Under the pieces are notes generated by a model. It was given only the letters and a program-made list of their open reading frames with translations, searched no databases and was not told the DNA's origin. Source: a virus. From it: a stretch of DNA of 64,000 nt. The stretch covers positions 57,998 to 121,997 of the IMG/VR virus record IMGVR_UViG_3300013006_000020; one strand, written 5' to 3'. Numbering within the stretch: the stretch's first letter is position 1; each line of letters opens with the position of its first letter. A program made the position numbers and the translations under genes. Of the stretch, positions 1 through 64,000 are shown piece by piece.

Positions 1-1029
1 AACGGAGCGATCACTACAACTGCTGCTACAGCAACACTGTTTAATGCTACAGCTTCTCGTGTAAACATTGGCGCTGGTGCAAGCGGGGTTCTTATAGGTC
101 ACGCTACTGGTGTCGTTACTGTTGGTGATATTGCTGTCAACGACGGAACCATTTCTACAACTGCCGCAACAGCCACACTTTTTGACGCAACAGCCACCAC
201 CATAACAATTGGCAGCGCTGCTACAACAACAAACATAGCAGCTATTACCGGTAGTCAAACCATCAATATTGGTGCTGGAAATACTGCGGTTTTTACCACC
301 AAAACCATAAACATTGGCACAAATGGAGCGGCTGGAAGTATTTCTAACGTAAACATTGGAAATACGGTCGCGGGAGGAACTGTTACAATAAACGGCACAT
401 TAGCTGTGAACAGTGGAACTCTCACAACAGCTAATTCCACAGGCTTCATATTTAACGCAGGCACTTCTCGCGTAAACATTGGTGGCGCAGCAAGTGGTGT
501 AATGATTGGTAACGCTACTGGTGTCGTGACAGTTGGTGATATTGCCGTTAACAACGGAGCAATTACTACGACAGCAGCCACCGCAACACTATTCAATGCT
601 ACGGCTTCTCGCGTAAACATTGGCGCTGGCGCTAGTGGTGTGCAAATTGGACATCCAACTGGAACAGTTGTGATGGGAAACATTAGTGCTACTGGACATG
701 TTTCTGCGGCAAGTGGATATAGAATTGCATCAGCGGCAATCAATGCACAAACAGCAACTGGTTATACGCTAGTTTCTACAGATAATGGTAAAATAATAAC
801 CTTTGATAGCGCCGCCACGCACACGCTAAGAATACCAACTGGTCTGGATATTGGATTTAATGCCACAATAATTCAACTTGGAACTGGACAAGTTACCTGT
901 ACTGGTTTAGCTGGAGCAACAGTCAACTGCTACGCATCTGGAAACAAAATACTAGGACAGCACGGATCTGCAAGCGTACTATGCTATGCTAGCAATGTCT
1001 ATAATTTAGCAGGAACACTCGGAATATGA
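1..1029 (+). CDS. Tail fibre/adhesin-like repeat protein, 5' truncated by window
   Basis: Frame 1 is open from base 1 (NGAITTTAATATLFNATASRVNIGAGASGV...) into the 406..1029 ORF; ~47-aa Thr/Ala/Gly/Asn-rich repeats; C-terminal beta-rich domain of the type seen in phage fibres. Confidence 0.7.
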   Translation, partial: NGAITTTAATATLFNATASRVNIGAGASGVLIGHATGVVTVGDIAVNDGTISTTAATATLFDATATTITIGSAATTTNIAAITGSQTINIGAGNTAVFTTKTINIGTNGAAGSISNVNIGNTVAGGTVTINGTLAVNSGTLTTANSTGFIFNAGTSRVNIGGAASGVMIGNATGVVTVGDIAVNNGAITTTAATATLFNATASRVNIGAGASGVQIGHPTGTVVMGNISATGHVSAASGYRIASAAINAQTATGYTLVSTDNGKIITFDSAATHTLRIPTGLDIGFNATIIQLGTGQVTCTGLAGATVNCYASGNKILGQHGSASVLCYASNVYNLAGTLGI

Positions 1030-1934
1030 TTGTAATACCAAGCGCAAAGCCACGATTAACATATAATCCAAGAGCAGAAATAGCAGAGTTTGGCACAAAG
1101 AGATCATCTGGTACATTTGGAGCACTTGGTTCATTTCAAGTAGGCTCTTATACTGGATGGTTTAAGGTTAATTGGTGGGATGGAACATCCACTCTTTATA
1201 ATCCTGGCATTGGTGTCTCAAGCGCATCAAAGGCTATTTCTGCGCCATATGATACAACAGCTGAAAAAAGATTTTCAATTATACCAACAAACTCATCTGG
1301 TGTTCAGATTGGCCAATTAAGCAATATTGCTTTTGGCAACAGCAGTCTTTCTCCAATAAGTTATGTTGATGTTCTTGGTTTATCTAAACTTGAGAATTTC
1401 GCTTGTGATCCAGGAACTAATTTAACGTCGTACACACACAATGGAAGAATAAAATATTTAACTCTTAGTAATATTTCACTTACATCTATTTCAATTCCAC
1501 CTGGAAGCTTAACTCAGAGGATTACAATAGTTGGCAGTACAACCTTTACTACTTTAAACGGCCTAGATAATGTAAAAAACACATTACAAGAATTTGAATT
1601 GTCAACCTGTACATCGTTTACATCTGCTATAGATCTTTCCAACTTCTTAGCGTTATACCACATTGATATTAAGAGCAGTGCAATAACTTCGATTAGAGCG
1701 CAAAACTGCGCGCTAAATCTTGTATACTATTCTGACTATAATAATTTTTCTGGAGGTGCCGAATTTGATGGCTCAAATTTAGATAGAACGGCAATAGTTC
1801 AATTTTTTAATGATCTTGCAAACGGAAATGGCTATCTTGATGTTTCTGGTACGATAGGCGCAGCATCTTTAACCGCATCTGACATTTTGATTGCAACTAA
1901 TAAGGGGTACACAGTACTTAACATCCCAAGCTAA
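1026..1934 (+). CDS. Leucine-rich-repeat-like protein, probably tail-associated
   Basis: LxxLxL-type periodicity (LSKLENF, IKYLTLSN, LQEFELS, LYHIDIKS); start overlaps fibre stop codon. Confidence 0.5.
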   Translation: MIVIPSAKPRLTYNPRAEIAEFGTKRSSGTFGALGSFQVGSYTGWFKVNWWDGTSTLYNPGIGVSSASKAISAPYDTTAEKRFSIIPTNSSGVQIGQLSNIAFGNSSLSPISYVDVLGLSKLENFACDPGTNLTSYTHNGRIKYLTLSNISLTSISIPPGSLTQRITIVGSTTFTTLNGLDNVKNTLQEFELSTCTSFTSAIDLSNFLALYHIDIKSSAITSIRAQNCALNLVYYSDYNNFSGGAEFDGSNLDRTAIVQFFNDLANGNGYLDVSGTIGAASLTASDILIATNKGYTVLNIPS

Positions 1935-2578
1935 TGTCTTATTTTATAACACCAAACTATAGCGTCGCATTTATACCAAAATCTGGTTGTTCAACGATTT
2001 CTCGTGCTGTAATTAAAGCTTTTCAAACAGATGAAGAGTTGCTTATAACAACTGCTTCGTATCCTGTTGGTAAAAATGCAGATAACTCAATGTGGCAAGG
2101 TTTTGTGAAAAGAGAAAAATATCCATCAAAATCAATACTTGCAATGATAAGAAATCCAATAGAAAGATTTCGATCAGCAATAGCCCAATTTCATGCCGTT
2201 GATGTTAACGCGGTAATTGATTCATTAATTAATGGATCAAAATTTGTATCTGGAACAGCGAGAGCAAGGGAAATAAATGCAAGCACTAATGCACATTTTA
2301 AACCTCAAATACTATGGGTTGATGCAAACACTAAATTATATAAATTCCCAGATCATATAAATGAGGCGGCTGTTGAAATAGGCTTTACCTTACCGCTTCC
2401 ACAAATTAACGTCGCTAGTTTTACAAAGCCAACGCTTGACGAGCAGCAAACGGCAATACTAGAGTCTTACTACGCAGAGGATATAGTCCTGTTTAATTCT
2501 ATCACATCGCCTGGCATAATTAGTGGAGTTATTTCTGCAAATCCACCAAACTTAACTCCACCAAGCGGTGAAGAGTAA
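1934..2578 (+). CDS. Sulfotransferase (Sulfotransfer_2-like)
   Basis: PAPS-binding motifs IPKSGCSTI and RNPIERFRSA, plus HFKPQ and YxxDxxLF near the C-terminus. Confidence 0.8.
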   Translation: MSYFITPNYSVAFIPKSGCSTISRAVIKAFQTDEELLITTASYPVGKNADNSMWQGFVKREKYPSKSILAMIRNPIERFRSAIAQFHAVDVNAVIDSLINGSKFVSGTARAREINASTNAHFKPQILWVDANTKLYKFPDHINEAAVEIGFTLPLPQINVASFTKPTLDEQQTAILESYYAEDIVLFNSITSPGIISGVISANPPNLTPPSGEE

Positions 2579-2580
2579 TT

Positions 2581-2590
2581 GTGTATATTA
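2581..2590 (+). promoter_or_regulatory. Putative late promoter motif GTGTATATTA
   Basis: Same motif recurs just upstream of about 10 genes; ATG at 2595. Confidence 0.6.
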
Positions 2591-2594
2591 AACT

Positions 2595-2876
2595 ATGAAA
2601 GCAAATAGCCATAAAGTAAAGAGGGCGCTTCGTGCCTTGCAGATAGCAATGGGTATGGAGGTGACTTCATACAAAGGAATTAATGTTGGAGACAGAGTTA
2701 AGGACATTAATCAACAATGCATGCACTTTGGAAGTATTGGTGTAGTTACAGAGATTGAGCCGCTTCCAAACAATAGTGGTTATCTTATTCATTATACGGT
2801 TGAGAATGATGGGCCTTCTTATAGCCCAGGCACAGTACTAACAAAAACAGAAGATCAATTGGAGAAAATATCATGA
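2595..2876 (+). CDS. Hypothetical SH3/KOW-like protein
   Basis: VGDRVK...GVV beta-barrel pattern; follows promoter motif. Confidence 0.45.
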   Translation: MKANSHKVKRALRALQIAMGMEVTSYKGINVGDRVKDINQQCMHFGSIGVVTEIEPLPNNSGYLIHYTVENDGPSYSPGTVLTKTEDQLEKIS

Positions 2877-3118
2877 GCGAAGAAGAAAACGAATACTCTT
2901 ACACACCACCACAGCAGCCACAGCAGCCACAAGTGGCTAGCATTTCCGAGGGCGATATAGTTAGCTGCGGAAACAAGGACTCAGTTAACTTCGGCGTTTG
3001 GGGCGAGGTTTTAGAAATTAACTCTGGGATTGCAACGATTAAAATAATGAATCCTGAGTTTCCACGCAACACTGGATGGAATATAGCGGAAAGTGTTGAG
3101 AGTCTGGAGAAGTTATGA
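2873..3118 (+). CDS. Hypothetical SH3/KOW-like protein
   Basis: EGDIV...GEVLEI, similar to previous ORF; ATGA overlap. Confidence 0.45.
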   Translation: MSEEENEYSYTPPQQPQQPQVASISEGDIVSCGNKDSVNFGVWGEVLEINSGIATIKIMNPEFPRNTGWNIAESVESLEKL

Positions 3119-3495
3119 CCGAATCTGAACTTGACGTAATTTTTGCAGCTGAGCAAACGCAAGCCGTTGAGTATCAGGGCAAGAAAGTTACCCTTAACCA
3201 ACCAAGGCGAATAGGCAAGGGTGATCCAGGTTACGGCAAGAAGAAGTTTTATGTTTATGTAAAGAATGATCGCGGCAATGTTGTTCGCGTGATGTTTGGT
3301 GATCCTAATATGGAAATCCGTCGTGACGATCCACAAAGACGAAAAAACTACAGATCTCGTCACGGATGCAGTAATCCAGGACCAAAGTGGAAAGCAAACT
3401 ATTGGTCATGTAGGATGTGGGAAGCTAAAAAATCCGTTACTGATTATACTAGTAGCGGATTAATTAAGGCTTTTATACGTGCAATAAATTCTTGA
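3115..3495 (+). CDS. Conserved small basic phage protein, putatively virion-associated
   Basis: KKFYVYVKN...FGDPNMEI...RRKNYRSRHGC...YWSCRMW motif recalled from large myophages. Confidence 0.55.
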   Translation: MTESELDVIFAAEQTQAVEYQGKKVTLNQPRRIGKGDPGYGKKKFYVYVKNDRGNVVRVMFGDPNMEIRRDDPQRRKNYRSRHGCSNPGPKWKANYWSCRMWEAKKSVTDYTSSGLIKAFIRAINS

Positions 3496-4290
3496 TTACA
3501 CAGTGTTATCAGGTGGTTGATTGTTGCCTTGGTTTTGTTGCAACCAAATACCTAGAGCAATTATTGTTGCCGCGACTGTACCAACTGCAATACCAGCTGG
3601 TAAACCCAAGCCTGTTAAATCTAGAACAAATGATCCAGCGGCTAAAGCTACGCCAAGAGCAATTATGGCTGCTACGGTTAGACCTAGACCAGCCAACCAA
3701 TTAGCAAGTTGTTCGTTGCCACCGTTTGCCAACACATACATTCTAATAGCAGCATTTTGAGCGCCTGTTCGAAGATAGATGGCGGCTATTGCAATAAGAC
3801 CTTCCTCGGTTTTATCCTTTAATCTTTCTAAAACTTCATCGGGTGTAAGCCCTAAGCCGTCAGCCGCAACCCCTATTCTGATTTTCACTTCATTAAGAGA
3901 TAAAAACTCTGCCCTGCACTCATCGTCTAATTTATCGATTACGTCTTTTAGAATTGAAAATAACTCAACGGCATCCATCCCAGGTTCAGGCTTAGAATTT
4001 TTTATTCTTCTTATTAATATATCTAAAGCCTTTTTTGCACAAGCACCTGTACCAGACTGATTTTCTTTATATAATTGGTATAATTTACGTAACAGGGGAA
4101 TTAAAAGCAAGCCAAGTGTTGGTAATAAGACTGTAACCCACGTGTAATCTTTAGGTTCTTCTTGTCTTATTGAGTCATCAGATTCTAGAGGTCCAATGCC
4201 CTCAAATGTATTTGGCGCTATAACTGTATCGCCTTTACGTGCGGCGATCTTGGCAATGTAGTTGAATAGACGAATGTCGTTTTCTCTCAT
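3496..4290 (-). CDS. Leader-bearing protein with C-terminal hydrophobic hairpin (paralogue B)
   Basis: N-proximal hydrophobic helix, helical Cys-containing core, Gly/Ala-rich hairpin DLTGLGLPAG. Confidence 0.6.
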   Translation of the reverse strand: MRENDIRLFNYIAKIAARKGDTVIAPNTFEGIGPLESDDSIRQEEPKDYTWVTVLLPTLGLLLIPLLRKLYQLYKENQSGTGACAKKALDILIRRIKNSKPEPGMDAVELFSILKDVIDKLDDECRAEFLSLNEVKIRIGVAADGLGLTPDEVLERLKDKTEEGLIAIAAIYLRTGAQNAAIRMYVLANGGNEQLANWLAGLGLTVAAIIALGVALAAGSFVLDLTGLGLPAGIAVGTVAATIIALGIWLQQNQGNNQPPDNTV

Positions 4291-5279
4291 GTTGATGGCA
4301 CCAGTCCTCTAGCTATCTTCTCTAATATCTCTTGTATTCTTTGTAGCGCAGCAGGATTTAATGCTGCCCCAGCCGCACTTGCTGCAGAGGCAGCAGCATT
4401 CGCTGCAGTTGAAGACAACCATACACCAAGAGTGGCAAGGCTTCCACCACCAAGCAAGAATGCGCTGAGGGCAACAAGACCCGCAGCAAGCGCCGCCACT
4501 AGAACTGTAGAGCCGACGCCATATGAATCACTAAATCCACTTACAAGAAGTGTAGCGGCATCAACAGCTAAAGCTGTAGTCATGGCAGAACCAACACCAA
4601 TTACAAAAGCGTAAGCAAAAGCTTCTAGATCGCCATCATTAAAATATTTATCAATAGCGAATCTAATTTTATCAAGAATACCTTGTGGTAAGTTTGGAAG
4701 TCTATCTGTTACATACTTTTTAAAAATATCTTTAACAAGTCCAGGAAATGATGTGATACAATTTCTTAGTTTTTTACGAATATCCGACATTTCTTCTGGA
4801 CTATCAACATTATTTATACCTCTAACATTGTCTATTGCTGTACCTATTTGGGTCATAGCAGTACCCCCCTCTTTAAACGCGTCCCACGCCGTTCTTAGCG
4901 CTATAAGAAGTTCTGTTAATCCCATATTTGATGTTAAACTTTGACCAGTCTGCGATCCAAGAGAACCACCAAGACTTGTCCTGAAGGCATTTGAAACTAT
5001 TCTTATAATATCTTCTTTTAACCATCTATTTATTAATTTTGCGCACTCTTTAAACTTTTTTATATTTTGACTTTTAGCCCAAGCAAATGCAACAACTGCA
5101 CTAAGCCCAAGTGCCTTAGCTAGCGATATAAAAAAACTATAATCATCAGAATCACTAACCGGCGCATCTTCTTCCATTGGTTCAGCAGTATATAAAACTG
5201 TTGGAATAGGACTATTAACAGCAAATGCGTAATTGTTAGCTATAGAATTTAGTGATTTAATGAAGCGTTGGTTGTTCAC
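4287..5279 (-). CDS. Leader-bearing protein with C-terminal hydrophobic hairpin (paralogue A)
   Basis: Same architecture as 3496..4290; GTG start directly after GTGTAT motif. Confidence 0.6.
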   Translation of the reverse strand: MNNQRFIKSLNSIANNYAFAVNSPIPTVLYTAEPMEEDAPVSDSDDYSFFISLAKALGLSAVVAFAWAKSQNIKKFKECAKLINRWLKEDIIRIVSNAFRTSLGGSLGSQTGQSLTSNMGLTELLIALRTAWDAFKEGGTAMTQIGTAIDNVRGINNVDSPEEMSDIRKKLRNCITSFPGLVKDIFKKYVTDRLPNLPQGILDKIRFAIDKYFNDGDLEAFAYAFVIGVGSAMTTALAVDAATLLVSGFSDSYGVGSTVLVAALAAGLVALSAFLLGGGSLATLGVWLSSTAANAAASAASAAGAALNPAALQRIQEILEKIARGLVPST

Positions 5280-5283
5280 AATA

Positions 5284-5293
5284 AATAATACAC
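5284..5293 (-). promoter_or_regulatory. Putative late promoter GTGTATTATT
   Basis: Motif 4 nt upstream of the 5279 start. Confidence 0.55.
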
Positions 5294-5491
5294 AATCAGA
5301 TTTGCAGTAAAAAGAACTTCTTTTTGTGATGAGCCATTTTTGCGTACTTTAGCACATCTATTACAGTATCTATTTCTTCTATAGAAGACAGGAGAACTGA
5401 TGATCCACCTGATTTTAATTCAATACCATGTTCTCTTTCAATTATTTCAATTCCACGAACACGATGAGAGGCTTTAATTTCACCAAAATTA

Positions 5492-5683
5492 TTAGGACTC
5501 ATTGGATTCTTTATTGCAGTTGATCTCAACACCATCTACCTTTGTAAAGGTTTTAGCGTAATCAATAGCCCTATTCCATAAGTCAATATCCATTTCTTTC
5601 GTGTACTCAGCAAACTTCAGACCAAATACAATCATCGCCTTAGCAAGTCTCGGATCCATATCGTTCATATCTATTTCGTCCAT
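5492..5683 (-). CDS. Hypothetical protein
   Basis: AGGAGG Shine-Dalgarno before ATG 5683. Confidence 0.5.
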   Translation of the reverse strand: MDEIDMNDMDPRLAKAMIVFGLKFAEYTKEMDIDLWNRAIDYAKTFTKVDGVEINCNKESNES

Positions 5684-5693
5684 AAATCCTCCT

Positions 5694-5781
5694 AAAAAGC
5701 CCACCAGAACAGTTACGGACTGATGGGCGAACTACGCGTGTAACTCAGACGAGCCTAAGATGCCCGAATAGCGTAATCACC
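5694..5781 (-). ncRNA. Putative small structured RNA/leader ending in an intrinsic terminator
   Basis: GTGTATATATA motif at 5782..5792, nested stems with minus-strand G-U pairs, then GCCCATCAG/CTGGTGGGC hairpin plus U5. Confidence 0.4.
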
Positions 5782-5792
5782 TATATATACAC

Positions 5793-7676
5793 TTAATCAT
5801 AATACGAGTATGAAAACTCCCCAAACTCAATTTCATCAAGTTTGAAATTAATCATGCGCTGTATTTGCAAGACTTTTTCAAGAGCCGTCACACCAAGGAT
5901 ATCAAATTTAACACCACCTAAATATTCAATATCAGCTCCTTCAACATCAATTACCATAGAGTCTAGCTTTTCTGAATATACCATTGGAAATAGATTGCTT
6001 AGTGGTTGATCGGCAATAATTATTCCTGCAGCGTGTACACTTTCATTTCTTGGAACTTCCTCAATACGAAGTGCGTAGTCAAATGCTTCTTTGAACTGCT
6101 CGTAATATTCAGCAATAGATTTGATATTATCAATATTCCAACGAATAATGCCGTATGATGGATCTTCCTTTTGCATTTCAACAAGATCATCAGTAATCTT
6201 TGCCTCTTCAGCAAACTTTTTAGTGATCTGATTTGAAACATCAAAATAGTCTTGCGTTGGCTTCAAAAGCTTAAATACTTCTTTTATTGCGCCGCGACCC
6301 TTAAACCTTGAGTGAGTAATAATATGACCAACGCAATCGTTTCCGTATTTTTCCCTAATATATCCAATAAGTGACTCTCTAAAAGACGGGGGTACATCCA
6401 TGTCAATATCTGGTAGTGATACGTTTTCTTTAGTGTTTCTGCCTTCATTGTAAAATCTTTCAAACGGCAATTCTCTTCCCAGATCGTATCCAAGTGTTGG
6501 ATCTGGGCGCATTGGATCAACTGAGGATATGCCTATTAAGTAAGAGATCATGCATCCAGAAGAAGAACCTCTGATATCAGCCGGGACCCCCTTTGATCGC
6601 AGACTATTTATAATGTCATGTACAATGAGGAAGTAAGACGACATGCCTGCCTGTTTAAACACCTCTAGCTCATGCTGAATTCTTTTGATATAAGCGTCTT
6701 TTAGTGCTGGATCTTGCTTAAACTCATCCAGAAGACCAGTTGACTTAAACCCTGTACGACAAAGCTGGCGCAAATACTCGTGTGAATCGGTAATTTTATG
6801 ATCGCCAACCTTAAAACTAGGAAGGATTGGGCGTTCCTGGATAGTGTAATCTTCAACTAGATCAAGCAGCTTGAGGGTCTTTTCACCATTCTTAAGCTCT
6901 TTAGACAGGTATCCGCGCGCCCATCGCTTGTCAAATATTCTCGAATCGCTGATAGCATCACAGCACGAGCCACCATCATCCTTGGCTTTAGTCAATAGTT
7001 CGTGAAGCTCAAGATCTTCTTTATTTAGATAGTGAATATTATGTGCTGGCATAGAATCAGAAAATTCTTCGCTGATTTTTTTACCCAATACAAGATGTAC
7101 TGGTAGAAAGCTTACATCATATGTAAGAAAAACATGCTCATATTTCTTACGATAATTTGCTAGGACTTTTTCAACGCGAATCTTCCAGTCTTTATACAGT
7201 AGCTTTTCGCAATCTTCTACAGAGTCGCTTGCATACGCCATTTCATAATTTACAAAAGCGCTAGAGTATATTTCGCTACGCAGATCACCAATAAGACAAA
7301 TCAGTCCAGCCTTATACGGATAAAGTGTTTCTACTTGAGTACGGGGCATACCATTAAAAGCAAGGGCTTCTTTGGTTCTAGCCATAGAAACAAGCTTAAC
7401 TATATTTTTATATCCAATCTTGTTTTTGGCTAGTAGCGTAATGCGACCAACAAATTCTTCGCCATTGTATGTATCAAGCTCCACGCCAATAATTGGTTTG
7501 ACTCCCGAGTCTTTGCATTCCTTAAAGAAGGGGACTACACCTTTAATATTGTTGTGATCGGTCATACAAATTGCTGGTATGCCGTATTCTTTGCATTTGG
7601 AAACAAGAGAATCAATGGTGACAACGCTATCAAGAAGTGACCATGAAGTATGTACGTGAATAGGAATGTAGCTCAT
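5793..7676 (-). CDS. dnaE: DNA polymerase III alpha, N-terminal part (PHP + palm); split/truncated
   Basis: HVHTSWSLLD, TDHNN, RGSSSG, FERF, PDIDMD, HAAG, KFDILG; ends about 30 aa after KFDILG. Confidence 0.9.
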   Translation of the reverse strand: MSYIPIHVHTSWSLLDSVVTIDSLVSKCKEYGIPAICMTDHNNIKGVVPFFKECKDSGVKPIIGVELDTYNGEEFVGRITLLAKNKIGYKNIVKLVSMARTKEALAFNGMPRTQVETLYPYKAGLICLIGDLRSEIYSSAFVNYEMAYASDSVEDCEKLLYKDWKIRVEKVLANYRKKYEHVFLTYDVSFLPVHLVLGKKISEEFSDSMPAHNIHYLNKEDLELHELLTKAKDDGGSCCDAISDSRIFDKRWARGYLSKELKNGEKTLKLLDLVEDYTIQERPILPSFKVGDHKITDSHEYLRQLCRTGFKSTGLLDEFKQDPALKDAYIKRIQHELEVFKQAGMSSYFLIVHDIINSLRSKGVPADIRGSSSGCMISYLIGISSVDPMRPDPTLGYDLGRELPFERFYNEGRNTKENVSLPDIDMDVPPSFRESLIGYIREKYGNDCVGHIITHSRFKGRGAIKEVFKLLKPTQDYFDVSNQITKKFAEEAKITDDLVEMQKEDPSYGIIRWNIDNIKSIAEYYEQFKEAFDYALRIEEVPRNESVHAAGIIIADQPLSNLFPMVYSEKLDSMVIDVEGADIEYLGGVKFDILGVTALEKVLQIQRMINFKLDEIEFGEFSYSYYD

Positions 7677-8671
7677 TGGTCGTCTTTAAATGTATTTCTT
7701 CTGTCAGAAGTCTTTAGTGCTTTTTCTTCAGCTTTGCTCTTACGAACCTCTCCGACCCTTAGTATAGTTTTGTCGATTCCGTTAGCAATTAGATAGTTAA
7801 ATACATTATCGCATACGCTGCAACCATTTGCAGTCTTCGTTTTTCCGAAGTGGCAAGTGGTCTTACATTTCCATGCTTGAGAGCCGTTTACTTCTTTAAT
7901 TCTAGTTGGCAAATGATTGCCCTTAATCGTGTTGAACTGCTCTTTAATTATGTTAAGCGTTTCTTTACGCTGATCATCATCAAAACAAACAGTAAACGGC
8001 CCACCATCATTAACAAAGTGAATTGTAAGAAGTCTTGTTTTGTATTGAGGATACAGCATGGAGACAGCAAGATCGTACATACGAAGCTGTATATCTTTGC
8101 TCGCAAAGTAGTCGTATTCCTTAAGCTCTCCAGTTTCCCATGACTTTCTCGATCCTGTTTTCCAATCTATAATTTCTAGTGTTTGGTCGTCAAGCTTGGT
8201 AATAAGATCTATTGTTCCACGAATCTCATAATTACCAGCGGTTGTTTTTTTACTAAGAACATCGTAGTACTCAAAGGTAAAACCAGGGAGTGTTAGAGGA
8301 ATTCTAAACTGCCGCTCAGTATGAAGCACCTTGAGATTTCTTGGATCGTATTTAGTTCCTAGAACTTTTTCTATTGATTTAAGACAAAACTTTTTGTCAG
8401 CACCGTCCGCTAACTCAATCTTGCCCGTATTTTCAGTCTTATATCTCTTCCAGCAAATATCAAGAAGCTTAACATGATCAAGCAAAAGGCCGTCTTTATG
8501 ACCTAGTTTTGTGGCTCTAGCCATTATTTCAAGCACATGGTGAACTATTGTACCGAGCAATGCTTTTTTACCAGAGCCACTTGGTATTTCTAGAATTGAA
8601 TCAAGAAAAAATTGAAACTGACAACCTTCATATGTTTTAATGGATGATGCTCTTAGATATTGAATGTTCAT
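7673..8671 (-). CDS. PD-(D/E)XK RecB/Cas4-like exonuclease
   Basis: S.SSIKTY..C, GTIVH, GTIDLI, IIDWKTG, QLRMY, C-terminal Cys cluster. Confidence 0.85.
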   Translation of the reverse strand: MNIQYLRASSIKTYEGCQFQFFLDSILEIPSGSGKKALLGTIVHHVLEIMARATKLGHKDGLLLDHVKLLDICWKRYKTENTGKIELADGADKKFCLKSIEKVLGTKYDPRNLKVLHTERQFRIPLTLPGFTFEYYDVLSKKTTAGNYEIRGTIDLITKLDDQTLEIIDWKTGSRKSWETGELKEYDYFASKDIQLRMYDLAVSMLYPQYKTRLLTIHFVNDGGPFTVCFDDDQRKETLNIIKEQFNTIKGNHLPTRIKEVNGSQAWKCKTTCHFGKTKTANGCSVCDNVFNYLIANGIDKTILRVGEVRKSKAEEKALKTSDRRNTFKDDQ

Positions 8672-9123
8672 CTGCTGCTCTTTTCAATGACAGGCTCTAC
8701 TCTAACGATTGGTTGATTAAATATTCGCTCTGAGTTTTTTATAACTACAAGCTCATTTGCCGTCGTTTCTATAAAGTCCTGTGTTGATTTTATCTTTTTG
8801 GGGGAGTATCCTCCACCGTTTTTTACAAACTTTTGCTTCGATAGCTTCAAGATTTCTTTATATACTTTTTGTATTTGTGGAGGCCATCGTTCCTCTATTC
8901 CTTTGAATGGAATATATATAACATATGGTATTTCATTTTCATGACAAGCGTATATAAAATCTAATTCAAAGCCTATTGATGCACGTACTATGCATATTGA
9001 ATCATCGGTATCAATAGCACTGAGATGCGCAATCATTTGATTGCGAACAAATAATCTAACTGGGTCGTTAAGATCATATGCTCCGTTAAAGTTAACCGCC
9101 TCTGACTTTACGCCAATTATCAT
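8668..9123 (-). CDS. YspA/SLOG-like protein, divergent
   Basis: GFELDF...IPYVIYIPFKG..ERWP...YKEIL resembles YspA (DUF1273). Confidence 0.5.
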   Translation of the reverse strand: MIIGVKSEAVNFNGAYDLNDPVRLFVRNQMIAHLSAIDTDDSICIVRASIGFELDFIYACHENEIPYVIYIPFKGIEERWPPQIQKVYKEILKLSKQKFVKNGGGYSPKKIKSTQDFIETTANELVVIKNSERIFNQPIVRVEPVIEKSSR

Positions 9124-9758
9124 ATATAAAGCTCTAGTATTTTTTTAATGGCGTCATTTTTCTCTTCCATGTCCATATCATCATTTTGTATGAAATGAAA
9201 TTTTTTGATATTACTGAAGTCATAATTATCAAGAGCCGTTTCGCTTTCGTGTTGATTATTAAGTGGATTGCGTGTGAACTTTATCACTATTGGTTCGTAA
9301 AATGTTGCGTAATTTATTTCATTTGGGAATCGCGCATCTGAGATCAATGCAAAATCAAGGTTTTCCTCTTTGATTTTCTTAATGGTGGCTTGAACCCAAC
9401 AGTCTTGATAAAATCTTCTAAAGATATTTGTACCAAAAACTTGCATTACGTCTCGTGCAGTCATATGGTCAGTTAATTTAGACATTGGCTTATTTTGCAT
9501 TATCATTGCAATATCACTTCCAGACATTGGTAAATCAGACCACTTGAATTGTGTTAAAGTGTTTTTATCCGAGTTTTCACCCCAGCATTGATTATATTCA
9601 AGACCAAGTATATTAACGCATACTTGTTTAAGAGAATCAGCAAATGGATAGATTTTTGATGAATAGCCATGTTCTTTTAGAAAGCCTCTAACATAAGAAC
9701 AAGCTGTGTCTTTTCCACTCTGCGCCTTGCCAGTCATTATAACAATTTGTGTTTTCAT
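9120..9758 (-). CDS. Deoxynucleoside monophosphate kinase (T4 gp1-like)
   Basis: GKAQSGKDT, FADSLK, R..MQ.FGT, ISDARFPNE, HESE. Confidence 0.9.
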   Translation of the reverse strand: MKTQIVIMTGKAQSGKDTACSYVRGFLKEHGYSSKIYPFADSLKQVCVNILGLEYNQCWGENSDKNTLTQFKWSDLPMSGSDIAMIMQNKPMSKLTDHMTARDVMQVFGTNIFRRFYQDCWVQATIKKIKEENLDFALISDARFPNEINYATFYEPIVIKFTRNPLNNQHESETALDNYDFSNIKKFHFIQNDDMDMEEKNDAIKKILELYI

Positions 9759-10792
9759 TTAGTGAGTACCTGTATTTGTGGAAGTACCTGAGACTCAAAA
9801 TCCTCTCTCGAGAGCATATCTGGATCTTTATTGTCGGTAAGTATTTTAGATATTGAAAATCTAGAATTAAACAAAGACTTTATTCTTGACGCAGCTTTTA
9901 TTCCCGCTTCGTCAGAATCCATCATAAGACCTAATTTATTTGCTCCTACAGACTGTAATAGATCAGCCTGTCGATTAGATAATGAAGAACCCATTACGGC
10001 AACAACGTTTCTGACGCCGTACATATGCATTCTCCAACAGTCAAATGGACCCTCAACTATTACAGCAAATCCGGTTTTTTTAATTTCGCTTGCGGCATTA
10101 TGGATGTTATATATCTCAATTGATTTATTGAATCCTTTGGGATAGTTACGCCACTTTCCATAAAGTTTTCTGTAAGTCTCATCTATGGTATACTTTTCAG
10201 GAAAATACCATCCAAGGTTATTTTTTTCAAAGATTGATCTGCCCGTGATGCCAACAAGATTTCCATTAATATTTCTGATTGGAATCATTAATCTGTGGTG
10301 GTAGGTTTTGCCGTTAGTGGAAACACCAGCCTCAAAAAACTTGCATAATTCTGGAGAAAAACCTCTAGACTTTATGAAATTATGGTTTTGGTCTAGCTTT
10401 GATAGCCTTGCGTCTGAGATTATTTTGTTATCAGCAAGCTCTTGTCTATTTCTAGCAACAATAGCATCTGCGAAATCATCTGACTCAATCACTGACTGTA
10501 TCCAATCAATAGCATCAGAAAAGCTTATTTTCTTTAAACCTCGCACAAGACCAATTATGTCATTTCCATATTTATGGTGGCACCCATGCGTAAAGCAAGA
10601 CCAGCAACATTTTCCAAAATGATAGCTAAATGCTGTCTGGTTATCACCACCGTGAACAGGGCATTCTTGTTGAACAGCAGTGCTTCCATTAAATTCAAAA
10701 CCAAGAGCCTGCAAGATCTTGTAATCGTTCTCGCAGGCAATCTTTTTGAAGATTTTTAATTCTTCAGAATTCAATGTCGTCTTCGTCGTCAT
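9755..10792 (-). CDS. dnaG: DNA primase
   Basis: CPVH...CFTHGC zinc finger, R.MIPI...GITGR, TOPRIM VEGPFD and DSDEAG, KDPD. Confidence 0.9.
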   Translation of the reverse strand: MTTKTTLNSEELKIFKKIACENDYKILQALGFEFNGSTAVQQECPVHGGDNQTAFSYHFGKCCWSCFTHGCHHKYGNDIIGLVRGLKKISFSDAIDWIQSVIESDDFADAIVARNRQELADNKIISDARLSKLDQNHNFIKSRGFSPELCKFFEAGVSTNGKTYHHRLMIPIRNINGNLVGITGRSIFEKNNLGWYFPEKYTIDETYRKLYGKWRNYPKGFNKSIEIYNIHNAASEIKKTGFAVIVEGPFDCWRMHMYGVRNVVAVMGSSLSNRQADLLQSVGANKLGLMMDSDEAGIKAASRIKSLFNSRFSISKILTDNKDPDMLSREDFESQVLPQIQVLTK

Positions 10793-12203
10793 CTTGGTTT
10801 ATGTTGTTACCTGATTCTAGTATTTCAAAATTAAATTTGCCCTCAACCATTTCGGATCTCTCAAGATTTGAAACAATATTGATGTACTCCGAGGATGCAT
10901 CCATTCCGCCACCATATCTAGTATCTATTACAATTAGCTTTCTATCGCCATTTGCCTTGCTGTCTCCAGCAGCCACATCTTCGTCTGTCTTTTTCTTTAT
11001 ATAAGCAAGGCTAGAGCAAAGCCATAGGATTCTGTCGCTGCCAGAAACCACGCTGCTATCTTCCTTGCTAATTCCATCACGATTGAGCTGAACCGTGGCA
11101 AGTACTGGAACGTCATTCTTTACCGCAAAATTGTGAAGCTTAGTGATAAAATCACCAAGATATTGATATTCCTGGAAATCTCCTACATCAGCAAGATCCA
11201 TCGTTTTAAGATAGTCAAGCATAATCAGGCAGTCTTTTGTGTTTCCACCCTCATCGCGCCCAACAACAGAAGATATCCAACGACGAGCTATCGACATTAT
11301 TTCTTCTGGTTTTTTACCAGCAATACTAATGTGATAAAACGGCATGGTTTTGATTGCAGAAAGAGCTTGATCAATAGAAAACTTAAGATTTTCTTTTTGA
11401 GAGAACTGTCCAGTTTCAATCGATTGTTGATCAACACCAGAATGTAAAGAAACCCACTTAACTGATTGAGTTTCTTTTTTCATCTCTGTATCTAGATACA
11501 AAACTGGAATGCCCTGCTTTGCCATGTTAGCCGCAACATTTAGGCAGAATGTGCTTTTACCAACTTTGGGTCTAGCACCAACTACGTTTACTGTGCCACG
11601 ACGATATCCACCGCCAATGGTTTGATCGTAGCGTGGATATCCTGTAGGAATGCCAGCAGATTTTACAGGATTCTCTGCTAAATATTTAATGTGACCTTCT
11701 GCAAACTGACCAATCTGCACAAGATCATTTTCACTAGTTACCTCTGGAATAAACTCAAAGACAGAAGATTCAACTGTTGATGCCACATCGACAATGCTTT
11801 CTGATCCACTCAAATCACCAATGGACTTGATTCCAGACTCAAGTTTCTTCTTCAAAGAACGGCATAGACTCCAAAACTTTACCTGTCTTGCAAAGTGTTG
11901 ATAATCTACTCTTTCAGAGTCTATTGCTTGAATAGCGGCTATAGACTGTGATTCTTTTGCAGAAACCTGGCCAGTCTTTGATATTTCAGATATCAGCAGT
12001 TGAGGGCTAATCTTTGATGAATTTCCAGCCTCAGCTAGCGTGGCAATGGCAAAGAAGCATTTACCAAGAAGTGGATCACCAAAGTCAGAGTCTACTATCG
12101 TAATATCACTAGAGTAAATAATATCAGCGCCACTGTTCATGGCGCATGATATCAAGCTTTCTTCGCAAACGGATTGATTATATGACTTTACTTTGCTCTG
12201 CAT
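10764..12203 (-). CDS. dnaB: Replicative DnaB-like helicase
   Basis: GIPTGY, GARPKVGKS, LDTEM, LDYL, QLNR. Confidence 0.9.
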   Translation of the reverse strand: MQSKVKSYNQSVCEESLISCAMNSGADIIYSSDITIVDSDFGDPLLGKCFFAIATLAEAGNSSKISPQLLISEISKTGQVSAKESQSIAAIQAIDSERVDYQHFARQVKFWSLCRSLKKKLESGIKSIGDLSGSESIVDVASTVESSVFEFIPEVTSENDLVQIGQFAEGHIKYLAENPVKSAGIPTGYPRYDQTIGGGYRRGTVNVVGARPKVGKSTFCLNVAANMAKQGIPVLYLDTEMKKETQSVKWVSLHSGVDQQSIETGQFSQKENLKFSIDQALSAIKTMPFYHISIAGKKPEEIMSIARRWISSVVGRDEGGNTKDCLIMLDYLKTMDLADVGDFQEYQYLGDFITKLHNFAVKNDVPVLATVQLNRDGISKEDSSVVSGSDRILWLCSSLAYIKKKTDEDVAAGDSKANGDRKLIVIDTRYGGGMDASSEYINIVSNLERSEMVEGKFNFEILESGNNINQDDDEDDIEF

Positions 12204-12691
12204 TTATTGCACTTTATCTTGATGGAACTATCAGATTGTAGCATCCCAGCAGGGTACTCTTTGTTAAAATCAAATGTGGTTGAGCAAACCTCGCACTTTC
12301 TCATATTGGCCTTATAAGCATCTCTGTATTGCTTTTTACGGTTACTTAACTTTTTGACTTCTTCATTGTAATTTGGAAGCGCATCTTCAGGCAGCTCAAA
12401 CTCTTTACTAGATATGAATCGTTGATCCCCAGAGTCTTCTGTGTCTTGATCTTCTTTAATATCATCTGCTACATATTCGTAATTAGAATCATCAACTAGA
12501 TCATTCAGTATAATTTTTCGAATTGCTTCTAGCTTTTCGCTATCTAATGAGTTTGCTGGTTGAGCAATAACTATTGGTGCTGTTTCACCAAATATAGTTG
12601 AATAAAACTCTCGTACCGCCTCCATGTTATTTGTCATGATGGCCTTTTGAAGAAAACCTTTAAGATCTTTCATTTGTTCCTCTCTTTTCAA
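12188..12691 (-). CDS. Hypothetical protein with C-terminal Zn ribbon
   Basis: CEVC...CNKC. Confidence 0.5.
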   Translation of the reverse strand: MKREEQMKDLKGFLQKAIMTNNMEAVREFYSTIFGETAPIVIAQPANSLDSEKLEAIRKIILNDLVDDSNYEYVADDIKEDQDTEDSGDQRFISSKEFELPEDALPNYNEEVKKLSNRKKQYRDAYKANMRKCEVCSTTFDFNKEYPAGMLQSDSSIKIKCNKCRAK

Positions 12692-13142
12692 AACAAAGAT
12701 TTTTTATTGAAGAAGCCATAAACTCAATCTTCTTGTCTATGTCTTCTATTGTTCGTAACTGAACTTCGCAAAGCGTTTTTATTGATTCGAGTTCCTTTGC
12801 AATAGAATCATTTCGCTTAATTATAAGTGACTTTTCTGCAAGTCCATAACCGTTTGTATTTGGAAGCTCACGACCAACAATTGAATTAATATTGGCGTCG
12901 CACCAAGAAATATTAGCTCTGAGTCTATTCGCCTCAGTCTTTATATAAAGCCCATACTGCGAAAGTCTGATACAGTCAATGGCGAGATCTTCTCGATTGG
13001 CAGACTTTAAATAATCACGAGTCATCCCAAGAAGTCTGTCAACTTCTGGTGGAACCATGACTGCCGCAAACTTAAATCTATCGCGGAATTCAGCCATCTT
13101 CTTTTGTATTTCAGATCGGTCCATTAGATTTGTGGATTCCAA
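12660..13142 (-). CDS. Helical protein, possible UvsY-like recombination mediator
   Basis: All-helical pattern and position between RecA and helicase; context-based call. Confidence 0.35.
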   Translation of the reverse strand: MESTNLMDRSEIQKKMAEFRDRFKFAAVMVPPEVDRLLGMTRDYLKSANREDLAIDCIRLSQYGLYIKTEANRLRANISWCDANINSIVGRELPNTNGYGLAEKSLIIKRNDSIAKELESIKTLCEVQLRTIEDIDKKIEFMASSIKNLCFEKRGTNERS

Positions 13143-13530
13143 AATGCACCTCTGCTTCCTTTAAAGAGTGTAGCGTTACAAGACGAATGTTATTTAATTC
13201 GCAAAACAATTCCTTAAGAGCATCTCTATGTTTCTGCCCCTCAAAGTCAGCAACTGTTTCATGAAAAAATGGATTCATTTCTGTATGCTGTTCACCTTGT
13301 ATTTCAAAGGCAATTTTTCGTTGAGGCAAATAAAAGTCAAGTGAGAGCCTTGTATCTGGTATTGTTACATCCTCTAGAATTGGATCTAAAGGATATTTGG
13401 ATAATATCATTTGCCCAATAGCATACTGTATTTTTGATCGACAAGCCGCACGGCTTTTCATCGGCCAAACACCTTTGCGAAGATCCCATACTATCTTCTT
13501 ATCAGGACTATTTACTGAAATCACTTGCAT
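13111..13530 (-). CDS. DUF559/Vsr-like PD-(D/E)XK endonuclease
   Basis: LDFYLP...AFEIQGEQH...RD..K...C..NNI.L. Confidence 0.75.
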   Translation of the reverse strand: MQVISVNSPDKKIVWDLRKGVWPMKSRAACRSKIQYAIGQMILSKYPLDPILEDVTIPDTRLSLDFYLPQRKIAFEIQGEQHTEMNPFFHETVADFEGQKHRDALKELFCELNNIRLVTLHSLKEAEVHFGIHKSNGPI

Positions 13531-14501
13531 GGCATTGCCATCGTTTCTACTTGTGAAAGCAATGAGGTGTAAAGCTTTTCATCCTTCTTCAGCAGCTCTA
13601 CGACAGCGAGTTGTCCTTGAATCTTTTCTTTTGCACCACCAACGCTATACCAGGCACCAGCCTTTTGAATCAGGCCAAGCTCACAGCAAATGTTAAAGAG
13701 ATCCATGTGCTCATCTACACCACGACCATAAATAATTGGCACGGTAACTTCCGATCCTGGGGCACCTAGCGCTGAAGCAATTACGTCAAAGTGCGCATTT
13801 TGACCAATTGTCTTGTTTGCTGAGTCATTAATATCCTGCTTCCAAGCCGCCTCTAGCCAAACCGATGCGCCATATTGTGCAGCATTACCACCTACCGTTG
13901 CGCTCTTCTTTCCGGGTCCTGGATTTGGATTGGCAATCATGTGAGTAAGCGCTATGAACGTACTATGGGTAACAGGAAGTATTTGGCTAACTCTGCGGAA
14001 TATTTTGTACATAAGCGTTGCAGTTCCAGCCATCTTAACAGAGTCACCAATATTAGAAGACAGCTCGCCCTCTGGGCACAACGCAGCAATTGAGTCAAGT
14101 ATGCAAATGGAATGTTCATTGTCTTTAAGGGTTTGAAAAATTAGATTAAGATAATCTTCAGCACTCAAGATTTTGCTTGAGTTTGATCTGACTATACTTA
14201 AATTTTCTTTATTGATATCTGGAAAACACGAAAGAAGCTCTGTGCGCAGGCGACCCTCTACATCAAAGAAGAAAGCCTTTTTAGATGGGTCTTTCCGGTG
14301 ACATTGCTGTACATAATGAAGAGCAAGGGTGGTTTTACCGACCTTTGGCTTTCCACTCAGCAAAACGCTAGTACCCTCTGGAATACCACCAGAAAGCGCG
14401 ATATCTAGAGATATTGTAGTTCTAAATACGCGGCCCTCTTCTTCGCGTAGTAGTTCTGATGGAATAAGAAAATCTTCAACTGCAAGTGGTTTTGTTGTCA
14501 T
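13521..14501 (-). CDS. recA: RecA/UvsX-like recombinase
   Basis: SLDIAL.GGIP.G, GKPKVGKTT, FDVE, LDSIAAL, GGNA, GAWY. Confidence 0.9.
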   Translation of the reverse strand: MTTKPLAVEDFLIPSELLREEEGRVFRTTISLDIALSGGIPEGTSVLLSGKPKVGKTTLALHYVQQCHRKDPSKKAFFFDVEGRLRTELLSCFPDINKENLSIVRSNSSKILSAEDYLNLIFQTLKDNEHSICILDSIAALCPEGELSSNIGDSVKMAGTATLMYKIFRRVSQILPVTHSTFIALTHMIANPNPGPGKKSATVGGNAAQYGASVWLEAAWKQDINDSANKTIGQNAHFDVIASALGAPGSEVTVPIIYGRGVDEHMDLFNICCELGLIQKAGAWYSVGGAKEKIQGQLAVVELLKKDEKLYTSLLSQVETMAMPCK

Positions 14502-16268
14502 ATAAGTCCTTTACGTAGTTTAGGCAGTCTTCGCGTATCTTCAACGACTATGTTAGAATCATCAAAGGTGTTTTTCTTCTTTTCTAGTTTGGCTTTTTCA
14601 AACTCAACTTGTTCGTTAAAAAGATTAAACACCATTGCTTTTTGCTTGTCCGATGTTAGGAATCTAATTGTGATAATGCCTCTTGTTTTGATGTATTTAA
14701 TTAACACCGAAGCACTGAAAACATGAAGTAGATTTTTTACATAGCTAAGCTCAAGGCGAAACTTCTCTGCAAGAGTTTTAAGTTCTGGAGTAGTTTGTGC
14801 GTTCTTTCTCCAAAAAGGAGAAATTGGCTTTGACGCCAATATTCCTTTCTTGATCTTCCATTCTATGTCGTTTAGTATAATCAGTTCTGTTATATAGGCT
14901 GATGTTTTAATTTTCAAGCCTGAGACGAAATTGCTATCGTGTTCTTGTTCTTGCATCTTATTAGTGAGAATCCGCAGTCTTCTGGTCTGCGCTCCTCAAA
15001 CATCATAGCTTCGAGCAAATGATTATACCAGGTGATTTTAACGACATCACCTTCTAAATAGCCAGCTCCAATAAACTCTTGTGAGCCACCATCACCAAAT
15101 GTTATAGATGCTCGTTTGCCAAAAAAGTAGCCGTCTTTATTTGTTCCGATAGAAACTGATGTGATGTGTTCTTGTGGAAAATTTTTCTTTACCCAAAGCG
15201 CCATTGATGTGATTTCTTCGGAGCCAGAATTAACAGCATCTGTTAACTTAAACCACTCAGCTCCATCTTCGTTGATCTTGTCAAACCATGTTTTTTCTGA
15301 CTGAAGATTTACAGACCAAAAAACATTTAAATTTGGATCTATGCTTTGATTCATATTATCGACCGTTCATACTATCAAATTTTTCGGAGGCGGACTTAGT
15401 ATGAACATAAGCACCTCTTTCTTCTGCGGCGGAACCTGTTTTAAAAATAGAAGACTTGGGTTCTGCAAGCTTTACTGCTTCGGTATCGATTAGATCTTGA
15501 TCACTAGTTTGTTTAGCGATCAACTCTAAAACTTCTTCCATTTGCTCTTTAGTAAGCCTTGTTTCCTCAGCATCATCAAATATTGTATTGATGGTTTTTT
15601 TACACTGTGTAAGGATTGATTTTAATATTGTTTTTTTCATCGCTTCACCGCCAACTCGACTCTCTTTAGTAGCAATGGATTTTTTGTTCGAAGATACTCA
15701 GAATATGCATCAAAGGCTTCTTTTGAGCATTCTGTTAGCTTAAATTCTGATTCCGATCTACCTGGCAGTTTTTTATAAAAGTCATCAATTATTGGATTGA
15801 AAACTTTTCGTTGCGCACTGCTTTGCAGCACATAATATTTTGTTCCAGATTCTGAAATCTGCATTTTTGCACAAGCTTTATTCTCATCGGATGAATTGCC
15901 GTATTCATTTACATACTCGCTTGAGTATTTTTTTTCACCACTAATTTCATCTATTGATTTTATAAATTTCATTTTTGTTTTACAAAAGCTGTTAGCTTTA
16001 TATCTCCAGATATTTGATCTGTCATGAAGTCAACTATTTCGGTATTGAAACGAGAATCTTCAATTGGTGTGCAGGACAAAACACCTTCTATCTCAAATGG
16101 GCCTGATCCAATATATCCACTTTCAAACCACTTGGCTTCAACAGTTTGCCTTGGCATTTTTTCACCAATGGATCGCGACCAAATATTAACCATTCGTTTT
16201 CCAGTATCATTACAGATAAATGTGTAACACGAAAGCTCATCATCGATTTTTTTTATTTCAACACTCAT
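14498..16268 (-). other. Five tightly packed hypothetical ORFs (14498..14956, 14914..15354, 15356..15640, 15637..15972, 15969..16268)
   Basis: Co-oriented, overlapping start/stop codons; no motifs recognised. Confidence 0.6.
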
Positions 16269-16615
16269 GGCATTTTCCCTTCCATAATATAGGCAGTTTT
16301 TTGTGTTGGTGTCATTTGAGAAATTGACTTTGCTTTATTTTTAGCTTCCCGTTTCTTTTTTCTGTTTGACTCCCAATCAAGGGCACTCTTTGGAAGCTCT
16401 CCTCTTTTTACTGCATCTTCAGTATTTTTATTTGCTAGATCACCAATTGTTTTTGGTTGAGATGAGTCAACCACGGCATTGATACCAGAAAAATCACGAG
16501 CCAAACATTCATTGCAACCACAGGATGGGCATTGAATTGGTTTTTCGTCTGACATCTTAAGCCAGATTTCAAAGTGATGTTGGCAGCTTTGGCAATCGAA
16601 TGGGTATATAGGCAT
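16265..16615 (-). CDS. FmdB-family zinc-ribbon protein
   Basis: MPIYPFDCQSCQHHFE...CPSCG. Confidence 0.8.
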   Translation of the reverse strand: MPIYPFDCQSCQHHFEIWLKMSDEKPIQCPSCGCNECLARDFSGINAVVDSSQPKTIGDLANKNTEDAVKRGELPKSALDWESNRKKKREAKNKAKSISQMTPTQKTAYIMEGKMP

Positions 16616-16986
16616 TACTTGCCCTTAACGTATTTTTTAAACTTGGGAATAACTTTAAAATCCCAATCTATTATAGCCTCGTAAATGTCCCCATTACGTG
16701 TAAGTTTTCCAGCTTTTACAAATTCTTCGCATAGCATTATGCTGTAAAGTTCTTCTACAAGCTGAGAATCTTTTGGCTTTAAAAAAGCAAGATTAATTGG
16801 AAAATCAACCTCTCCACTTAAGTACTTGTGTACAACTATTGTTTTTTTACAAATATCTTTTTTGTTTCTATCATCTAATTTTTTATCAAACACTTCGCAG
16901 GAAAGCTCCTCTGAAGACAATATTTGTGAGTATATTGAAAGGAGTGAGCCACGATTTTCATTTATATATTTCTCTGCGCTCATCAA
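16615..16986 (-). CDS. Hypothetical protein
   Basis: ORF directly preceded by GTGTATTTAT motif (16989..16998). Confidence 0.5.
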   Translation of the reverse strand: MMSAEKYINENRGSLLSIYSQILSSEELSCEVFDKKLDDRNKKDICKKTIVVHKYLSGEVDFPINLAFLKPKDSQLVEELYSIMLCEEFVKAGKLTRNGDIYEAIIDWDFKVIPKFKKYVKGK

Positions 16987-16997
16987 TCATAAATACA

Positions 16998-17426
16998 CTA
17001 GACCCCAGTGTGCCCGAACCCACCAGTGCCACGCTCTGTTGTTGATAACTCTCGAGCCTCAACAAACTCAGGTTTAATCACTTTTGCAAAAACCATTTGC
17101 GCAATCCTATCACCAATATGTACCTCAAAAGTCTTTTCACCGAAGTTAGCAAGTATTACACCGACATCTCCACGATAATCTGAATCAATTGTTCCAGGTG
17201 CATTGAGAACAAAGATTCCATTTTTAATTGCCAAACCACTTCTAGAGCGTATTTGTCCCTCAATGTTTGGCGGCATCTCAAGTGATAAATTTGTTTTTAC
17301 AAGAGCGATTTTTCCAGGTTCGATGGTCACCGCAGCTGCTGAGCACAAATCAACACCAGCAGATCCAGCCGTGGCATATGAAGGAATTTTTGCATTTTCA
17401 GAAAACGTTTTTATTTTAATAATCAT
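16998..17426 (-). CDS. dut: Trimeric dUTPase
   Basis: AGVDL, RSGLA, GTIDSDYRG, RIAQ, RGTGGFGHTG. Confidence 0.97.
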   Translation of the reverse strand: MIIKIKTFSENAKIPSYATAGSAGVDLCSAAAVTIEPGKIALVKTNLSLEMPPNIEGQIRSRSGLAIKNGIFVLNAPGTIDSDYRGDVGVILANFGEKTFEVHIGDRIAQMVFAKVIKPEFVEARELSTTERGTGGFGHTGV

Positions 17427-19339
17427 GTGATATCAACCAGTTCGCATTTATCGCCACTACACGCAAATGTTTGTGTGCCGATAGTGGAATCAGTCTTTTC
17501 GTAAGAAGTTAATTTTGACCAATCAAAATCTATTGGCATAGAAACAAGCACTTTCTCGTATTCTTCCTTAGAGCAGTCCTGATATGGTGCCTGTCTATAA
17601 GAATGGTCTGAGTGTGGTAAGAAGGAAATTCCACTGATCTCGTCAAAGTGGTTATATACCCAAGCACCAACTTCCATCCATTCGTGTTCTTTGACTGTTA
17701 CAGTAATAGACGGCTTATGTTCACACCAGTTTCTTTGATACATTAGCCAAGCATCAAGATGCTGTATTGCAGTGAATGAATTTCTAGTTCTCGAGCCTTC
17801 CGCTTTCATGGGGAATGAGAAAACCATTGTTGTGTCTGGCTTCATTACACATGCCTCGTAGGGAAAGCCATTGTCAATCATTAGCTTACACAATGGATCC
17901 TTCTTATCAGCCCGAACAGTTCTGATATAGTAGTTATTATGGCGTGGATGAATGCCAGAGGCAGCATCAACAAGTTGAGAAACAGTACCGCTTGGTTTTA
18001 CACAAGTGATTGCTGCTGCTGCATTTATGCCGACTTCCTTTGCAAATTTTTTATTTGTATCAATAGCAACTTGCTTTACTCTTTTTAGCATATCTTCGGT
18101 TTCAGGACATACAGTACCCATCATTTGATTGTCCATTATTCCTGTAAGTGAAACGCCGAGTAGAGCCTCTTCATCACAATTGTTCTTCCATTCTGATGAA
18201 AGATATGGGAAATATGTTAGTGAGGCCTGAAATGTTCCAAGGATGGTGGCCAATCTCGTCTTTCTAGAAAGGGATTCCTCTGTGTCGTCGTGACGAACAA
18301 TAACCTCTGTTAGATTGCAGAACTCACGATCTCTTAGGATAATTTCAGAACATGGGTTGGTTCCGAACTCATAGGATGCGTCTCTTCGATCTCCTAGTTT
18401 TTCAACAGTCTTTTTGCATGCCTCACGATTGAAGATACCGCGTTCGCCACTTTTGCTCTTGTAAAGCGAAACCCATTCTTCCATAAAGATACCAATGTCT
18501 GGTCTTTCCTTGTAGGCAACGGAGTTATTTGCAAGACCGCGTTGTGGATTTTCATTCCACCAAGCCCCAGACTTTGCGTCTCGCATTCTTTCATCAGTAA
18601 GATTGCTGAGCGATATAAGTGCAGATCTTCGCACACCTCCAACCACGACAACTTCTGCAATCTTACAGACCACATCGTGGCACTCGATTGAAGTGAGTTT
18701 TCTTCCTGCAGCCTTCTTAAAAGTATCAATAGTGAATCTAAAGAGATCTTCCAGTGGCCCCGGACCAGATGCACGTCCACCAAATGTCTTGAGTCTTGCG
18801 CCAGAAGCACGAACTTTTGACACGTCCCATTTTGGAATTTGGCCTCCAATAAGTAGGGATACCAGTTCTCTGTATGCCTTAGCCCAGCCAGCCTTGCTAT
18901 CTTGAACGACAATAGTAGTCTCGCTGTTTGTAAACTCTTCAGCGATAGTTGGGAGCTTTTCGACGTATTGTCGCTCAACAGAAAATCCAACTCCCGTGCC
19001 GCACAGGAGAATGTATAAGATTTCGTCAAACGCCCTGACTCGGCTGACCGTGACATATGAACAATTATACCCCGCAACATTATCTCGCTTCAAGGCTTCA
19101 CCGGCGGTCATCAGCGCCCGCATGCTTGGCATAATTTCAAGATTAAGTACAGCTGTTTTAAGCTCTGTAACCAAATCTTTGTTAATATTATAAGATTGAT
19201 TTGTCTTTAGATGATTAACAAAAAAATCAAAGTATCTGTCAACAGTTTCAATCCACGTTTCACGACGGCCAAGCTCATCGCGAAATCTTGAGTATCTTGA
19301 TAAATGAATAAACTGTTGGTACTGTGTTGGTAGACTCAT
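17423..19339 (-). CDS. nrdJ: Class II (B12-dependent) ribonucleotide reductase
   Basis: RRETW, YNCS, GTGVGFS, GGVRRSA, TNPCSEI, KPSGTVS, C-terminal CSGDKC. Confidence 0.93.
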   Translation of the reverse strand: MSLPTQYQQFIHLSRYSRFRDELGRRETWIETVDRYFDFFVNHLKTNQSYNINKDLVTELKTAVLNLEIMPSMRALMTAGEALKRDNVAGYNCSYVTVSRVRAFDEILYILLCGTGVGFSVERQYVEKLPTIAEEFTNSETTIVVQDSKAGWAKAYRELVSLLIGGQIPKWDVSKVRASGARLKTFGGRASGPGPLEDLFRFTIDTFKKAAGRKLTSIECHDVVCKIAEVVVVGGVRRSALISLSNLTDERMRDAKSGAWWNENPQRGLANNSVAYKERPDIGIFMEEWVSLYKSKSGERGIFNREACKKTVEKLGDRRDASYEFGTNPCSEIILRDREFCNLTEVIVRHDDTEESLSRKTRLATILGTFQASLTYFPYLSSEWKNNCDEEALLGVSLTGIMDNQMMGTVCPETEDMLKRVKQVAIDTNKKFAKEVGINAAAAITCVKPSGTVSQLVDAASGIHPRHNNYYIRTVRADKKDPLCKLMIDNGFPYEACVMKPDTTMVFSFPMKAEGSRTRNSFTAIQHLDAWLMYQRNWCEHKPSITVTVKEHEWMEVGAWVYNHFDEISGISFLPHSDHSYRQAPYQDCSKEEYEKVLVSMPIDFDWSKLTSYEKTDSTIGTQTFACSGDKCELVDIT

Positions 19340-19390
19340 GTTAGTAGTTATTATAGGATTATTAGTTTCGCATACACCTTGATCGTGGAT

Positions 19391-20368
19391 TCAAATTGCA
19401 TATTCTGCTGCGATTTTTTGCGCGTAAATATCCACACCGTACTTCTTGTAGAGATCGAAATTCTTCATGCCAATACTTTGTCGATCTTGTGCCGAAATAG
19501 ACGCCATCTTTTTTGTGCGATCTAGTAGATCTTCAAAGTCCTTGCACAACCATTCTTCACTCTCAAAAAGTTCTGGTATGGCAGAGTCTGCATAAGAAAG
19601 AACTGGCTTGCCGTGAGAAAAAGCCTCTAGTATAGAGAAACAGAATGCCTCATTTGAGGATGGGTAGTGGTATACATCACAAGAGTTGAGGATATTAAGC
19701 TTTTGCTCTTCATTGATGTTTGCCATAACCATTGCATTTTGTGCGTTAGTATGATTTAAATATGCTGCAACGCCATCAAAATATGCACGATCTAGTATTT
19801 CGCCGCCAATAATAAACTGATTCTCTGGCATTCGTGCGGCGCAATAAATAGTATCGTGAATCATTTTTGAAGGACAGAAACTTGAGACACGACCAAAAAC
19901 TGGAACTTCTGATTGTTCTTTAATTGTCTCTGAGGAATTAATTCCATACTTAACAATTTCCCCATTAGTAACCCATGGGCTAAGAGACTTTTGATATTCT
20001 GAGCTAAAGAAAACTTTATTGAATTGTGTGTGATCAAAACCGACTTGTTGCCCACAAAGTATACTAGCAAAGCGCTTGCACTTTGGAAGGTTACTAAAGA
20101 AGGATGGATTTTGTGAGCCTGGAAGGAACACATGAATTACATCTGGATTGAACTTATGAATATAATCCACACAAGAGTTATCATAATCAAAACCCTTATC
20201 TAGGTATAGTCGAGTTTCCCCTAGTTTAGAGAACTTTTCCCTATAAGGGCCATCAATACAACCAATAAATGTCATTTCATTGTTTGCAGACAATTGTTTT
20301 GCTAGGTTAAAAGAGGCTAAAGATGAGCCTCCCGAGTTAAAGAAGTTGTTGACGAAAGCTATTCGCAT
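19391..20368 (-). CDS. GT-B (GT4-like) glycosyltransferase
   Basis: MRIAFV...GG, PSSNEAFCFSILEAFSHGKPV; start refined to ATG 20368. Confidence 0.85.
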   Translation of the reverse strand: MRIAFVNNFFNSGGSSLASFNLAKQLSANNEMTFIGCIDGPYREKFSKLGETRLYLDKGFDYDNSCVDYIHKFNPDVIHVFLPGSQNPSFFSNLPKCKRFASILCGQQVGFDHTQFNKVFFSSEYQKSLSPWVTNGEIVKYGINSSETIKEQSEVPVFGRVSSFCPSKMIHDTIYCAARMPENQFIIGGEILDRAYFDGVAAYLNHTNAQNAMVMANINEEQKLNILNSCDVYHYPSSNEAFCFSILEAFSHGKPVLSYADSAIPELFESEEWLCKDFEDLLDRTKKMASISAQDRQSIGMKNFDLYKKYGVDIYAQKIAAEYAI

Positions 20369-20380
20369 ATTAGAGTATAG

Positions 20381-20391
20381 GTGTATAAATA
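20381..20391 (+). promoter_or_regulatory. Putative late promoter GTGTATAAATA
   Basis: Heads the plus-strand cluster; contains T4-late-like TATAAATA; ATG at 20403. Confidence 0.65.
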
Positions 20392-20402
20392 AAAGTACAG
20401 CT

Positions 20403-21005
20403 ATGGATACCAAAGAACCCGACTATATTTTTACAACTCGTGAAGCTGCCGAAAACATGGCAAAGAAACTTGACTGTGGCGGCACGCAGGAGTTTTATAA
20501 CATAGATGGCAAGCAAAGTGGATTAAAAGCAAATACAACCTATTATCTGCCGTGCTCTTCACGTGAGGCACTTCACGATAATTTGGCGAAGTATAAAAAG
20601 AAAATGTCAAAAGCTGAAGCTGTTGACACAGATGAAATTGATTTTCCAGAGTGCGAAGGGCCAGTTTCATTTGATGCTTTCCTAAAATCTTATTTTACAC
20701 AGGGCGGCGACTATGTTAGTGACTCTGTTAAAAATTCTCTTAAGAAAAAGGCTGAAGATTATAATAAAAAAGGAAAACACAAGATACGAACGTCAACACT
20801 TGTGACGGTTTTTAGAAGAGGTATTGGTGCTTACAAAACAAATCCTCAGAGCGTAAGACCAAATGTACGAAGTGCAGATCAATGGGGATACGGAAGAGTA
20901 AATGGTTTCTTGCACGCTCTAAGAACAGGGTCATTTAAGAGAAAACCATTTGATACAGATTTGTTACCAGCATCACATAGCCTATCATCTAAAGGCAAAA
21001 AATGA
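20403..21005 (+). CDS. Putative virion protein (DUF3721-like N-terminus, DUF5824-like C-terminus)
   Basis: FTTREAAE..AKKL.C.G...LPC and VFRRGIGAY...RP...QWGYGRVNGF motifs; start refined to 20403. Confidence 0.5.
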   Translation: MDTKEPDYIFTTREAAENMAKKLDCGGTQEFYNIDGKQSGLKANTTYYLPCSSREALHDNLAKYKKKMSKAEAVDTDEIDFPECEGPVSFDAFLKSYFTQGGDYVSDSVKNSLKKKAEDYNKKGKHKIRTSTLVTVFRRGIGAYKTNPQSVRPNVRSADQWGYGRVNGFLHALRTGSFKRKPFDTDLLPASHSLSSKGKK

Positions 21006-21955
21006 AATTAGAAGACCAAATTCGCAAATTAATTGCGTTTAAAAAACCAGAGCCAACTGCGTTATATGAGCCAACGCCAATGGTAGATGAGCCTGTTGTT
21101 GATTCTATTAAACCAAAAGGTGGTAGTGGATTACGCGGGGCAGAAACATGCAGCTACTGGGATGGTGGGCCATGGGCATGGCCAATGCTGGCTAATCCCA
21201 TGTGCAAAATATGTGACACAAATCCACAGCCATTTTGTGATTGCTTGAGGGCTTATAACAATCCATGCTATAGAGAGCATATACCATGGCGGAACCATCC
21301 TGATCCACAACCACCTACACTGCCTCCAGCTTTTCCAAATATGCCAGAGGGCTGTCCTAGTATTGAACAGATGGACGGTCCTGGATACACCGAGGAGGAA
21401 TGGGTTGGTAATCCAGAAACACTTAGTGGCGAAAGATATATATGGAATAGCTGGCCTTGGTTAACAAGAACCGCCGATGGTAAACTAGGCGAATATGATT
21501 TTCACGGGCTATACAATTGGCCTGGAGATCCAGAAACAGATGGTGGTAGCAATCCAAATTTTCATCCACTTGATCCAGACAGCTTATGGAGCACAGATAT
21601 TGATGGACGGCGCTGGTACATGCGTGATATATGGGCTTATTGGTTTGGGCCTAACGGAGGTGGTACTTTTTATCCAACACTTCGAGATAGGAGAATGAAG
21701 GAAATGGGATGCTTTGGTATTCCTCTTTTGCGCACCAATGGTGCGTGTTGCGCGCCCGCTGGAGAGTTTGGTGGCTTTACGTGTAGCTCAACCACTAGTA
21801 ATCAATGTAATGGGACTTTTTATCCTGGAAGGAACTGCGCGGATATTGGAGGCGATAATTGTGGTTTGGCACGAAATCCCATTCAAGAAAGCAATCAAGT
21901 AAAAAGACCGAAAGAAGCAATGGATATGGTGGTTTCATTACTGAAGAGAAAATAA
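21002..21955 (+). CDS. Cys-rich paralogue 1 (core type A, C-terminal GACC domain)
   Basis: Leader + Cys/Trp/Pro core + GACCAPAGEFGGFTC...C...C......CG + KEAMDMVVSLLK. Confidence 0.8.
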   Translation: MKLEDQIRKLIAFKKPEPTALYEPTPMVDEPVVDSIKPKGGSGLRGAETCSYWDGGPWAWPMLANPMCKICDTNPQPFCDCLRAYNNPCYREHIPWRNHPDPQPPTLPPAFPNMPEGCPSIEQMDGPGYTEEEWVGNPETLSGERYIWNSWPWLTRTADGKLGEYDFHGLYNWPGDPETDGGSNPNFHPLDPDSLWSTDIDGRRWYMRDIWAYWFGPNGGGTFYPTLRDRRMKEMGCFGIPLLRTNGACCAPAGEFGGFTCSSTTSNQCNGTFYPGRNCADIGGDNCGLARNPIQESNQVKRPKEAMDMVVSLLKRK

Positions 21956-21956
21956 A

Positions 21957-22943
21957 ATGAAAAGATCATTAGAATCAATACTAAATAAACTTATAGCCAA
22001 AGTTGAACTAGCGCCCTTATACGACCCTGTTCCATTAGAGCCAGAGGTAGGCCCTGGTGAAGTAGCACAAAAAGGCGGCGGGAGACCTGGAGAACGTGGT
22101 TGCGGATATGCCGTACTTGGAATGGGTCAACCTGGTTTATGGGGTGGTCGTGAGCCAGGATCTTATAACTCAACTGTAAATTATAGTATTGCATATGGAG
22201 ATTGCCCGCTTTGCAGGGGAGCTTCACCACCAGCATTTTGTGCTTGCATAGCTGCTTATAGCAATCCGTGTTATAACTGGCACTGGAGTAATGGTACTGG
22301 TAATTTGAATCCTGATCAAACTAATCCAACCTGGGATCCTCCAGCGTATTCTTCTTATCCGCCTGGATGCCCAAGTAAAGAAGAATTAGAAGGGTTTGGA
22401 TATACCGAAGAAGAATGGATTGGCAATCCAGAAACTCTTACTGGCCAGCGATACAGATGGTTTGCTTGGGATTATTTAACAAGAATAAGAAACCCAGATG
22501 GTAGCTGGTCTCCTAGTCAACATGCTCCATTGGGATATGAAACTATATGGGGATACGGCCAGGCAAACCCATTTGATCCAGAAGCATACGCTTCTAGCAT
22601 TCCAAGAATAACTATGCGTCAACTGTGGGAAGAGTTTTTTTCAGGAATTTATGGTAGATATCGCCCAACATTACTGCAGAGAAAAATGTTGGAGAGCGGA
22701 TGCAACGGAAATCCAGGCGAGCAGATAGGCGCTTGCTGCAGTCCAGATGGTGAATTTGGCGGTTTTAGATGTTCTCAAACTTACGGCCATGAATGTCAGG
22801 GAACCTTTCATTCTGGAAAAACATGCGCAGATATCGGTGGCGATAATTGCGGTTCTGCAATGAATCCCATCCAACAAAACGACCAAACAAAAAAGACAAA
22901 AGAAGCAATGGACATGGTGATGTCTTTACTTAAAAAAAAATAA
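21957..22943 (+). CDS. Cys-rich paralogue 2 (core type A)
   Basis: Shares GCPS, GYTEEEW.GNPETL.G.RY.W with paralogue 1; GACC domain. Confidence 0.8.
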   Translation: MKRSLESILNKLIAKVELAPLYDPVPLEPEVGPGEVAQKGGGRPGERGCGYAVLGMGQPGLWGGREPGSYNSTVNYSIAYGDCPLCRGASPPAFCACIAAYSNPCYNWHWSNGTGNLNPDQTNPTWDPPAYSSYPPGCPSKEELEGFGYTEEEWIGNPETLTGQRYRWFAWDYLTRIRNPDGSWSPSQHAPLGYETIWGYGQANPFDPEAYASSIPRITMRQLWEEFFSGIYGRYRPTLLQRKMLESGCNGNPGEQIGACCSPDGEFGGFRCSQTYGHECQGTFHSGKTCADIGGDNCGSAMNPIQQNDQTKKTKEAMDMVMSLLKKK

Positions 22944-22944
22944 A

Positions 22945-23706
22945 ATGAAAAGATCAATAGAAGACATTATTAAATTAGTGGCTGTAAAACAAGCGGCTCC
23001 TCCACCAACCCGTTTAGAAAAGCCTAGTACGGTAAAAGAAGATCCGACGCGGCCTATGGCCACTCTTTGTGGAATAACATATCCAGCAGAATATGACAAT
23101 GGTATAGCAGTTGGCCACTACGACGTGCGAGAAGTTTACCGAGATATAATACCTTGGATGTATTGCAGACCTCTACCAGAGGGTGGATGCGAACCACTAT
23201 ACCCTTCAGAACCTATCGACTCGATGCCATCTCAACAAACCGTAACGGATAGGGATTTGCCTTTGACTTGGCAAAGGGAACACCCAGAGTTTAATCCTAA
23301 CGATCCGGCAACATGGGGTTCCGTATTTGGTCCTGGTGGTTTTGTTGATCGTATGATAAGATACGCTAATTGCCCAAGGGACGAAAACTATCAACCAATA
23401 CCTTGTCATAGTGAGGAAACTATTCGTGAATTTATTGATATTGTTCGTCAGTTTTACGCCGTTAGATGCGGATTTGTAGCTTCTCAGACTGGCGCTTGCT
23501 GTAGTCCTGATGGAGAATTTGGCGGATTTAGATGTGATTCAACCACAAGCACTGGATGTGTGGGAAATTTTTATCCTGGAAAGAGCTGTGCAGACATCAA
23601 TGGAAACAATTGTGGTTTAGCACCAAATCCGCTTCAGCAAAGCAATCAAGTGAAAAGACCGAAAGAAGCAATAGATATGGTTATGTCCTCACTTAAAAGG
23701 TCATAA
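22945..23706 (+). CDS. Cys-rich paralogue 3 (core type B)
   Basis: MYCR, VTDRDLPLTWQR.HPEF, TWGSVFGPGG; GACC domain. Confidence 0.8.
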   Translation: MKRSIEDIIKLVAVKQAAPPPTRLEKPSTVKEDPTRPMATLCGITYPAEYDNGIAVGHYDVREVYRDIIPWMYCRPLPEGGCEPLYPSEPIDSMPSQQTVTDRDLPLTWQREHPEFNPNDPATWGSVFGPGGFVDRMIRYANCPRDENYQPIPCHSEETIREFIDIVRQFYAVRCGFVASQTGACCSPDGEFGGFRCDSTTSTGCVGNFYPGKSCADINGNNCGLAPNPLQQSNQVKRPKEAIDMVMSSLKRS

Positions 23707-23729
23707 AAATTAAGTTGGTATCTGAATAG

Positions 23730-23739
23730 GTGTATTTTA
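23730..23739 (+). promoter_or_regulatory. Putative late promoter GTGTATTTTA
   Basis: Intergenic, upstream of ATG 23754. Confidence 0.6.
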
Positions 23740-23753
23740 TACAGGTAAATAAA

Positions 23754-24560
23754 ATGTCAGATTCAATTGAAAATAAACTCCGTAATATTTCAAAGTCAGT
23801 TAAAGCACCGCCAATTCCAACTCTTTTACGAAGGCCTGAAAAAGTAGATGAAAGTCTCATGGTCGGTGGAGGCGGTGGTGGCTCTTATAGCATTTGTGGA
23901 GTAGAAATTCCAAATGATGATAATTACACTATATTTATGGTGTACACCACTATAATTAGTGCCATGTATTGCAGAGAAGCACCGGTCGCCGGGTGCTACA
24001 CCGTGTTCGTTGGCCAACCATTTGATGGTTCGATAACTGGCGAAGGCCAAGTTACTGACCGAGATCTGCCTTTAACTTGGCAAAGAAACCACCCTGAATT
24101 TGACCCTGCAGATCCAGGCACTTGGGGTTCCGTATTTGGTCCTGGTGGTCTAGCTGAAAGATATGTAAGATTCTGGAATTGCAACGAGGCTGATGGCGGT
24201 ATGGACGGAAATGGACCATGCTCCAACGGCTATGATCTTGCTAAAATTGCACGACTGGTTGAGATAATTCGTCAGCTTTATATTGCTAAATGCGGATTTG
24301 CTGTATCTTCAGCGGGAGCTTGTTGCGCGCCAGCTGGAGAATTTGGTGGCTTTACTTGTACAGAAGTCGCTGGAACAAATAACTGTCAGGGGAATTTTTA
24401 CCCAGGACAAAGCTGTCAACAAATCGGTGGCAACAATTGCGGTTTAGCGCCAAATCCACTTCAGCAAAACCCAAACGAGCAAAAGATGCGAAACCGAGAC
24501 GAGCAAAAGAAAGTTGCTGGTGAGTTAATAAAACAACTGAGGTTATTTACAAAAAAATAA
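23754..24560 (+). CDS. Cys-rich paralogue 4 (core type B)
   Basis: Shares core with paralogue 3; GACC domain; start refined to ATG 23754. Confidence 0.8.
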   Translation: MSDSIENKLRNISKSVKAPPIPTLLRRPEKVDESLMVGGGGGGSYSICGVEIPNDDNYTIFMVYTTIISAMYCREAPVAGCYTVFVGQPFDGSITGEGQVTDRDLPLTWQRNHPEFDPADPGTWGSVFGPGGLAERYVRFWNCNEADGGMDGNGPCSNGYDLAKIARLVEIIRQLYIAKCGFAVSSAGACCAPAGEFGGFTCTEVAGTNNCQGNFYPGQSCQQIGGNNCGLAPNPLQQNPNEQKMRNRDEQKKVAGELIKQLRLFTKK

Positions 24561-24564
24561 AACA

Positions 24565-24921
24565 ATGAAAAACTACATCGCAAAACTTAATATTGCTGCT
24601 GCAGAGTACTTTACAGTTGCCGGTATGGCAAGACACGTTTGCGTATATTGCTCAGCTTCAGGTTCAGCCTCAGGTTTTTATAAACCAGACCGTGTTATTG
24701 TTAGTGCGACAGGCGATAGATGTAGAGGAAACTATACGCTATCTTATGATATACCAGCAAGCCCTTCTGGAACCTGCGAATACGCTTTTTGCCAGAACGT
24801 ATCTGGTGTTGTAATAGGGCGTATTGGGGCTTATTATTGCTCATCACAGCCCCCTGTTTTTAGTACACCAATTCCATCGAGAGTTACACCACAAGCTGCA
24901 CCGCCATTTAGAATGATGTAA
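24565..24921 (+). CDS. Small Cys-rich protein
   Basis: Six Cys, short leader MKNYIAKLNIAAA, Pro-rich tail; last gene of the cluster. Confidence 0.6.
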   Translation: MKNYIAKLNIAAAEYFTVAGMARHVCVYCSASGSASGFYKPDRVIVSATGDRCRGNYTLSYDIPASPSGTCEYAFCQNVSGVVIGRIGAYYCSSQPPVFSTPIPSRVTPQAAPPFRMM

Positions 24922-24924
24922 AGA

Positions 24925-25401
24925 TTATCTTATAAAACTTTCTATGGGCCTGAGTACACGCTGCTCAAGCCCATATGTTTTTCCATAACCAAGATCAATC
25001 AAGTTTTTGTCTTGTATAAGATCTGCAGAAGAACACCATCCAACTATGTTATAGTTTGGTCGCTGACCAACAATTAAAACGTAAACATCTGAAGGTGTTT
25101 CGCTCTTGGATCGTCTAGCCAAAAGTTTACCGGATTTATACTTAGTTGTTTTAATATCAATCTTCTTGCCGTTAAATAGTACATCATCACCGCCCTTTCG
25201 GGGGCTAATTGACATATCTGGATACAGATTTACCGCCTTGCAAAAGGCAAACTCTCCACATATTCCCTCTAGGTCTGTTTCTTCACATGACTGAGGACCA
25301 ATCTTTTTATCAGAAACGCCCCCGTTTCTATTGGAGGCGTATCTGTTTTTCGCAAGCCATTCACATATTTTTATTTCAGATTCAGTTAGCTTTACTATCA
25401 T
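24925..25401 (-). CDS. PD-(D/E)XK-like nuclease-fold protein
   Basis: GEFAF...D.....IDIKTT. Confidence 0.5.
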   Translation of the reverse strand: MIVKLTESEIKICEWLAKNRYASNRNGGVSDKKIGPQSCEETDLEGICGEFAFCKAVNLYPDMSISPRKGGDDVLFNGKKIDIKTTKYKSGKLLARRSKSETPSDVYVLIVGQRPNYNIVGWCSSADLIQDKNLIDLGYGKTYGLEQRVLRPIESFIR

Positions 25402-26572
25402 TTTTAGGAACTTTCATTACACAAAGATTTTCATTAAGTCCTTCAAGTATAACAGGCCGTCTTCCATTTGAAGTGGCAATTTCATAAAACCCAAGTGTGG
25501 CAGCATACACAGTTCTAAATTTAAAATCATCAATTGCAACAATAATATCACCACTAAATTGCAATGTGTTTTTCATATCTTCTAATGCTGTTTCGTAGGA
25601 ATGACCACCATCAATAAAAATAAATGCTGTTTTGTCTGGGTTATTTATTTTTTCAATTACACCTGGAAGAGTTTGTGTGGACGCTCCTTGTACAAGTGAG
25701 ATTGATGTTGATGGACTAAATAGTGGTGATATAGTATTGACAATATCTTTGGCTTCTTCTATTGATAGAGGCTTTTCCTCTGGCGGAAGTTCGTTGACTG
25801 ATGCGGAATCAAAAAGATCTAGGAAAAAATACGAAGTTGCTTGTGATGACATCAGTACATCTATCGATGTTCCAAGTCTATAGCACCCAATTTCAATATA
25901 AAAATCTGGATTGAAATATTTAACGCACTTTATAATGTCATCTAATTTATCTAAAAGAATGCTTTTGATCTTCTTTGCGTTTTCATTTCGCTTAAAAAGA
26001 ACGTCAATTTGAACTATGGTTTTACCAAATTTATTTTCACCAACAACATAATGTGGAAGGAAACCAATAGACATCATCTTCTTGGTTATTCCCTGCATTC
26101 TTTCCGAACCTTTATTGTACTCAACAACAGGAAGCTCAAGAAGAACCCACTTTGCCTTTTGTATAACACTTTCGCCACCACAAATTATTGGCATTTCCGA
26201 TCCCTGAGTATCGATTTTAATTAGATCAAAATCGCTATCACCAAGAAGATCATCAAGTCTGATTGTCTCTAAATTAATAGTATCGTATTGTCCATCCTCG
26301 TAAAATTGAGTATTTTCTTTAAAGAAAGAAGCGCCTTGACAGGTTTTTTCGGAGCTATTAATAAAGAAGCTTTTGTTTGTTTGTTCGTTACCAAGAGCAC
26401 AAATTAAATAGTCAGCACCACACTCCCGCAATGAGTCTTCGCATCTTGGATTTGCTTCAATAGACAAGATCTTTGCTTGCGGATTTATTGATTTATACTC
26501 AAGAAAGGTTTGTCCTATATTGGCCCCTATGTCAAGTATCTTTTTTGATTCTTTAATTATTTGCTCAAGCAT
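25382..26572 (-). CDS. FkbM methyltransferase fused to a second class I (Methyltransf_24-like) domain
   Basis: LDIGANIG, SIEANP, IKIDTQGSE; then IEIGCY.LGTS, FIDGGHSYE, IDD. Confidence 0.85.
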   Translation of the reverse strand: MLEQIIKESKKILDIGANIGQTFLEYKSINPQAKILSIEANPRCEDSLRECGADYLICALGNEQTNKSFFINSSEKTCQGASFFKENTQFYEDGQYDTINLETIRLDDLLGDSDFDLIKIDTQGSEMPIICGGESVIQKAKWVLLELPVVEYNKGSERMQGITKKMMSIGFLPHYVVGENKFGKTIVQIDVLFKRNENAKKIKSILLDKLDDIIKCVKYFNPDFYIEIGCYRLGTSIDVLMSSQATSYFFLDLFDSASVNELPPEEKPLSIEEAKDIVNTISPLFSPSTSISLVQGASTQTLPGVIEKINNPDKTAFIFIDGGHSYETALEDMKNTLQFSGDIIVAIDDFKFRTVYAATLGFYEIATSNGRRPVILEGLNENLCVMKVPKNDSKAN

Positions 26573-27464
26573 TTATTTTTCTCGCTTGCAATATTTTAGC
26601 CATTTGATTAAATGAGTCTATGCCGTGATTTGGATTTTGAATATCTGCAAAACCAAAGCTGCAGGCTCCAACATTTTCATTTACTAATAGCCGGCAACCA
26701 CACATTGATGCTTCTACAACGGTACGCGCAGAAGCCTCTTTCCAATTGGGCAAATGCAAGAAGAATTTTGCTGCATTCATTGCTTTGGCAACTTCTTCTG
26801 GTGTTCCAACCCCTATATAGTTTTCTGGATCTATAAGAGATAGATCTCCTCGTCCTATAAACTTTATGTTGTTTCCAAACATATATTGAGCCTCAACAAC
26901 ACCTTTTGCTTCAGTTATTGCTCCAACGTAAAGTACATTTATAGGTCTTTCGGATTCTGTGTTGTAGAATATCTTGTGATCCACCTTTTGAAAGTAGTTA
27001 AATCCATTTGGAATAATACCACCAATAAAACGACACCACTCGTGATAATGAAGTGGACTCAAGAAGATATTTGCAAAACTATTGCTCATAAGAGCAGCCA
27101 TAAATGTTTTTATAGCATTAGGTTGATATCTATCACTATCAGCAAGTCTCCAGCCACCGTAATCTTCTGGTGTTGCACCAGTGTATGCGCATTCAAAAAC
27201 AACTGTTGGGGTCTTAGTATTTAAGAATTGTTTTTGCTCGCTAGGACCAAACCATTTTGATCCGCTTGGGTCGTTAAATAGATCAAAGAAAATACAAAGA
27301 TCAGCTCTTTCAGGTTCTTGAAATTGATCATTTGGAGTTATAATATTGACGTAATAACCAACGTTCTTAAGAGCCTGTATCAAATCTCTTCCAGTTGTAT
27401 GACCACCGCTCAAATAATAATCATCGCTAAGTGGGCTTATAATAGTATATATATTTGCTATCAC
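26565..27464 (-). CDS. GT-B glycosyltransferase
   Basis: YVGAI..AKG, LPNWKEASARTVVEASMCGC. Confidence 0.75.
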   Translation of the reverse strand: MIANIYTIISPLSDDYYLSGGHTTGRDLIQALKNVGYYVNIITPNDQFQEPERADLCIFFDLFNDPSGSKWFGPSEQKQFLNTKTPTVVFECAYTGATPEDYGGWRLADSDRYQPNAIKTFMAALMSNSFANIFLSPLHYHEWCRFIGGIIPNGFNYFQKVDHKIFYNTESERPINVLYVGAITEAKGVVEAQYMFGNNIKFIGRGDLSLIDPENYIGVGTPEEVAKAMNAAKFFLHLPNWKEASARTVVEASMCGCRLLVNENVGACSFGFADIQNPNHGIDSFNQMAKILQARKINA

Positions 27465-27478
27465 GAGTATAGTATAGC

Positions 27479-27501
27479 AAAAACCGGCATTTCTGCCGGT
27501 T
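27479..27501 (-). terminator. Intrinsic terminator
   Basis: AACCGGCA-GAAA-TGCCGGTT plus T run on the minus strand, after 27526..27906. Confidence 0.7.
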
Positions 27502-27525
27502 CTTGTTTTAAGTGTTTAGTTTTAT

Positions 27526-27906
27526 TTACTTATCGCCAATAAAGTTATCTCTCACTGCAGAAATGTAATCTGCAGCAAGTGTTATTTTACCAAGCATCCA
27601 AGCTTCTATTTCTTTACCCTGTTCTACATGCTGAGCAATCTCGCCAGCGTTTACAATAAGTGCGTTTATATCACTCATAAACATTTCTTTGGTTTCTTCA
27701 TCGACCTCAGAAGTGTCCATTTCTTCCATTTCTGGCATCTCTTCTTCGCCCATCTCCATAGGCATTTGCATAGCCTCTGGAGACATAGCAGGGGCATCAT
27801 CACCCATTTGAGTCTGCTGCATCATCATTGGCATTTGTGTCATGCCCATCTCGTCTTGACCAACGGCGTGTTGAAGTTTTGAAATCAGGTCTTTAATATT
27901 TGACAT
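27526..27906 (-). CDS. Met/Glu-rich putative head-internal protein
   Basis: Low-complexity acidic linker and EAWMLGKITLAADYI motif recalled from myophage head proteins. Confidence 0.5.
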   Translation of the reverse strand: MSNIKDLISKLQHAVGQDEMGMTQMPMMMQQTQMGDDAPAMSPEAMQMPMEMGEEEMPEMEEMDTSEVDEETKEMFMSDINALIVNAGEIAQHVEQGKEIEAWMLGKITLAADYISAVRDNFIGDK

Positions 27907-27914
27907 GTTTATCC

Positions 27915-28520
27915 TTATTCTAGGTAGTTATTGTTTCTAGTTCCAGGGATTATTCTTCTGGCCTTAATGCTAAACATTACACCCGAAGCTTCATCTGGAG
28001 TTCCTTCAAACTTTAAACCAACGGATTGGTTTCTAGCAACAGTTCTAGCAGTATCTGATAGCAAAACGCCAGTTGCAACGGTGTGAGCCGCTGTTGTTAA
28101 ACTCATCGCAGAAGTAATGGCTGTACCATTATCAAAAGCAGTTCCGCTATTTGATTTGAAGAGTGTTGCTGAAAGTGAGGCAACGTTTGGGCTGCTTGAT
28201 CTAAATCTTATGCTGTCAATGATGAAATCGTGCTCTGCTATAAATATTCCACCATTACCAGTAAAGCACTCTGATGGAGAGTTAAACTTAATGGAAATAG
28301 TTTCATCATCATCATCCATCTGCATTGATCTACCGCCGAATGATTCTGTGGTACCAGCTGAAACTTGCAGTTGTTTTGGACCTCTAAAGGAAGTAAACGC
28401 CTTGCTTGGCTGTGTGTTAAACACGGATTGATTTTCAATACCGTTGTTAATACCAACGTCTCTCCCAGAGCCTTTAAAGACGCTTTTATTGTTATTTAAT
28501 GTTGTTATGTTTGTTGACAT
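27915..28520 (-). CDS. Putative structural protein
   Basis: Ser/Thr/Gly-rich beta-type composition; in operon under GTGTAT motif. Confidence 0.45.
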   Translation of the reverse strand: MSTNITTLNNNKSVFKGSGRDVGINNGIENQSVFNTQPSKAFTSFRGPKQLQVSAGTTESFGGRSMQMDDDDETISIKFNSPSECFTGNGGIFIAEHDFIIDSIRFRSSSPNVASLSATLFKSNSGTAFDNGTAITSAMSLTTAAHTVATGVLLSDTARTVARNQSVGLKFEGTPDEASGVMFSIKARRIIPGTRNNNYLE

Positions 28521-28532
28521 TTTTTATGCCTT

Positions 28533-29147
28533 TTATCCTTTGCCTACGCTGAATACTTCAACCCCACCTATTGATTTGTTTCCGCCAGTGTACTTTGTGT
28601 AGTAAGTAAGACCCTTATTTCTAACGTATGTCTCATTACCAGAGGCTGTATCTGCATTAAAAGTTGTGGATGTGGGTTCAGCGTTAGCGGCTTTGTCGCC
28701 AAGAATTGCTATGTTAGATCCGTTAACTTCAAGAACACGACCGTAAAGATCTATCCATCTAGTGTTTTCACCATCCTGCTTGTTCTCTTTAAGATCGTAT
28801 TGTTTAATTAGGCTGTATGTTCTTGTGCCGCCATCAGGAACTCGCTCTACACTGCCAGCCAATGGCTGAGCAGAAGCGAGAGCTGTATCCCCAGGCTTTC
28901 TTCGGAATTCTGACTGGGCGAAGCCAGCAACTCTTGCAGTGAATGAACCAGCAGCAAAAGTTCTTTCTACATAGCTTGGTACAGAGACATCTGCCTTTGA
29001 AAGGCTAGAAAAATTACCAAGCTTATCAAATGTTGCGCTTGGTGGAGTGTCTTGATTTCTTCTGATACCAAGGCCGCGAGCGGTCTGAGCGTAGTTTGAT
29101 TCAGCGGTTGTGTATGTGGTTGCACTAGAAGTTGATTTGGTTGCCAT
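28533..29147 (-). CDS. Putative structural protein
   Basis: Ala/Thr/Ser-rich; GAGG SD and GTGTATTTTA motif (29164..29173) upstream. Confidence 0.45.
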   Translation of the reverse strand: MATKSTSSATTYTTAESNYAQTARGLGIRRNQDTPPSATFDKLGNFSSLSKADVSVPSYVERTFAAGSFTARVAGFAQSEFRRKPGDTALASAQPLAGSVERVPDGGTRTYSLIKQYDLKENKQDGENTRWIDLYGRVLEVNGSNIAILGDKAANAEPTSTTFNADTASGNETYVRNKGLTYYTKYTGGNKSIGGVEVFSVGKG

Positions 29148-29194
29148 TTTTATCCTCTTGTTTTAAAATACACTAGTTTGTTTTTTAATACCAA

Positions 29195-29872
29195 TCATAA
29201 TTTATCTAGTAGAAGCTTTGGAATTGCCGCCGATGGAGTTCCTACAAGCTTATATCCCATGTCAAATATGGTAAATATATTCCCTATTTTATTAGGGACA
29301 GAACCAAAGTATTCGTAGTTTTCAAAACCAGACACCTTACATATTTTGGATGCCTGCTTTATCTCTTTGAGGTCTTTTGGATTAGAAAGAAAACCAGAAA
29401 AAACAAGCCGTATATCTTCATACGGAGCAATTACACTAAGAAGCTTAGACAGTTGCTCGTCGGATTTAAGCCAAGAAAACTCCACCGCAACTCTCTTTTC
29501 AACCGCAGATAAATCAGATAGCTCAAGCAAAAACTCCCTTATTTTTTCGTAATTACAAGACTCAACATCATTTTTATCTAAACTAGTAATTACCCCCATA
29601 CACGAACTACCCCTAATAGAAAAGGTCTTAACAAGACAGTCTAGTACACTATCTTTGCTAAGACCCTGATACGGGTAGTTGATTGACGCTATAAGGTGGT
29701 TATTTTGTGGAAGTCCAGGCTCAAATAAATCTAAAGACGCAGTATCAACAACACAGCCATAAAAGCCATGTTCGTTGACAAATGCGTAATCATAAACAAT
29801 CTTATTGCCGTTCGACTTTAGCGACAGGCTTGTTATGATTATTTTCTCTAGTAGTTCCTGCCGTTTTGACAT
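29195..29872 (-). CDS. Degenerate DeoC-like aldolase fold protein
   Basis: Colinear by eye with DeoC (INYPYQG~IGFPLG; RVAVEFSWL~KVIIETCLL; VFSGF~KTSTGF; GYKLVGTPS~GATRIGTSS). Confidence 0.5.
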   Translation of the reverse strand: MSKRQELLEKIIITSLSLKSNGNKIVYDYAFVNEHGFYGCVVDTASLDLFEPGLPQNNHLIASINYPYQGLSKDSVLDCLVKTFSIRGSSCMGVITSLDKNDVESCNYEKIREFLLELSDLSAVEKRVAVEFSWLKSDEQLSKLLSVIAPYEDIRLVFSGFLSNPKDLKEIKQASKICKVSGFENYEYFGSVPNKIGNIFTIFDMGYKLVGTPSAAIPKLLLDKL

Positions 29873-30575
29873 TTTTTAACTGCTCCCAACAAACCGGAAA
29901 TAACGGCGCGATTATCTTACTTATTGCGTCGGCATATTCTCTAACTTCCCACTGCGCGTGCTGGTCAGATCTTTGTAGATATACACGTGAGTAAGCCGCC
30001 AAAGAACCTGTCCACCACCATTCCGTGTAAGTTCCTTGGGGAAGCACTGATCTTGCTTGCTCTGGAGCAACACCATGAGCTAATAGTTCTTCATAACTCC
30101 ACATAGATTCCTCGACTGCCATTTGGTAGTGACGATTAATAGTATCAAGATCCTCATTAAATTCAAGAAAATCTTCTGACCCTTGCTTTGCCCCATTGAC
30201 TGGAGCACCACGCCAACGCGGCTGATATACCTGTGGCGTATCTGAAACATAACGACGACTTACTTCATTTTCAGTAAAACCAACCTTGTGCTTAAAAAGC
30301 TGTGTGCGTACAAAGATTGGAGCTTTAATTCGCAGAGTAATCTGAGGATGCGAAAATGGTGTCCAGTGCTTGTGTTCAGCAAGATATTTAATTAGATTCT
30401 TGTCTTTTTGTGAAAGTGTTTTAACTGGGCTTTCATCACTTTCCCCGAATGGATAGTCCATCGCCCAATCACTCTCTTTGTTAAAAGACACTCGAGCTGA
30501 ATTTACAACCGTTAAATCACTACCCATATGCTCAACAAGCTGAACATGTCCGTGGTCAAGAATCTTTATCTTCAT
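29802..30575 (-). CDS. thyX: FAD-dependent thymidylate synthase
   Basis: VNSARVS, HWTPF, RTQLFKHK..NEVSRRY, EQARSVLPQ, HAQWEVR. Confidence 0.93.
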   Translation of the reverse strand: MKIKILDHGHVQLVEHMGSDLTVVNSARVSFNKESDWAMDYPFGESDESPVKTLSQKDKNLIKYLAEHKHWTPFSHPQITLRIKAPIFVRTQLFKHKVGFTENEVSRRYVSDTPQVYQPRWRGAPVNGAKQGSEDFLEFNEDLDTINRHYQMAVEESMWSYEELLAHGVAPEQARSVLPQGTYTEWWWTGSLAAYSRVYLQRSDQHAQWEVREYADAISKIIAPLFPVCWEQLKNVKTAGTTRENNHNKPVAKVERQ

Positions 30576-30999
30576 TTTCTTTCGCTTTCTCGCTTATATG
30601 ATCTCTATATGCTTTATTAAACTGCTGTTTTATTTGAGTTTCATCAAACTGCTCTGCTATTGTCACGAACATTCGATAGGGTGATTTTACTAATATTTTC
30701 TCTACACCATCTATGGAACCAAGTGAATCAGCCATATCATAAGTGATGGGAAAATTTACAAACACCATAAAGTCATTACTTTTTCTAAAAGCACATTGCG
30801 GACTAAAAAGAGGCAGGAGGTCTCCATTTACTTCTATTGTCTTTGGAAACGGAGAATCCTCATCAGCGGAATCAAATATTCTCTTAGAATTTGGATCGTG
30901 ACATCTGCTCATTTCACCAGTTGGTTCATTACAGATAGGACATAATTTTTTTTCCCAGCGAATCTCTGGCTTTTTTGTCCAGTCAACTTTCTTTTTCAT
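30556..30999 (-). CDS. Hypothetical protein
   Basis: ORF overlapping thyX start. Confidence 0.5.
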   Translation of the reverse strand: MKKKVDWTKKPEIRWEKKLCPICNEPTGEMSRCHDPNSKRIFDSADEDSPFPKTIEVNGDLLPLFSPQCAFRKSNDFMVFVNFPITYDMADSLGSIDGVEKILVKSPYRMFVTIAEQFDETQIKQQFNKAYRDHISEKAKENEDKDS

Positions 31000-31327
31000 T
31001 TTGTTTCTTGTATATTGTGGCGCACAAGCTTGGTAAAAACAACAAAACTTTTCTCTTTTACCATATCAATTATTATTTTTTGTATGTCTCTTTAAAGTAA
31101 ATTAAGACTTCTGCAATCCCAAGAGCAATGAAGGGTAGTAAGGTGGCACAAGCAAACCACCAAAATGGTACGGTTTGTTCTACCATTAGACTTCACATCC
31201 TGTTTTTCTTCTCTTTGTGATAAATTGTTTTATCATTCCTTCAATGCCACCAAATAGCATAAAAGGAATTATAATCATAAAACAAATAGTGAGTACAGAC
31301 ACTCTTTTAAATTCTTCAATAAAAAGA

Positions 31328-32086
31328 TCAATGGATCGCATAGGTGTCCAGTTTTAAAGATCCATCTGAGTCTTCGTAAAGAAATGTGCAGTTGTCTTTC
31401 TCTGTCCAGCAGCCGCAGTTAGCATATGTAATATTATTTACAGTATACAACCTTGGTTCGTGCAAATGCCCACAGATAACTCCATCATATTTCTTTTCCT
31501 TGGCGTATTTAATAACAACGCTTTCAAAGCTTTCGATGAACTGGGCCGCTCTCTTTACTTTGATCTTCACATACTTGGAGACAGACCAGTATCGCATTCC
31601 CATCATTCTTCTGCACCAGTTGAACCAATCATTAATTTCCAATATCAACTCGTATCCATAGTCACCGAGTTTATAAATATAAGAGCTGACTGGAAACTTT
31701 GTGAGGAAATCAAATTGGTGTCCGTGAAGAACAAGAAACTTCTTTCCTGAAGAAGTAGTATATTCTTCTCGTTCACTCAAACTGACATTACCAAAGATAT
31801 GATGACCTGAAAACTTTGCCATGAACTCATCATGATTTCCATAGATGTAATGAATCTTTGTACCCTTACGAGAAAGTTTCAACAATCTTTCGATCACTTC
31901 CATATGATGATTTTGTTTCTCAGAATTCATGGAGAAGGCTTGCTTAAACCTCCAAATATCAATAATATCTCCAACCAAAAAGATATTATCAAATTCATTG
32001 TTCTTGAGAAACGCAATTAAAGGTTTTGTTTTAGCTTTTTTAGAAGCTAAATGGAAGTCTGAAAGAAAGACGGTTTTGTAATGCAT
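31328..32086 (-). CDS. Metallophosphoesterase, LpxH/UDP-2,3-diacylglucosamine hydrolase-like
   Basis: SDFH, GDIID, GNHD, HG.QFD, CGHLH, N.GCW. Confidence 0.8.
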   Translation of the reverse strand: MHYKTVFLSDFHLASKKAKTKPLIAFLKNNEFDNIFLVGDIIDIWRFKQAFSMNSEKQNHHMEVIERLLKLSRKGTKIHYIYGNHDEFMAKFSGHHIFGNVSLSEREEYTTSSGKKFLVLHGHQFDFLTKFPVSSYIYKLGDYGYELILEINDWFNWCRRMMGMRYWSVSKYVKIKVKRAAQFIESFESVVIKYAKEKKYDGVICGHLHEPRLYTVNNITYANCGCWTEKDNCTFLYEDSDGSLKLDTYAIH

Positions 32087-32296
32087 TATATTATTTATTT
32101 GTCTTTTCGGAACCTGTTCATAAATTCACATTTACAATGCTGGAACTCAACTTCATCGGTATGAATGAGAAGCCCATCCCAATCATCGCACCAATGCCAT
32201 CCATCGGCTAGTTCCTGTGCTGTCAGTATGAAGCTCTCATCGCCATCAAATGGCTGCATAAGATAGTCCCAACGCTCTTGGGTCATTTTGTGTTTA

Positions 32297-32728
32297 TTAG
32301 TCATCGGTGCGATCCTTATAACAGTCCCACTTTCGTAGGTCGGCATAACGATATGCGGAGATAGTGTTGTCAAAGTTAAATGTCTTGAGATCGCATACTT
32401 CTCGTCTCGCATCGTCGCGCTCAGATCTCAATTCAATTATCTGCGCCAACAATTCATCATGTGCTGTGAAATAAGTTTCGCGTTCTTCCTGCAATTTCTT
32501 GTTCATTAAGCCAACAGGTTCGCAGGCATTACAACAGCCCTCAAAGCCCTCTTTGATTTCGTTAAGTTCATAGGCAAGATGCACAATATCCTCACGGAGT
32601 GTTTTAATCATTTGCAATAGAACATCAGTCGGAGGAACTGTATCACCGTGATCATTGTCGCCTACGAAGTTAACAGCCATTAGAGTTCTTTCTTGGATAA
32701 ACAAGTACATATAAAAAAATTCCAACAC
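32297..32728 (-). CDS. Coiled-coil protein with ERDxARR...WDC motif
   Basis: ERDDARREVC...KWDCYK. Confidence 0.55.
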   Translation of the reverse strand: MLEFFYMYLFIQERTLMAVNFVGDNDHGDTVPPTDVLLQMIKTLREDIVHLAYELNEIKEGFEGCCNACEPVGLMNKKLQEERETYFTAHDELLAQIIELRSERDDARREVCDLKTFNFDNTISAYRYADLRKWDCYKDRTDD

Positions 32729-33705
32729 AAATTGATACTACAACTAGTGTTATGACGAGATTGATATGGTAGTTTTCCATGAGAGGGTTACTTTCCAAAG
32801 GTAATAGTGATCTTTTCTGCTATCTGAATACACAACATAAGCATCATAAATGCTGTCCCGAGAAACATAGTGGTGACGGCGACATTCATGATGAGTGCTA
32901 GCACACCTTGTTCTGGAAAGAGGCTCAAAGTTTTAGTGGAAGTCTTGGTTTTCTTTTTCTTAGTAGTCATTGGTTTTTCTTATCGGTTTTATTGAAATAT
33001 TCGCACTTCTCTCGCACTTCTGTCGCACTTTTATTCAAATGAAGAAGCAGATCAGTAGTACTCATTGGATAATGTTTAGTTACTCTTCGCGCCCGTTCTC
33101 TAATATAAATTGGAACTTTAGGCGTGGCCTTGGAGTTCATTAAATCATACAAGAAAACTCTTGCTGATTCAATCGCTCGTATCATTTCTTCGTTCGTTGT
33201 CATTATTTAAAAATACAGTTTGTATTACTGTGTCTGACGGATCATTACGAGACTCAATTAACGTTGATGATTTTTCAAGAACACCCTTTACCATTGCTTG
33301 TGTCTTTTCAAGACCAATTATTGGAGCAAGTGCATCGGCGGCATCAAGAAAACAGTCCTTTGAAATTTGAGAACAGTATAATATTCTATACGCCAAATCA
33401 TCGGTGATCTCTGATTCATCATCATATTCTATCTCTGTTGAGTAATCATCGCCATCAATTTCGAAGTGAACCGATATCATCAATTGTCCTTTCCTCAAGA
33501 GCAATACAATGAACTATTACACTTTCCTTGTAGTTGATGTCTGCCCATTGATGAGTTGGTTTTACGCTGTAGCTCTTGCCGATTTCTGGAGAGAACTTAT
33601 TGAATCGGCAATACAGCTCATGATGTCCATTGTTGTATTTTGCTGGCTGGTCTACTGAAAAGATTTGAGGGTTTTCTGTTTCGCGCTTTACTTTAACAAT
33701 CATTA

Positions 33706-34407
33706 TTATTCTCCAAAGATTTTAGATGTATTGAGTGCAGAATACTTGTACGGCTTGCTCAGCTTTTCGCTCCAGAACGATGGAAGACCCATCTTTACTT
33801 TCTGTGGACGATCAAGTTGATTCGGACAATACAATATAGCCTCTTCTTGTGCAAGCTTGAAGGTCGATGGCATGATGTTGTGATTTTTATGTGCAATAAT
33901 TTTCTTGATAATGCTGCCCTGCTTTACCATGTTGAAATCTAGGTTCTTTATGAGCCATGTATCAACATATGACTCCATTCCTTTATTGATCCAACGGGTA
34001 TCGCTAGTTGAAAATACAAGAGTAATGTCACGTTGTCTAGCCAGGGAACACATCATCAACAGCGCATCATTGTTTCGTCTTTCATACTTGGGGAATACGA
34101 GTTGTGGTTCGTCAACCCAAATAACACAGTCCGAAACATCCTCAAAAGAAATGGATGGTATATTTTGCACACCACTTCCTTCTAACGCCTCTGGAAACGG
34201 GTGATCAACAATATAAGTCTTTCTGTCCTTTACAGCAGATAAAATATTAAAACAAGCAGCGGTTTTTCCGCTGCCTGTATTTCCAACGACCGATACGACT
34301 TTAGTTTTATCCCAGTTGAAGCTCATGTCACATTGTAGCTTGTGGAATTGCGGACTTAAATCGAACGCCACCATTCTTGCCACGCTTGAATTCAATCTTA
34401 TCGCCAT
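33706..34407 (-). CDS. P-loop ATPase
   Basis: GNTGSGKT Walker A, IWVDE Walker B, ARQR. Confidence 0.75.
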   Translation of the reverse strand: MAIRLNSSVARMVAFDLSPQFHKLQCDMSFNWDKTKVVSVVGNTGSGKTAACFNILSAVKDRKTYIVDHPFPEALEGSGVQNIPSISFEDVSDCVIWVDEPQLVFPKYERRNNDALLMMCSLARQRDITLVFSTSDTRWINKGMESYVDTWLIKNLDFNMVKQGSIIKKIIAHKNHNIMPSTFKLAQEEAILYCPNQLDRPQKVKMGLPSFWSEKLSKPYKYSALNTSKIFGE

Positions 34408-34793
34408 ACTTTGCGATAATCATATCACGCATGTCATTGGGGTAAATATTGTAAGTTTGTGCAAGTGCTACTAGCTTTGCTGTACCACTGCTAACCATAC
34501 CTTCAAATTCACTCCAATTGATTTGAACTACTGACGGATCGTTCTTTGATATTCTCTTCTTCATCTTATTCTCCTTTGTGTTTTTAGGGGCTTCAATCCA
34601 AGCAATGTCGCGTAAACATTTTACGCATATAGGGCTTACATACTTTCCATACGAAAAAGGTAAATGATCCAACTTCTGATAGCAGTGCCTGCATAAACAA
34701 CCCTCAGGCTTTCCTTCATTGTTGGTGGTGACGAGTACCATACTCCCATCACCTTGATTCATATCAGTATAGCTAAATTGTTTCGCTATCTTT

Positions 34794-35312
34794 TTATTTT
34801 CGGTTTTTCTTTGCTCGAATTCTTCCAAGATCTGGTCCAACGAACGGAATATCCATTTTGACTCGGTACTTTGAATAATTGTCATTTAGTGAAATCTCGC
34901 TTGATATATGACGGATGGATTCCCACGGAAGTAAATACCACGTGTCTGTGATCGGGTTGTATGCCGCCAAGAAATTAAAATCGCCTTCTTCATAAGGAAC
35001 CTTTTTATTCCTGCCGGCTTTTTTGCGAATGTCACATCGGAATGATTCTTTGTTTTTGTCATAGTAACATTGTTTTACTTGAATTGTTACAAACTCATCA
35101 CGTAGAATACCACGAACCACAAAATCATAATGAAGTTCTTCTAGCAGAGGACGGGCACATTCCCATCCATTTAAATGACAAACAGATGGGAACAACATCT
35201 GCGCGTACATTCCGCTATTAAACTTTAGCTTTTTGCCTTGCGCTTTTGCTTTTGTGGTTTTTGATCGTTGTTGACTTCGTCGAGCAGAAGAAATATTAGT
35301 GCTGTTCGCCAT
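34794..35312 (-). CDS. PD-(D/E)XK endonuclease (PDDEXK_5-like)
   Basis: YDFVV...IQVK...Y...DFNFLAAY...WYLLP. Confidence 0.7.
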   Translation of the reverse strand: MANSTNISSARRSQQRSKTTKAKAQGKKLKFNSGMYAQMLFPSVCHLNGWECARPLLEELHYDFVVRGILRDEFVTIQVKQCYYDKNKESFRCDIRKKAGRNKKVPYEEGDFNFLAAYNPITDTWYLLPWESIRHISSEISLNDNYSKYRVKMDIPFVGPDLGRIRAKKNRK

Positions 35313-35691
35313 TTATATCCTGGTTTATTGGCACGATAGGTGCCGTTCTTATATTGTAGCGCAGTCCACTCAAGAATGAACTCAATATCCTTTGCTTTTT
35401 CCTGGGAGATTCCGGTTTGTTGAGAAATTACAAAAGCTTCTACGGCAAGCATTGCTGCTGAAACCGTGATTTGTTTTTCCCATTCCTTGTCGTACATCAC
35501 AATCGATTCAAGAACTGTATAGATAAAGGAGAAGCTCTTCTTCAGCTCTTTTGCAATGATGCTGTATTCTCTTTCTGCAGCATTCATCGTTTGGTGATTG
35601 CCAATCGTGGACTGCATATGAAGCGCTAGGTTAGTGGTGATGTGAACAAAAAGAATTTCAGTTGGAACTGATTTGTCGGACTTTTCAATCA

Positions 35692-36099
35692 TTATTGCTC
35701 TCGCACATCCTGCTTAAGTTTCTTTGAAACCTCTTTACCTTTTTCCGTGAGGTTTACTACGGTAGCTCCGTCTTCTTTACGAACGACTGAGGCAAGACCC
35801 GCTCTTTCGAGGTCGTGTATCTTGCTTTCAATAAGTATTGCAATTGCCAGCTCACTATCTATTTCTGACAATACTGTATCTAAATTATTTTTTATGAACT
35901 TATCTATGGCTGAAACCATAGGTGAAACACCAGAAAGATATCTCCAAACTACAGTATAGTAAGCCGCCTTGGCTGAAACCTGTTCTGGAGTAAGCTCACT
36001 TTCTTGTGTCTCAATTTGGGTACAAACAAGACTATATGCAGACATTATATTTTTATAGTCTGCAAATAAAATCTTTTTTGCGTCATTGTACCTTTTCAT
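35692..36099 (-). CDS. Hypothetical protein with winged-helix-like C-terminus
   Basis: LERAGL...VNLTEKG; preceded by GTGTATTAAT motif (36105..36114). Confidence 0.45.
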   Translation of the reverse strand: MKRYNDAKKILFADYKNIMSAYSLVCTQIETQESELTPEQVSAKAAYYTVVWRYLSGVSPMVSAIDKFIKNNLDTVLSEIDSELAIAILIESKIHDLERAGLASVVRKEDGATVVNLTEKGKEVSKKLKQDVREQ

Positions 36100-36653
36100 T
36101 AATTATTAATACACCTTTTGCCGTCTTCACAAGCTCTAGAAATGACCTGATATATCTTCTGTTTACTGCAATTAATCTTCCTGGCAATAGCATCAATGGT
36201 CATGTCATCTACAAATCGCATCTTCATAATCTGAGCGTGTTCTGGTTTAATCTTGCCAAGGATTTTCTCAATCTGCTCTACTGACTCATTGATTGATTTT
36301 TCCATATAAAAGTTCCTAGGTCGCTCTTCAAAAATCTTTGAGGCTACCCTATAAATTTTATTTTTCTTAGTAAGTAGATCCTTTACTACCCCACGACCGC
36401 GATTAAAGGCGTATGTAGAAAAGTCCGCCTTTTCTGGATCATATCGGAAACGATTTTCCCATAGATCAATATAAATTTCTTGAACCGCATCATCTCTTTC
36501 GGAAATGGGTAGTTTACCAATGAGCGGTCCACTTCTAGGAAATCTATTCTTAATATAGCAAATGATATAATCATTAGCCTGCGTATCGCTCATTTGTACA
36601 AACACAGGTCGTCTTTCAAGTGTCGCCATTGTTTTACTCCGTTTCTTTTTCAT
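36099..36653 (-). CDS. Sigma-70 family RNA polymerase sigma factor
   Basis: Region 2 DDAVQE...YDPEKADFSTYA; region 4 HTH MRF...MTIDAIA..INCSKQKIYQ. Confidence 0.8.
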   Translation of the reverse strand: MKKKRSKTMATLERRPVFVQMSDTQANDYIICYIKNRFPRSGPLIGKLPISERDDAVQEIYIDLWENRFRYDPEKADFSTYAFNRGRGVVKDLLTKKNKIYRVASKIFEERPRNFYMEKSINESVEQIEKILGKIKPEHAQIMKMRFVDDMTIDAIARKINCSKQKIYQVISRACEDGKRCINN

Positions 36654-36677
36654 CGCGCTCTATCTTTAATGGTCAAG

Positions 36678-36751
36678 CGTTCCCGGTTGGACTCGAACCA
36701 ACGACCTGCCGCTTAGAAGGCGGCTGCTCTATCCAGCTGAGCTACGGGAAC
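36678..36751 (-). tRNA. tRNA-Arg(UCU)
   Basis: Canonical cloverleaf; anticodon loop CTTCTAA; GTTCGA T-loop; no encoded CCA. Confidence 0.95.
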
Positions 36752-37103
36752 AGTGCTTTAGTATGATACTACACGACATCCATCAAAGATGCCACGCCAA
36801 AACTCTCGAATTTTCAAAAGTTCTTTTTTTGTGCACTGATATGAAACTGTACTGTATCCATAACTTGAAGAAACATTGAGGTGTTCAATATCAAAATTTT
36901 TGATTGCTGCACCGAATGTAATCATATCTTCTGGCGTATTTATCTTGACTTCAACTATAGCTGTCATAGTGATCCCTCTCTCATCTTATTAAAGATAAGG
37001 CAGAAAATAACTGCCTTGGACATAAAAAGTGTTACGTGAATAAGAATAGCAGCAGCCATTTCTGATGGCGTCCAGGTCTTTCCGTTTTGATCTGTGAATT
37101 CCA

Positions 37104-37670
37104 TTAGTTATTTTCCAGTCCCATCTTGTCCATTACTTGCATTAGTGAAATTGGCATATAGTTATTTACATCAACACCAACATCATATCTATTTTTAATT
37201 GTAGAAAATAGCTTACCGTGCGTGTGTCCGTGAAGATGAACCGATCCAAAATTCTGACTACTCCATGACTCAATCGGATAATGCATCAGAATTACTTTTG
37301 TGTGTCGTCTATTCTCAGGCATTGAAAGAAACAAATGCTTTCCTGAAATTTCTTGATATTCGTATATGCCCTTGAATGAAGTAGTTCGATTGTTAGCATA
37401 TGTAGCGGATGGGTCGTGATTGCCACACAAAAGATAAACATTCTTGCACTTAATGCGATCAAGAATTCTATTTACCTCAGTCTCCCATCTCTTTCCATTT
37501 GAGTGAAAACAAAAGTCACCAAGATGATAAAGATCATCACGCTCACTAACCATTGAGTTAATGTTATTTACAATAACTTCTTCCATTTGCTCCATTGAAG
37601 AAAATGGTCTATTGCAGTACTTAATAATGTTTGAGTGCCCAAAGTGTGTGTCAGATGTTAGCCAGATCAT
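37104..37670 (-). CDS. Calcineurin-like metallophosphoesterase
   Basis: SDTHFGH, LGD, GNHD, HYP, HGHTH, VGVD. Confidence 0.9.
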   Translation of the reverse strand: MIWLTSDTHFGHSNIIKYCNRPFSSMEQMEEVIVNNINSMVSERDDLYHLGDFCFHSNGKRWETEVNRILDRIKCKNVYLLCGNHDPSATYANNRTTSFKGIYEYQEISGKHLFLSMPENRRHTKVILMHYPIESWSSQNFGSVHLHGHTHGKLFSTIKNRYDVGVDVNNYMPISLMQVMDKMGLENN

Positions 37671-37985
37671 GTTAATTTAAATCAGTATGCTGTAGAAATA
37701 ACCGCAGCAGCAACAAGCAGCATTGGTATTATTACAAAGAAAATGGTAATTATTATAGCTGTATATGAAACTACTTCTTCAAAAATTTCAGCTTTTGTTT
37801 TTCTTCTTTGGGTAGTTTGGGTATCCCCAGTCCCGTGGTTCTGTAACTGCTTTTTCTTTGTCACAAAATCCACATATTCCTGTATGGTATGTTGATACTC
37901 GTATTGCTTTTTTGGCATTTATTTCTTTCGCGCAGTCATTGCAGATCCACGCGGGATAATTATCTTCGGTGAATTTTTTCATAAA

Positions 37986-38058
37986 TAGGGCCGGTGGGAT
38001 TCGAACCCACACTTTATTGATTTTGAGTCAATTGACTCTGCCGTTGGTCTACGGCCCC
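37986..38058 (-). tRNA. tRNA-Leu(CAA), short variable arm
   Basis: Cloverleaf; anticodon loop CTCAAAA; A73; GGTTCGAATCC. Confidence 0.88.
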
Positions 38059-38087
38059 AAGCTTCCCCAGTCGCATTGGGGTATCAT

Positions 38088-38744
38088 TTACATCATATAA
38101 TCGGCAATAATATCTAGCAATTCTTCTTTTGTGATTTCTTGTTCTGGCTTAAATAATCCATCATTTTTAATGATATTATGCATAATTGCCTCAAGACGCT
38201 TTTTAACAACAGGATATTTGTTCTTAAATGTTATTGCTACCCCACGATCACGTGTGTCTAGTCTATCTGAATGAACCCCAGAGTCTCCTTCAAAACAGCC
38301 CTCAATCAGCACTAGTTCTTTAGATGAAAAATATCGATTAAGCGGAGAGCTTTTTAGATTTTCAAAACAATCATAAACCTCTTCACCGTTATCAAACTCT
38401 ACACCATTAAATAGATTAACTGATGAAACAAAAATTGATCCTAGAGCGCAAACCCTACAGTTTTTTACCTTCTTGGTGTAGTCCTGTGCGGGAAATGGCA
38501 TTAAGCGACAAGTATCATCACTTTCAAGGTACCGCTCTACTCCATCAGAAACGATTTCTTCTAGTGATCCCATCTTTGGATCTTCCATCCACACGCCAAC
38601 CTGTGGAATAATCTTCCTGGTCTTGATCTGTGAAATAACATCCTTGGCAATAGCAACACGCATTTGATTCTTTGTTAGTGTCTTCTTCTTTGTCTTAGTC
38701 TTTGTTTTAGTAGCCATTTTTATCCTTATAGTGTCTTTGAGCAA
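38088..38744 (-). CDS. Hypothetical phage protein
   Basis: RVAIAKDV, CRVCALG, LIEGCFE motifs; long ORF. Confidence 0.55.
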   Translation of the reverse strand: MLKDTIRIKMATKTKTKTKKKTLTKNQMRVAIAKDVISQIKTRKIIPQVGVWMEDPKMGSLEEIVSDGVERYLESDDTCRLMPFPAQDYTKKVKNCRVCALGSIFVSSVNLFNGVEFDNGEEVYDCFENLKSSPLNRYFSSKELVLIEGCFEGDSGVHSDRLDTRDRGVAITFKNKYPVVKKRLEAIMHNIIKNDGLFKPEQEITKEELLDIIADYMM

Positions 38745-39280
38745 TAATCGTACATGGCAATTCCGCTTGCCGTGCCGACATTTAAACTTCTTACTGAACC
38801 GTACTGCTGAATATAGATTTTATCGTGGCAAATATCAAGAACTTCTTTTGGAATTCCAACTTGTTCTTGTCCAAATACCATCAGTACGTGTTCGTTTTTG
38901 GGCCAACAATAATCGTTGACTGAAAACGAATCTTTAACATTATCCACGCCAACAACTCTTAAGTATTTGTGGATCTTGTAGAGATTTTTAATTTCTTTCT
39001 TTAGATCGTCAATTTCTTTTACATGTTTGAAGTTTGTATAAATGTGGGTTCCAACTGTACCACGGCGATCATATCTCTTATTGCCGTATACAAGAACCTC
39101 TTTCGCAAGAAAGGCGTTGGAATTTCGCACTACTGTCGCAATATTAAAATCATTAAGTAGGTTACAACACAACACGCTAAAATTATTTCTGCGTGTATCA
39201 AGATCAGTCATTATTGCTTCATGCGTCCAATACCTGTAGTGGTCGATTATGTTGCGCGTTTCCGTTGTTTGTGTTTGCAT
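38726..39280 (-). CDS. SpoU/TrmH-family RNA methyltransferase
   Basis: N.ATVVR, VFGQE..G, I.QYGSVRSLNV. Confidence 0.9.
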   Translation of the reverse strand: MQTQTTETRNIIDHYRYWTHEAIMTDLDTRRNNFSVLCCNLLNDFNIATVVRNSNAFLAKEVLVYGNKRYDRRGTVGTHIYTNFKHVKEIDDLKKEIKNLYKIHKYLRVVGVDNVKDSFSVNDYCWPKNEHVLMVFGQEQVGIPKEVLDICHDKIYIQQYGSVRSLNVGTASGIAMYDYCSKTL

Positions 39281-40196
39281 AAAGTCTCCTGTGCGAAATA
39301 AGAGCCTGATCTTTCATCTTCGTTTCAAGCATTACATCGTAATCAATTGTGTCACTAAGTGCTGGTATCTCATTGATAGCCCAGTTACTGTGCGCTTGAG
39401 GTCGGTTGTCGTCTCTACTCTCTGAGTAATGAACCTTCGGTACTTCGCAAAAACCACCCCATGTTCTAAATGCCATATCTGCAGCTTCAATCAGAGATTC
39501 TTGATTGCAAAACTTGTGATGGTGAATGTCAAGAACTAATTTGACTGTGCAATATTTTGCGATCATCTTAAACAAATCGCTCATGCTCCACATGCTTGCT
39601 TTGTCATCATTCTCTAGTGTAAGCCGACGTTTAATACGGTCATCAAGCTTGCAAAACGATGACAAGAAGCGGCCAGAGGTAGCATGTTTATTTTCGTAAA
39701 CACCACCAACATGGATGTTAATAGCAAACTCATCACCATAACCAAGCAAGTCACCAATTAAACTATGCATTTCAAGGCACTTGATGCTTTTTGCTACAAT
39801 CTCTTGATCTGGTGACGATATGCAAGTATATGGCCCTGGATGACAAGAAAGGCGCATATTGTTTGCCTTTGCAAAATTGCCAGCCTCTTTCATATGCCAG
39901 CGTATCAAAACAGCTTGTTGTGGTCTGAGATCATCAAGAGAATAGCCAATCGTCGGATGATCCATAAATGGAAAAATCCCGCTTCCGATTCGGAAGAACT
40001 TTATATCATTGTCTTTGTTCCACTTGAGAATCTTGATTAAATCAGCGCAGTTTTGAACTGCTAGCTCACCCGCTCGCTCTTTATTAAAATTGGACAGGCG
40101 CAATGTCCTGTCCGTAAAAATCCTGTCTTTCTTTGGTGTGCCTTCGCTGTTTAGCGAAAGATTTTGACACGCATATCCAAAATTTCTAAGCGTCAT
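39219..40196 (-). CDS. uvsE: UV damage endonuclease
   Basis: GYAC, FFR, RLSCHP, NIHVGG, LENDD, DIHHH, HYSE, AHS, MLE.K.K. Confidence 0.92.
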   Translation of the reverse strand: MTLRNFGYACQNLSLNSEGTPKKDRIFTDRTLRLSNFNKERAGELAVQNCADLIKILKWNKDNDIKFFRIGSGIFPFMDHPTIGYSLDDLRPQQAVLIRWHMKEAGNFAKANNMRLSCHPGPYTCISSPDQEIVAKSIKCLEMHSLIGDLLGYGDEFAINIHVGGVYENKHATSGRFLSSFCKLDDRIKRRLTLENDDKASMWSMSDLFKMIAKYCTVKLVLDIHHHKFCNQESLIEAADMAFRTWGGFCEVPKVHYSESRDDNRPQAHSNWAINEIPALSDTIDYDVMLETKMKDQALISHRRLYANTNNGNAQHNRPLQVLDA

Positions 40197-40830
40197 TTAG
40201 TAGCCCTTGATACATTTCAAGATTAATAAAGTCGTTATTCATCACTTGTAGTTTAATTGCACCTTCCCATAAAAGTTGAATTTCTTCATTTGTTTCAGGG
40301 TTGCATTTGCTACCAACTTCATCAAGTTTGTAAGAATAGTCAAGTGCGTTTATTTTAGGATAAGCCAAAATGCCATCGGTATAAATATCAAATATCCATC
40401 TGTGGTGGTGATATCCACGCCAAGCGCCTTCTCGTCTCTTGAGTTCAGCGTATTTAGATGGCATGGCAATAAATCCAGCCTTACAAAAATGTGTCATTGC
40501 CCTGCAAGCAAATCCAGGAGATGCTATATCCTCTAGAATATGAGTGCAAATAGCAAAATCAAATGGTCCATTTATTGCAACATCATCTTTAATCCTTTGC
40601 CAAACATTAGGATGCGATATGTTACCAAAAAAACCAATCTTGTTATGAAGTAGTTTATTTTGTTCTGTCGGCTGAACTAGATCGACGTAGTGTGTCGTAA
40701 AAGGAAAAGCCCAACTGTCTTGAGAATGACTGGCGCCAATATCAATAACACGCGAATATTTTGAGTCTTGTAAATGTCTTAATACAAAATCTCGATCCCA
40801 CATCTTTGTGTAGATTGGCTTATTTATCAT
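40186..40830 (-). CDS. SAM-dependent methyltransferase-like protein
   Basis: VIDIGA, FDFAICTHILEDI. Confidence 0.7.
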   Translation of the reverse strand: MINKPIYTKMWDRDFVLRHLQDSKYSRVIDIGASHSQDSWAFPFTTHYVDLVQPTEQNKLLHNKIGFFGNISHPNVWQRIKDDVAINGPFDFAICTHILEDIASPGFACRAMTHFCKAGFIAMPSKYAELKRREGAWRGYHHHRWIFDIYTDGILAYPKINALDYSYKLDEVGSKCNPETNEEIQLLWEGAIKLQVMNNDFINLEMYQGLLNDA

Positions 40831-41218
40831 AAATGTTTTTTACCTCATACATATCTTTATGGACTGTATGGTTTTTTCTAAAAGACTCAGCCTCTTTTTC
40901 TGTTTCCCATACAGCAATTTCATCTCTAGATTCCATCATCCAGTCTTTAATTGCTTTACACCAAAGCCCCCATTGTTCATGGGATTTCTTCAATTGTGTG
41001 TGATGCGTCAAGTCGAATCTCCTTGTTTTCAGGCATGATGCAAACGTCTAGATCAACAAAGGTAACTTTGTCACTCCACGACATCTTTACTGTGTAATCA
41101 TCACAATTCTCAATGACGACTTGATGACGAAACTCATCATAATATGAATTAGGTTCTTGTTCGTTAGATGAGCATGAACAAATAAGTGTAGTAGCAAGCA
41201 ATAGTATTTTTTTCATAA

Positions 41219-41291
41219 TGCCTCCAGTAGGGATCGAACCTACGACCTATCGGTTAAAAGCCGAATGCTCTACCATCTGAGCTATAGAGGC
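41219..41291 (-). tRNA. tRNA-Lys(UUU)
   Basis: Canonical cloverleaf; anticodon loop CTTTTAA. Confidence 0.95.
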
Positions 41292-41295
41292 GTAA

Positions 41296-41366
41296 TGCGT
41301 AGTCCCAGTGCTGCCCTGGTTTGAGCCGATTATAAGTCGGCCTGCGAAGCTGTCCGCCCACTACGC
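41296..41366 (-). tRNA. Non-canonical tRNA-Ile(UAU)
   Basis: 7-bp acceptor GCGTAGT/ACTACGC + A; anticodon arm GCCGA-CTTATAA-TCGGC; aberrant T-loop; 4 nt from tRNA-Lys. Confidence 0.7.
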
Positions 41367-41811
41367 GAAAGTACTTATTCTAGTCGCTCTCCTCAGGACT
41401 TTCTTCTTTTGTGAGCACGATTTTGCTCTTTTTGTTGTTTACGTGCCCAGTGGCATTAGTAATAAAGTAATTGGACTTTTGTCGATCATCATCGTGACCA
41501 AGACGATAATTGATTTGATCAATGCCCATACTTGTAATTTTTTCTTTATTAAGCATAGAAACAATCGCCAAAGAAAAATCTCTAGCGTCGTTTTCGTTAA
41601 ACGGCATTGGGATGTCGATATGTAATCTGTACATTACTTTTGCTGTGTTACAAAAGATACTGTGATTGGACCAACACGAGATTCAAACATACCATTAGTG
41701 TTTGAGATGTTTAGACCCCAAACAAAAGGCCAAACTTGAATCGTGGAAGCAACCAAATTGTTACCAAAACCAATACCAAAATTAAAGGTTCCCAAATGCT
41801 GCATAAACTTG

Positions 41812-42324
41812 TTAATTGTTTTGATCATTTTCCATTTCCTTAGTTAGTTCGTCAATTTCTTCTTCTGAGGACACAACGTCTTTGACCGCTTGCGCTGTTG
41901 CATTTACCATTTCAGTTTGCTCATCAGCATTAGAAACTCCTGCAACTTCAGCAAGGGTTGCTTTTGTAAAAGCAACTAGTTGTTTAATTTTTCCACCTAT
42001 TGGGGTGTAATTTCCAGTTCCATCTTCATCTTTGTGAAGATCTTTTGGGCAATTAGATTTTGGCATCCACAGCCGTGGGCTATAATCTTTTTCAACCTCA
42101 ACAGTAGGATCGTAAAGCGCTGCAAGATCTCTAGTTCCACAACCGCAAGAGCCACAAAACATTTTACCATCACGTGGTCTTTTTTGAACTTGATCACACC
42201 CTTCGCAAGCTTTTCTTCTCTCTTGGTAAACATCAAGAGATACACAGCCGTTTTTCATTAAACCTGAAAAAGACTGTAGCAGCTGCGTTGCTTTGGTGAT
42301 ACTAAACTTGGTATCTTCTGACAT
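41812..42324 (-). CDS. Cys-rich DUF6171-like protein
   Basis: R...CEGC...CGSCGC...CP. Confidence 0.5.
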   Translation of the reverse strand: MSEDTKFSITKATQLLQSFSGLMKNGCVSLDVYQERRKACEGCDQVQKRPRDGKMFCGSCGCGTRDLAALYDPTVEVEKDYSPRLWMPKSNCPKDLHKDEDGTGNYTPIGGKIKQLVAFTKATLAEVAGVSNADEQTEMVNATAQAVKDVVSSEEEIDELTKEMENDQNN

Positions 42325-42335
42325 GGCTAGTTATT

Positions 42336-43346
42336 TTAGCAACTAGAGCACGGTTTTAACAATGACCAAAGAAAGAATTTATTTGCTTCATAAACATTAA
42401 GCCCTGTATATTCTCCTGCTGGACCAGTAAAACAATTAATTGTTGTTGGGAACGTGGTATTGGAAACTCCGCATGGTACTAGAGATGGAACGATAGTAGC
42501 CCCTTCAAGGCTTCTCTGCCAAGCAAACATATTTCTATCTCCAAGATACATGATATAGCCCTTTTCGATTTTTTCGTAAGCAAAGGGTCTTAGTGTTGAT
42601 GTTGTTGCTGGGCAGCAAAGCGAAGGATTAGGAGGTGGACCAATACATCCGCTATTAAGATTTGTAAATGACGCAGAAATATCATTTGTCAGCGAAATAC
42701 CACCAGATGAGTGACCAACACCAAATGCAGAAATCCAGTGTTGAGTTGCTTCTTCAGATGACTTAAATATTTCACCATCTGGATCATTAGACGGTACTAG
42801 AACCCTTCCTGTCCAGTACCTGTTAATCTGTGTTCCAGCGCAAGAACAACCAAGATTTGCTTGTGTGCATGTAGTGATATTAGCTGTAGCCACATCTGGA
42901 AGTATAGTTAGTCCAGATGATACACCATTTCTACAAGCAGTCAATGTTGTATTCATGGTATTCAGATTTGCTTCTGTAGTTCCAGCGGCGGTACCAGAAG
43001 CGGTTCTGCTTACAGTATCTCCAATTGCTACAATCTTCCCTCCATTTCTAACATATTCATAAAGCTTTGCATTTACCGCTGATGCACTTCCAGTACCAAG
43101 CCAATTATCATAACTTGGATACAAGGAAGGCGTCTGGAGTGATGCACCTGTAAGCTGTACAAGACCAAAATATACTACAGAACAAGTGTTTAAGGTTTCA
43201 ATGCTATCAACGCGAATAACATTGGCTTTGCCATCGTACATTTTTTCAAAGTCAGTTTTGCACGGCGAAGCTACTGTGCCTGCAAATATTGTTGCATCTG
43301 TAAGAATTCCAATGTTGTTGCAGCAGCAAACCCTATGATTGCTCAT
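42336..43346 (-). CDS. Cys-rich putative virion/tail protein with N-terminal CCC
   Basis: Start refined to ATG 43346 (MSNHRVCCCNN) directly after GTGTATATAC motif at 43351..43360. Confidence 0.55.
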   Translation of the reverse strand: MSNHRVCCCNNIGILTDATIFAGTVASPCKTDFEKMYDGKANVIRVDSIETLNTCSVVYFGLVQLTGASLQTPSLYPSYDNWLGTGSASAVNAKLYEYVRNGGKIVAIGDTVSRTASGTAAGTTEANLNTMNTTLTACRNGVSSGLTILPDVATANITTCTQANLGCSCAGTQINRYWTGRVLVPSNDPDGEIFKSSEEATQHWISAFGVGHSSGGISLTNDISASFTNLNSGCIGPPPNPSLCCPATTSTLRPFAYEKIEKGYIMYLGDRNMFAWQRSLEGATIVPSLVPCGVSNTTFPTTINCFTGPAGEYTGLNVYEANKFFLWSLLKPCSSC

Positions 43347-43419
43347 TTCAGTATATACACCTACATATTGTGGGTGTGAACAACTTGAAATTAAACAACC
43401 AAGACTAATAATGATTGGC

Positions 43420-43824
43420 TTAATCATCAATTCCACTCGCGTAAAGACCTGATGTGGTAAAATAAACAGACTCAGCGTAATGGACAGCCCTGTGTGGATT
43501 GTCCTTAATATGGAAAAATGCCATCTTATATGGGTCGTATGTAATCTTTACTGCGTGTGGCGGAAGCTCGTAATCATCAGGCATTGTCTTGAAAATTCCG
43601 CGAACACCAGCGTGAACATTCTTTTGGTTGGTTTGCAGAACCCTTGCCCTACCAGCCTGTGAAACTTTTAGGTTTGCGTTTTTGATAATAAACCCATGCG
43701 GATAGTGCGTAAGAACACGCTTATGCTTCTCTCCGCGAATTGAAAAGCAGTTTTTATGAAGGTTTCGATACACAAAAACAAGAACATTATCAATGGGCAA
43801 AGTCAGTGTCATGATCAACTCCAA
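43420..43824 (-). CDS. Conserved phage hypothetical protein
   Basis: VYRNLH...GR.RVL...KNVHA...YDPY motif. Confidence 0.6.
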   Translation of the reverse strand: MELIMTLTLPIDNVLVFVYRNLHKNCFSIRGEKHKRVLTHYPHGFIIKNANLKVSQAGRARVLQTNQKNVHAGVRGIFKTMPDDYELPPHAVKITYDPYKMAFFHIKDNPHRAVHYAESVYFTTSGLYASGIDD

Positions 43825-44015
43825 GCTCGATTGTTAGAACCAGGTGCGCAACTTGACTCATTTCAACAGGTGTGTCGCCGTAGTGCTTCATCACCCAATC
43901 AAAAATATCTTTTACCGATGAAAAATAATGATTTTCTCCACCAATAAAAGGGTCACCAACCATAAGAACGTATTTACCATCTCCATCATAATCAATTTGA
44001 AGCGATTTTTCTGCA

Positions 44016-44477
44016 TTAAGCATATTCGTACCATCCGTTGTCTGTGCTGTAAATAACCCGTCTAATTTCTGGACACGCCAAGATTAACTGTTGGCATGAT
44101 TTGCATGGCTTTGAGTTTCTAAGAATAGGAACCCTTTCAGATAGTGATGATGAGCTAAGTCTAATATTTACTAGAGTTGCATTATAAAATTCGTTTGACT
44201 TCTTTGCTTTCAAAATAGCTGAAAGCTCTGAGTGCATTGTTCCAAATCTACAATTAAACTTAAGAGCCAGTGGGTGCGTTTGCATACTTCTATTAACGCC
44301 AAGGGCAATAATTTTACTTCGTCGCAAAACAAAAGAAACATGCTTAGAGTCAGAGTCAATATCTTCAATAAGAGACATTGAAATATCAGCGCATTTTGTC
44401 AGCCTTGAAATCATAGCAGGATCAAGGAGAAGAGATCCTTTTGACTGTTTGTCACGATTGTGACCATCAGAAGTCAA
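44016..44477 (-). CDS. Cytidine/dCMP deaminase-fold protein
   Basis: HSE (HAE-like) and SKPCKSC zinc motifs; start uncertain. Confidence 0.75.
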   Translation of the reverse strand: MTSDGHNRDKQSKGSLLLDPAMISRLTKCADISMSLIEDIDSDSKHVSFVLRRSKIIALGVNRSMQTHPLALKFNCRFGTMHSELSAILKAKKSNEFYNATLVNIRLSSSSLSERVPILRNSKPCKSCQQLILACPEIRRVIYSTDNGWYEYA

Positions 44478-44957
44478 TTCACTTTGCGTCTGACGGATCG
44501 TGCTCGTCGTTGTTATCTGGATCATCGTTAATAAACTCGTAATCGCTTTCTGTTTCGCCAACGCTCTTAAGTCTGTAATTTTCCCATACTGGTGCAGAAG
44601 AACAATTCCATTCGCATAAAAGCTGACGCATTACATTGATCTTAGTCTCCATTTCAAATAGCAATTTAATAACCTCATTTGTGTTTGCAAAATTAATGTT
44701 GAACTTTTTAAGATCAATTGTGTTTTCTTCACTCATGAATTATCCTTTTACAAATTGCAATCCAACGATTACATTGTTTTCAATTACCGCTGCAGCAAGC
44801 CACGTTTTATTTCCAATTTTTATACGCTTTTCACTAATGTAATCTGCAACATTGGCTGTAATCCATGTTCCGTCTGGCAGATTAAATCTAGAATCTTTAG
44901 AGATATTGGTCTTGTACCATATCCCATCCATTGACATCAGGTGTCTTAGATAACTCA

Positions 44958-45566
44958 TTATAGAACCGCTCCCCACTGTTCAGCCATCGCCTTAGCGATT
45001 CCTGGAAATGTTTTTGATCTCATCTTTGCTCTTTCAAAAGGGGAAAGCTTGAATGCATCAGCATACCACTTTGGCATTGTCTTTCCACTTTTGTATTTCA
45101 CAACCTCCCCTGCTGAAACAATATTAGTTGGCTTCAAGAGCGGAAGATTCTTAAGCCATAGACAAGTCTTCTTGCTAAACGAGTCGCCAAATTGATATGG
45201 CTGAATGATTTGATCTGGCTTTCGCCAAACACTAGACATCACACCAACTGGATTCTCAATGGCAATCTTGTCACACTTTGCTGTGGCAAAAACCATAAAG
45301 AAATCAATACCTTGCTGTTGTCGCCCATCCTTTCTTTTCTGCTCAAACCATGCAGCACCAGAAACAGCTAGATGCGTACACGGAGGAAAGGCAATAATCA
45401 TATCCCAATCCTGATCAAGAAGTGGCAGAACATCTTGCTGCAAATGCCATTCTGGATTTGATCCGCTGCAAGGCGCAATATCACAGGAGAAGGCTTCATG
45501 ACCAAGAAGCCTAAATTCCTTTGTTACCGCCTGACTCTCTTCACAAGCCAAAAGAATTTTTGCCAT
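44958..45566 (-). CDS. DNA cytosine-C5 methyltransferase-like protein
   Basis: LACEES, CDI, FPPCT (catalytic PC), IENP. Confidence 0.7.
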   Translation of the reverse strand: MAKILLACEESQAVTKEFRLLGHEAFSCDIAPCSGSNPEWHLQQDVLPLLDQDWDMIIAFPPCTHLAVSGAAWFEQKRKDGRQQQGIDFFMVFATAKCDKIAIENPVGVMSSVWRKPDQIIQPYQFGDSFSKKTCLWLKNLPLLKPTNIVSAGEVVKYKSGKTMPKWYADAFKLSPFERAKMRSKTFPGIAKAMAEQWGAVL

Positions 45567-45917
45567 TATAAACCCCTTCTGTTATTAAATTCCTATTGAA
45601 GGATCTAGAGATATCATCATGTAATATCCTAGCGCAAGATAACTAAACACAAATATAGATATCATAAATACGACCCATATAATGTCTAGTATTTCTAGTA
45701 GTTCACTTTTATTTATTTTGTACTTTACCATCCGATGAAAGGCTCTTTTTTCTGAAGCTCAACAAAGTATTCTTTTTCTGGAAACGTTTTTGATGCTGAT
45801 GATATTGCCTTCTTCAAACCACAATCATCTAAAACCATCTCGCAATACACAGCTTCTTTTCTTTCGCTGATTTTGCGATATACGACAAACCAGGCAGGAT
45901 ACTTTCTTTTTTTCATA

Positions 45918-45950
45918 AAAATCTGGCCAGGGTTTTACCCCCAACCAGAC
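45918..45950 (-). terminator. Intrinsic terminator
   Basis: TCTGGTTGGGG...CCCTGGCCAGA plus TTTTT on the minus strand. Confidence 0.55.
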
Positions 45951-46459
45951 CAATTATAGTTTTTATCCAAGACTTCTTGAATACGATGCTTTTTCAATTG
46001 GGCAAACGCGTTCTTCAATCAACGACTTAAGTTTCTTTGCCTCGTCTTTTGTCCCATTAAACAAAACCCAAAACTCGTCGTGTCCTGGAACAACACCTAG
46101 ATTAAATTCTGGAAGCTCTCTTGTTACTGTTACACAAAAACCATCCATATCAACCGCATTAATTCTAAACTTATGGTAAGACATTAGTCTTCCTTAATTT
46201 CAAAAACAATGTAAGAATTTTCAGGGAGAGCACTGAGATCACACTCATCGTCAAGAATGCGTTGCTTTAGGCGGGTCGAATCCTTCTTTCTAAAAAGTTC
46301 GACATTACAAAAGTGGTTTTCGTCTTCACGATATGCATAAAATGAATTGTCAATACGCTGAATAACTAGAAAGCTCTTCATACTGTTTCCGTTCTTATGA
46401 GGAGTTTGGGGGATCTAGATACGGTCTAGACCCCCCATTGACTCCAGTTGCTATTTAAA

Positions 46460-47455
46460 TCAGACGAGGGCAAGAGCAGAATTAAATGCCTCGCGCTTCT
46501 TGACCGCACCAGAAGACATCAGAACGCTGTACATCCTGTTGTTGGCGCGATCTGAATCATCAGTGCCCTTGGTGCTGCGCTGGTGATCCACAAAGCGAGT
46601 AACGGCATTAAAAGCAGCCCAGGCAGTACCTTCGATCTGAGCAAACTCAGTCTCAACCCAATTATTGTAAATCTGTTCACGCATATTTTCAGTGCGAGTA
46701 TTGTTCTTGGCATTCTCATTATCAGGGAACAGTGACTCAATGTAAGACTTGAGTTCTGTCTTGTTGATATTACGCTTTGCTAGTGCGTTCATCTGTTCGC
46801 CGTATTCCTCAATTTGATTATTGACAATACCAAGACGCTCACGGGCAAGATCAACCTTCATTGACATATTCTTGGTGTGGCGCATCTTAATACCGCGCTC
46901 AATTGAGAAACCATTGATTGCGAGACTAAAGGTGTTATTGCAAACCACACGAACAAGCGTTGGCATCATAGTGACACTCATGCTTCCATCGTGAGAAGTA
47001 GCAAGCATCACATAAGAGTTGGTAACATCATCAGTCTTGCCAACACGGAGTTCAGCAGGAAGCTTGGCAAGAATCCAAACAATCTTTCCACCGTGGATTG
47101 CTCCTGCGGTTTCATAGATTGCAAGCTTCTCGCCAACAACACCATCAAAGAACTCGAACGCTTCACTGTTCTGGAAAATCTTATAGTTCTTTCCGACAAC
47201 ACCAAGCACTGCATTGGTATCACCACGAACAACTGCAAAATTTTCAGGAACATCAATCTTGTTACCATCTCCATCAATCGTCCAAAGCGGAGTCTTAAAG
47301 AGTGAGTAATCAAGACCAGCATACTTGATTGCGTCTGCAGATGTTGCAGCATCTTCTTGAATCACAGTCCCAAGACCGTGCCACGGAACCATTCCGCGAG
47401 AAGAGAACATAGCAGCCTTACCAGTCGTCATGTCCAGCTTATGGCATTCGTTCAT
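46460..47455 (-). CDS. DUF932-family phage/plasmid protein
   Basis: PWHGLG, YETAG, SHDGS, RVVCNNT, RHT, GTAW.AFNAVT. Confidence 0.85.
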   Translation of the reverse strand: MNECHKLDMTTGKAAMFSSRGMVPWHGLGTVIQEDAATSADAIKYAGLDYSLFKTPLWTIDGDGNKIDVPENFAVVRGDTNAVLGVVGKNYKIFQNSEAFEFFDGVVGEKLAIYETAGAIHGGKIVWILAKLPAELRVGKTDDVTNSYVMLATSHDGSMSVTMMPTLVRVVCNNTFSLAINGFSIERGIKMRHTKNMSMKVDLARERLGIVNNQIEEYGEQMNALAKRNINKTELKSYIESLFPDNENAKNNTRTENMREQIYNNWVETEFAQIEGTAWAAFNAVTRFVDHQRSTKGTDDSDRANNRMYSVLMSSGAVKKREAFNSALALV

Positions 47456-47561
47456 TTCAGTGTCCTTGATGTTAAGGGGGAGGCGAAATAGCAACGCGCT
47501 ACTCATCCTCCCCCATACCAAAGTATTCTAGCAATTATTTTGTTGTTTGTCTGTCGTGTTT

Positions 47562-48410
47562 TCAGTAATTGTAGTAGTGATAGTCGTTATCAGATGGCTT
47601 GGGTGGATTATTGCAGCAGTCACTGCCACAGCAATCATCCTCATCATCACTCTCATCTTCCCATGAGAAGTCCGATCCATCTACAGAATAACAAGCATTG
47701 TTAAGCTGCTCCTTGAACTCAGAAAGAACAAGGTATTCGCAGCAACGCAACTTACGACTATCTTCGGACGGAACAGATACAACATCTCGCGGATTGATCT
47801 TGACAATCAAGAACTTAGAATCACCTTGTCCATATCCACGAACATAATCAAGGCTACCAGCATGCAAGCCAGCAGAGCATCCACGGGTGCAGTCATCGTC
47901 AACATTTGGACGCGACATTGAAACACGAGTCCCAATGCCGTTGTAAAACTTACCGCTGAAGATATCGTAGTAGTCACTACGAACAGCCTTGTAAGCCAGG
48001 AAGTGACCGTCTTCAGTAATCGGAAGACCCTCGTGTTCAAGGAACTCGTAAAGCTCATTACGAGAACGATAAGATGGGTTTGCCATCATGTTCTCAATGA
48101 ATCGAATGAGCGGCTCAAACGGGAGATCCTCACGCATGAATTGGAATACACGATCAACAATCAGACCGTGCATTGGCTCATCCTTGTAGTAGAGGGTTCC
48201 GTTGGCAACGCGAACACCATTGCTAGAGACGTAAGTACGAACAGCTTCTTCGACATTGATGAGCTTATGAAGCGAGGGCCAGTCACGAGAGCGAATTGCT
48301 TCGCGGCACTTCTGGAAATTAGGATGATCGGAATTGATCACCTTCGGTGCTTCGCCGGAGAAGACAACGGTCATGCTGAGATCGGTGCAGATGATAGATG
48401 GAGTGTTCAT
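47562..48410 (-). CDS. rIIB: RIIB-like protein
   Basis: NPS...ELY.FL, DG.FLAYK, CSAGLH, P.DVVSVP, K.RCC.Y; adjacent to rIIA. Confidence 0.8.
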   Translation of the reverse strand: MNTPSIICTDLSMTVVFSGEAPKVINSDHPNFQKCREAIRSRDWPSLHKLINVEEAVRTYVSSNGVRVANGTLYYKDEPMHGLIVDRVFQFMREDLPFEPLIRFIENMMANPSYRSRNELYEFLEHEGLPITEDGHFLAYKAVRSDYYDIFSGKFYNGIGTRVSMSRPNVDDDCTRGCSAGLHAGSLDYVRGYGQGDSKFLIVKINPRDVVSVPSEDSRKLRCCEYLVLSEFKEQLNNACYSVDGSDFSWEDESDDEDDCCGSDCCNNPPKPSDNDYHYYNY

Positions 48411-48429
48411 TGTAGTGGTTCCTTTGGGT

Positions 48430-50580
48430 TCAGAGCTTGACGATATAATCAATGATTTGGTTGTTGGTTTTGTTGTTACGATCAAAGCTACGAATCATCG
48501 AAAGCAGTGGGTATTGTTTTTCGAGGTTGTGAGTTAGTTCAGACTTAAGACTAGCAGCGTCTTCATTTTCAACGCTGATACCTTCAGCGAATGATGGAAA
48601 CCATCGTGAAAGTTCCTTGATGTTATCATAGCAACTACTCTTGGACTTGCTCTTGTTTTCCTCCATAAATTTCTTGACATTTTCCCAAAGGCCGATAATC
48701 TTCAGAATATCTGGCTTGTTTGTAAATTCGCTTCTGCGACTAGCGAGAACATCAAGCATGTTTTTGCTGAAAACGCCCATACCATAGTATGAGTTAAGTT
48801 CTTCCCATATATCATTAACGCTCTTGAATTGCACAAAAGATTTAACGAGTTGGTTTCCCTTGAGCTTTTCTTGCATGTAAGACATCACATCTGTCCACTT
48901 GTCATCAAAGCCTTCAGTTTCACTAACCTTAAAAACAGGAATCTTGGTGATATCTAGAGTGTCTCCAGTAACTTTGTTGAACGCCTTGATGATTGAGGCG
49001 AACTCCTTTGCGTTCAGCCTTGCGCCCAACAAACGAACAAAAAAGTGATCAGACTTGATGTACAAGCCGCCAAGCTTCTTGTCGCATTGCCCAGCATGAA
49101 AATTCTCTGACTGAGTTCCAAAGCCTTTAAGACTCTTTTCATCTCTGATAAAGAAGCAATTCTGCAATCTCTGACCCTTCTGTCGTGGGCCTCGAATTAC
49201 CTTTGGTGCTTCGGGAAGAACGCTTGCGTTTCTGAAGAGTGATGAACTTAGATGATTAAGCTTCAGCCAATCGTTCGATTGTGTGATTGTACCGGTGACA
49301 GAATCCTTACAATCAAAGAAACTGATAAGCACATAATGTTTGTTCATTGTCTTCGCATGATGTGTCATCTTAGCATAATTGCCACGCTGACCATCGTGAT
49401 AGAAGATCTCATCCACACCACGATAATTTGTCTTATCAAGAAAGATCTGGTGTACAATTTCGCTCTTTCCATTCGGGTTGTAAAGACGAGCAGAACAGAA
49501 GCTTGTGTTGATGTCAAGATTTGGAGAACTGATACTGACACCATTCCACTTAATCTTGCCATTAATGATATAGCTAAGGTGACGATTGTATGAAGCGTAA
49601 GTACGACGAGCCTCAATAATGTTGGCACAAGACTTAATCTTTGCTTCAGCATTGGCTGTAACTTCAGCCTCAATCTTCTTTACACGATTAAGAATCGCCT
49701 TTTTGGTAGCGTCATTATACTCAAGCTCTTCGCGGTTTGCAGAAATACTCAGCTCACCAATGGAAAACTCAATGCAGATTGGTGTAGTAAGAGCATTTAT
49801 GTTATGACTGCCATTGGTCAAGGTCTGGACATTGATTGGGTAACCAATATTTCCCATGATAGCGACAGCTGCTCTATTGTCATATTGACCGCTTTGTTCT
49901 TCGTAAATAATCCATCCACTTCCAGAAATCAGCTGCTTCTGATCACTCTGGAATACCAGGTTGCTGATGTTGACAACATTTGGCTTTACCTTGAAATACT
50001 TTACAGCCCGAACAATTTCGCGCTCAAACGAACTGATGTCTGAGATGTTTACAGGAATAACAATTTCAATTCCGCTTTCTTCGGTTGTTTCAGACTCAGA
50101 AATCTTTGCAATTGAACCAAGACGAGTCTCGTCAATGTACGCTGTGTATGTGTGCTTACGACCATCCTTGTAAGAAACGATGGTGAAAGAGTCTCCATAT
50201 GCAAATCCACTCTTTGAGCCAAGTCCAAGCTGACCAGTATATTCATTACTATTACGCTTGGTGCTGCGACCATACATACAGTAAACATTGCGAATATCAT
50301 CTTCGCTTAGTCCGCGACCATAATCACGAACCTTGAATTGCGGACTCATGCGAGTTGGAGCGGTGATCGTAACTGGTCGATCACGCATTTGATTTTCGAC
50401 ATTGGCATCTGCTGCATTTGTCGAATACTCACGGACAACCGCCGCAATCTTGTTGGAATACAGCTTACTGCGAAGAATGTCAAAGATGTAAACTAGGTCT
50501 TCACTTGACGAAATGCCAAACTTAGACTCTGTGAATGAACCAAAACGTTCAACGGTTGGGGGTGTGATATTTGAGATCAT
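48430..50580 (-). CDS. rIIA: RIIA-like protein (GHKL ATPase N-terminus)
   Basis: LYSNKI.AVVRE...NA.DA, DYGRGLS, STK, G.LGLGSKS. Confidence 0.85.
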   Translation of the reverse strand: MISNITPPTVERFGSFTESKFGISSSEDLVYIFDILRSKLYSNKIAAVVREYSTNAADANVENQMRDRPVTITAPTRMSPQFKVRDYGRGLSEDDIRNVYCMYGRSTKRNSNEYTGQLGLGSKSGFAYGDSFTIVSYKDGRKHTYTAYIDETRLGSIAKISESETTEESGIEIVIPVNISDISSFEREIVRAVKYFKVKPNVVNISNLVFQSDQKQLISGSGWIIYEEQSGQYDNRAAVAIMGNIGYPINVQTLTNGSHNINALTTPICIEFSIGELSISANREELEYNDATKKAILNRVKKIEAEVTANAEAKIKSCANIIEARRTYASYNRHLSYIINGKIKWNGVSISSPNLDINTSFCSARLYNPNGKSEIVHQIFLDKTNYRGVDEIFYHDGQRGNYAKMTHHAKTMNKHYVLISFFDCKDSVTGTITQSNDWLKLNHLSSSLFRNASVLPEAPKVIRGPRQKGQRLQNCFFIRDEKSLKGFGTQSENFHAGQCDKKLGGLYIKSDHFFVRLLGARLNAKEFASIIKAFNKVTGDTLDITKIPVFKVSETEGFDDKWTDVMSYMQEKLKGNQLVKSFVQFKSVNDIWEELNSYYGMGVFSKNMLDVLASRRSEFTNKPDILKIIGLWENVKKFMEENKSKSKSSCYDNIKELSRWFPSFAEGISVENEDAASLKSELTHNLEKQYPLLSMIRSFDRNNKTNNQIIDYIVKL

Positions 50581-50876
50581 GCTTTTCTAAAAGTTTCATC
50601 TTGCGATAAAGGTTCAATATTAACGGATGCTATTTTTTTACCAACTTCTTGAATTGTTTTATACTTGACAGACTGCGCATCTGCTTCGACTTCGTCTAAA
50701 ACAGATTCAATTACTTCAGTCTGAACACCAAAAGACACAGATATTCTAGCAGATTCTACGGCAGCAGATCTGAAAGAAGTAAATGTTTTTGCTGCACCAA
50801 CAGCAGAAAATGTGTTTCCGTTCCAGAAAAGCCCTAATGATTTATCGGACTTTATTTGACGTATTTGCAATGCCAT
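50577..50876 (-). CDS. Hypothetical protein
   Basis: Preceded by GTGTATTACA motif (50880..50889). Confidence 0.5.
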   Translation of the reverse strand: MALQIRQIKSDKSLGLFWNGNTFSAVGAAKTFTSFRSAAVESARISVSFGVQTEVIESVLDEVEADAQSVKYKTIQEVGKKIASVNIEPLSQDETFRKA

Positions 50877-52201
50877 GATTGTAATACACTAGAGATGCTT
50901 CCTAATCACCTCTGTCATCTCTGTAGTTATGTTCTTAAACTCCTCAAAGCTTGCCTCAGGATTTACAAGTCTATTACCATAACTACTGCAAATCTTAAAG
51001 TTTGTTACTGAATCATTCTTGTTCTCGCTATTGAGCCAAAGAGAACATCGCAAAATTGTGGAGGTGTTATATGGTAAGCCACTGTAGCTCTTTCGACTAA
51101 AGACAGAATCACAAACATAAATTTCACAACCAATAGTCAAACCGTTATATGCACGAGACCATACATGAACCCAGGTATTAAACCCTGGCATATCTGCAAA
51201 TGGCATCCTCCTCATATTTGTGAAGCCATTGATGCTAGGAATCGTTCTGTTGTTGAAAAGGTAACGATTAAAAAGTGCAGTCACTGAATACCTCCGATTG
51301 AGTCAAGGCCGATTTCAACTACAGGTTCAAAATCCTTTGCGTCACCACCTTCGTCAATTACCTTATTATATTGCTCAAGTGGGACAATGCAGATAGAACA
51401 TCCACGAACATCAGTAAAAGTTTCGCCATCATTAAGAACAACGACAGTAACAAATTCACTCATTTTATTCTCCGTAATATTCAATAACATTGTCAATTGC
51501 TGATTGACCGTCTTCAAATAGCCAATTTTCACAGGTTGTGTATGCCGTCAGCCCAGTATTGGATTCTTCGTTTACGTAAGTTTGAAATTTGGTTGCTTCA
51601 GTAGCTTCCGTAAAGCAGTAGGTGTTTGAAACGTTTCCGTCGTCATCTTCAACAAGAACTGTCCAAATCGTCATTGGATTCCTTTTATTATCCTACCACA
51701 TCATCAATGTACCACTTGTATCCAACATCCTTAGCAAGATTCTTTAGATCAATGGTCAAAGTATCAATTTCCTCATCTGCAAGTGGGCCATTTACATCAT
51801 TGATTTCTGGATAATCAAAAACGACAATTACCTTCATAGCCAAGCATCTCCTTTCATATTGACTGTAAACCCACAGTTTTGACTCAGTGTATCGTAGACA
51901 TATTCAGCAAAATCAAAAGAGCTAACAAACTTCTTAACCCTTTCAACTTCCTTCTTATCTACAAGATTAAAACCGACACCCCAGGATGTCTGCACACTAG
52001 TAACTGTCTTTCTAGTGTAGTCAGTCAGTCGAATTTCTTTGATGTCCCAAACAGATGAAACAAAATCCATGTGTTCATCATCGTCTTCCTCATCCTCATT
52101 TAGAAATTCAATACCAACCTCAATTCTAATCTCGTATAGAGCATCATCGTCTGGAATGCAGACATCATTAAATACCATCGTCTTGGTGATCATTGTTTTC
52201 C

Positions 52202-52999
52202 TTAGTGTTGAATGTATGAAACATTCTTTACTGACCTGTCCCAACAACTCCTACAGTTTCCACATGACTTCTGTCCAATTTTCTTTGATACTGGGCAAAT
52301 TACATTTTTATGTGTTTCTTTAATTGTGGTGATGATTACTGATGATGTGTTATCAAATCGTGCTGGGGCATTTTTATCAACGATGTGCGCAGAAACACGG
52401 ATACAAAGATTGCTTGGGATATCAAAATCAACAGAGTCAATAATTTCGTACTCTCGCGTTGGAAGCCAATGTTGGGTGTTCTTTGTGTTATCGCAAATAA
52501 TGCAGATGTTCTTTAGATGTTCGATTGATTGAAGATCACCACTATCGTGCCAACGAAAGAACTTGTCAGATCTTCGATTAATTGAGAAGATCATTGCAGG
52601 AACCCACATTGAATTAAAAAGCGATTCAAATCGTCTTGCGTTAGCAGCCTTTACATTACGCCAAGCGTAGTTGGAGTGGTGCTTACCTTGTCTAACCCAA
52701 TCCCAATCGTCTGCTGCATAGCAAGAAAAGCAAACAGATCCAGCGACAACTTTGAGTTTAGATCCGGTTTTACACTTGCTTGATGGGAGTCCGTATCCCC
52801 ATCCTGGCATCTTTGATGGCGCTGAAAAACCACCGTGAACCGTATCAGCTTGCTTTAGATTCTTGAACAGCAACAGGTCGTTCTGCAGATTCTTCAGATC
52901 GTACACCGTTATCAATCTGTTGTTCAGTACGGGCAATTGCATGAGCATCGAAAACCTTTCCAATGGGCTTGTTAGCAAAAATGGCTTCGCAAATATCAA
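52202..52999 (-). CDS. GP88-like Cys-rich phage protein
   Basis: SKMPG, C.SCYA, FRWHDSGD, WLPTRE, C..CR.CW. Confidence 0.7.
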   Translation of the reverse strand: MIFAKPFLLTSPLERFSMLMQLPVLNNRLITVYDLKNLQNDLLLFKNLKQADTVHGGFSAPSKMPGWGYGLPSSKCKTGSKLKVVAGSVCFSCYAADDWDWVRQGKHHSNYAWRNVKAANARRFESLFNSMWVPAMIFSINRRSDKFFRWHDSGDLQSIEHLKNICIICDNTKNTQHWLPTREYEIIDSVDFDIPSNLCIRVSAHIVDKNAPARFDNTSSVIITTIKETHKNVICPVSKKIGQKSCGNCRSCWDRSVKNVSYIQH

Positions 53000-54960
53000 G
53001 CATGAATTTATGTTGATCGATCAATCTGCGCCTTCTTTCTCTTGTCGTTCGCTTTCAGCAAGTCTTTTGAGTACCGTACTGTATTGGTCATTGACTCTTT
53101 CAATAGACCTTTTGAGTGAACTGTCTGCGGTTTCTTCAGAGTCGCTTTGTTGACTTTTGTAATGGTCTGTATTCACAAATCTTCCCAGTTATTATCAATT
53201 ATATCTGCAATTGACTTGAACGAAAATCCACTGTTGTCATTTATATATGCAAGCGTTGTGCCGCCCAAGCTTCCATCATGAGACCTCATCTCAGCCCAGG
53301 TCTTTACTTCTTGAGGAAGAAGAGCTGGTTCATCTAAATACTTTTTCTCATTGGAGTCTTCGACCTCAGCCCAGTGATTTCTAGTTTCCTTTGCGTGAAG
53401 ATCACAAAGAACACCAAGACAGCAAAAGTGATTATTACAAAGAAGCATAAAACCTCCCTGCTTATACTCACCAGATCGCAACGCTGCAGACCATTGTTCA
53501 GCAATTTGCTTGTTCATTAGACTCCTAGATCCTTGAAATAGTTTGAGTTCTGCTCGTCAAGAATGTTTTCTGCTTCTCGCTCTTCTTCGGTTATTGAATT
53601 GTTGTGGACGTAATCCATGAGGGCATCTGCGCGCATTTCAATAAAGAAAAAGTCTTCTTCGGTCATCTTTGCGCTAGCCTTCTGCAAAATGTCACTGATG
53701 TAAACGCCAATGCTTTTTGCAACCTTCTTGTCGATCTTTGGATCCATTTTAGATACCTCCCCAATCCTTATGAAGTCCAGCGATCCAAGTTTCTTGGTAA
53801 CCAAACATGTACGCTTCAATCTCATCTGGATCAGTCAAGGAAATCCTTTCACCCTTGTAGGTTCCGTCTGGATACTTATGTGGATCACGTGGACGATTAT
53901 ACCAAGCGTCTGCAGATCCTCTGTCGTAAGGTGAGCCATGCCAATCTGGATACTTTTTGTCCATGTCAATCTCCTTCATCATCGTCAAATCTATCATTGT
54001 CTAGGTAGTCTTCAAGGTCCGGACCGTATGTATGATCATACCATGCCTGTCGCTGCTCCTCCTGGTATTCCAAACTCATGTGTTCCTCCCCCGTCTTATA
54101 ATTTTCACTATAAGGCTTCTTTGGATCCACAAAATTGCTTTCAAGAATCTCAAGAATGTCCGCAATGTTCTGCTCTTGGATCATGAAAGACGGCAGCTCG
54201 TGGCTCAAACTTTGACCGTCTTGACACAAAGAAAAGAATGACTGAATTGAGTCGTCTTCAACCATCTTTTCAAAGTTCGACCAAAGTTCTGAAATCTTTT
54301 CGTCTGAGACATCAATTAGCATAATTACTCTTGGCATTTGAAATTACTCCAATTCGTTTTCACGAGCCTGTTCCATACGATGCTCAGCATTTACATTTGA
54401 GTAATGCTCAGCAGCCTGTGAAGCCCAATCGTTGTCTTGGGCGTCCTCAATGCAAATTTCCTCAAGGTGCTTGGAAACAACAGACTTGAGTTTATTTACA
54501 TCGTAGTTTTCTTCTTCAATTGCTGTATAGTCCACATCAATCCTTTCGCAAAGAATGGAAATGATTTCTACGATCAGAGGCTCGTATCGGCTATGGAAAA
54601 TGCCATACTGTGGCTCTGGTGGAAACAGATCCCACTTGGTAATTTCAAACTCCACATGAAGGAGACAGTTTCGCCCAAAACAACACTCAAGATCTGACTT
54701 AAGTGGCTCGCTCCTAAGGGCATTAATGTCAATTTCGGTTGTAAAGATCTTACCCATTGCCTTCATCCTCCAAAATCATAAGGTGTCCAGGTCCATTTCC
54801 TTCGGGATCTCGCATAATTAGACAGTCAAACTTTCTGCCCTTCTTTTCAATTCGCAGGCCATAGCAGCTTTCATAATCCTGACCATCAACAAGAACTTGA
54901 GTGATAACACCGCCAACTAGGGGAAGAAGGTATTCAATTTCGGGGTCGGTCTTGATGCGC

Positions 54961-55658
54961 TTAGCCATTTGTGTTCTCCTGCTTAAAACAGTCCCATCCA
55001 CGATCATCTGCAATTCGTTCTGGCTCTCTATAGTTCTCTAATGAATCTGCGGTCTGTCTGCAATACATCCGCCTCGCCTCGTCGCGCTCACGCAACGCAT
55101 CAACGAGTTGATTGTTGAGGTTCTTGATCGTTTCGTTCAGGTACTCGCGCTCTTCTTCGCTCACTTGTCGTCCTCCTTGAAACAGTCCCATCCACGGACA
55201 ACAGAGTGAAAAATTGGATTACTGCTATCGGTTCCATCAGCAGATGGATTCATAGCAAGAACCCTACAAAGCTCCCTCCTTGCCTGATCGCGTTCGGATC
55301 TTAGTTCATCTTTGTGACGATAGAAGATATCTCTGAAATTCTGTATCTCAGGTGAGAAGCCAGTATGACCATCCTTGAAGCAATCCCATCCCTTTGAGTG
55401 AGCATAGTCACCTCCAAGGAAGCCAGTCATGTGCATCATACTACAAACATCACGCCTTGCTTCATCGCGTTCCTTAATGAGTTGTTCAATCCGCCCATCG
55501 TAAATTGCCTTTTGCTCAATCAACAAAGTTCTGATCATTCCTGACATAGTGTTCTCCTTAAGATCCCAATTGATCCTTCTTATTTCCATACAAAGCACGA
55601 ATGACAAGAGATGCCTTTGCACGGTCAGAAAGTCCGCCAAGAAGACGCTGCTGCACAA
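54961..55658 (-). other. Two small ORFs with ERDEARR...C...GWDCFK repeats
   Basis: 55161..55658 has two copies and 54961..55191 has one. Confidence 0.6.
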
Positions 55659-57009
55659 AACTAAGTTGGGAGTCAGTCATGTTCCCATCAGCAACAAGCT
55701 TCTCAATGAACTCCGAAATTCCCTGACATTGGTTGACATACAGCAGTTCGTAAATAGACAACTGCCTGTCATCGTTCGCTGGTCGAATGTCAGTAGACAT
55801 TACCTTAATTGTTTCCTGCTTGTTTCCATCCTTTGATCGTGCCATCTTTAGTCTCCAGTCAAAGAAAAGTCCACGGAGTCGATCCCACACCAAAGCACAA
55901 AACGCGTTTCTGAGCAGCCAGGGCTGCTTTTTGATCGTATTTGAACACTCCAAACGCACCCACTCAGTCTTAACAATACCGTCTGTATACATAGGAGTAA
56001 GACAGATAAGGGTATGAAAAGACTCGCGGTCTACGAAGGTGTCATGAGGAGTTTCATCAGGTAAATTATCTTTCACAGAAGTCCTCAAATCAAAGTTTGG
56101 TTTTTCGTGGTTTTCTGTGGTCATAACGGTATTGTGGATGTTGTGGTGGTGGGTTTCTGTGGTTTTAGAATGTTTTATGTGGTCTTAACGAAAGCAGTCG
56201 TTTGCTCCGTTGACTTCAGGAGAGATCCCACCAATGTCGGCACCATTCATCATTCTTATCACCGTTTTGATAAGCCCAATTGCGATATTGGGTGTTTGCT
56301 TTGATCCAGGCATTAGAGAGATCTGTGTAGAGAGTGTTGTAAAACTCCACAACATTCTCGTTAGTAGCCTTATCAAGTCTTTCTGCTACACGTTCTGCCT
56401 TTCTCATTAGATGTTCAGAGGCAAACCGGATCTTACGTTCGTGCTTTTTCTTTTGGCTCATTATGGCTATTCTTTTGGTTATGACTCATCAGAAGCGTCT
56501 TCGGTAAAGATCTGATCCCATCCATCAGGAGAAATACCACTAATGATGAACTCCCTATCTGCTGTGCTCAGATAAGGAAAAGCATTCTGGGCTAGCTTTC
56601 TACGCTCCTGCCAATCCACAAAGTCCTGTAGCTGAACAAAGACAGTGTAAGACTTGTGAGTAACAACGCAATTCTTGGTGATTTCAAACTTCATATCAAG
56701 CCTCCGTAAGAGCCTTTGCGAACCAACGAGCAAGACCGCCCCACATGCTGGAAATAAACAGACCGCAGATACCGTAGTATCCACCATGCCAGGCCATGTA
56801 GTAGCAAGTCATTATCACAACAAGACTTACAACGAAAGAAGCGACAATTATCCAGATTTTCCAAGTTGGCAGTTTCATGACTTTTTGAACTTTCTTTTAA
56901 AAGTGGCAATTATGTTATGGAATCGCCCTTTTGCTAACACCTATCATGTATGGGTTTGTCGTTGTAAGTGCGCTTTGTGTGAATGATTCTTCTTCTAGAA
57001 AGAAAGTAA

Positions 57010-57396
57010 TCACCACCAAGAAGTGTAGAAAACTCTCTTGTCTTCATCAAGGATTAACTGCTTAGCTTTCCTTACAAAGTCAAGGTCGTAAGAAATTTCA
57101 TCTTCGTGCCTAGAAGACTGACCAAAGAAGAAACCAACAGTGTCAGGAAGTCTATCCTCCTTAATAGTTTCTTCCAGGTTGTCCAAGTCATCAATGGTCA
57201 GCTCAACAGGAACGCAATTGAACTGGCTGTCCATACCACCCTTTTCTACATAAAGATTTTGCATCCATCCGTGAAGATTCGGGTGCTTTCGCCAGTAAGC
57301 AATCTCAAGACTGTCGTCGGGGCGAGCAAAGTCCACACGAACACCATCAGGAATCTCGTTTGCATCGCAAGCATAACACCACTGGTCTAGTCCCAT
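57010..57396 (-). CDS. Conserved phage protein (MGLD...YWRK family)
   Basis: MGLDQ, YWRKHPNLHGWM, GFFFG, YTSWW. Confidence 0.7.
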   Translation of the reverse strand: MGLDQWCYACDANEIPDGVRVDFARPDDSLEIAYWRKHPNLHGWMQNLYVEKGGMDSQFNCVPVELTIDDLDNLEETIKEDRLPDTVGFFFGQSSRHEDEISYDLDFVRKAKQLILDEDKRVFYTSWW

Positions 57397-57426
57397 TTGG
57401 GAGCCTTTCTGTGAGGAGTTTTCGGT

Positions 57427-57648
57427 TCAGCGCGACCTAGAATTTGCACGATCTGCCATTCTAATTGCTTCTACGTCTTCAGTTGGAATGCAGACAATCT
57501 CAGGGGCGGTCTTATGCGCAAAGACCATGTAACCCTTGAACGGTTTCTCATTTGAACACTTGATACAGCGGGTCGTATTTGGAAGTGCCTCTATACGAGC
57601 CGGTGGAATAACACATCCACATACAAGACAGGATTTAAGTGTGTCCAT
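57427..57648 (-). CDS. TraR/DksA C4-type zinc finger protein
   Basis: CLVCG..IP.ARIEALP.T..CIKC. Confidence 0.75.
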   Translation of the reverse strand: MDTLKSCLVCGCVIPPARIEALPNTTRCIKCSNEKPFKGYMVFAHKTAPEIVCIPTEDVEAIRMADRANSRSR

Positions 57649-58399
57649 AAGAAAGTGCTAGGAGAATGAGTGTTGAGATAATGAATCGTGCTTTATTAAT
57701 TTTTCGTGTCTCTTTTTCTAGCCTTGTCATATAGAGCCAAAGCCAGAAACATTGCAGTCCGTGCTAGTTCCTGTTCAGTTTGCGATTTTCCATCGTGCAC
57801 ACAGTCCATGTATGCACGAACACATGACGCGAGTTTTTCTGTTTCTGATGTCAAATTGGTCCATCAGTCAGATAAGCAACATCTGAAAGAAACTTTGCAA
57901 CAAAATCTGGGGACAAATCTGAAGCAACTCCGCTTCCGTCAAAGAAACCTTGCCATCGCTCTGCCAGGCCTTGAGGAAAGCTCTCGGGAGAAACACCATC
58001 CCCCTTCCACATGATCATCACTTCTGCTGTGTTGGAGTCAAAAGAAGAGTTCAAGCGCTCTTTGTGACTGGCAAAAGTATTTCTGTTTGAACAGTAGCAC
58101 ATCCATCCCCACTGTACAGACACCGAGTAGCCATTGGGAAAATCCATGGCAAATCCACGATGACCAATGACTGACTGATCAGAAGCTTTAAAACAAGAAT
58201 CACTCATTGAAGGATCTCTTTCCATAAAGGGTTTGTGTTGCGACTCGAACGTCATCAAGAACTCTATTCAATTTTGAAGACAAAACAGGATCCTTTATTT
58301 CCTCACAGAGAGTGAGCAAGCTCATCCCCGCTCGAGAAACAGAGCAAACTGCACGAGCACGATCTTCTTCTGTCATCTTATTCAATACCAGACCTCAGA

Positions 58400-58440
58400 A
58401 AAGAGAAAGGGGGTGGCGCCCACACTGAACGCCACCCCCA
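58400..58440 (-). terminator. Intrinsic terminator
   Basis: GGGGGTGGCG/CGCCACCCCC stem followed by pyrimidine/T run. Confidence 0.65.
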
Positions 58441-58457
58441 CACAAACCGACTCAGAC

Positions 58458-58871
58458 TTAGGCGCGGAGACCAGCCGACTTGAGAGCTGCCGTGTTGTTC
58501 TCGACAGCCTGAGACTTCTTCTGAGCAGCAAACAGCTCAGTCACAACATCATCACGGTGGATGCTACCCTTACCGGTGGTTCCACGTGCGATACCAGCGA
58601 GAGCAACAGCACGCTCCATCTGGCGGTCGATAGCTGCGATAGCAGCTGCCTTCGCGGACTCACCGAAAGCACGCAGGGTGTCCTCGGTGACTGGAACAGA
58701 CGCGTTCAGAAGCGACGCGACCTGGGCGTTGAGCTGAGACATGGCCTTCGACGGGGTCGCCTTGTCGTCACGGTACTCCGTCACCAGGGTCGTCAGCTGG
58801 GCTGCGCCCTTCTTGGTGGCGTTGATGGTGGAGGAGGCGATGGTCTCGACGGAGGTGTTGAGAGTGGTCAT
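58458..58871 (-). CDS. Ala/Thr-rich early protein, paralogue of 60057..60485
   Basis: NATKK, GTTG.G.IH..DV, ENN.AAL..AG shared; start refined to ATG 58871. Confidence 0.7.
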   Translation of the reverse strand: MTTLNTSVETIASSTINATKKGAAQLTTLVTEYRDDKATPSKAMSQLNAQVASLLNASVPVTEDTLRAFGESAKAAAIAAIDRQMERAVALAGIARGTTGKGSIHRDDVVTELFAAQKKSQAVENNTAALKSAGLRA

Positions 58872-58970
58872 TGTTAGTACCTTAAAGTGAAAAGTGCGTT
58901 TGAAAAGACGATGAGTAACACAGTATTGAGTTGATGATTTGCTCATCTGTTATGATGACAGATTTGAGTG

Positions 58971-59258
58971 TCAAGCCTTGGAAACGGTAAACGTCACACC
59001 GTTCATGGTGACACGAGTGATGGTGTCGCAGTTGATGTGGCGGAACTCGCCCTTCTGCATGTCAAAGACGGTGACCAGGTTCTTGGATGCAGGGTCATAC
59101 TTCATACCCTCTCCAGTAACACCCTTCTTCACACCGCCCCTACAGTTCATGTCGCGCTCCTCTCCATTGGTGCGCTTCACGAAAGTCACGCCGAAGACAC
59201 GGCCGGATTCCTTGGCCTCTTCGATCTTATTAATTGCTTCTGACAGAGTGATCTGCAT
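58971..59258 (-). CDS. SH3/WYL-like beta-barrel protein
   Basis: VTFVKRTNGE.R.M...VFDM.K..FR.I. Confidence 0.55.
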   Translation of the reverse strand: MQITLSEAINKIEEAKESGRVFGVTFVKRTNGEERDMNCRGGVKKGVTGEGMKYDPASKNLVTVFDMQKGEFRHINCDTITRVTMNGVTFTVSKA

Positions 59259-59593
59259 GTTGGTCTCTCTCAACTCATGGAATGGGCAGGAATCTCGAAG
59301 GAACGCTCCTTCACGATACGATCCTGCCATGGCTTGTCACCGACGACGCCGCTAGGCCCGGTCGAGTTCATGTATCCTTGGATCACAATCTCGACACAGT
59401 ATCCTCGCGGAACGTGCCGAAAGGTCTTGCGTGCGGAATCGCAGTAGGCATAGTAGAAGTCCTGCGCGGCAGCAAAGTTTTTGCCGTTATACAGAACCTC
59501 ACTCAGCTCTTCAACGACGCTTGAGTAATAGAACCTACCGTTCGAATCCGTGTGCAAACGATGCACGAGTTGCATAACCTTGACAAACTGCAT

Positions 59594-59675
59594 TTTGACC
59601 TCCTTTGGTCAACATAGACACTCCCAGTAGTGTCTGATTCATTCACTTAGCGGACTGGGCCGCTTTGAGGAGTTT
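59594..59675 (-). promoter_or_regulatory. Structured 5' leader with kissing hairpins and SD-containing hairpin
   Basis: Loops CCCAGU and ACUGGG are exact complements; third hairpin covers AAGGAGG. Confidence 0.55.
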
Positions 59676-60056
59676 GTGTTAGACTGTTACTTACTGAGCA
59701 CGAAAAAATCATCACCGCCGATTTCCTTGATCTTCTTAATCAAGTTGTCAGCCATGATAGAAGCCGCCATGCGCATGATGTCTTCTTCAGACAGACCGAT
59801 CTTCTGAGTCAGGCTATGGACAGTTTCCAGCTCTGCTTCACTCAGCATATCAGGTTCTGCAATTGACATCACGGTTCGCACAATGATGCGACCAAGCAAC
59901 TTCTCTGAACTATTCAGAGTCTGCATATTGGTCAGATCTTGTGCGGTTGCGATCAGGGCGGACACTTCTGAGTCTTCTTTCTTCATTGCATTTCTCCCTG
60001 GAGAGCCAGGGGTGAGGCGCTTCGGCCCCACCCCCAGGACTCCGATATGAGTTCTC

Positions 60057-60485
60057 TTACGACGCCATTCCTGCCTTGCGGAGGGCAGCGCTGTTGTTCT
60101 CCGTTGCCGTCTTCTTCGAGGCGGCGGCGAACATTTCCGTCTTCACATCAGCGATGTGGATGCCGCCCGGACCCGTGGTGCCATCCGGGATCTGCGACAG
60201 TTCCAACGCTGCCTGAGCCTCCTGCTCCACGAGGGCCACGATCTGCGCCTTCAGCGCCTCGTAGCCTGCCTTGATCGCCGTCATGCGATCCTCAGCGCTC
60301 ATGGTGCGGGTGTTCAGAACCTGACCCACGACGCGGCGCACCTGGGACACGGCGGACGATGCCGTGCCAGCCTTGCGGAACTCGACCACGATCTCGGCCA
60401 CGCGGGTAGCCTCCTTCTTGGTCGCGTTGCGAGCGACGTTAGCGGGCGAGGTGGTGACGGACGAAGTAACGGTGGAGTTGGTCAT
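60057..60485 (-). CDS. Ala/Thr-rich early protein, paralogue of 58458..58871
   Basis: Shared motifs with 58458..58871; followed by GC-rich hairpin at about 60008..60034. Confidence 0.7.
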   Translation of the reverse strand: MTNSTVTSSVTTSPANVARNATKKEATRVAEIVVEFRKAGTASSAVSQVRRVVGQVLNTRTMSAEDRMTAIKAGYEALKAQIVALVEQEAQAALELSQIPDGTTGPGGIHIADVKTEMFAAASKKTATENNSAALRKAGMAS

Positions 60486-60833
60486 AACCAACCCTTTCTG
60501 TGTGACTGAGTCACACAAAGCGTATTAGTCCCTCAACCTGAGACATTTCAGGAATGTAGGGTTACTGCAGGCGCCCCTGCAGAATTGTCTGTGAGAGGTT
60601 TCCCCCGCACAGACTGTGTTTATACGTTCAGCTTCAGATCTCCGCTGATGAGAGCGTCGATGAGCTGCCTGTGTCCCTGTGCAGCAATTTGGAATCCTTC
60701 CTCACGATCCTTTCGGACCTTCGTGACCTCTTCCTTGAGACGAGCGTTCTCTTCCTTGAGCCGCTGATTCTCAAGCATCATGTCCTGAATCTTTCCACAC
60801 AGTTCGAAAAAGTTGATCATATCTGGGTCCATG

Positions 60834-61316
60834 TCATTCTCCGATCTTCTCCCACCGACTGCGCATACGTTCAATGGCTTCGGTGGGAACGCCATGAACA
60901 TTTCCAAAGTTGTTGTGCATCTCAACAATGCACACTTCCCAGTCCGCTGAGAACTCTTCGCTCTTCGCCAGGTCGATGTACGGCTGCATCTCCCAGAGTT
61001 GAGTGAATGTGTTGGAGACAGCGACTGGAGTTGGGTCACCAATTCCACAAGTACTCACTGGCTTACCATAGGGATCCCACGGAACATTGTCCGTAAAGAT
61101 CTCATAGCGACTACGCATGGCTTTCTTCACACCTTCCAAGCACCACGCATGAGCATCGCGCAACTTGGTTTGATCGAACTTGTACTCACCAGTCTTGGGG
61201 TCGGTGAAGTACATGTCAGCCTCAAAGTAGTTGCCGTAACCCACGAGATGATGTGCAAGTGTGGACTTTCCAGATCCCGGCAACCCACGGATGATGTACA
61301 GGGTGCATGACTTCAT
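60834..61316 (-). CDS. AAA_33/N4BP2-like P-loop kinase
   Basis: RGLPGSGKST, EAD.YF, AH.WC, VSNTFT, HGVP. Confidence 0.85.
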   Translation of the reverse strand: MKSCTLYIIRGLPGSGKSTLAHHLVGYGNYFEADMYFTDPKTGEYKFDQTKLRDAHAWCLEGVKKAMRSRYEIFTDNVPWDPYGKPVSTCGIGDPTPVAVSNTFTQLWEMQPYIDLAKSEEFSADWEVCIVEMHNNFGNVHGVPTEAIERMRSRWEKIGE

Positions 61317-62241
61317 TCGAAGTTCCTTTCTGATGCACGATTCTTGCTGTTCCTCGACAAACGCCGCTGCAGATCCTCAGACAGATCCGCAATGTTTGCT
61401 AGCGTGGAACGCACCTCGTCGCGCTCCTTGACGATGCTCTCCATCACGAACTCGGAGTGGCGCTGCACACGCTCTAGCGAAGTGACTTTGCCCTCAAGAT
61501 CAGTCACTGACCGGGAAAGCTCTAGCTCCCGCATCACCATCTTGTTGTTCTCCTCCACGAGTTCACTGATCAGCGATCTCAGGTCGCTCAGAATCAGGTA
61601 CTCACCGAACGCACCCCGAACCATGGCCACCCCAGGACCGTGATCATTGCAAGCCCTGGCCTGAATGTTGCTGATGGACCCGTAGGCCTTGTCAACCCGC
61701 TCACTCAACTGCTTGTTCATACCAAACCTTCCTTTCTAGAAAGATCTATTAGCACCATGCCAATAGAAAAAGTCCGTACCCGATTTCTCAGATACGGACC
61801 GAATGCTAGAGACGGCGAACCGTCACAGGGCCGAAGCCTCTTCGCTGTGGGACTGAAGCACGTCCACTCTCGTATACACGATGTGGCACGCCTCGATGAA
61901 TGAAATGTTCCGGCGCTTCATCAGGCTACGAACAACCTGATGGATCAGTACGTCGATGTCTGCCATGGATCACTCTTCCTTGCCTTCGTAGGCCTTCTTG
62001 ACCTGACGACCCCAGAAGAACATGTCATACGCAAGATCCTTGGTATGAATCATGATGACCAGGGAGAACGAAAACAGCAGCCACTTGTTGATGTCATCCC
62101 CATATGGGAGATCAATGAAGAGCTGGGCGGCTCCCCAAATTGCCGCTATGGCAACAATCATCAGGAGAGCGAACTGGAAGATCGAACGGAAGAAACGCTT
62201 AACCATAACAGATCCTTTGCCATTGGCAAAAGGGTAAGAAA

Positions 62242-62296
62242 CCTGTGGCGTACATACCACAGGGAAAACTCTCCATAGCCGTTAAGCCATGGAGAG
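62242..62296 (-). repeat. Two-hairpin intergenic element, copy 1
   Basis: CTCTCCATGGC-TTAACG-GCTATGGAGAG TTTTC CCTGTGG-TATGTACG-CCACAGG. Confidence 0.6.
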
Positions 62297-62666
62297 CAGA
62301 GGGGGTGTAAGTATCAGCGCTCCATGAAGTTGAGCAGCATGGAGATGGCGTCCTCAGCAGCGCCAAAGCAGAGGTCGATGGCCCTGGGCTGATCGCCGTC
62401 CGTGGGGTCCATGCTACCGAAGTAGCACTCCTTCAAGCTGTCCCACAGGTCCACCACCTTGTCCAGGTTGACGTGGCTCCCGCCCAACTCCTCCGACAAC
62501 TCCACGATCAACTCCTTCATCTGTGGCTTCCTGATCGCCGTGTCGTCGCTGCTCTCCATGTGGCAGGCCAGGGTGGACAACGACTGCATGACGGCGTTGC
62601 AGCACAGGAAGTGAACCGGGGTCTTCTTCTGACGCATAGTAACTCTCCTATTCTGGAGTGTGAACA

Positions 62667-62721
62667 CTAGTGGCATACTTACCACTAGAAAATCCTCTCA
62701 CAGCAATCAAGCCATGAGAGG
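62667..62721 (-). repeat. Two-hairpin intergenic element, copy 2
   Basis: CCTCTCATGGC-TTGATT-GCTGTGAGAGG ATTTT CTAGTGG-TAAGTATG-CCACTAG. Confidence 0.6.
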
Positions 62722-62727
62722 TATGGT

Positions 62728-63246
62728 TTAGGCATTGCAGATGCGGTGGTTCTGCAAGAAGTGGAACAGGGCTGCAGTCACGTGAACATCACGCATGCAG
62801 TAGTCCTCCATCTCCTGCGACCACTGCGACCAGTCAGTGGACTTGCCAAAGTCCCCCTTCTCCATCCCAAGGCGCAGTCCCCACGCCTCAAGACTGTGTC
62901 GCCCCCACAATTCCCGAGGGAGTTTGTACTCGTTGTACCCATTGGGGAATGCGGACTTTGCGAGACGCCGTGCATCCTGCAGCACCACCCAGGACGGCAT
63001 CACGATGCGGTTGTTCGCGCACATCACACGGCGGTCGAACTCCACATTGAATCCGATGATCTCCTGTGAGTTCAGCGCGATGAAGTTGATGCCATGGCGG
63101 ACATCCTTCCCACGCCACCGGTACTCCTTGCCCTCGTCAATGTCCATGGCACACACACAGTGGACAGTCTTGAGGGAGGACGTGTCCCCCGCATTCCACG
63201 CCACGAAGTCGATGGCGTTCGTTTCGCAGTCAACGACGAGTCTCAT
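62728..63246 (-). CDS. Stand-alone DEDDy 3'-5' exonuclease (T7 polymerase exo-like)
   Basis: VDCET (ExoI), GFNVEFD (ExoII), HSLEAWG.RLG..KG, YCMRDV (ExoIII). Confidence 0.85.
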   Translation of the reverse strand: MRLVVDCETNAIDFVAWNAGDTSSLKTVHCVCAMDIDEGKEYRWRGKDVRHGINFIALNSQEIIGFNVEFDRRVMCANNRIVMPSWVVLQDARRLAKSAFPNGYNEYKLPRELWGRHSLEAWGLRLGMEKGDFGKSTDWSQWSQEMEDYCMRDVHVTAALFHFLQNHRICNA

Positions 63247-64000
63247 AGCAAACCTCCTCTTGCGGCAACTGCCGCCTTGAAGTCATGCACCACGCGAGCC
63301 TTCTCACGCAGTGCTGCCGCCTCCACTCTACGAGAGGGAGCCGGACGCCACTGAAGGGCAGCATCACGCTGCTCCACATGGCGATTGCGAGCCTTGGTGG
63401 ACGGTGACAGTCTGCCACGCAACTTAACGGCAGGCTCTTCCACCACCACCGTGTGTCCCAGGGCCATGGCACGACGCTCTTTGCCCACTGCAGGGATACG
63501 GTTACCACCCTGCTGGTCCACGATGAACCCCTTGGCTCCCGAGCGCTGCACAGTTCCCCCTGGCGTCTTGGGGTCTGGGAACCTCATCATCGTCAGGCCA
63601 CCACTGAACTCATTCGTTCTGTAGTGACCACTGAAGCGCCATTTGGTGATCGTCATTGGTTGTCCTCCTTTCAGGACTTTAGGACTGCATGCTGTTGAAT
63701 TCGTTGGGGTCGTAAGCCACGCCCTCAGCCCCGTGACCACAGTCATCACAGGTGCGCACCGTCCCCACTTGCTTAGTGTCTCCACCACACACACGGCACG
63801 TGATGGTCGCCTTGGCCCTCAGTCGCACAGACGATGGCATCGGCACACCAGACAGGCTCTCCTTCTTCGGCTCCTCTCCCGTGAACGGCTCCACCCTCAC
63901 ACAGGACGGCATGTTCTCGAGCATGGTCAGCAACTTCGTCAGCCCGCCCGTGGTCAGGAACTCCGGCACCTCATCCGCCGAAGGCTGCACGTACGTCAGA

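Follow-up and report, generated by a model that had tools for sequence, protein, structure and literature searches.

The stretch of DNA analysed here (the window, 64,000 nucleotides) is the last 64 kb, or right-hand half, of a 121,997 bp phage contig with a GC content of 40.5%. The contig closes circularly through an exact overlap of 123 nucleotides between its ends and encodes rIIA and rIIB, DnaB, PolA, RNR and an HK97-fold capsid protein, the fold being taken from a predicted structure (mean pLDDT 68.9). The source is an uncultured lytic phage from fresh water (lake) and is AT-rich overall. The GC content is 39.1% over positions 1–46000, 42.4% over 46001–58400 and 54.9% over 58401–64000. As described in the initial annotation, single 60-nucleotide lines contain 35% GC at 5041 and 65% at 63841, the composition is intermediate from about 46 to 58 kb and then jumps near 58.4 kb, and gene orientation is unbroken over the jump, with conserved ORFs on the minus strand on either side. 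In 300-nucleotide windows the GC fraction rises between 58.2 and 58.4 kb, from 0.42–0.49 to 0.59, and a GC content of 55% or more is reached by 1.4% of the 60-nucleotide lines before 58.4 kb and by 52% of those beyond it. The order along the minus-strand block is GC-rich island, rII block, tRNAs and replication genes; all of the features given below with window coordinates are on this strand.

The island occupies 58409–64000 in the window, with gene GC3 values of 0.56–0.86. The window ends inside it; the first ~2,050 nucleotides of the genome have a GC content of about 60% as well, and the GC-rich tract spans the contig junction from 58409 to genome position ~2,050, about 7.6 kb altogether. 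A strong terminator-like hairpin (58409–58439; 14 bp stem with ten G–C pairs and a T-rich tail) sits exactly on the downstream edge and is nearly invariant in the relatives G001 and G002, in which the flanking sequence varies. Next to it lies an ORF of 162 residues belonging to no known family (58458–58946; 90% identity in relatives), the product of which is paralogous (40% identity, E = 6e-23) to that of a 153-residue ORF (60057–60518; GC3 0.81) that is restricted to the lineage, with four database relatives. The island also encodes a P-loop ATPase or kinase-like protein (60834–61316; PF13671 AAA_33, phrog_2071), a DnaQ/PolA-type 3'-5' exonuclease-like protein (62728–63246) and the 3' part of a Cys-rich ORF of 149 residues that spans the contig junction (63679–64000), and it contains several strong hairpins. 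Immediately upstream, the island is bordered by three minus-strand genes that are fully AT-rich, with 36.9 ATA per 1000 codons. The rII block (46184–58385) consists of 24 genes with a GC3 of 0.42, among them homologues of rIIA (48430–50580; phrog_612, E = 6e-112) and rIIB (47562–48485; phrog_609, E = 4e-69), and is joined to the tRNAs by a transition zone (41292–46183).

Immediately upstream of the 149-residue ORF, at about 260–1,090 of the genome and outside the window, is a conserved structured RNA of ~830 nucleotides. Its predicted structure comprises 243 pairs, with paired bases in 98.7% of cells and two-sided changes at 27 pairs, in a set of only six sequences from about two to three lineages; slid controls gave 0–3 such two-sided changes and shuffles gave 0 of 500. 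No Rfam 15 family matched it at either E <= 0.1 or E <= 10, and we regard it as a predicted large structured RNA that is unclassified. Like the GOLLD and ROOL ornate RNAs (PMC12286853), it is several hundred nucleotides long, phage-borne, found in lake metagenomes and elaborate in its conserved secondary structure, and in relatives of this phage a tRNA gene lies within about 2 kb of it. Unlike them, it fails the family covariance models.

Three tRNA genes were detected by both ARAGORN and Rfam, scoring 62–71 bits against RF00005: tRNA-Arg(UCU) (36677–36751), a 75-nucleotide tRNA with anticodon CAA that is called as Leu (37985–38059) and tRNA-Lys(UUU) (41219–41291). These correspond to the AGA, UUG and AAA readers among the four tRNAs of the initial annotation; the fourth, an AUA reader, was absent from the default ARAGORN output and from Rfam searches at E <= 10 over 36–46.5 kb and at E <= 1 over 30–64 kb. 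Two CAT candidates obtained with ARAGORN at low threshold fall within ORFs and have no Rfam support. Even G004, a distant relative (40–65% protein identity), has tRNA-Arg(UCU) in the corresponding syntenic position, and tRNA-Lys(UUU) is also present in G001 and G002. The CAA tRNA has a short variable loop and hence a class I shape, which is unusual with a Leu anticodon, and varies at one base within the tRNA among this phage (G0), G001 and G002. In this genome the tRNAs do lie between the two regimes, as had been claimed, where the gradient passes from one to the other. In all three site-covering relatives scanned (G001–G003), however, a second tRNA-Arg(UCU) lies inside the island and not between regimes, which does not fit the initial interpretation; two distinct genes for tRNA-Arg(UCU) are thus retained in these relatives. 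Comparison with them places the counterpart of the second site at 62200–62313, where this phage lacks a tRNA and has instead a shorter stretch of unrelated sequence, followed by a conserved hairpin (62242–62263).

The jump is abrupt, which is the sole point in favour of an assembly chimera at about 58.4 kb, an explanation that the following results refute and to which we attach next to no probability. Independent contigs from three other studies cross the jump: X2 over 57417–63685 with three differences, X13 over 55425–61927 and X4 over 58114–59333. The relatives, which were retrieved with the exonuclease-like protein (62728–63246) as anchor, are collinear at about 80% identity over both the contig end and the jump, with an alignment to G001 that is 80% identical and extends over 7,736 nucleotides, from genome position 1079 through the contig end to window position 57412. 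The island is internal to the contig in both G001 and G002 and was found at the same syntenic position in seven of seven related contigs that reach the site, one of them from a distant relative. Contigs from an RNA library were also matched; these are uninformative on the timing of expression.

Codon usage changes along the minus-strand block in a graded manner. The frequency of ATA per 1000 codons rises monotonically: it is 1.4 for the island, 4.7 for the rII block, 11.7 over the 5 kb that follow, 18.2 for the tRNA zone, 28.2 for the replication genes and 32.2 for the structural genes. TTA, AAA and AGA behave likewise, apart from minor reversals near the tRNA zone. The same three regimes are seen in the orthologues from G001 and G002, a check that the initial annotation had asked for. 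When genes presumed to be early from gene order, rIIA/rIIB homology and terminators are compared with the others, ATA accounts for 20/321 versus 897/2278 of Ile codons (6% versus 39%), TTA for 13/417 versus 439/2209 of Leu, AAA for 69/351 versus 1317/2100 of Lys (20% versus 63%) and AGA for 53/352 versus 663/1406 of Arg (15% versus 47%). Fisher p values for these four codons range from 1e-21 to 1e-52, and from 1e-30 to 1e-52 for AGA, AAA and ATA alone. The predicted regional difference thus holds for AGA, AAA and AUA but not for UUG, which is not enriched in the AT-rich genes and runs in the opposite direction (17% of Leu early, 12% elsewhere). Neither outcome that the initial annotation had named as refuting it, an assembly chimera or equal use of these codons in both regions, was obtained.

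The correspondence between tRNAs and codons is partial, and was judged by a proxy, the bulk genes against the presumed early genes and not against a host. Ranked by bulk/early ratio among 61 codons, ATA is first, TTA second, AAA third, AGA fifth and UUG 38th, and no codon is used more often in the bulk genes than AAA. By our own arithmetic, the chance that two of three random codons fall in the top five is about 0.016. The two most skewed codons, ATA and TTA, have no phage tRNA, so the codons covered are not the most mismatched ones; the bulk genes nevertheless use ATA at about 29 per 1000, and the host must therefore read it adequately. The capsid gene avoids AAA (1/17), ATA (4/23) and TTA (1/31) and prefers AGA (11/19). 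The last preference is expected if tRNA-Arg(UCU) is plentiful late in infection, but the avoidance of AAA despite a phage tRNA-Lys counts against supplementation by phage tRNAs, as does the UUG reader, given that UUG is slightly commoner in the early genes.

The signatures of the rII block and the island differ in kind. In the rII block A3 is 0.21, compared with 0.32–0.36 elsewhere, and T3 stays at 0.37, so that A-ending codons alone are depleted; this points to selection at the level of tRNAs and not to a general shift in GC. In the island GC3 is 0.67 compared with 0.30 and exceeds the local non-coding GC of 0.50–0.58, but GC is also raised at the first (0.57 versus 0.48) and second (0.44 versus 0.40) codon positions and in non-coding DNA (0.50–0.58 versus 0.36). 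With this excess and the large structured RNA, codon matching alone is insufficient to account for the island. Its composition is maintained without decay toward AT. Third-position changes in the island, polarized by parsimony with a distant outgroup and few in number, comprise 45 from S to W and 35 from W to S, implying an equilibrium GC3 of 0.65. Synonymous differences are half those of the remaining genome (0.19–0.25 versus 0.39–0.42), although the island proteins diverge at least as fast as others. The first island ORF of G004 shares 24% identity with its counterpart here and has a GC3 of 0.77 compared with 0.69. Since the GC jump and the codon gradient survive divergence down to this level, they must be actively maintained.

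In our view the likeliest explanation of the gradient is adaptation of the early genes to the host tRNA pool together with supplementation by phage tRNAs, and to this we give about even odds. The whole genome would drift to AT, and the genes translated first, being read by an uninfected cell, would be held by selection to codons that the host tRNA pool reads well. T-ending codons would remain acceptable in these genes because G34 tRNAs read them by wobble, and A-ending codons, which require scarce U34 tRNAs, would be avoided. The U34 tRNAs of the phage, Lys-UUU and Arg-UCU, would then add decoding capacity for AAA and AGA. The composition, the codon gradient with its conservation and the set of tRNAs are established here; it is inferred that these genes act early, that the host, probably a GC-rich one, has few U34 tRNAs and that the phage gains from its own tRNAs. 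A distant relative that has no comparable island carries 32 tRNAs, including readers of ATA (two), TTA, AAA (two) and AGA, which counts in favour of adaptation with supplementation, whereas the AT-rich genes directly upstream of the island count against it. The initial annotation had gone further in proposing that the tRNAs license the AT-rich programme as a translational timing switch. Graded adaptation plus supplementation is supported, but licensing is not: there is no tRNA for ATA or TTA, UUG is unskewed and relatives have a tRNA within the island.

Selection on composition at the DNA or RNA level might instead keep the island host-like in GC, with the codon effects secondary, and this we consider unlikely. 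Such selection may reflect escape from AT-directed silencers (H-NS, MvaT, Lsr2 or MucR-type) or defences, or packing with structured RNAs and terminators; it is established that some silencers act on DNA whose AT content exceeds that of the host genome (PMC8476142, PMC9410896). It would accommodate the GC excess at codon positions 1 and 2 and in non-coding DNA, the presence in the island of the ~830-nucleotide RNA, strong hairpins and, in relatives, a tRNA, and the persistence of the GC-rich state through deep divergence with no net decay. It leaves unexplained the purely codon-level signature of the rII block and an island GC3 above intergenic GC, and no anti-silencer gene was recognized. The island also resembles horizontally acquired compositional islands in its sharp borders, small genes of no known function and adjacent homing-endonuclease gene, the HNH endonuclease gene that adjoins its upstream edge. 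It could then be a mosaic cassette that was acquired from GC-rich phages sharing the host and has been exchanged with them repeatedly, so that it would have the composition of its donors. Some island genes are indeed nearest to G001 (91% versus 62% for the ATPase), though over the greater part of the genome G001 and G002 group together; L090 has the same RNA type as this phage next to a gene of the G001 type; and the exonuclease-like protein has 31–36% identical relatives on viral contigs of 63–65% GC. Unlike acquired islands, however, it stays at one syntenic site throughout the lineage (7/7 contigs, including the relative with 40–65% protein identity) and shows no amelioration, GC-to-AT changes not being in excess (45 versus 35). 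No flanking repeats longer than 8 nucleotides occur between its borders, where shared 8-mers are due to chance only, and no integrase is associated with it. For most of its proteins, which are confined to the lineage, no GC-rich donor is apparent, and the bias in the core rII block, graded and specific to A3, would remain unexplained, so we hold the cassette to be rather doubtful.

The tRNAs themselves might be counter-defence spares for host tRNAs cut by anticodon nucleases, their position beside the gradient being coincidental. tRNA-Lys(UUU), a classic target of PrrC- and PARIS-type nucleases, is encoded; the CAA tRNA mismatches the codon skew and has an unusual class I shape; and relatives keep two different tRNA-Arg(UCU) genes. 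As both AAA and AGA rank near the top in use or in skew and the capsid gene favours AGA, we find this improbable.

Codon patterns that separate early from late genes are seen in T4. Differences in codon usage between early and late phage genes have been described (Mioduser, Goz and Tuller, 2017; PMC5683454). The significant synonymous differences found here between presumed expression-phase groups agree with that work, but the contrast is extreme (GC3 0.67 versus 0.30; ATA 20-fold) and spatially graded, with a 15-point GC jump that includes non-coding DNA, and the temporal classes are derived from gene order. AT-rich cyanomyoviruses on high-GC Synechococcus carry tRNAs for AT-rich codons (Limor-Waisberg et al., 2011; PMC3152331). 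The resemblance lies in a low-GC phage with few, mostly U34, tRNAs matching over-used codons, and the minimal cyanomyovirus set includes the Arg-UCU also present in this phage. The differences are that only three tRNAs are found here, with CAA a misfit, and that the codon comparison is internal; that part of the phage genome is itself GC-rich and presumed host-like; and that `adapting' and `supplementing' both occur in one genome, separated by position.

This genome illustrates a known principle sharply; it does not prove a switch. A better host match of early genes and phage tRNAs for AT-rich codons were known already, mostly as modest genome-wide trends; here both strategies are adjacent in one abundant freshwater phage lineage. 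A further reading, which we think rather unlikely, is that the island, host-like in codons, amino acids and non-coding DNA, is a long-kept landing zone that mimics the host. If so, it would allow an AT-rich genome to be transcribed and translated, and to evade silencing or defences aimed at AT-rich DNA, until the phage's own tRNAs and takeover functions come into play, and it would be organized around a previously undescribed ornate RNA. The unclassified structured RNA and the class I tRNA with a Leu anticodon are testable by-products, and the lineage offers a clean natural test case for how strongly the opening minutes of infection are constrained by translation, or by host factors directed at AT-rich DNA.

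The GC content of the window is 39.1% from 1 to 46 kb, 42.4% from 46 to 58.4 kb and 54.9% from 58.4 to 64 kb. The two lines sampled in the initial annotation (35% GC at 5041 and 65% at 63841) agree with this, and the jump that it placed near 58.4 kb is found as a step between 58.2 and 58.4 kb. Positions 1–2,050 of the genome are also about 60% GC, followed by a sudden fall to 33–45%. The contig from which the window derives (G000:C1, 121,997 bp, 40.5% GC; the window is its 57998–121997) has an exact 123-nt overlap between its ends, which indicates that it is either circular or circularly permuted; as the GC-rich tract lies on both sides of this junction, it forms one island of about 7.6 kb. 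The island is internal in two related viral contigs, G001 (122.6 kb) and G002 (125.5 kb), and the alignment with G001, 7,736 nt long and 80% identical, starts at genome position 1079 and continues through the contig end to window position 57412. To either side of the jump, the ORFs that are conserved in relatives lie on the minus strand, so that gene orientation is indeed unbroken across the step. The possibility of an assembly chimera, also raised by the initial annotation, is ruled out by these relatives and by contigs of three other studies that bridge the jump, in the metagenome runs X2 (57417–63685, with 3 differences), X13 (55425–61927) and X4 (58114–59333).

The two edges of the island differ. 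A strong hairpin with a T-run (58409–58439, minus strand) is located exactly at the downstream edge and is almost invariant in relatives, which suggests that the island may be its own transcription unit. On its upstream side the island is immediately preceded by three fully AT-rich minus-strand genes, with ATA at 36.9 per 1000, and this edge is therefore abrupt, while the downstream side is graded. No repeats flanking the island were found. We note that an HNH homing-endonuclease gene with fully AT-rich codons (phrog_59, E 2e-28; genome coordinates 2116–2637, minus strand, locus L036) adjoins the upstream edge, and that the stretch upstream of the island differs in length among relatives, with about 2.5 kb of additional AT-rich DNA in the contig L039. 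In the RNA library X15, compared over 44–64 kb, eight short contigs of 99–100% identity are located at 46.6–47.4 and 57.0–61.7 kb; the run was picked with the same stretch and DNA carry-over is possible, so these contigs have no bearing on timing or level, and the gaps in their cover are not evidence either.

Codon usage was compared in 173 ORFs picked by length and, for the GC-rich part, also by strand conservation in relatives. The use of AT-rich codons ending in A increases along the direction of the minus-strand genes. For ATA the increase is monotonic, from 1.4 per 1000 codons in the island to 4.7 in the block containing rIIA and rIIB (the rII block, window 46.2–58.4 kb), 11.7 at window 41.3–46.2 kb, 18.2 in the tRNA zone, 28.2 in the replication genes and 32.2 in the plus-strand structural genes; TTA, AAA and AGA follow the same overall trend with minor reversals near the tRNA zone. 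When the presumed early genes (the island and the rII block) are compared with all others, ATA accounts for 6% versus 39% of the isoleucine codons, TTA for 3% versus 20% of leucine, AAA for 20% versus 63% of lysine and AGA for 15% versus 47% of arginine (p from 1e-21 to 1e-52). Three codon regimes are likewise seen in the orthologues of G001 and G002.

The third positions of the rII block are informative as to the origin of this gradient. The A frequency there (A3) is down to 0.21, while the T frequency (T3) is 0.37, the genome-wide value. A decaying GC-rich remnant would regain A and T together, and the combination of low A3 with retained T3 instead fits selection at the level of tRNAs. Under the established rules of wobble, codons ending in T and those ending in C are both read by the same tRNAs with G34, whereas codons ending in A need tRNAs with U34, and it is for this reason that such selection predicts a drop in A3 only. 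In our view, these frequencies support reading the codon signature as an adaptation to a tRNA pool in which decoders of A-ending codons are scarce.

The island is present in all seven related contigs that reach the site, namely this contig, G001, G002, G003, the L039 and L040 contigs and the distant relative G004; the L038 contig stops short of the site and is not among the seven. Most proteins of G004 are only 40–65% identical, yet its GC content rises from 27–34% to 65% at the syntenic counterpart of the jump here. The first island ORF of G004 is homologous to that of the present phage (24% identity, E 6e-9), with a GC3 of 0.77 compared with 0.69 here. Silent sites are saturated at this divergence, and the GC-rich state is thus an equilibrium and no relic. 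Consistently, polarised third-position changes within the island are balanced (45 GC-to-AT and 35 AT-to-GC, by parsimony and in small numbers). In the bulk genome W>S substitutions number 2534 against 1413 S>W, an excess that is probably either an artefact of parsimony with an outgroup this distant or a true increase in the GC content of G001 and G002; since the bulk polarisation is doubtful, we use only the island counts, and these cautiously. Synonymous sites differ about half as much in the island as elsewhere (medians of 0.19–0.25 versus 0.37–0.42), while the island proteins diverge no slower than the rest of the genome.

The initial annotation listed four tRNAs, reading AGA, UUG, AAA and AUA, and proposed that they license an AT-rich programme. 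Three are confirmed (Arg-UCU, CAA and Lys-UUU). The fourth is absent: the two low-threshold CAT candidates for an AUA reader fall within ORFs and are not supported by Rfam. AAA is the commonest codon of the bulk genes and ranks 3/61 in its bulk-to-early ratio, and AGA ranks 5/61. UUG, the codon of the CAA tRNA, ranks 38 and is slightly commoner in early genes; of the codons named in the initial annotation AGA, AAA and ATA are thus strongly skewed between regions, but UUG takes no part in the gradient. ATA and TTA, ranks 1 and 2, are left uncovered by any phage tRNA, and for this reason licensing is not borne out. Neither an earliest role for the island genes nor a GC-rich host is demonstrated by these data. 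The tRNA(CAA) (window 37985–38059, minus strand) is of class I shape: it is 75 nt long, its variable loop has 5 nt and its D stem 3 bp. One base differs inside it among this phage, G001 and G002, and its flanks are variable. Bacterial tRNA-Leu has a long variable arm as a rule.

AAA (1/17), ATA (4/23) and TTA (1/31) are avoided in the capsid gene as they are in the early genes; this gene is presumably the most highly expressed of the late ones. AGA, however, makes up 11 of its 19 arginine codons compared with 0/18 in both rIIB and the DUF932-like gene, and this contrast is the best single hint that the phage tRNA-Arg(UCU) may alter late codon preference. This tRNA is the most conserved of the three and has kept its position in G004. 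Inside the island, G001, G002 and G003 carry a second tRNA-Arg(UCU) (loci L017, L016 and L015, at 1501–1574), which differs from the copy at window 36677. The corresponding site in this phage (window 62200–62313, minus strand) holds a shorter non-tRNA stretch, this phage having lost the second tRNA. AGA is somewhat more frequent in the rII-block genes of G001 and G002 that have orthologues here (16.9 per 1000 compared with 11.3 in this phage), which is no more than a weak hint. A more distant contig, G005 (154 kb, 39.8% GC, 39% capsid-protein identity), represents another route, having merely a small GC rise at its ends and 32 tRNAs, including Ile-UAU (2), Leu-UAA, Lys-UUU (2) and Arg-UCU. In G005, 29 of the 32 tRNAs are clustered at 97–101 kb, among them a Leu-CAA with a normal long arm.

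Codon selection leaves part of the island's composition unexplained, as GC1 (0.57 versus 0.48), GC2 (0.44 versus 0.40) and non-coding GC (0.50–0.58 versus 0.36) are raised as well. Selection may also act on composition as such, for example through escape from AT-directed silencers, a concept taken from PMC8476142 and PMC9410896; it is compatible with adaptation to the tRNA pool, and both may act together. Another rival is repeated exchange of the island as a cassette with GC-rich phages, in favour of which recombination is visible within the island. When this phage, G001 and G002 are compared, the genome is a mosaic, most of which pairs G001 with G002, while 17 of the 147 compared genes pair this phage with G001 (for example genome 8444–9304, window 60834–61316 and window 56479–56787). 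In a further locus, L090, the RNA is of the type found in this phage and the neighbouring gene is of the G001 type. For the tRNAs themselves, a rival reading is that they are spares serving in counter-defence.

The RNA in question is a non-coding element of about 830 nt (L036, approximately 260–1,090, minus strand), situated in the island just past the window end and directly upstream of a 149-aa ORF whose 3′ end is at window 63679–64000. It is 93–100% identical in long blocks, whereas neighbouring genes differ at 20–60% of third positions; its indels have lengths not divisible by three, and the genomes compared share no conserved ORF there. RNAalifold gives a structure of 243–267 base pairs. 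In the consensus structure of 243 pairs, standard pairs occupy 98.7% of cells and both sides have changed in 27 pairs, compared with 0–3 when the structure is slid by 1–3 columns, and 0/500 shuffles reach the observed value; these statistics come from six sequences of about two or three lineages. The folding energy is far below that of mononucleotide shuffles on the gene strand (z = −5.9) but not on the opposite one (z = −2.0). Rfam 15 gave no family match even at E ≤ 10. The element is in our view a well supported candidate for a new large structured phage RNA. An nhmmer search gave nothing in the 1.5-kb island end of G004 or in G005, which is no proof of absence. Two other metagenome contigs, L091 and L092, have fragments of the element's 3′ part, in each case upstream of a homologue of the 149-aa ORF.

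The other genes of the island are small, and most of them occur only in this lineage. Two minus-strand ORFs (58458–58946 and 60057–60518) are paralogues with 40% mutual identity; they are 90–97% conserved among relatives and lineage-restricted, with four matches in a search of 5.8 billion proteins. Pfam gave no match for them, and PHROG only a marginal one for one of the two (E 8e-4); the ESM Atlas, searched for an island paralogue, gave no lead. Other island products are a P-loop ATPase, an exonuclease-like protein and a phrog_2267 protein.

The phage encodes rIIA, rIIB, a DnaB-type helicase, a family A DNA polymerase, a ribonucleotide reductase, a RecA-like protein, glycosyltransferase proteins and a portal protein. 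The AlphaFold model of a 354-aa protein (mean pLDDT 68.9) matches capsid proteins of the HK97 fold, among them those of T5 and HK97, with a Foldseek probability of 1.00 and an E-value of about 1e-10. Within the minus-strand replication region there are five plus-strand ORFs (window 20280–24560; 241–328 aa, 42–44% GC), and the four of these scanned against Pfam gave no match. Near-identical sequence to the whole or part of the stretch occurs in lake and freshwater metagenomes of 20 runs and 12 studies, with at least half of its sampled words in 14 of the 20, and this is an uncultured freshwater phage. No cultured phage is closely related: DNA searches gave no near match and a single distant one, in which 58 nt match the ATPase gene of a Paracoccus phage. 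When rIIA, terminase, the capsid protein, PolA and the DUF932-like protein were used as protein queries, the matches were distant or none, and they did not point to a host; nor did Pfam scans of further genes. An rIIA search of viral contigs yielded no new relatives, a search with a 128-aa anchor only the two genomes already known, and a scan of a single metagenome four loci, with the RNA region in only one. Lacusarx (PMC5648845) is a different phage with no bearing on the finding.

Keyword searches of open-access text on codon usage, GC content and phage tRNAs found no earlier account of an AT-rich lytic phage with a GC-rich early island that has sharp borders and is conserved in its lineage. 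The underlying idea of host-matched early codons and phage tRNAs for AT-rich codons is already known: PMC3152331 describes phage tRNAs serving AT-rich codons in high-GC hosts, and PMC5683454 early and late codon differences in phages. The data described here support a gradient that is real and maintained. Of the three phage tRNAs, two read A-ending codons that are both heavily used and strongly skewed, and these two lie at the turn of the gradient. The gene content of the island fits, but does not prove, an early region that may serve in host takeover.
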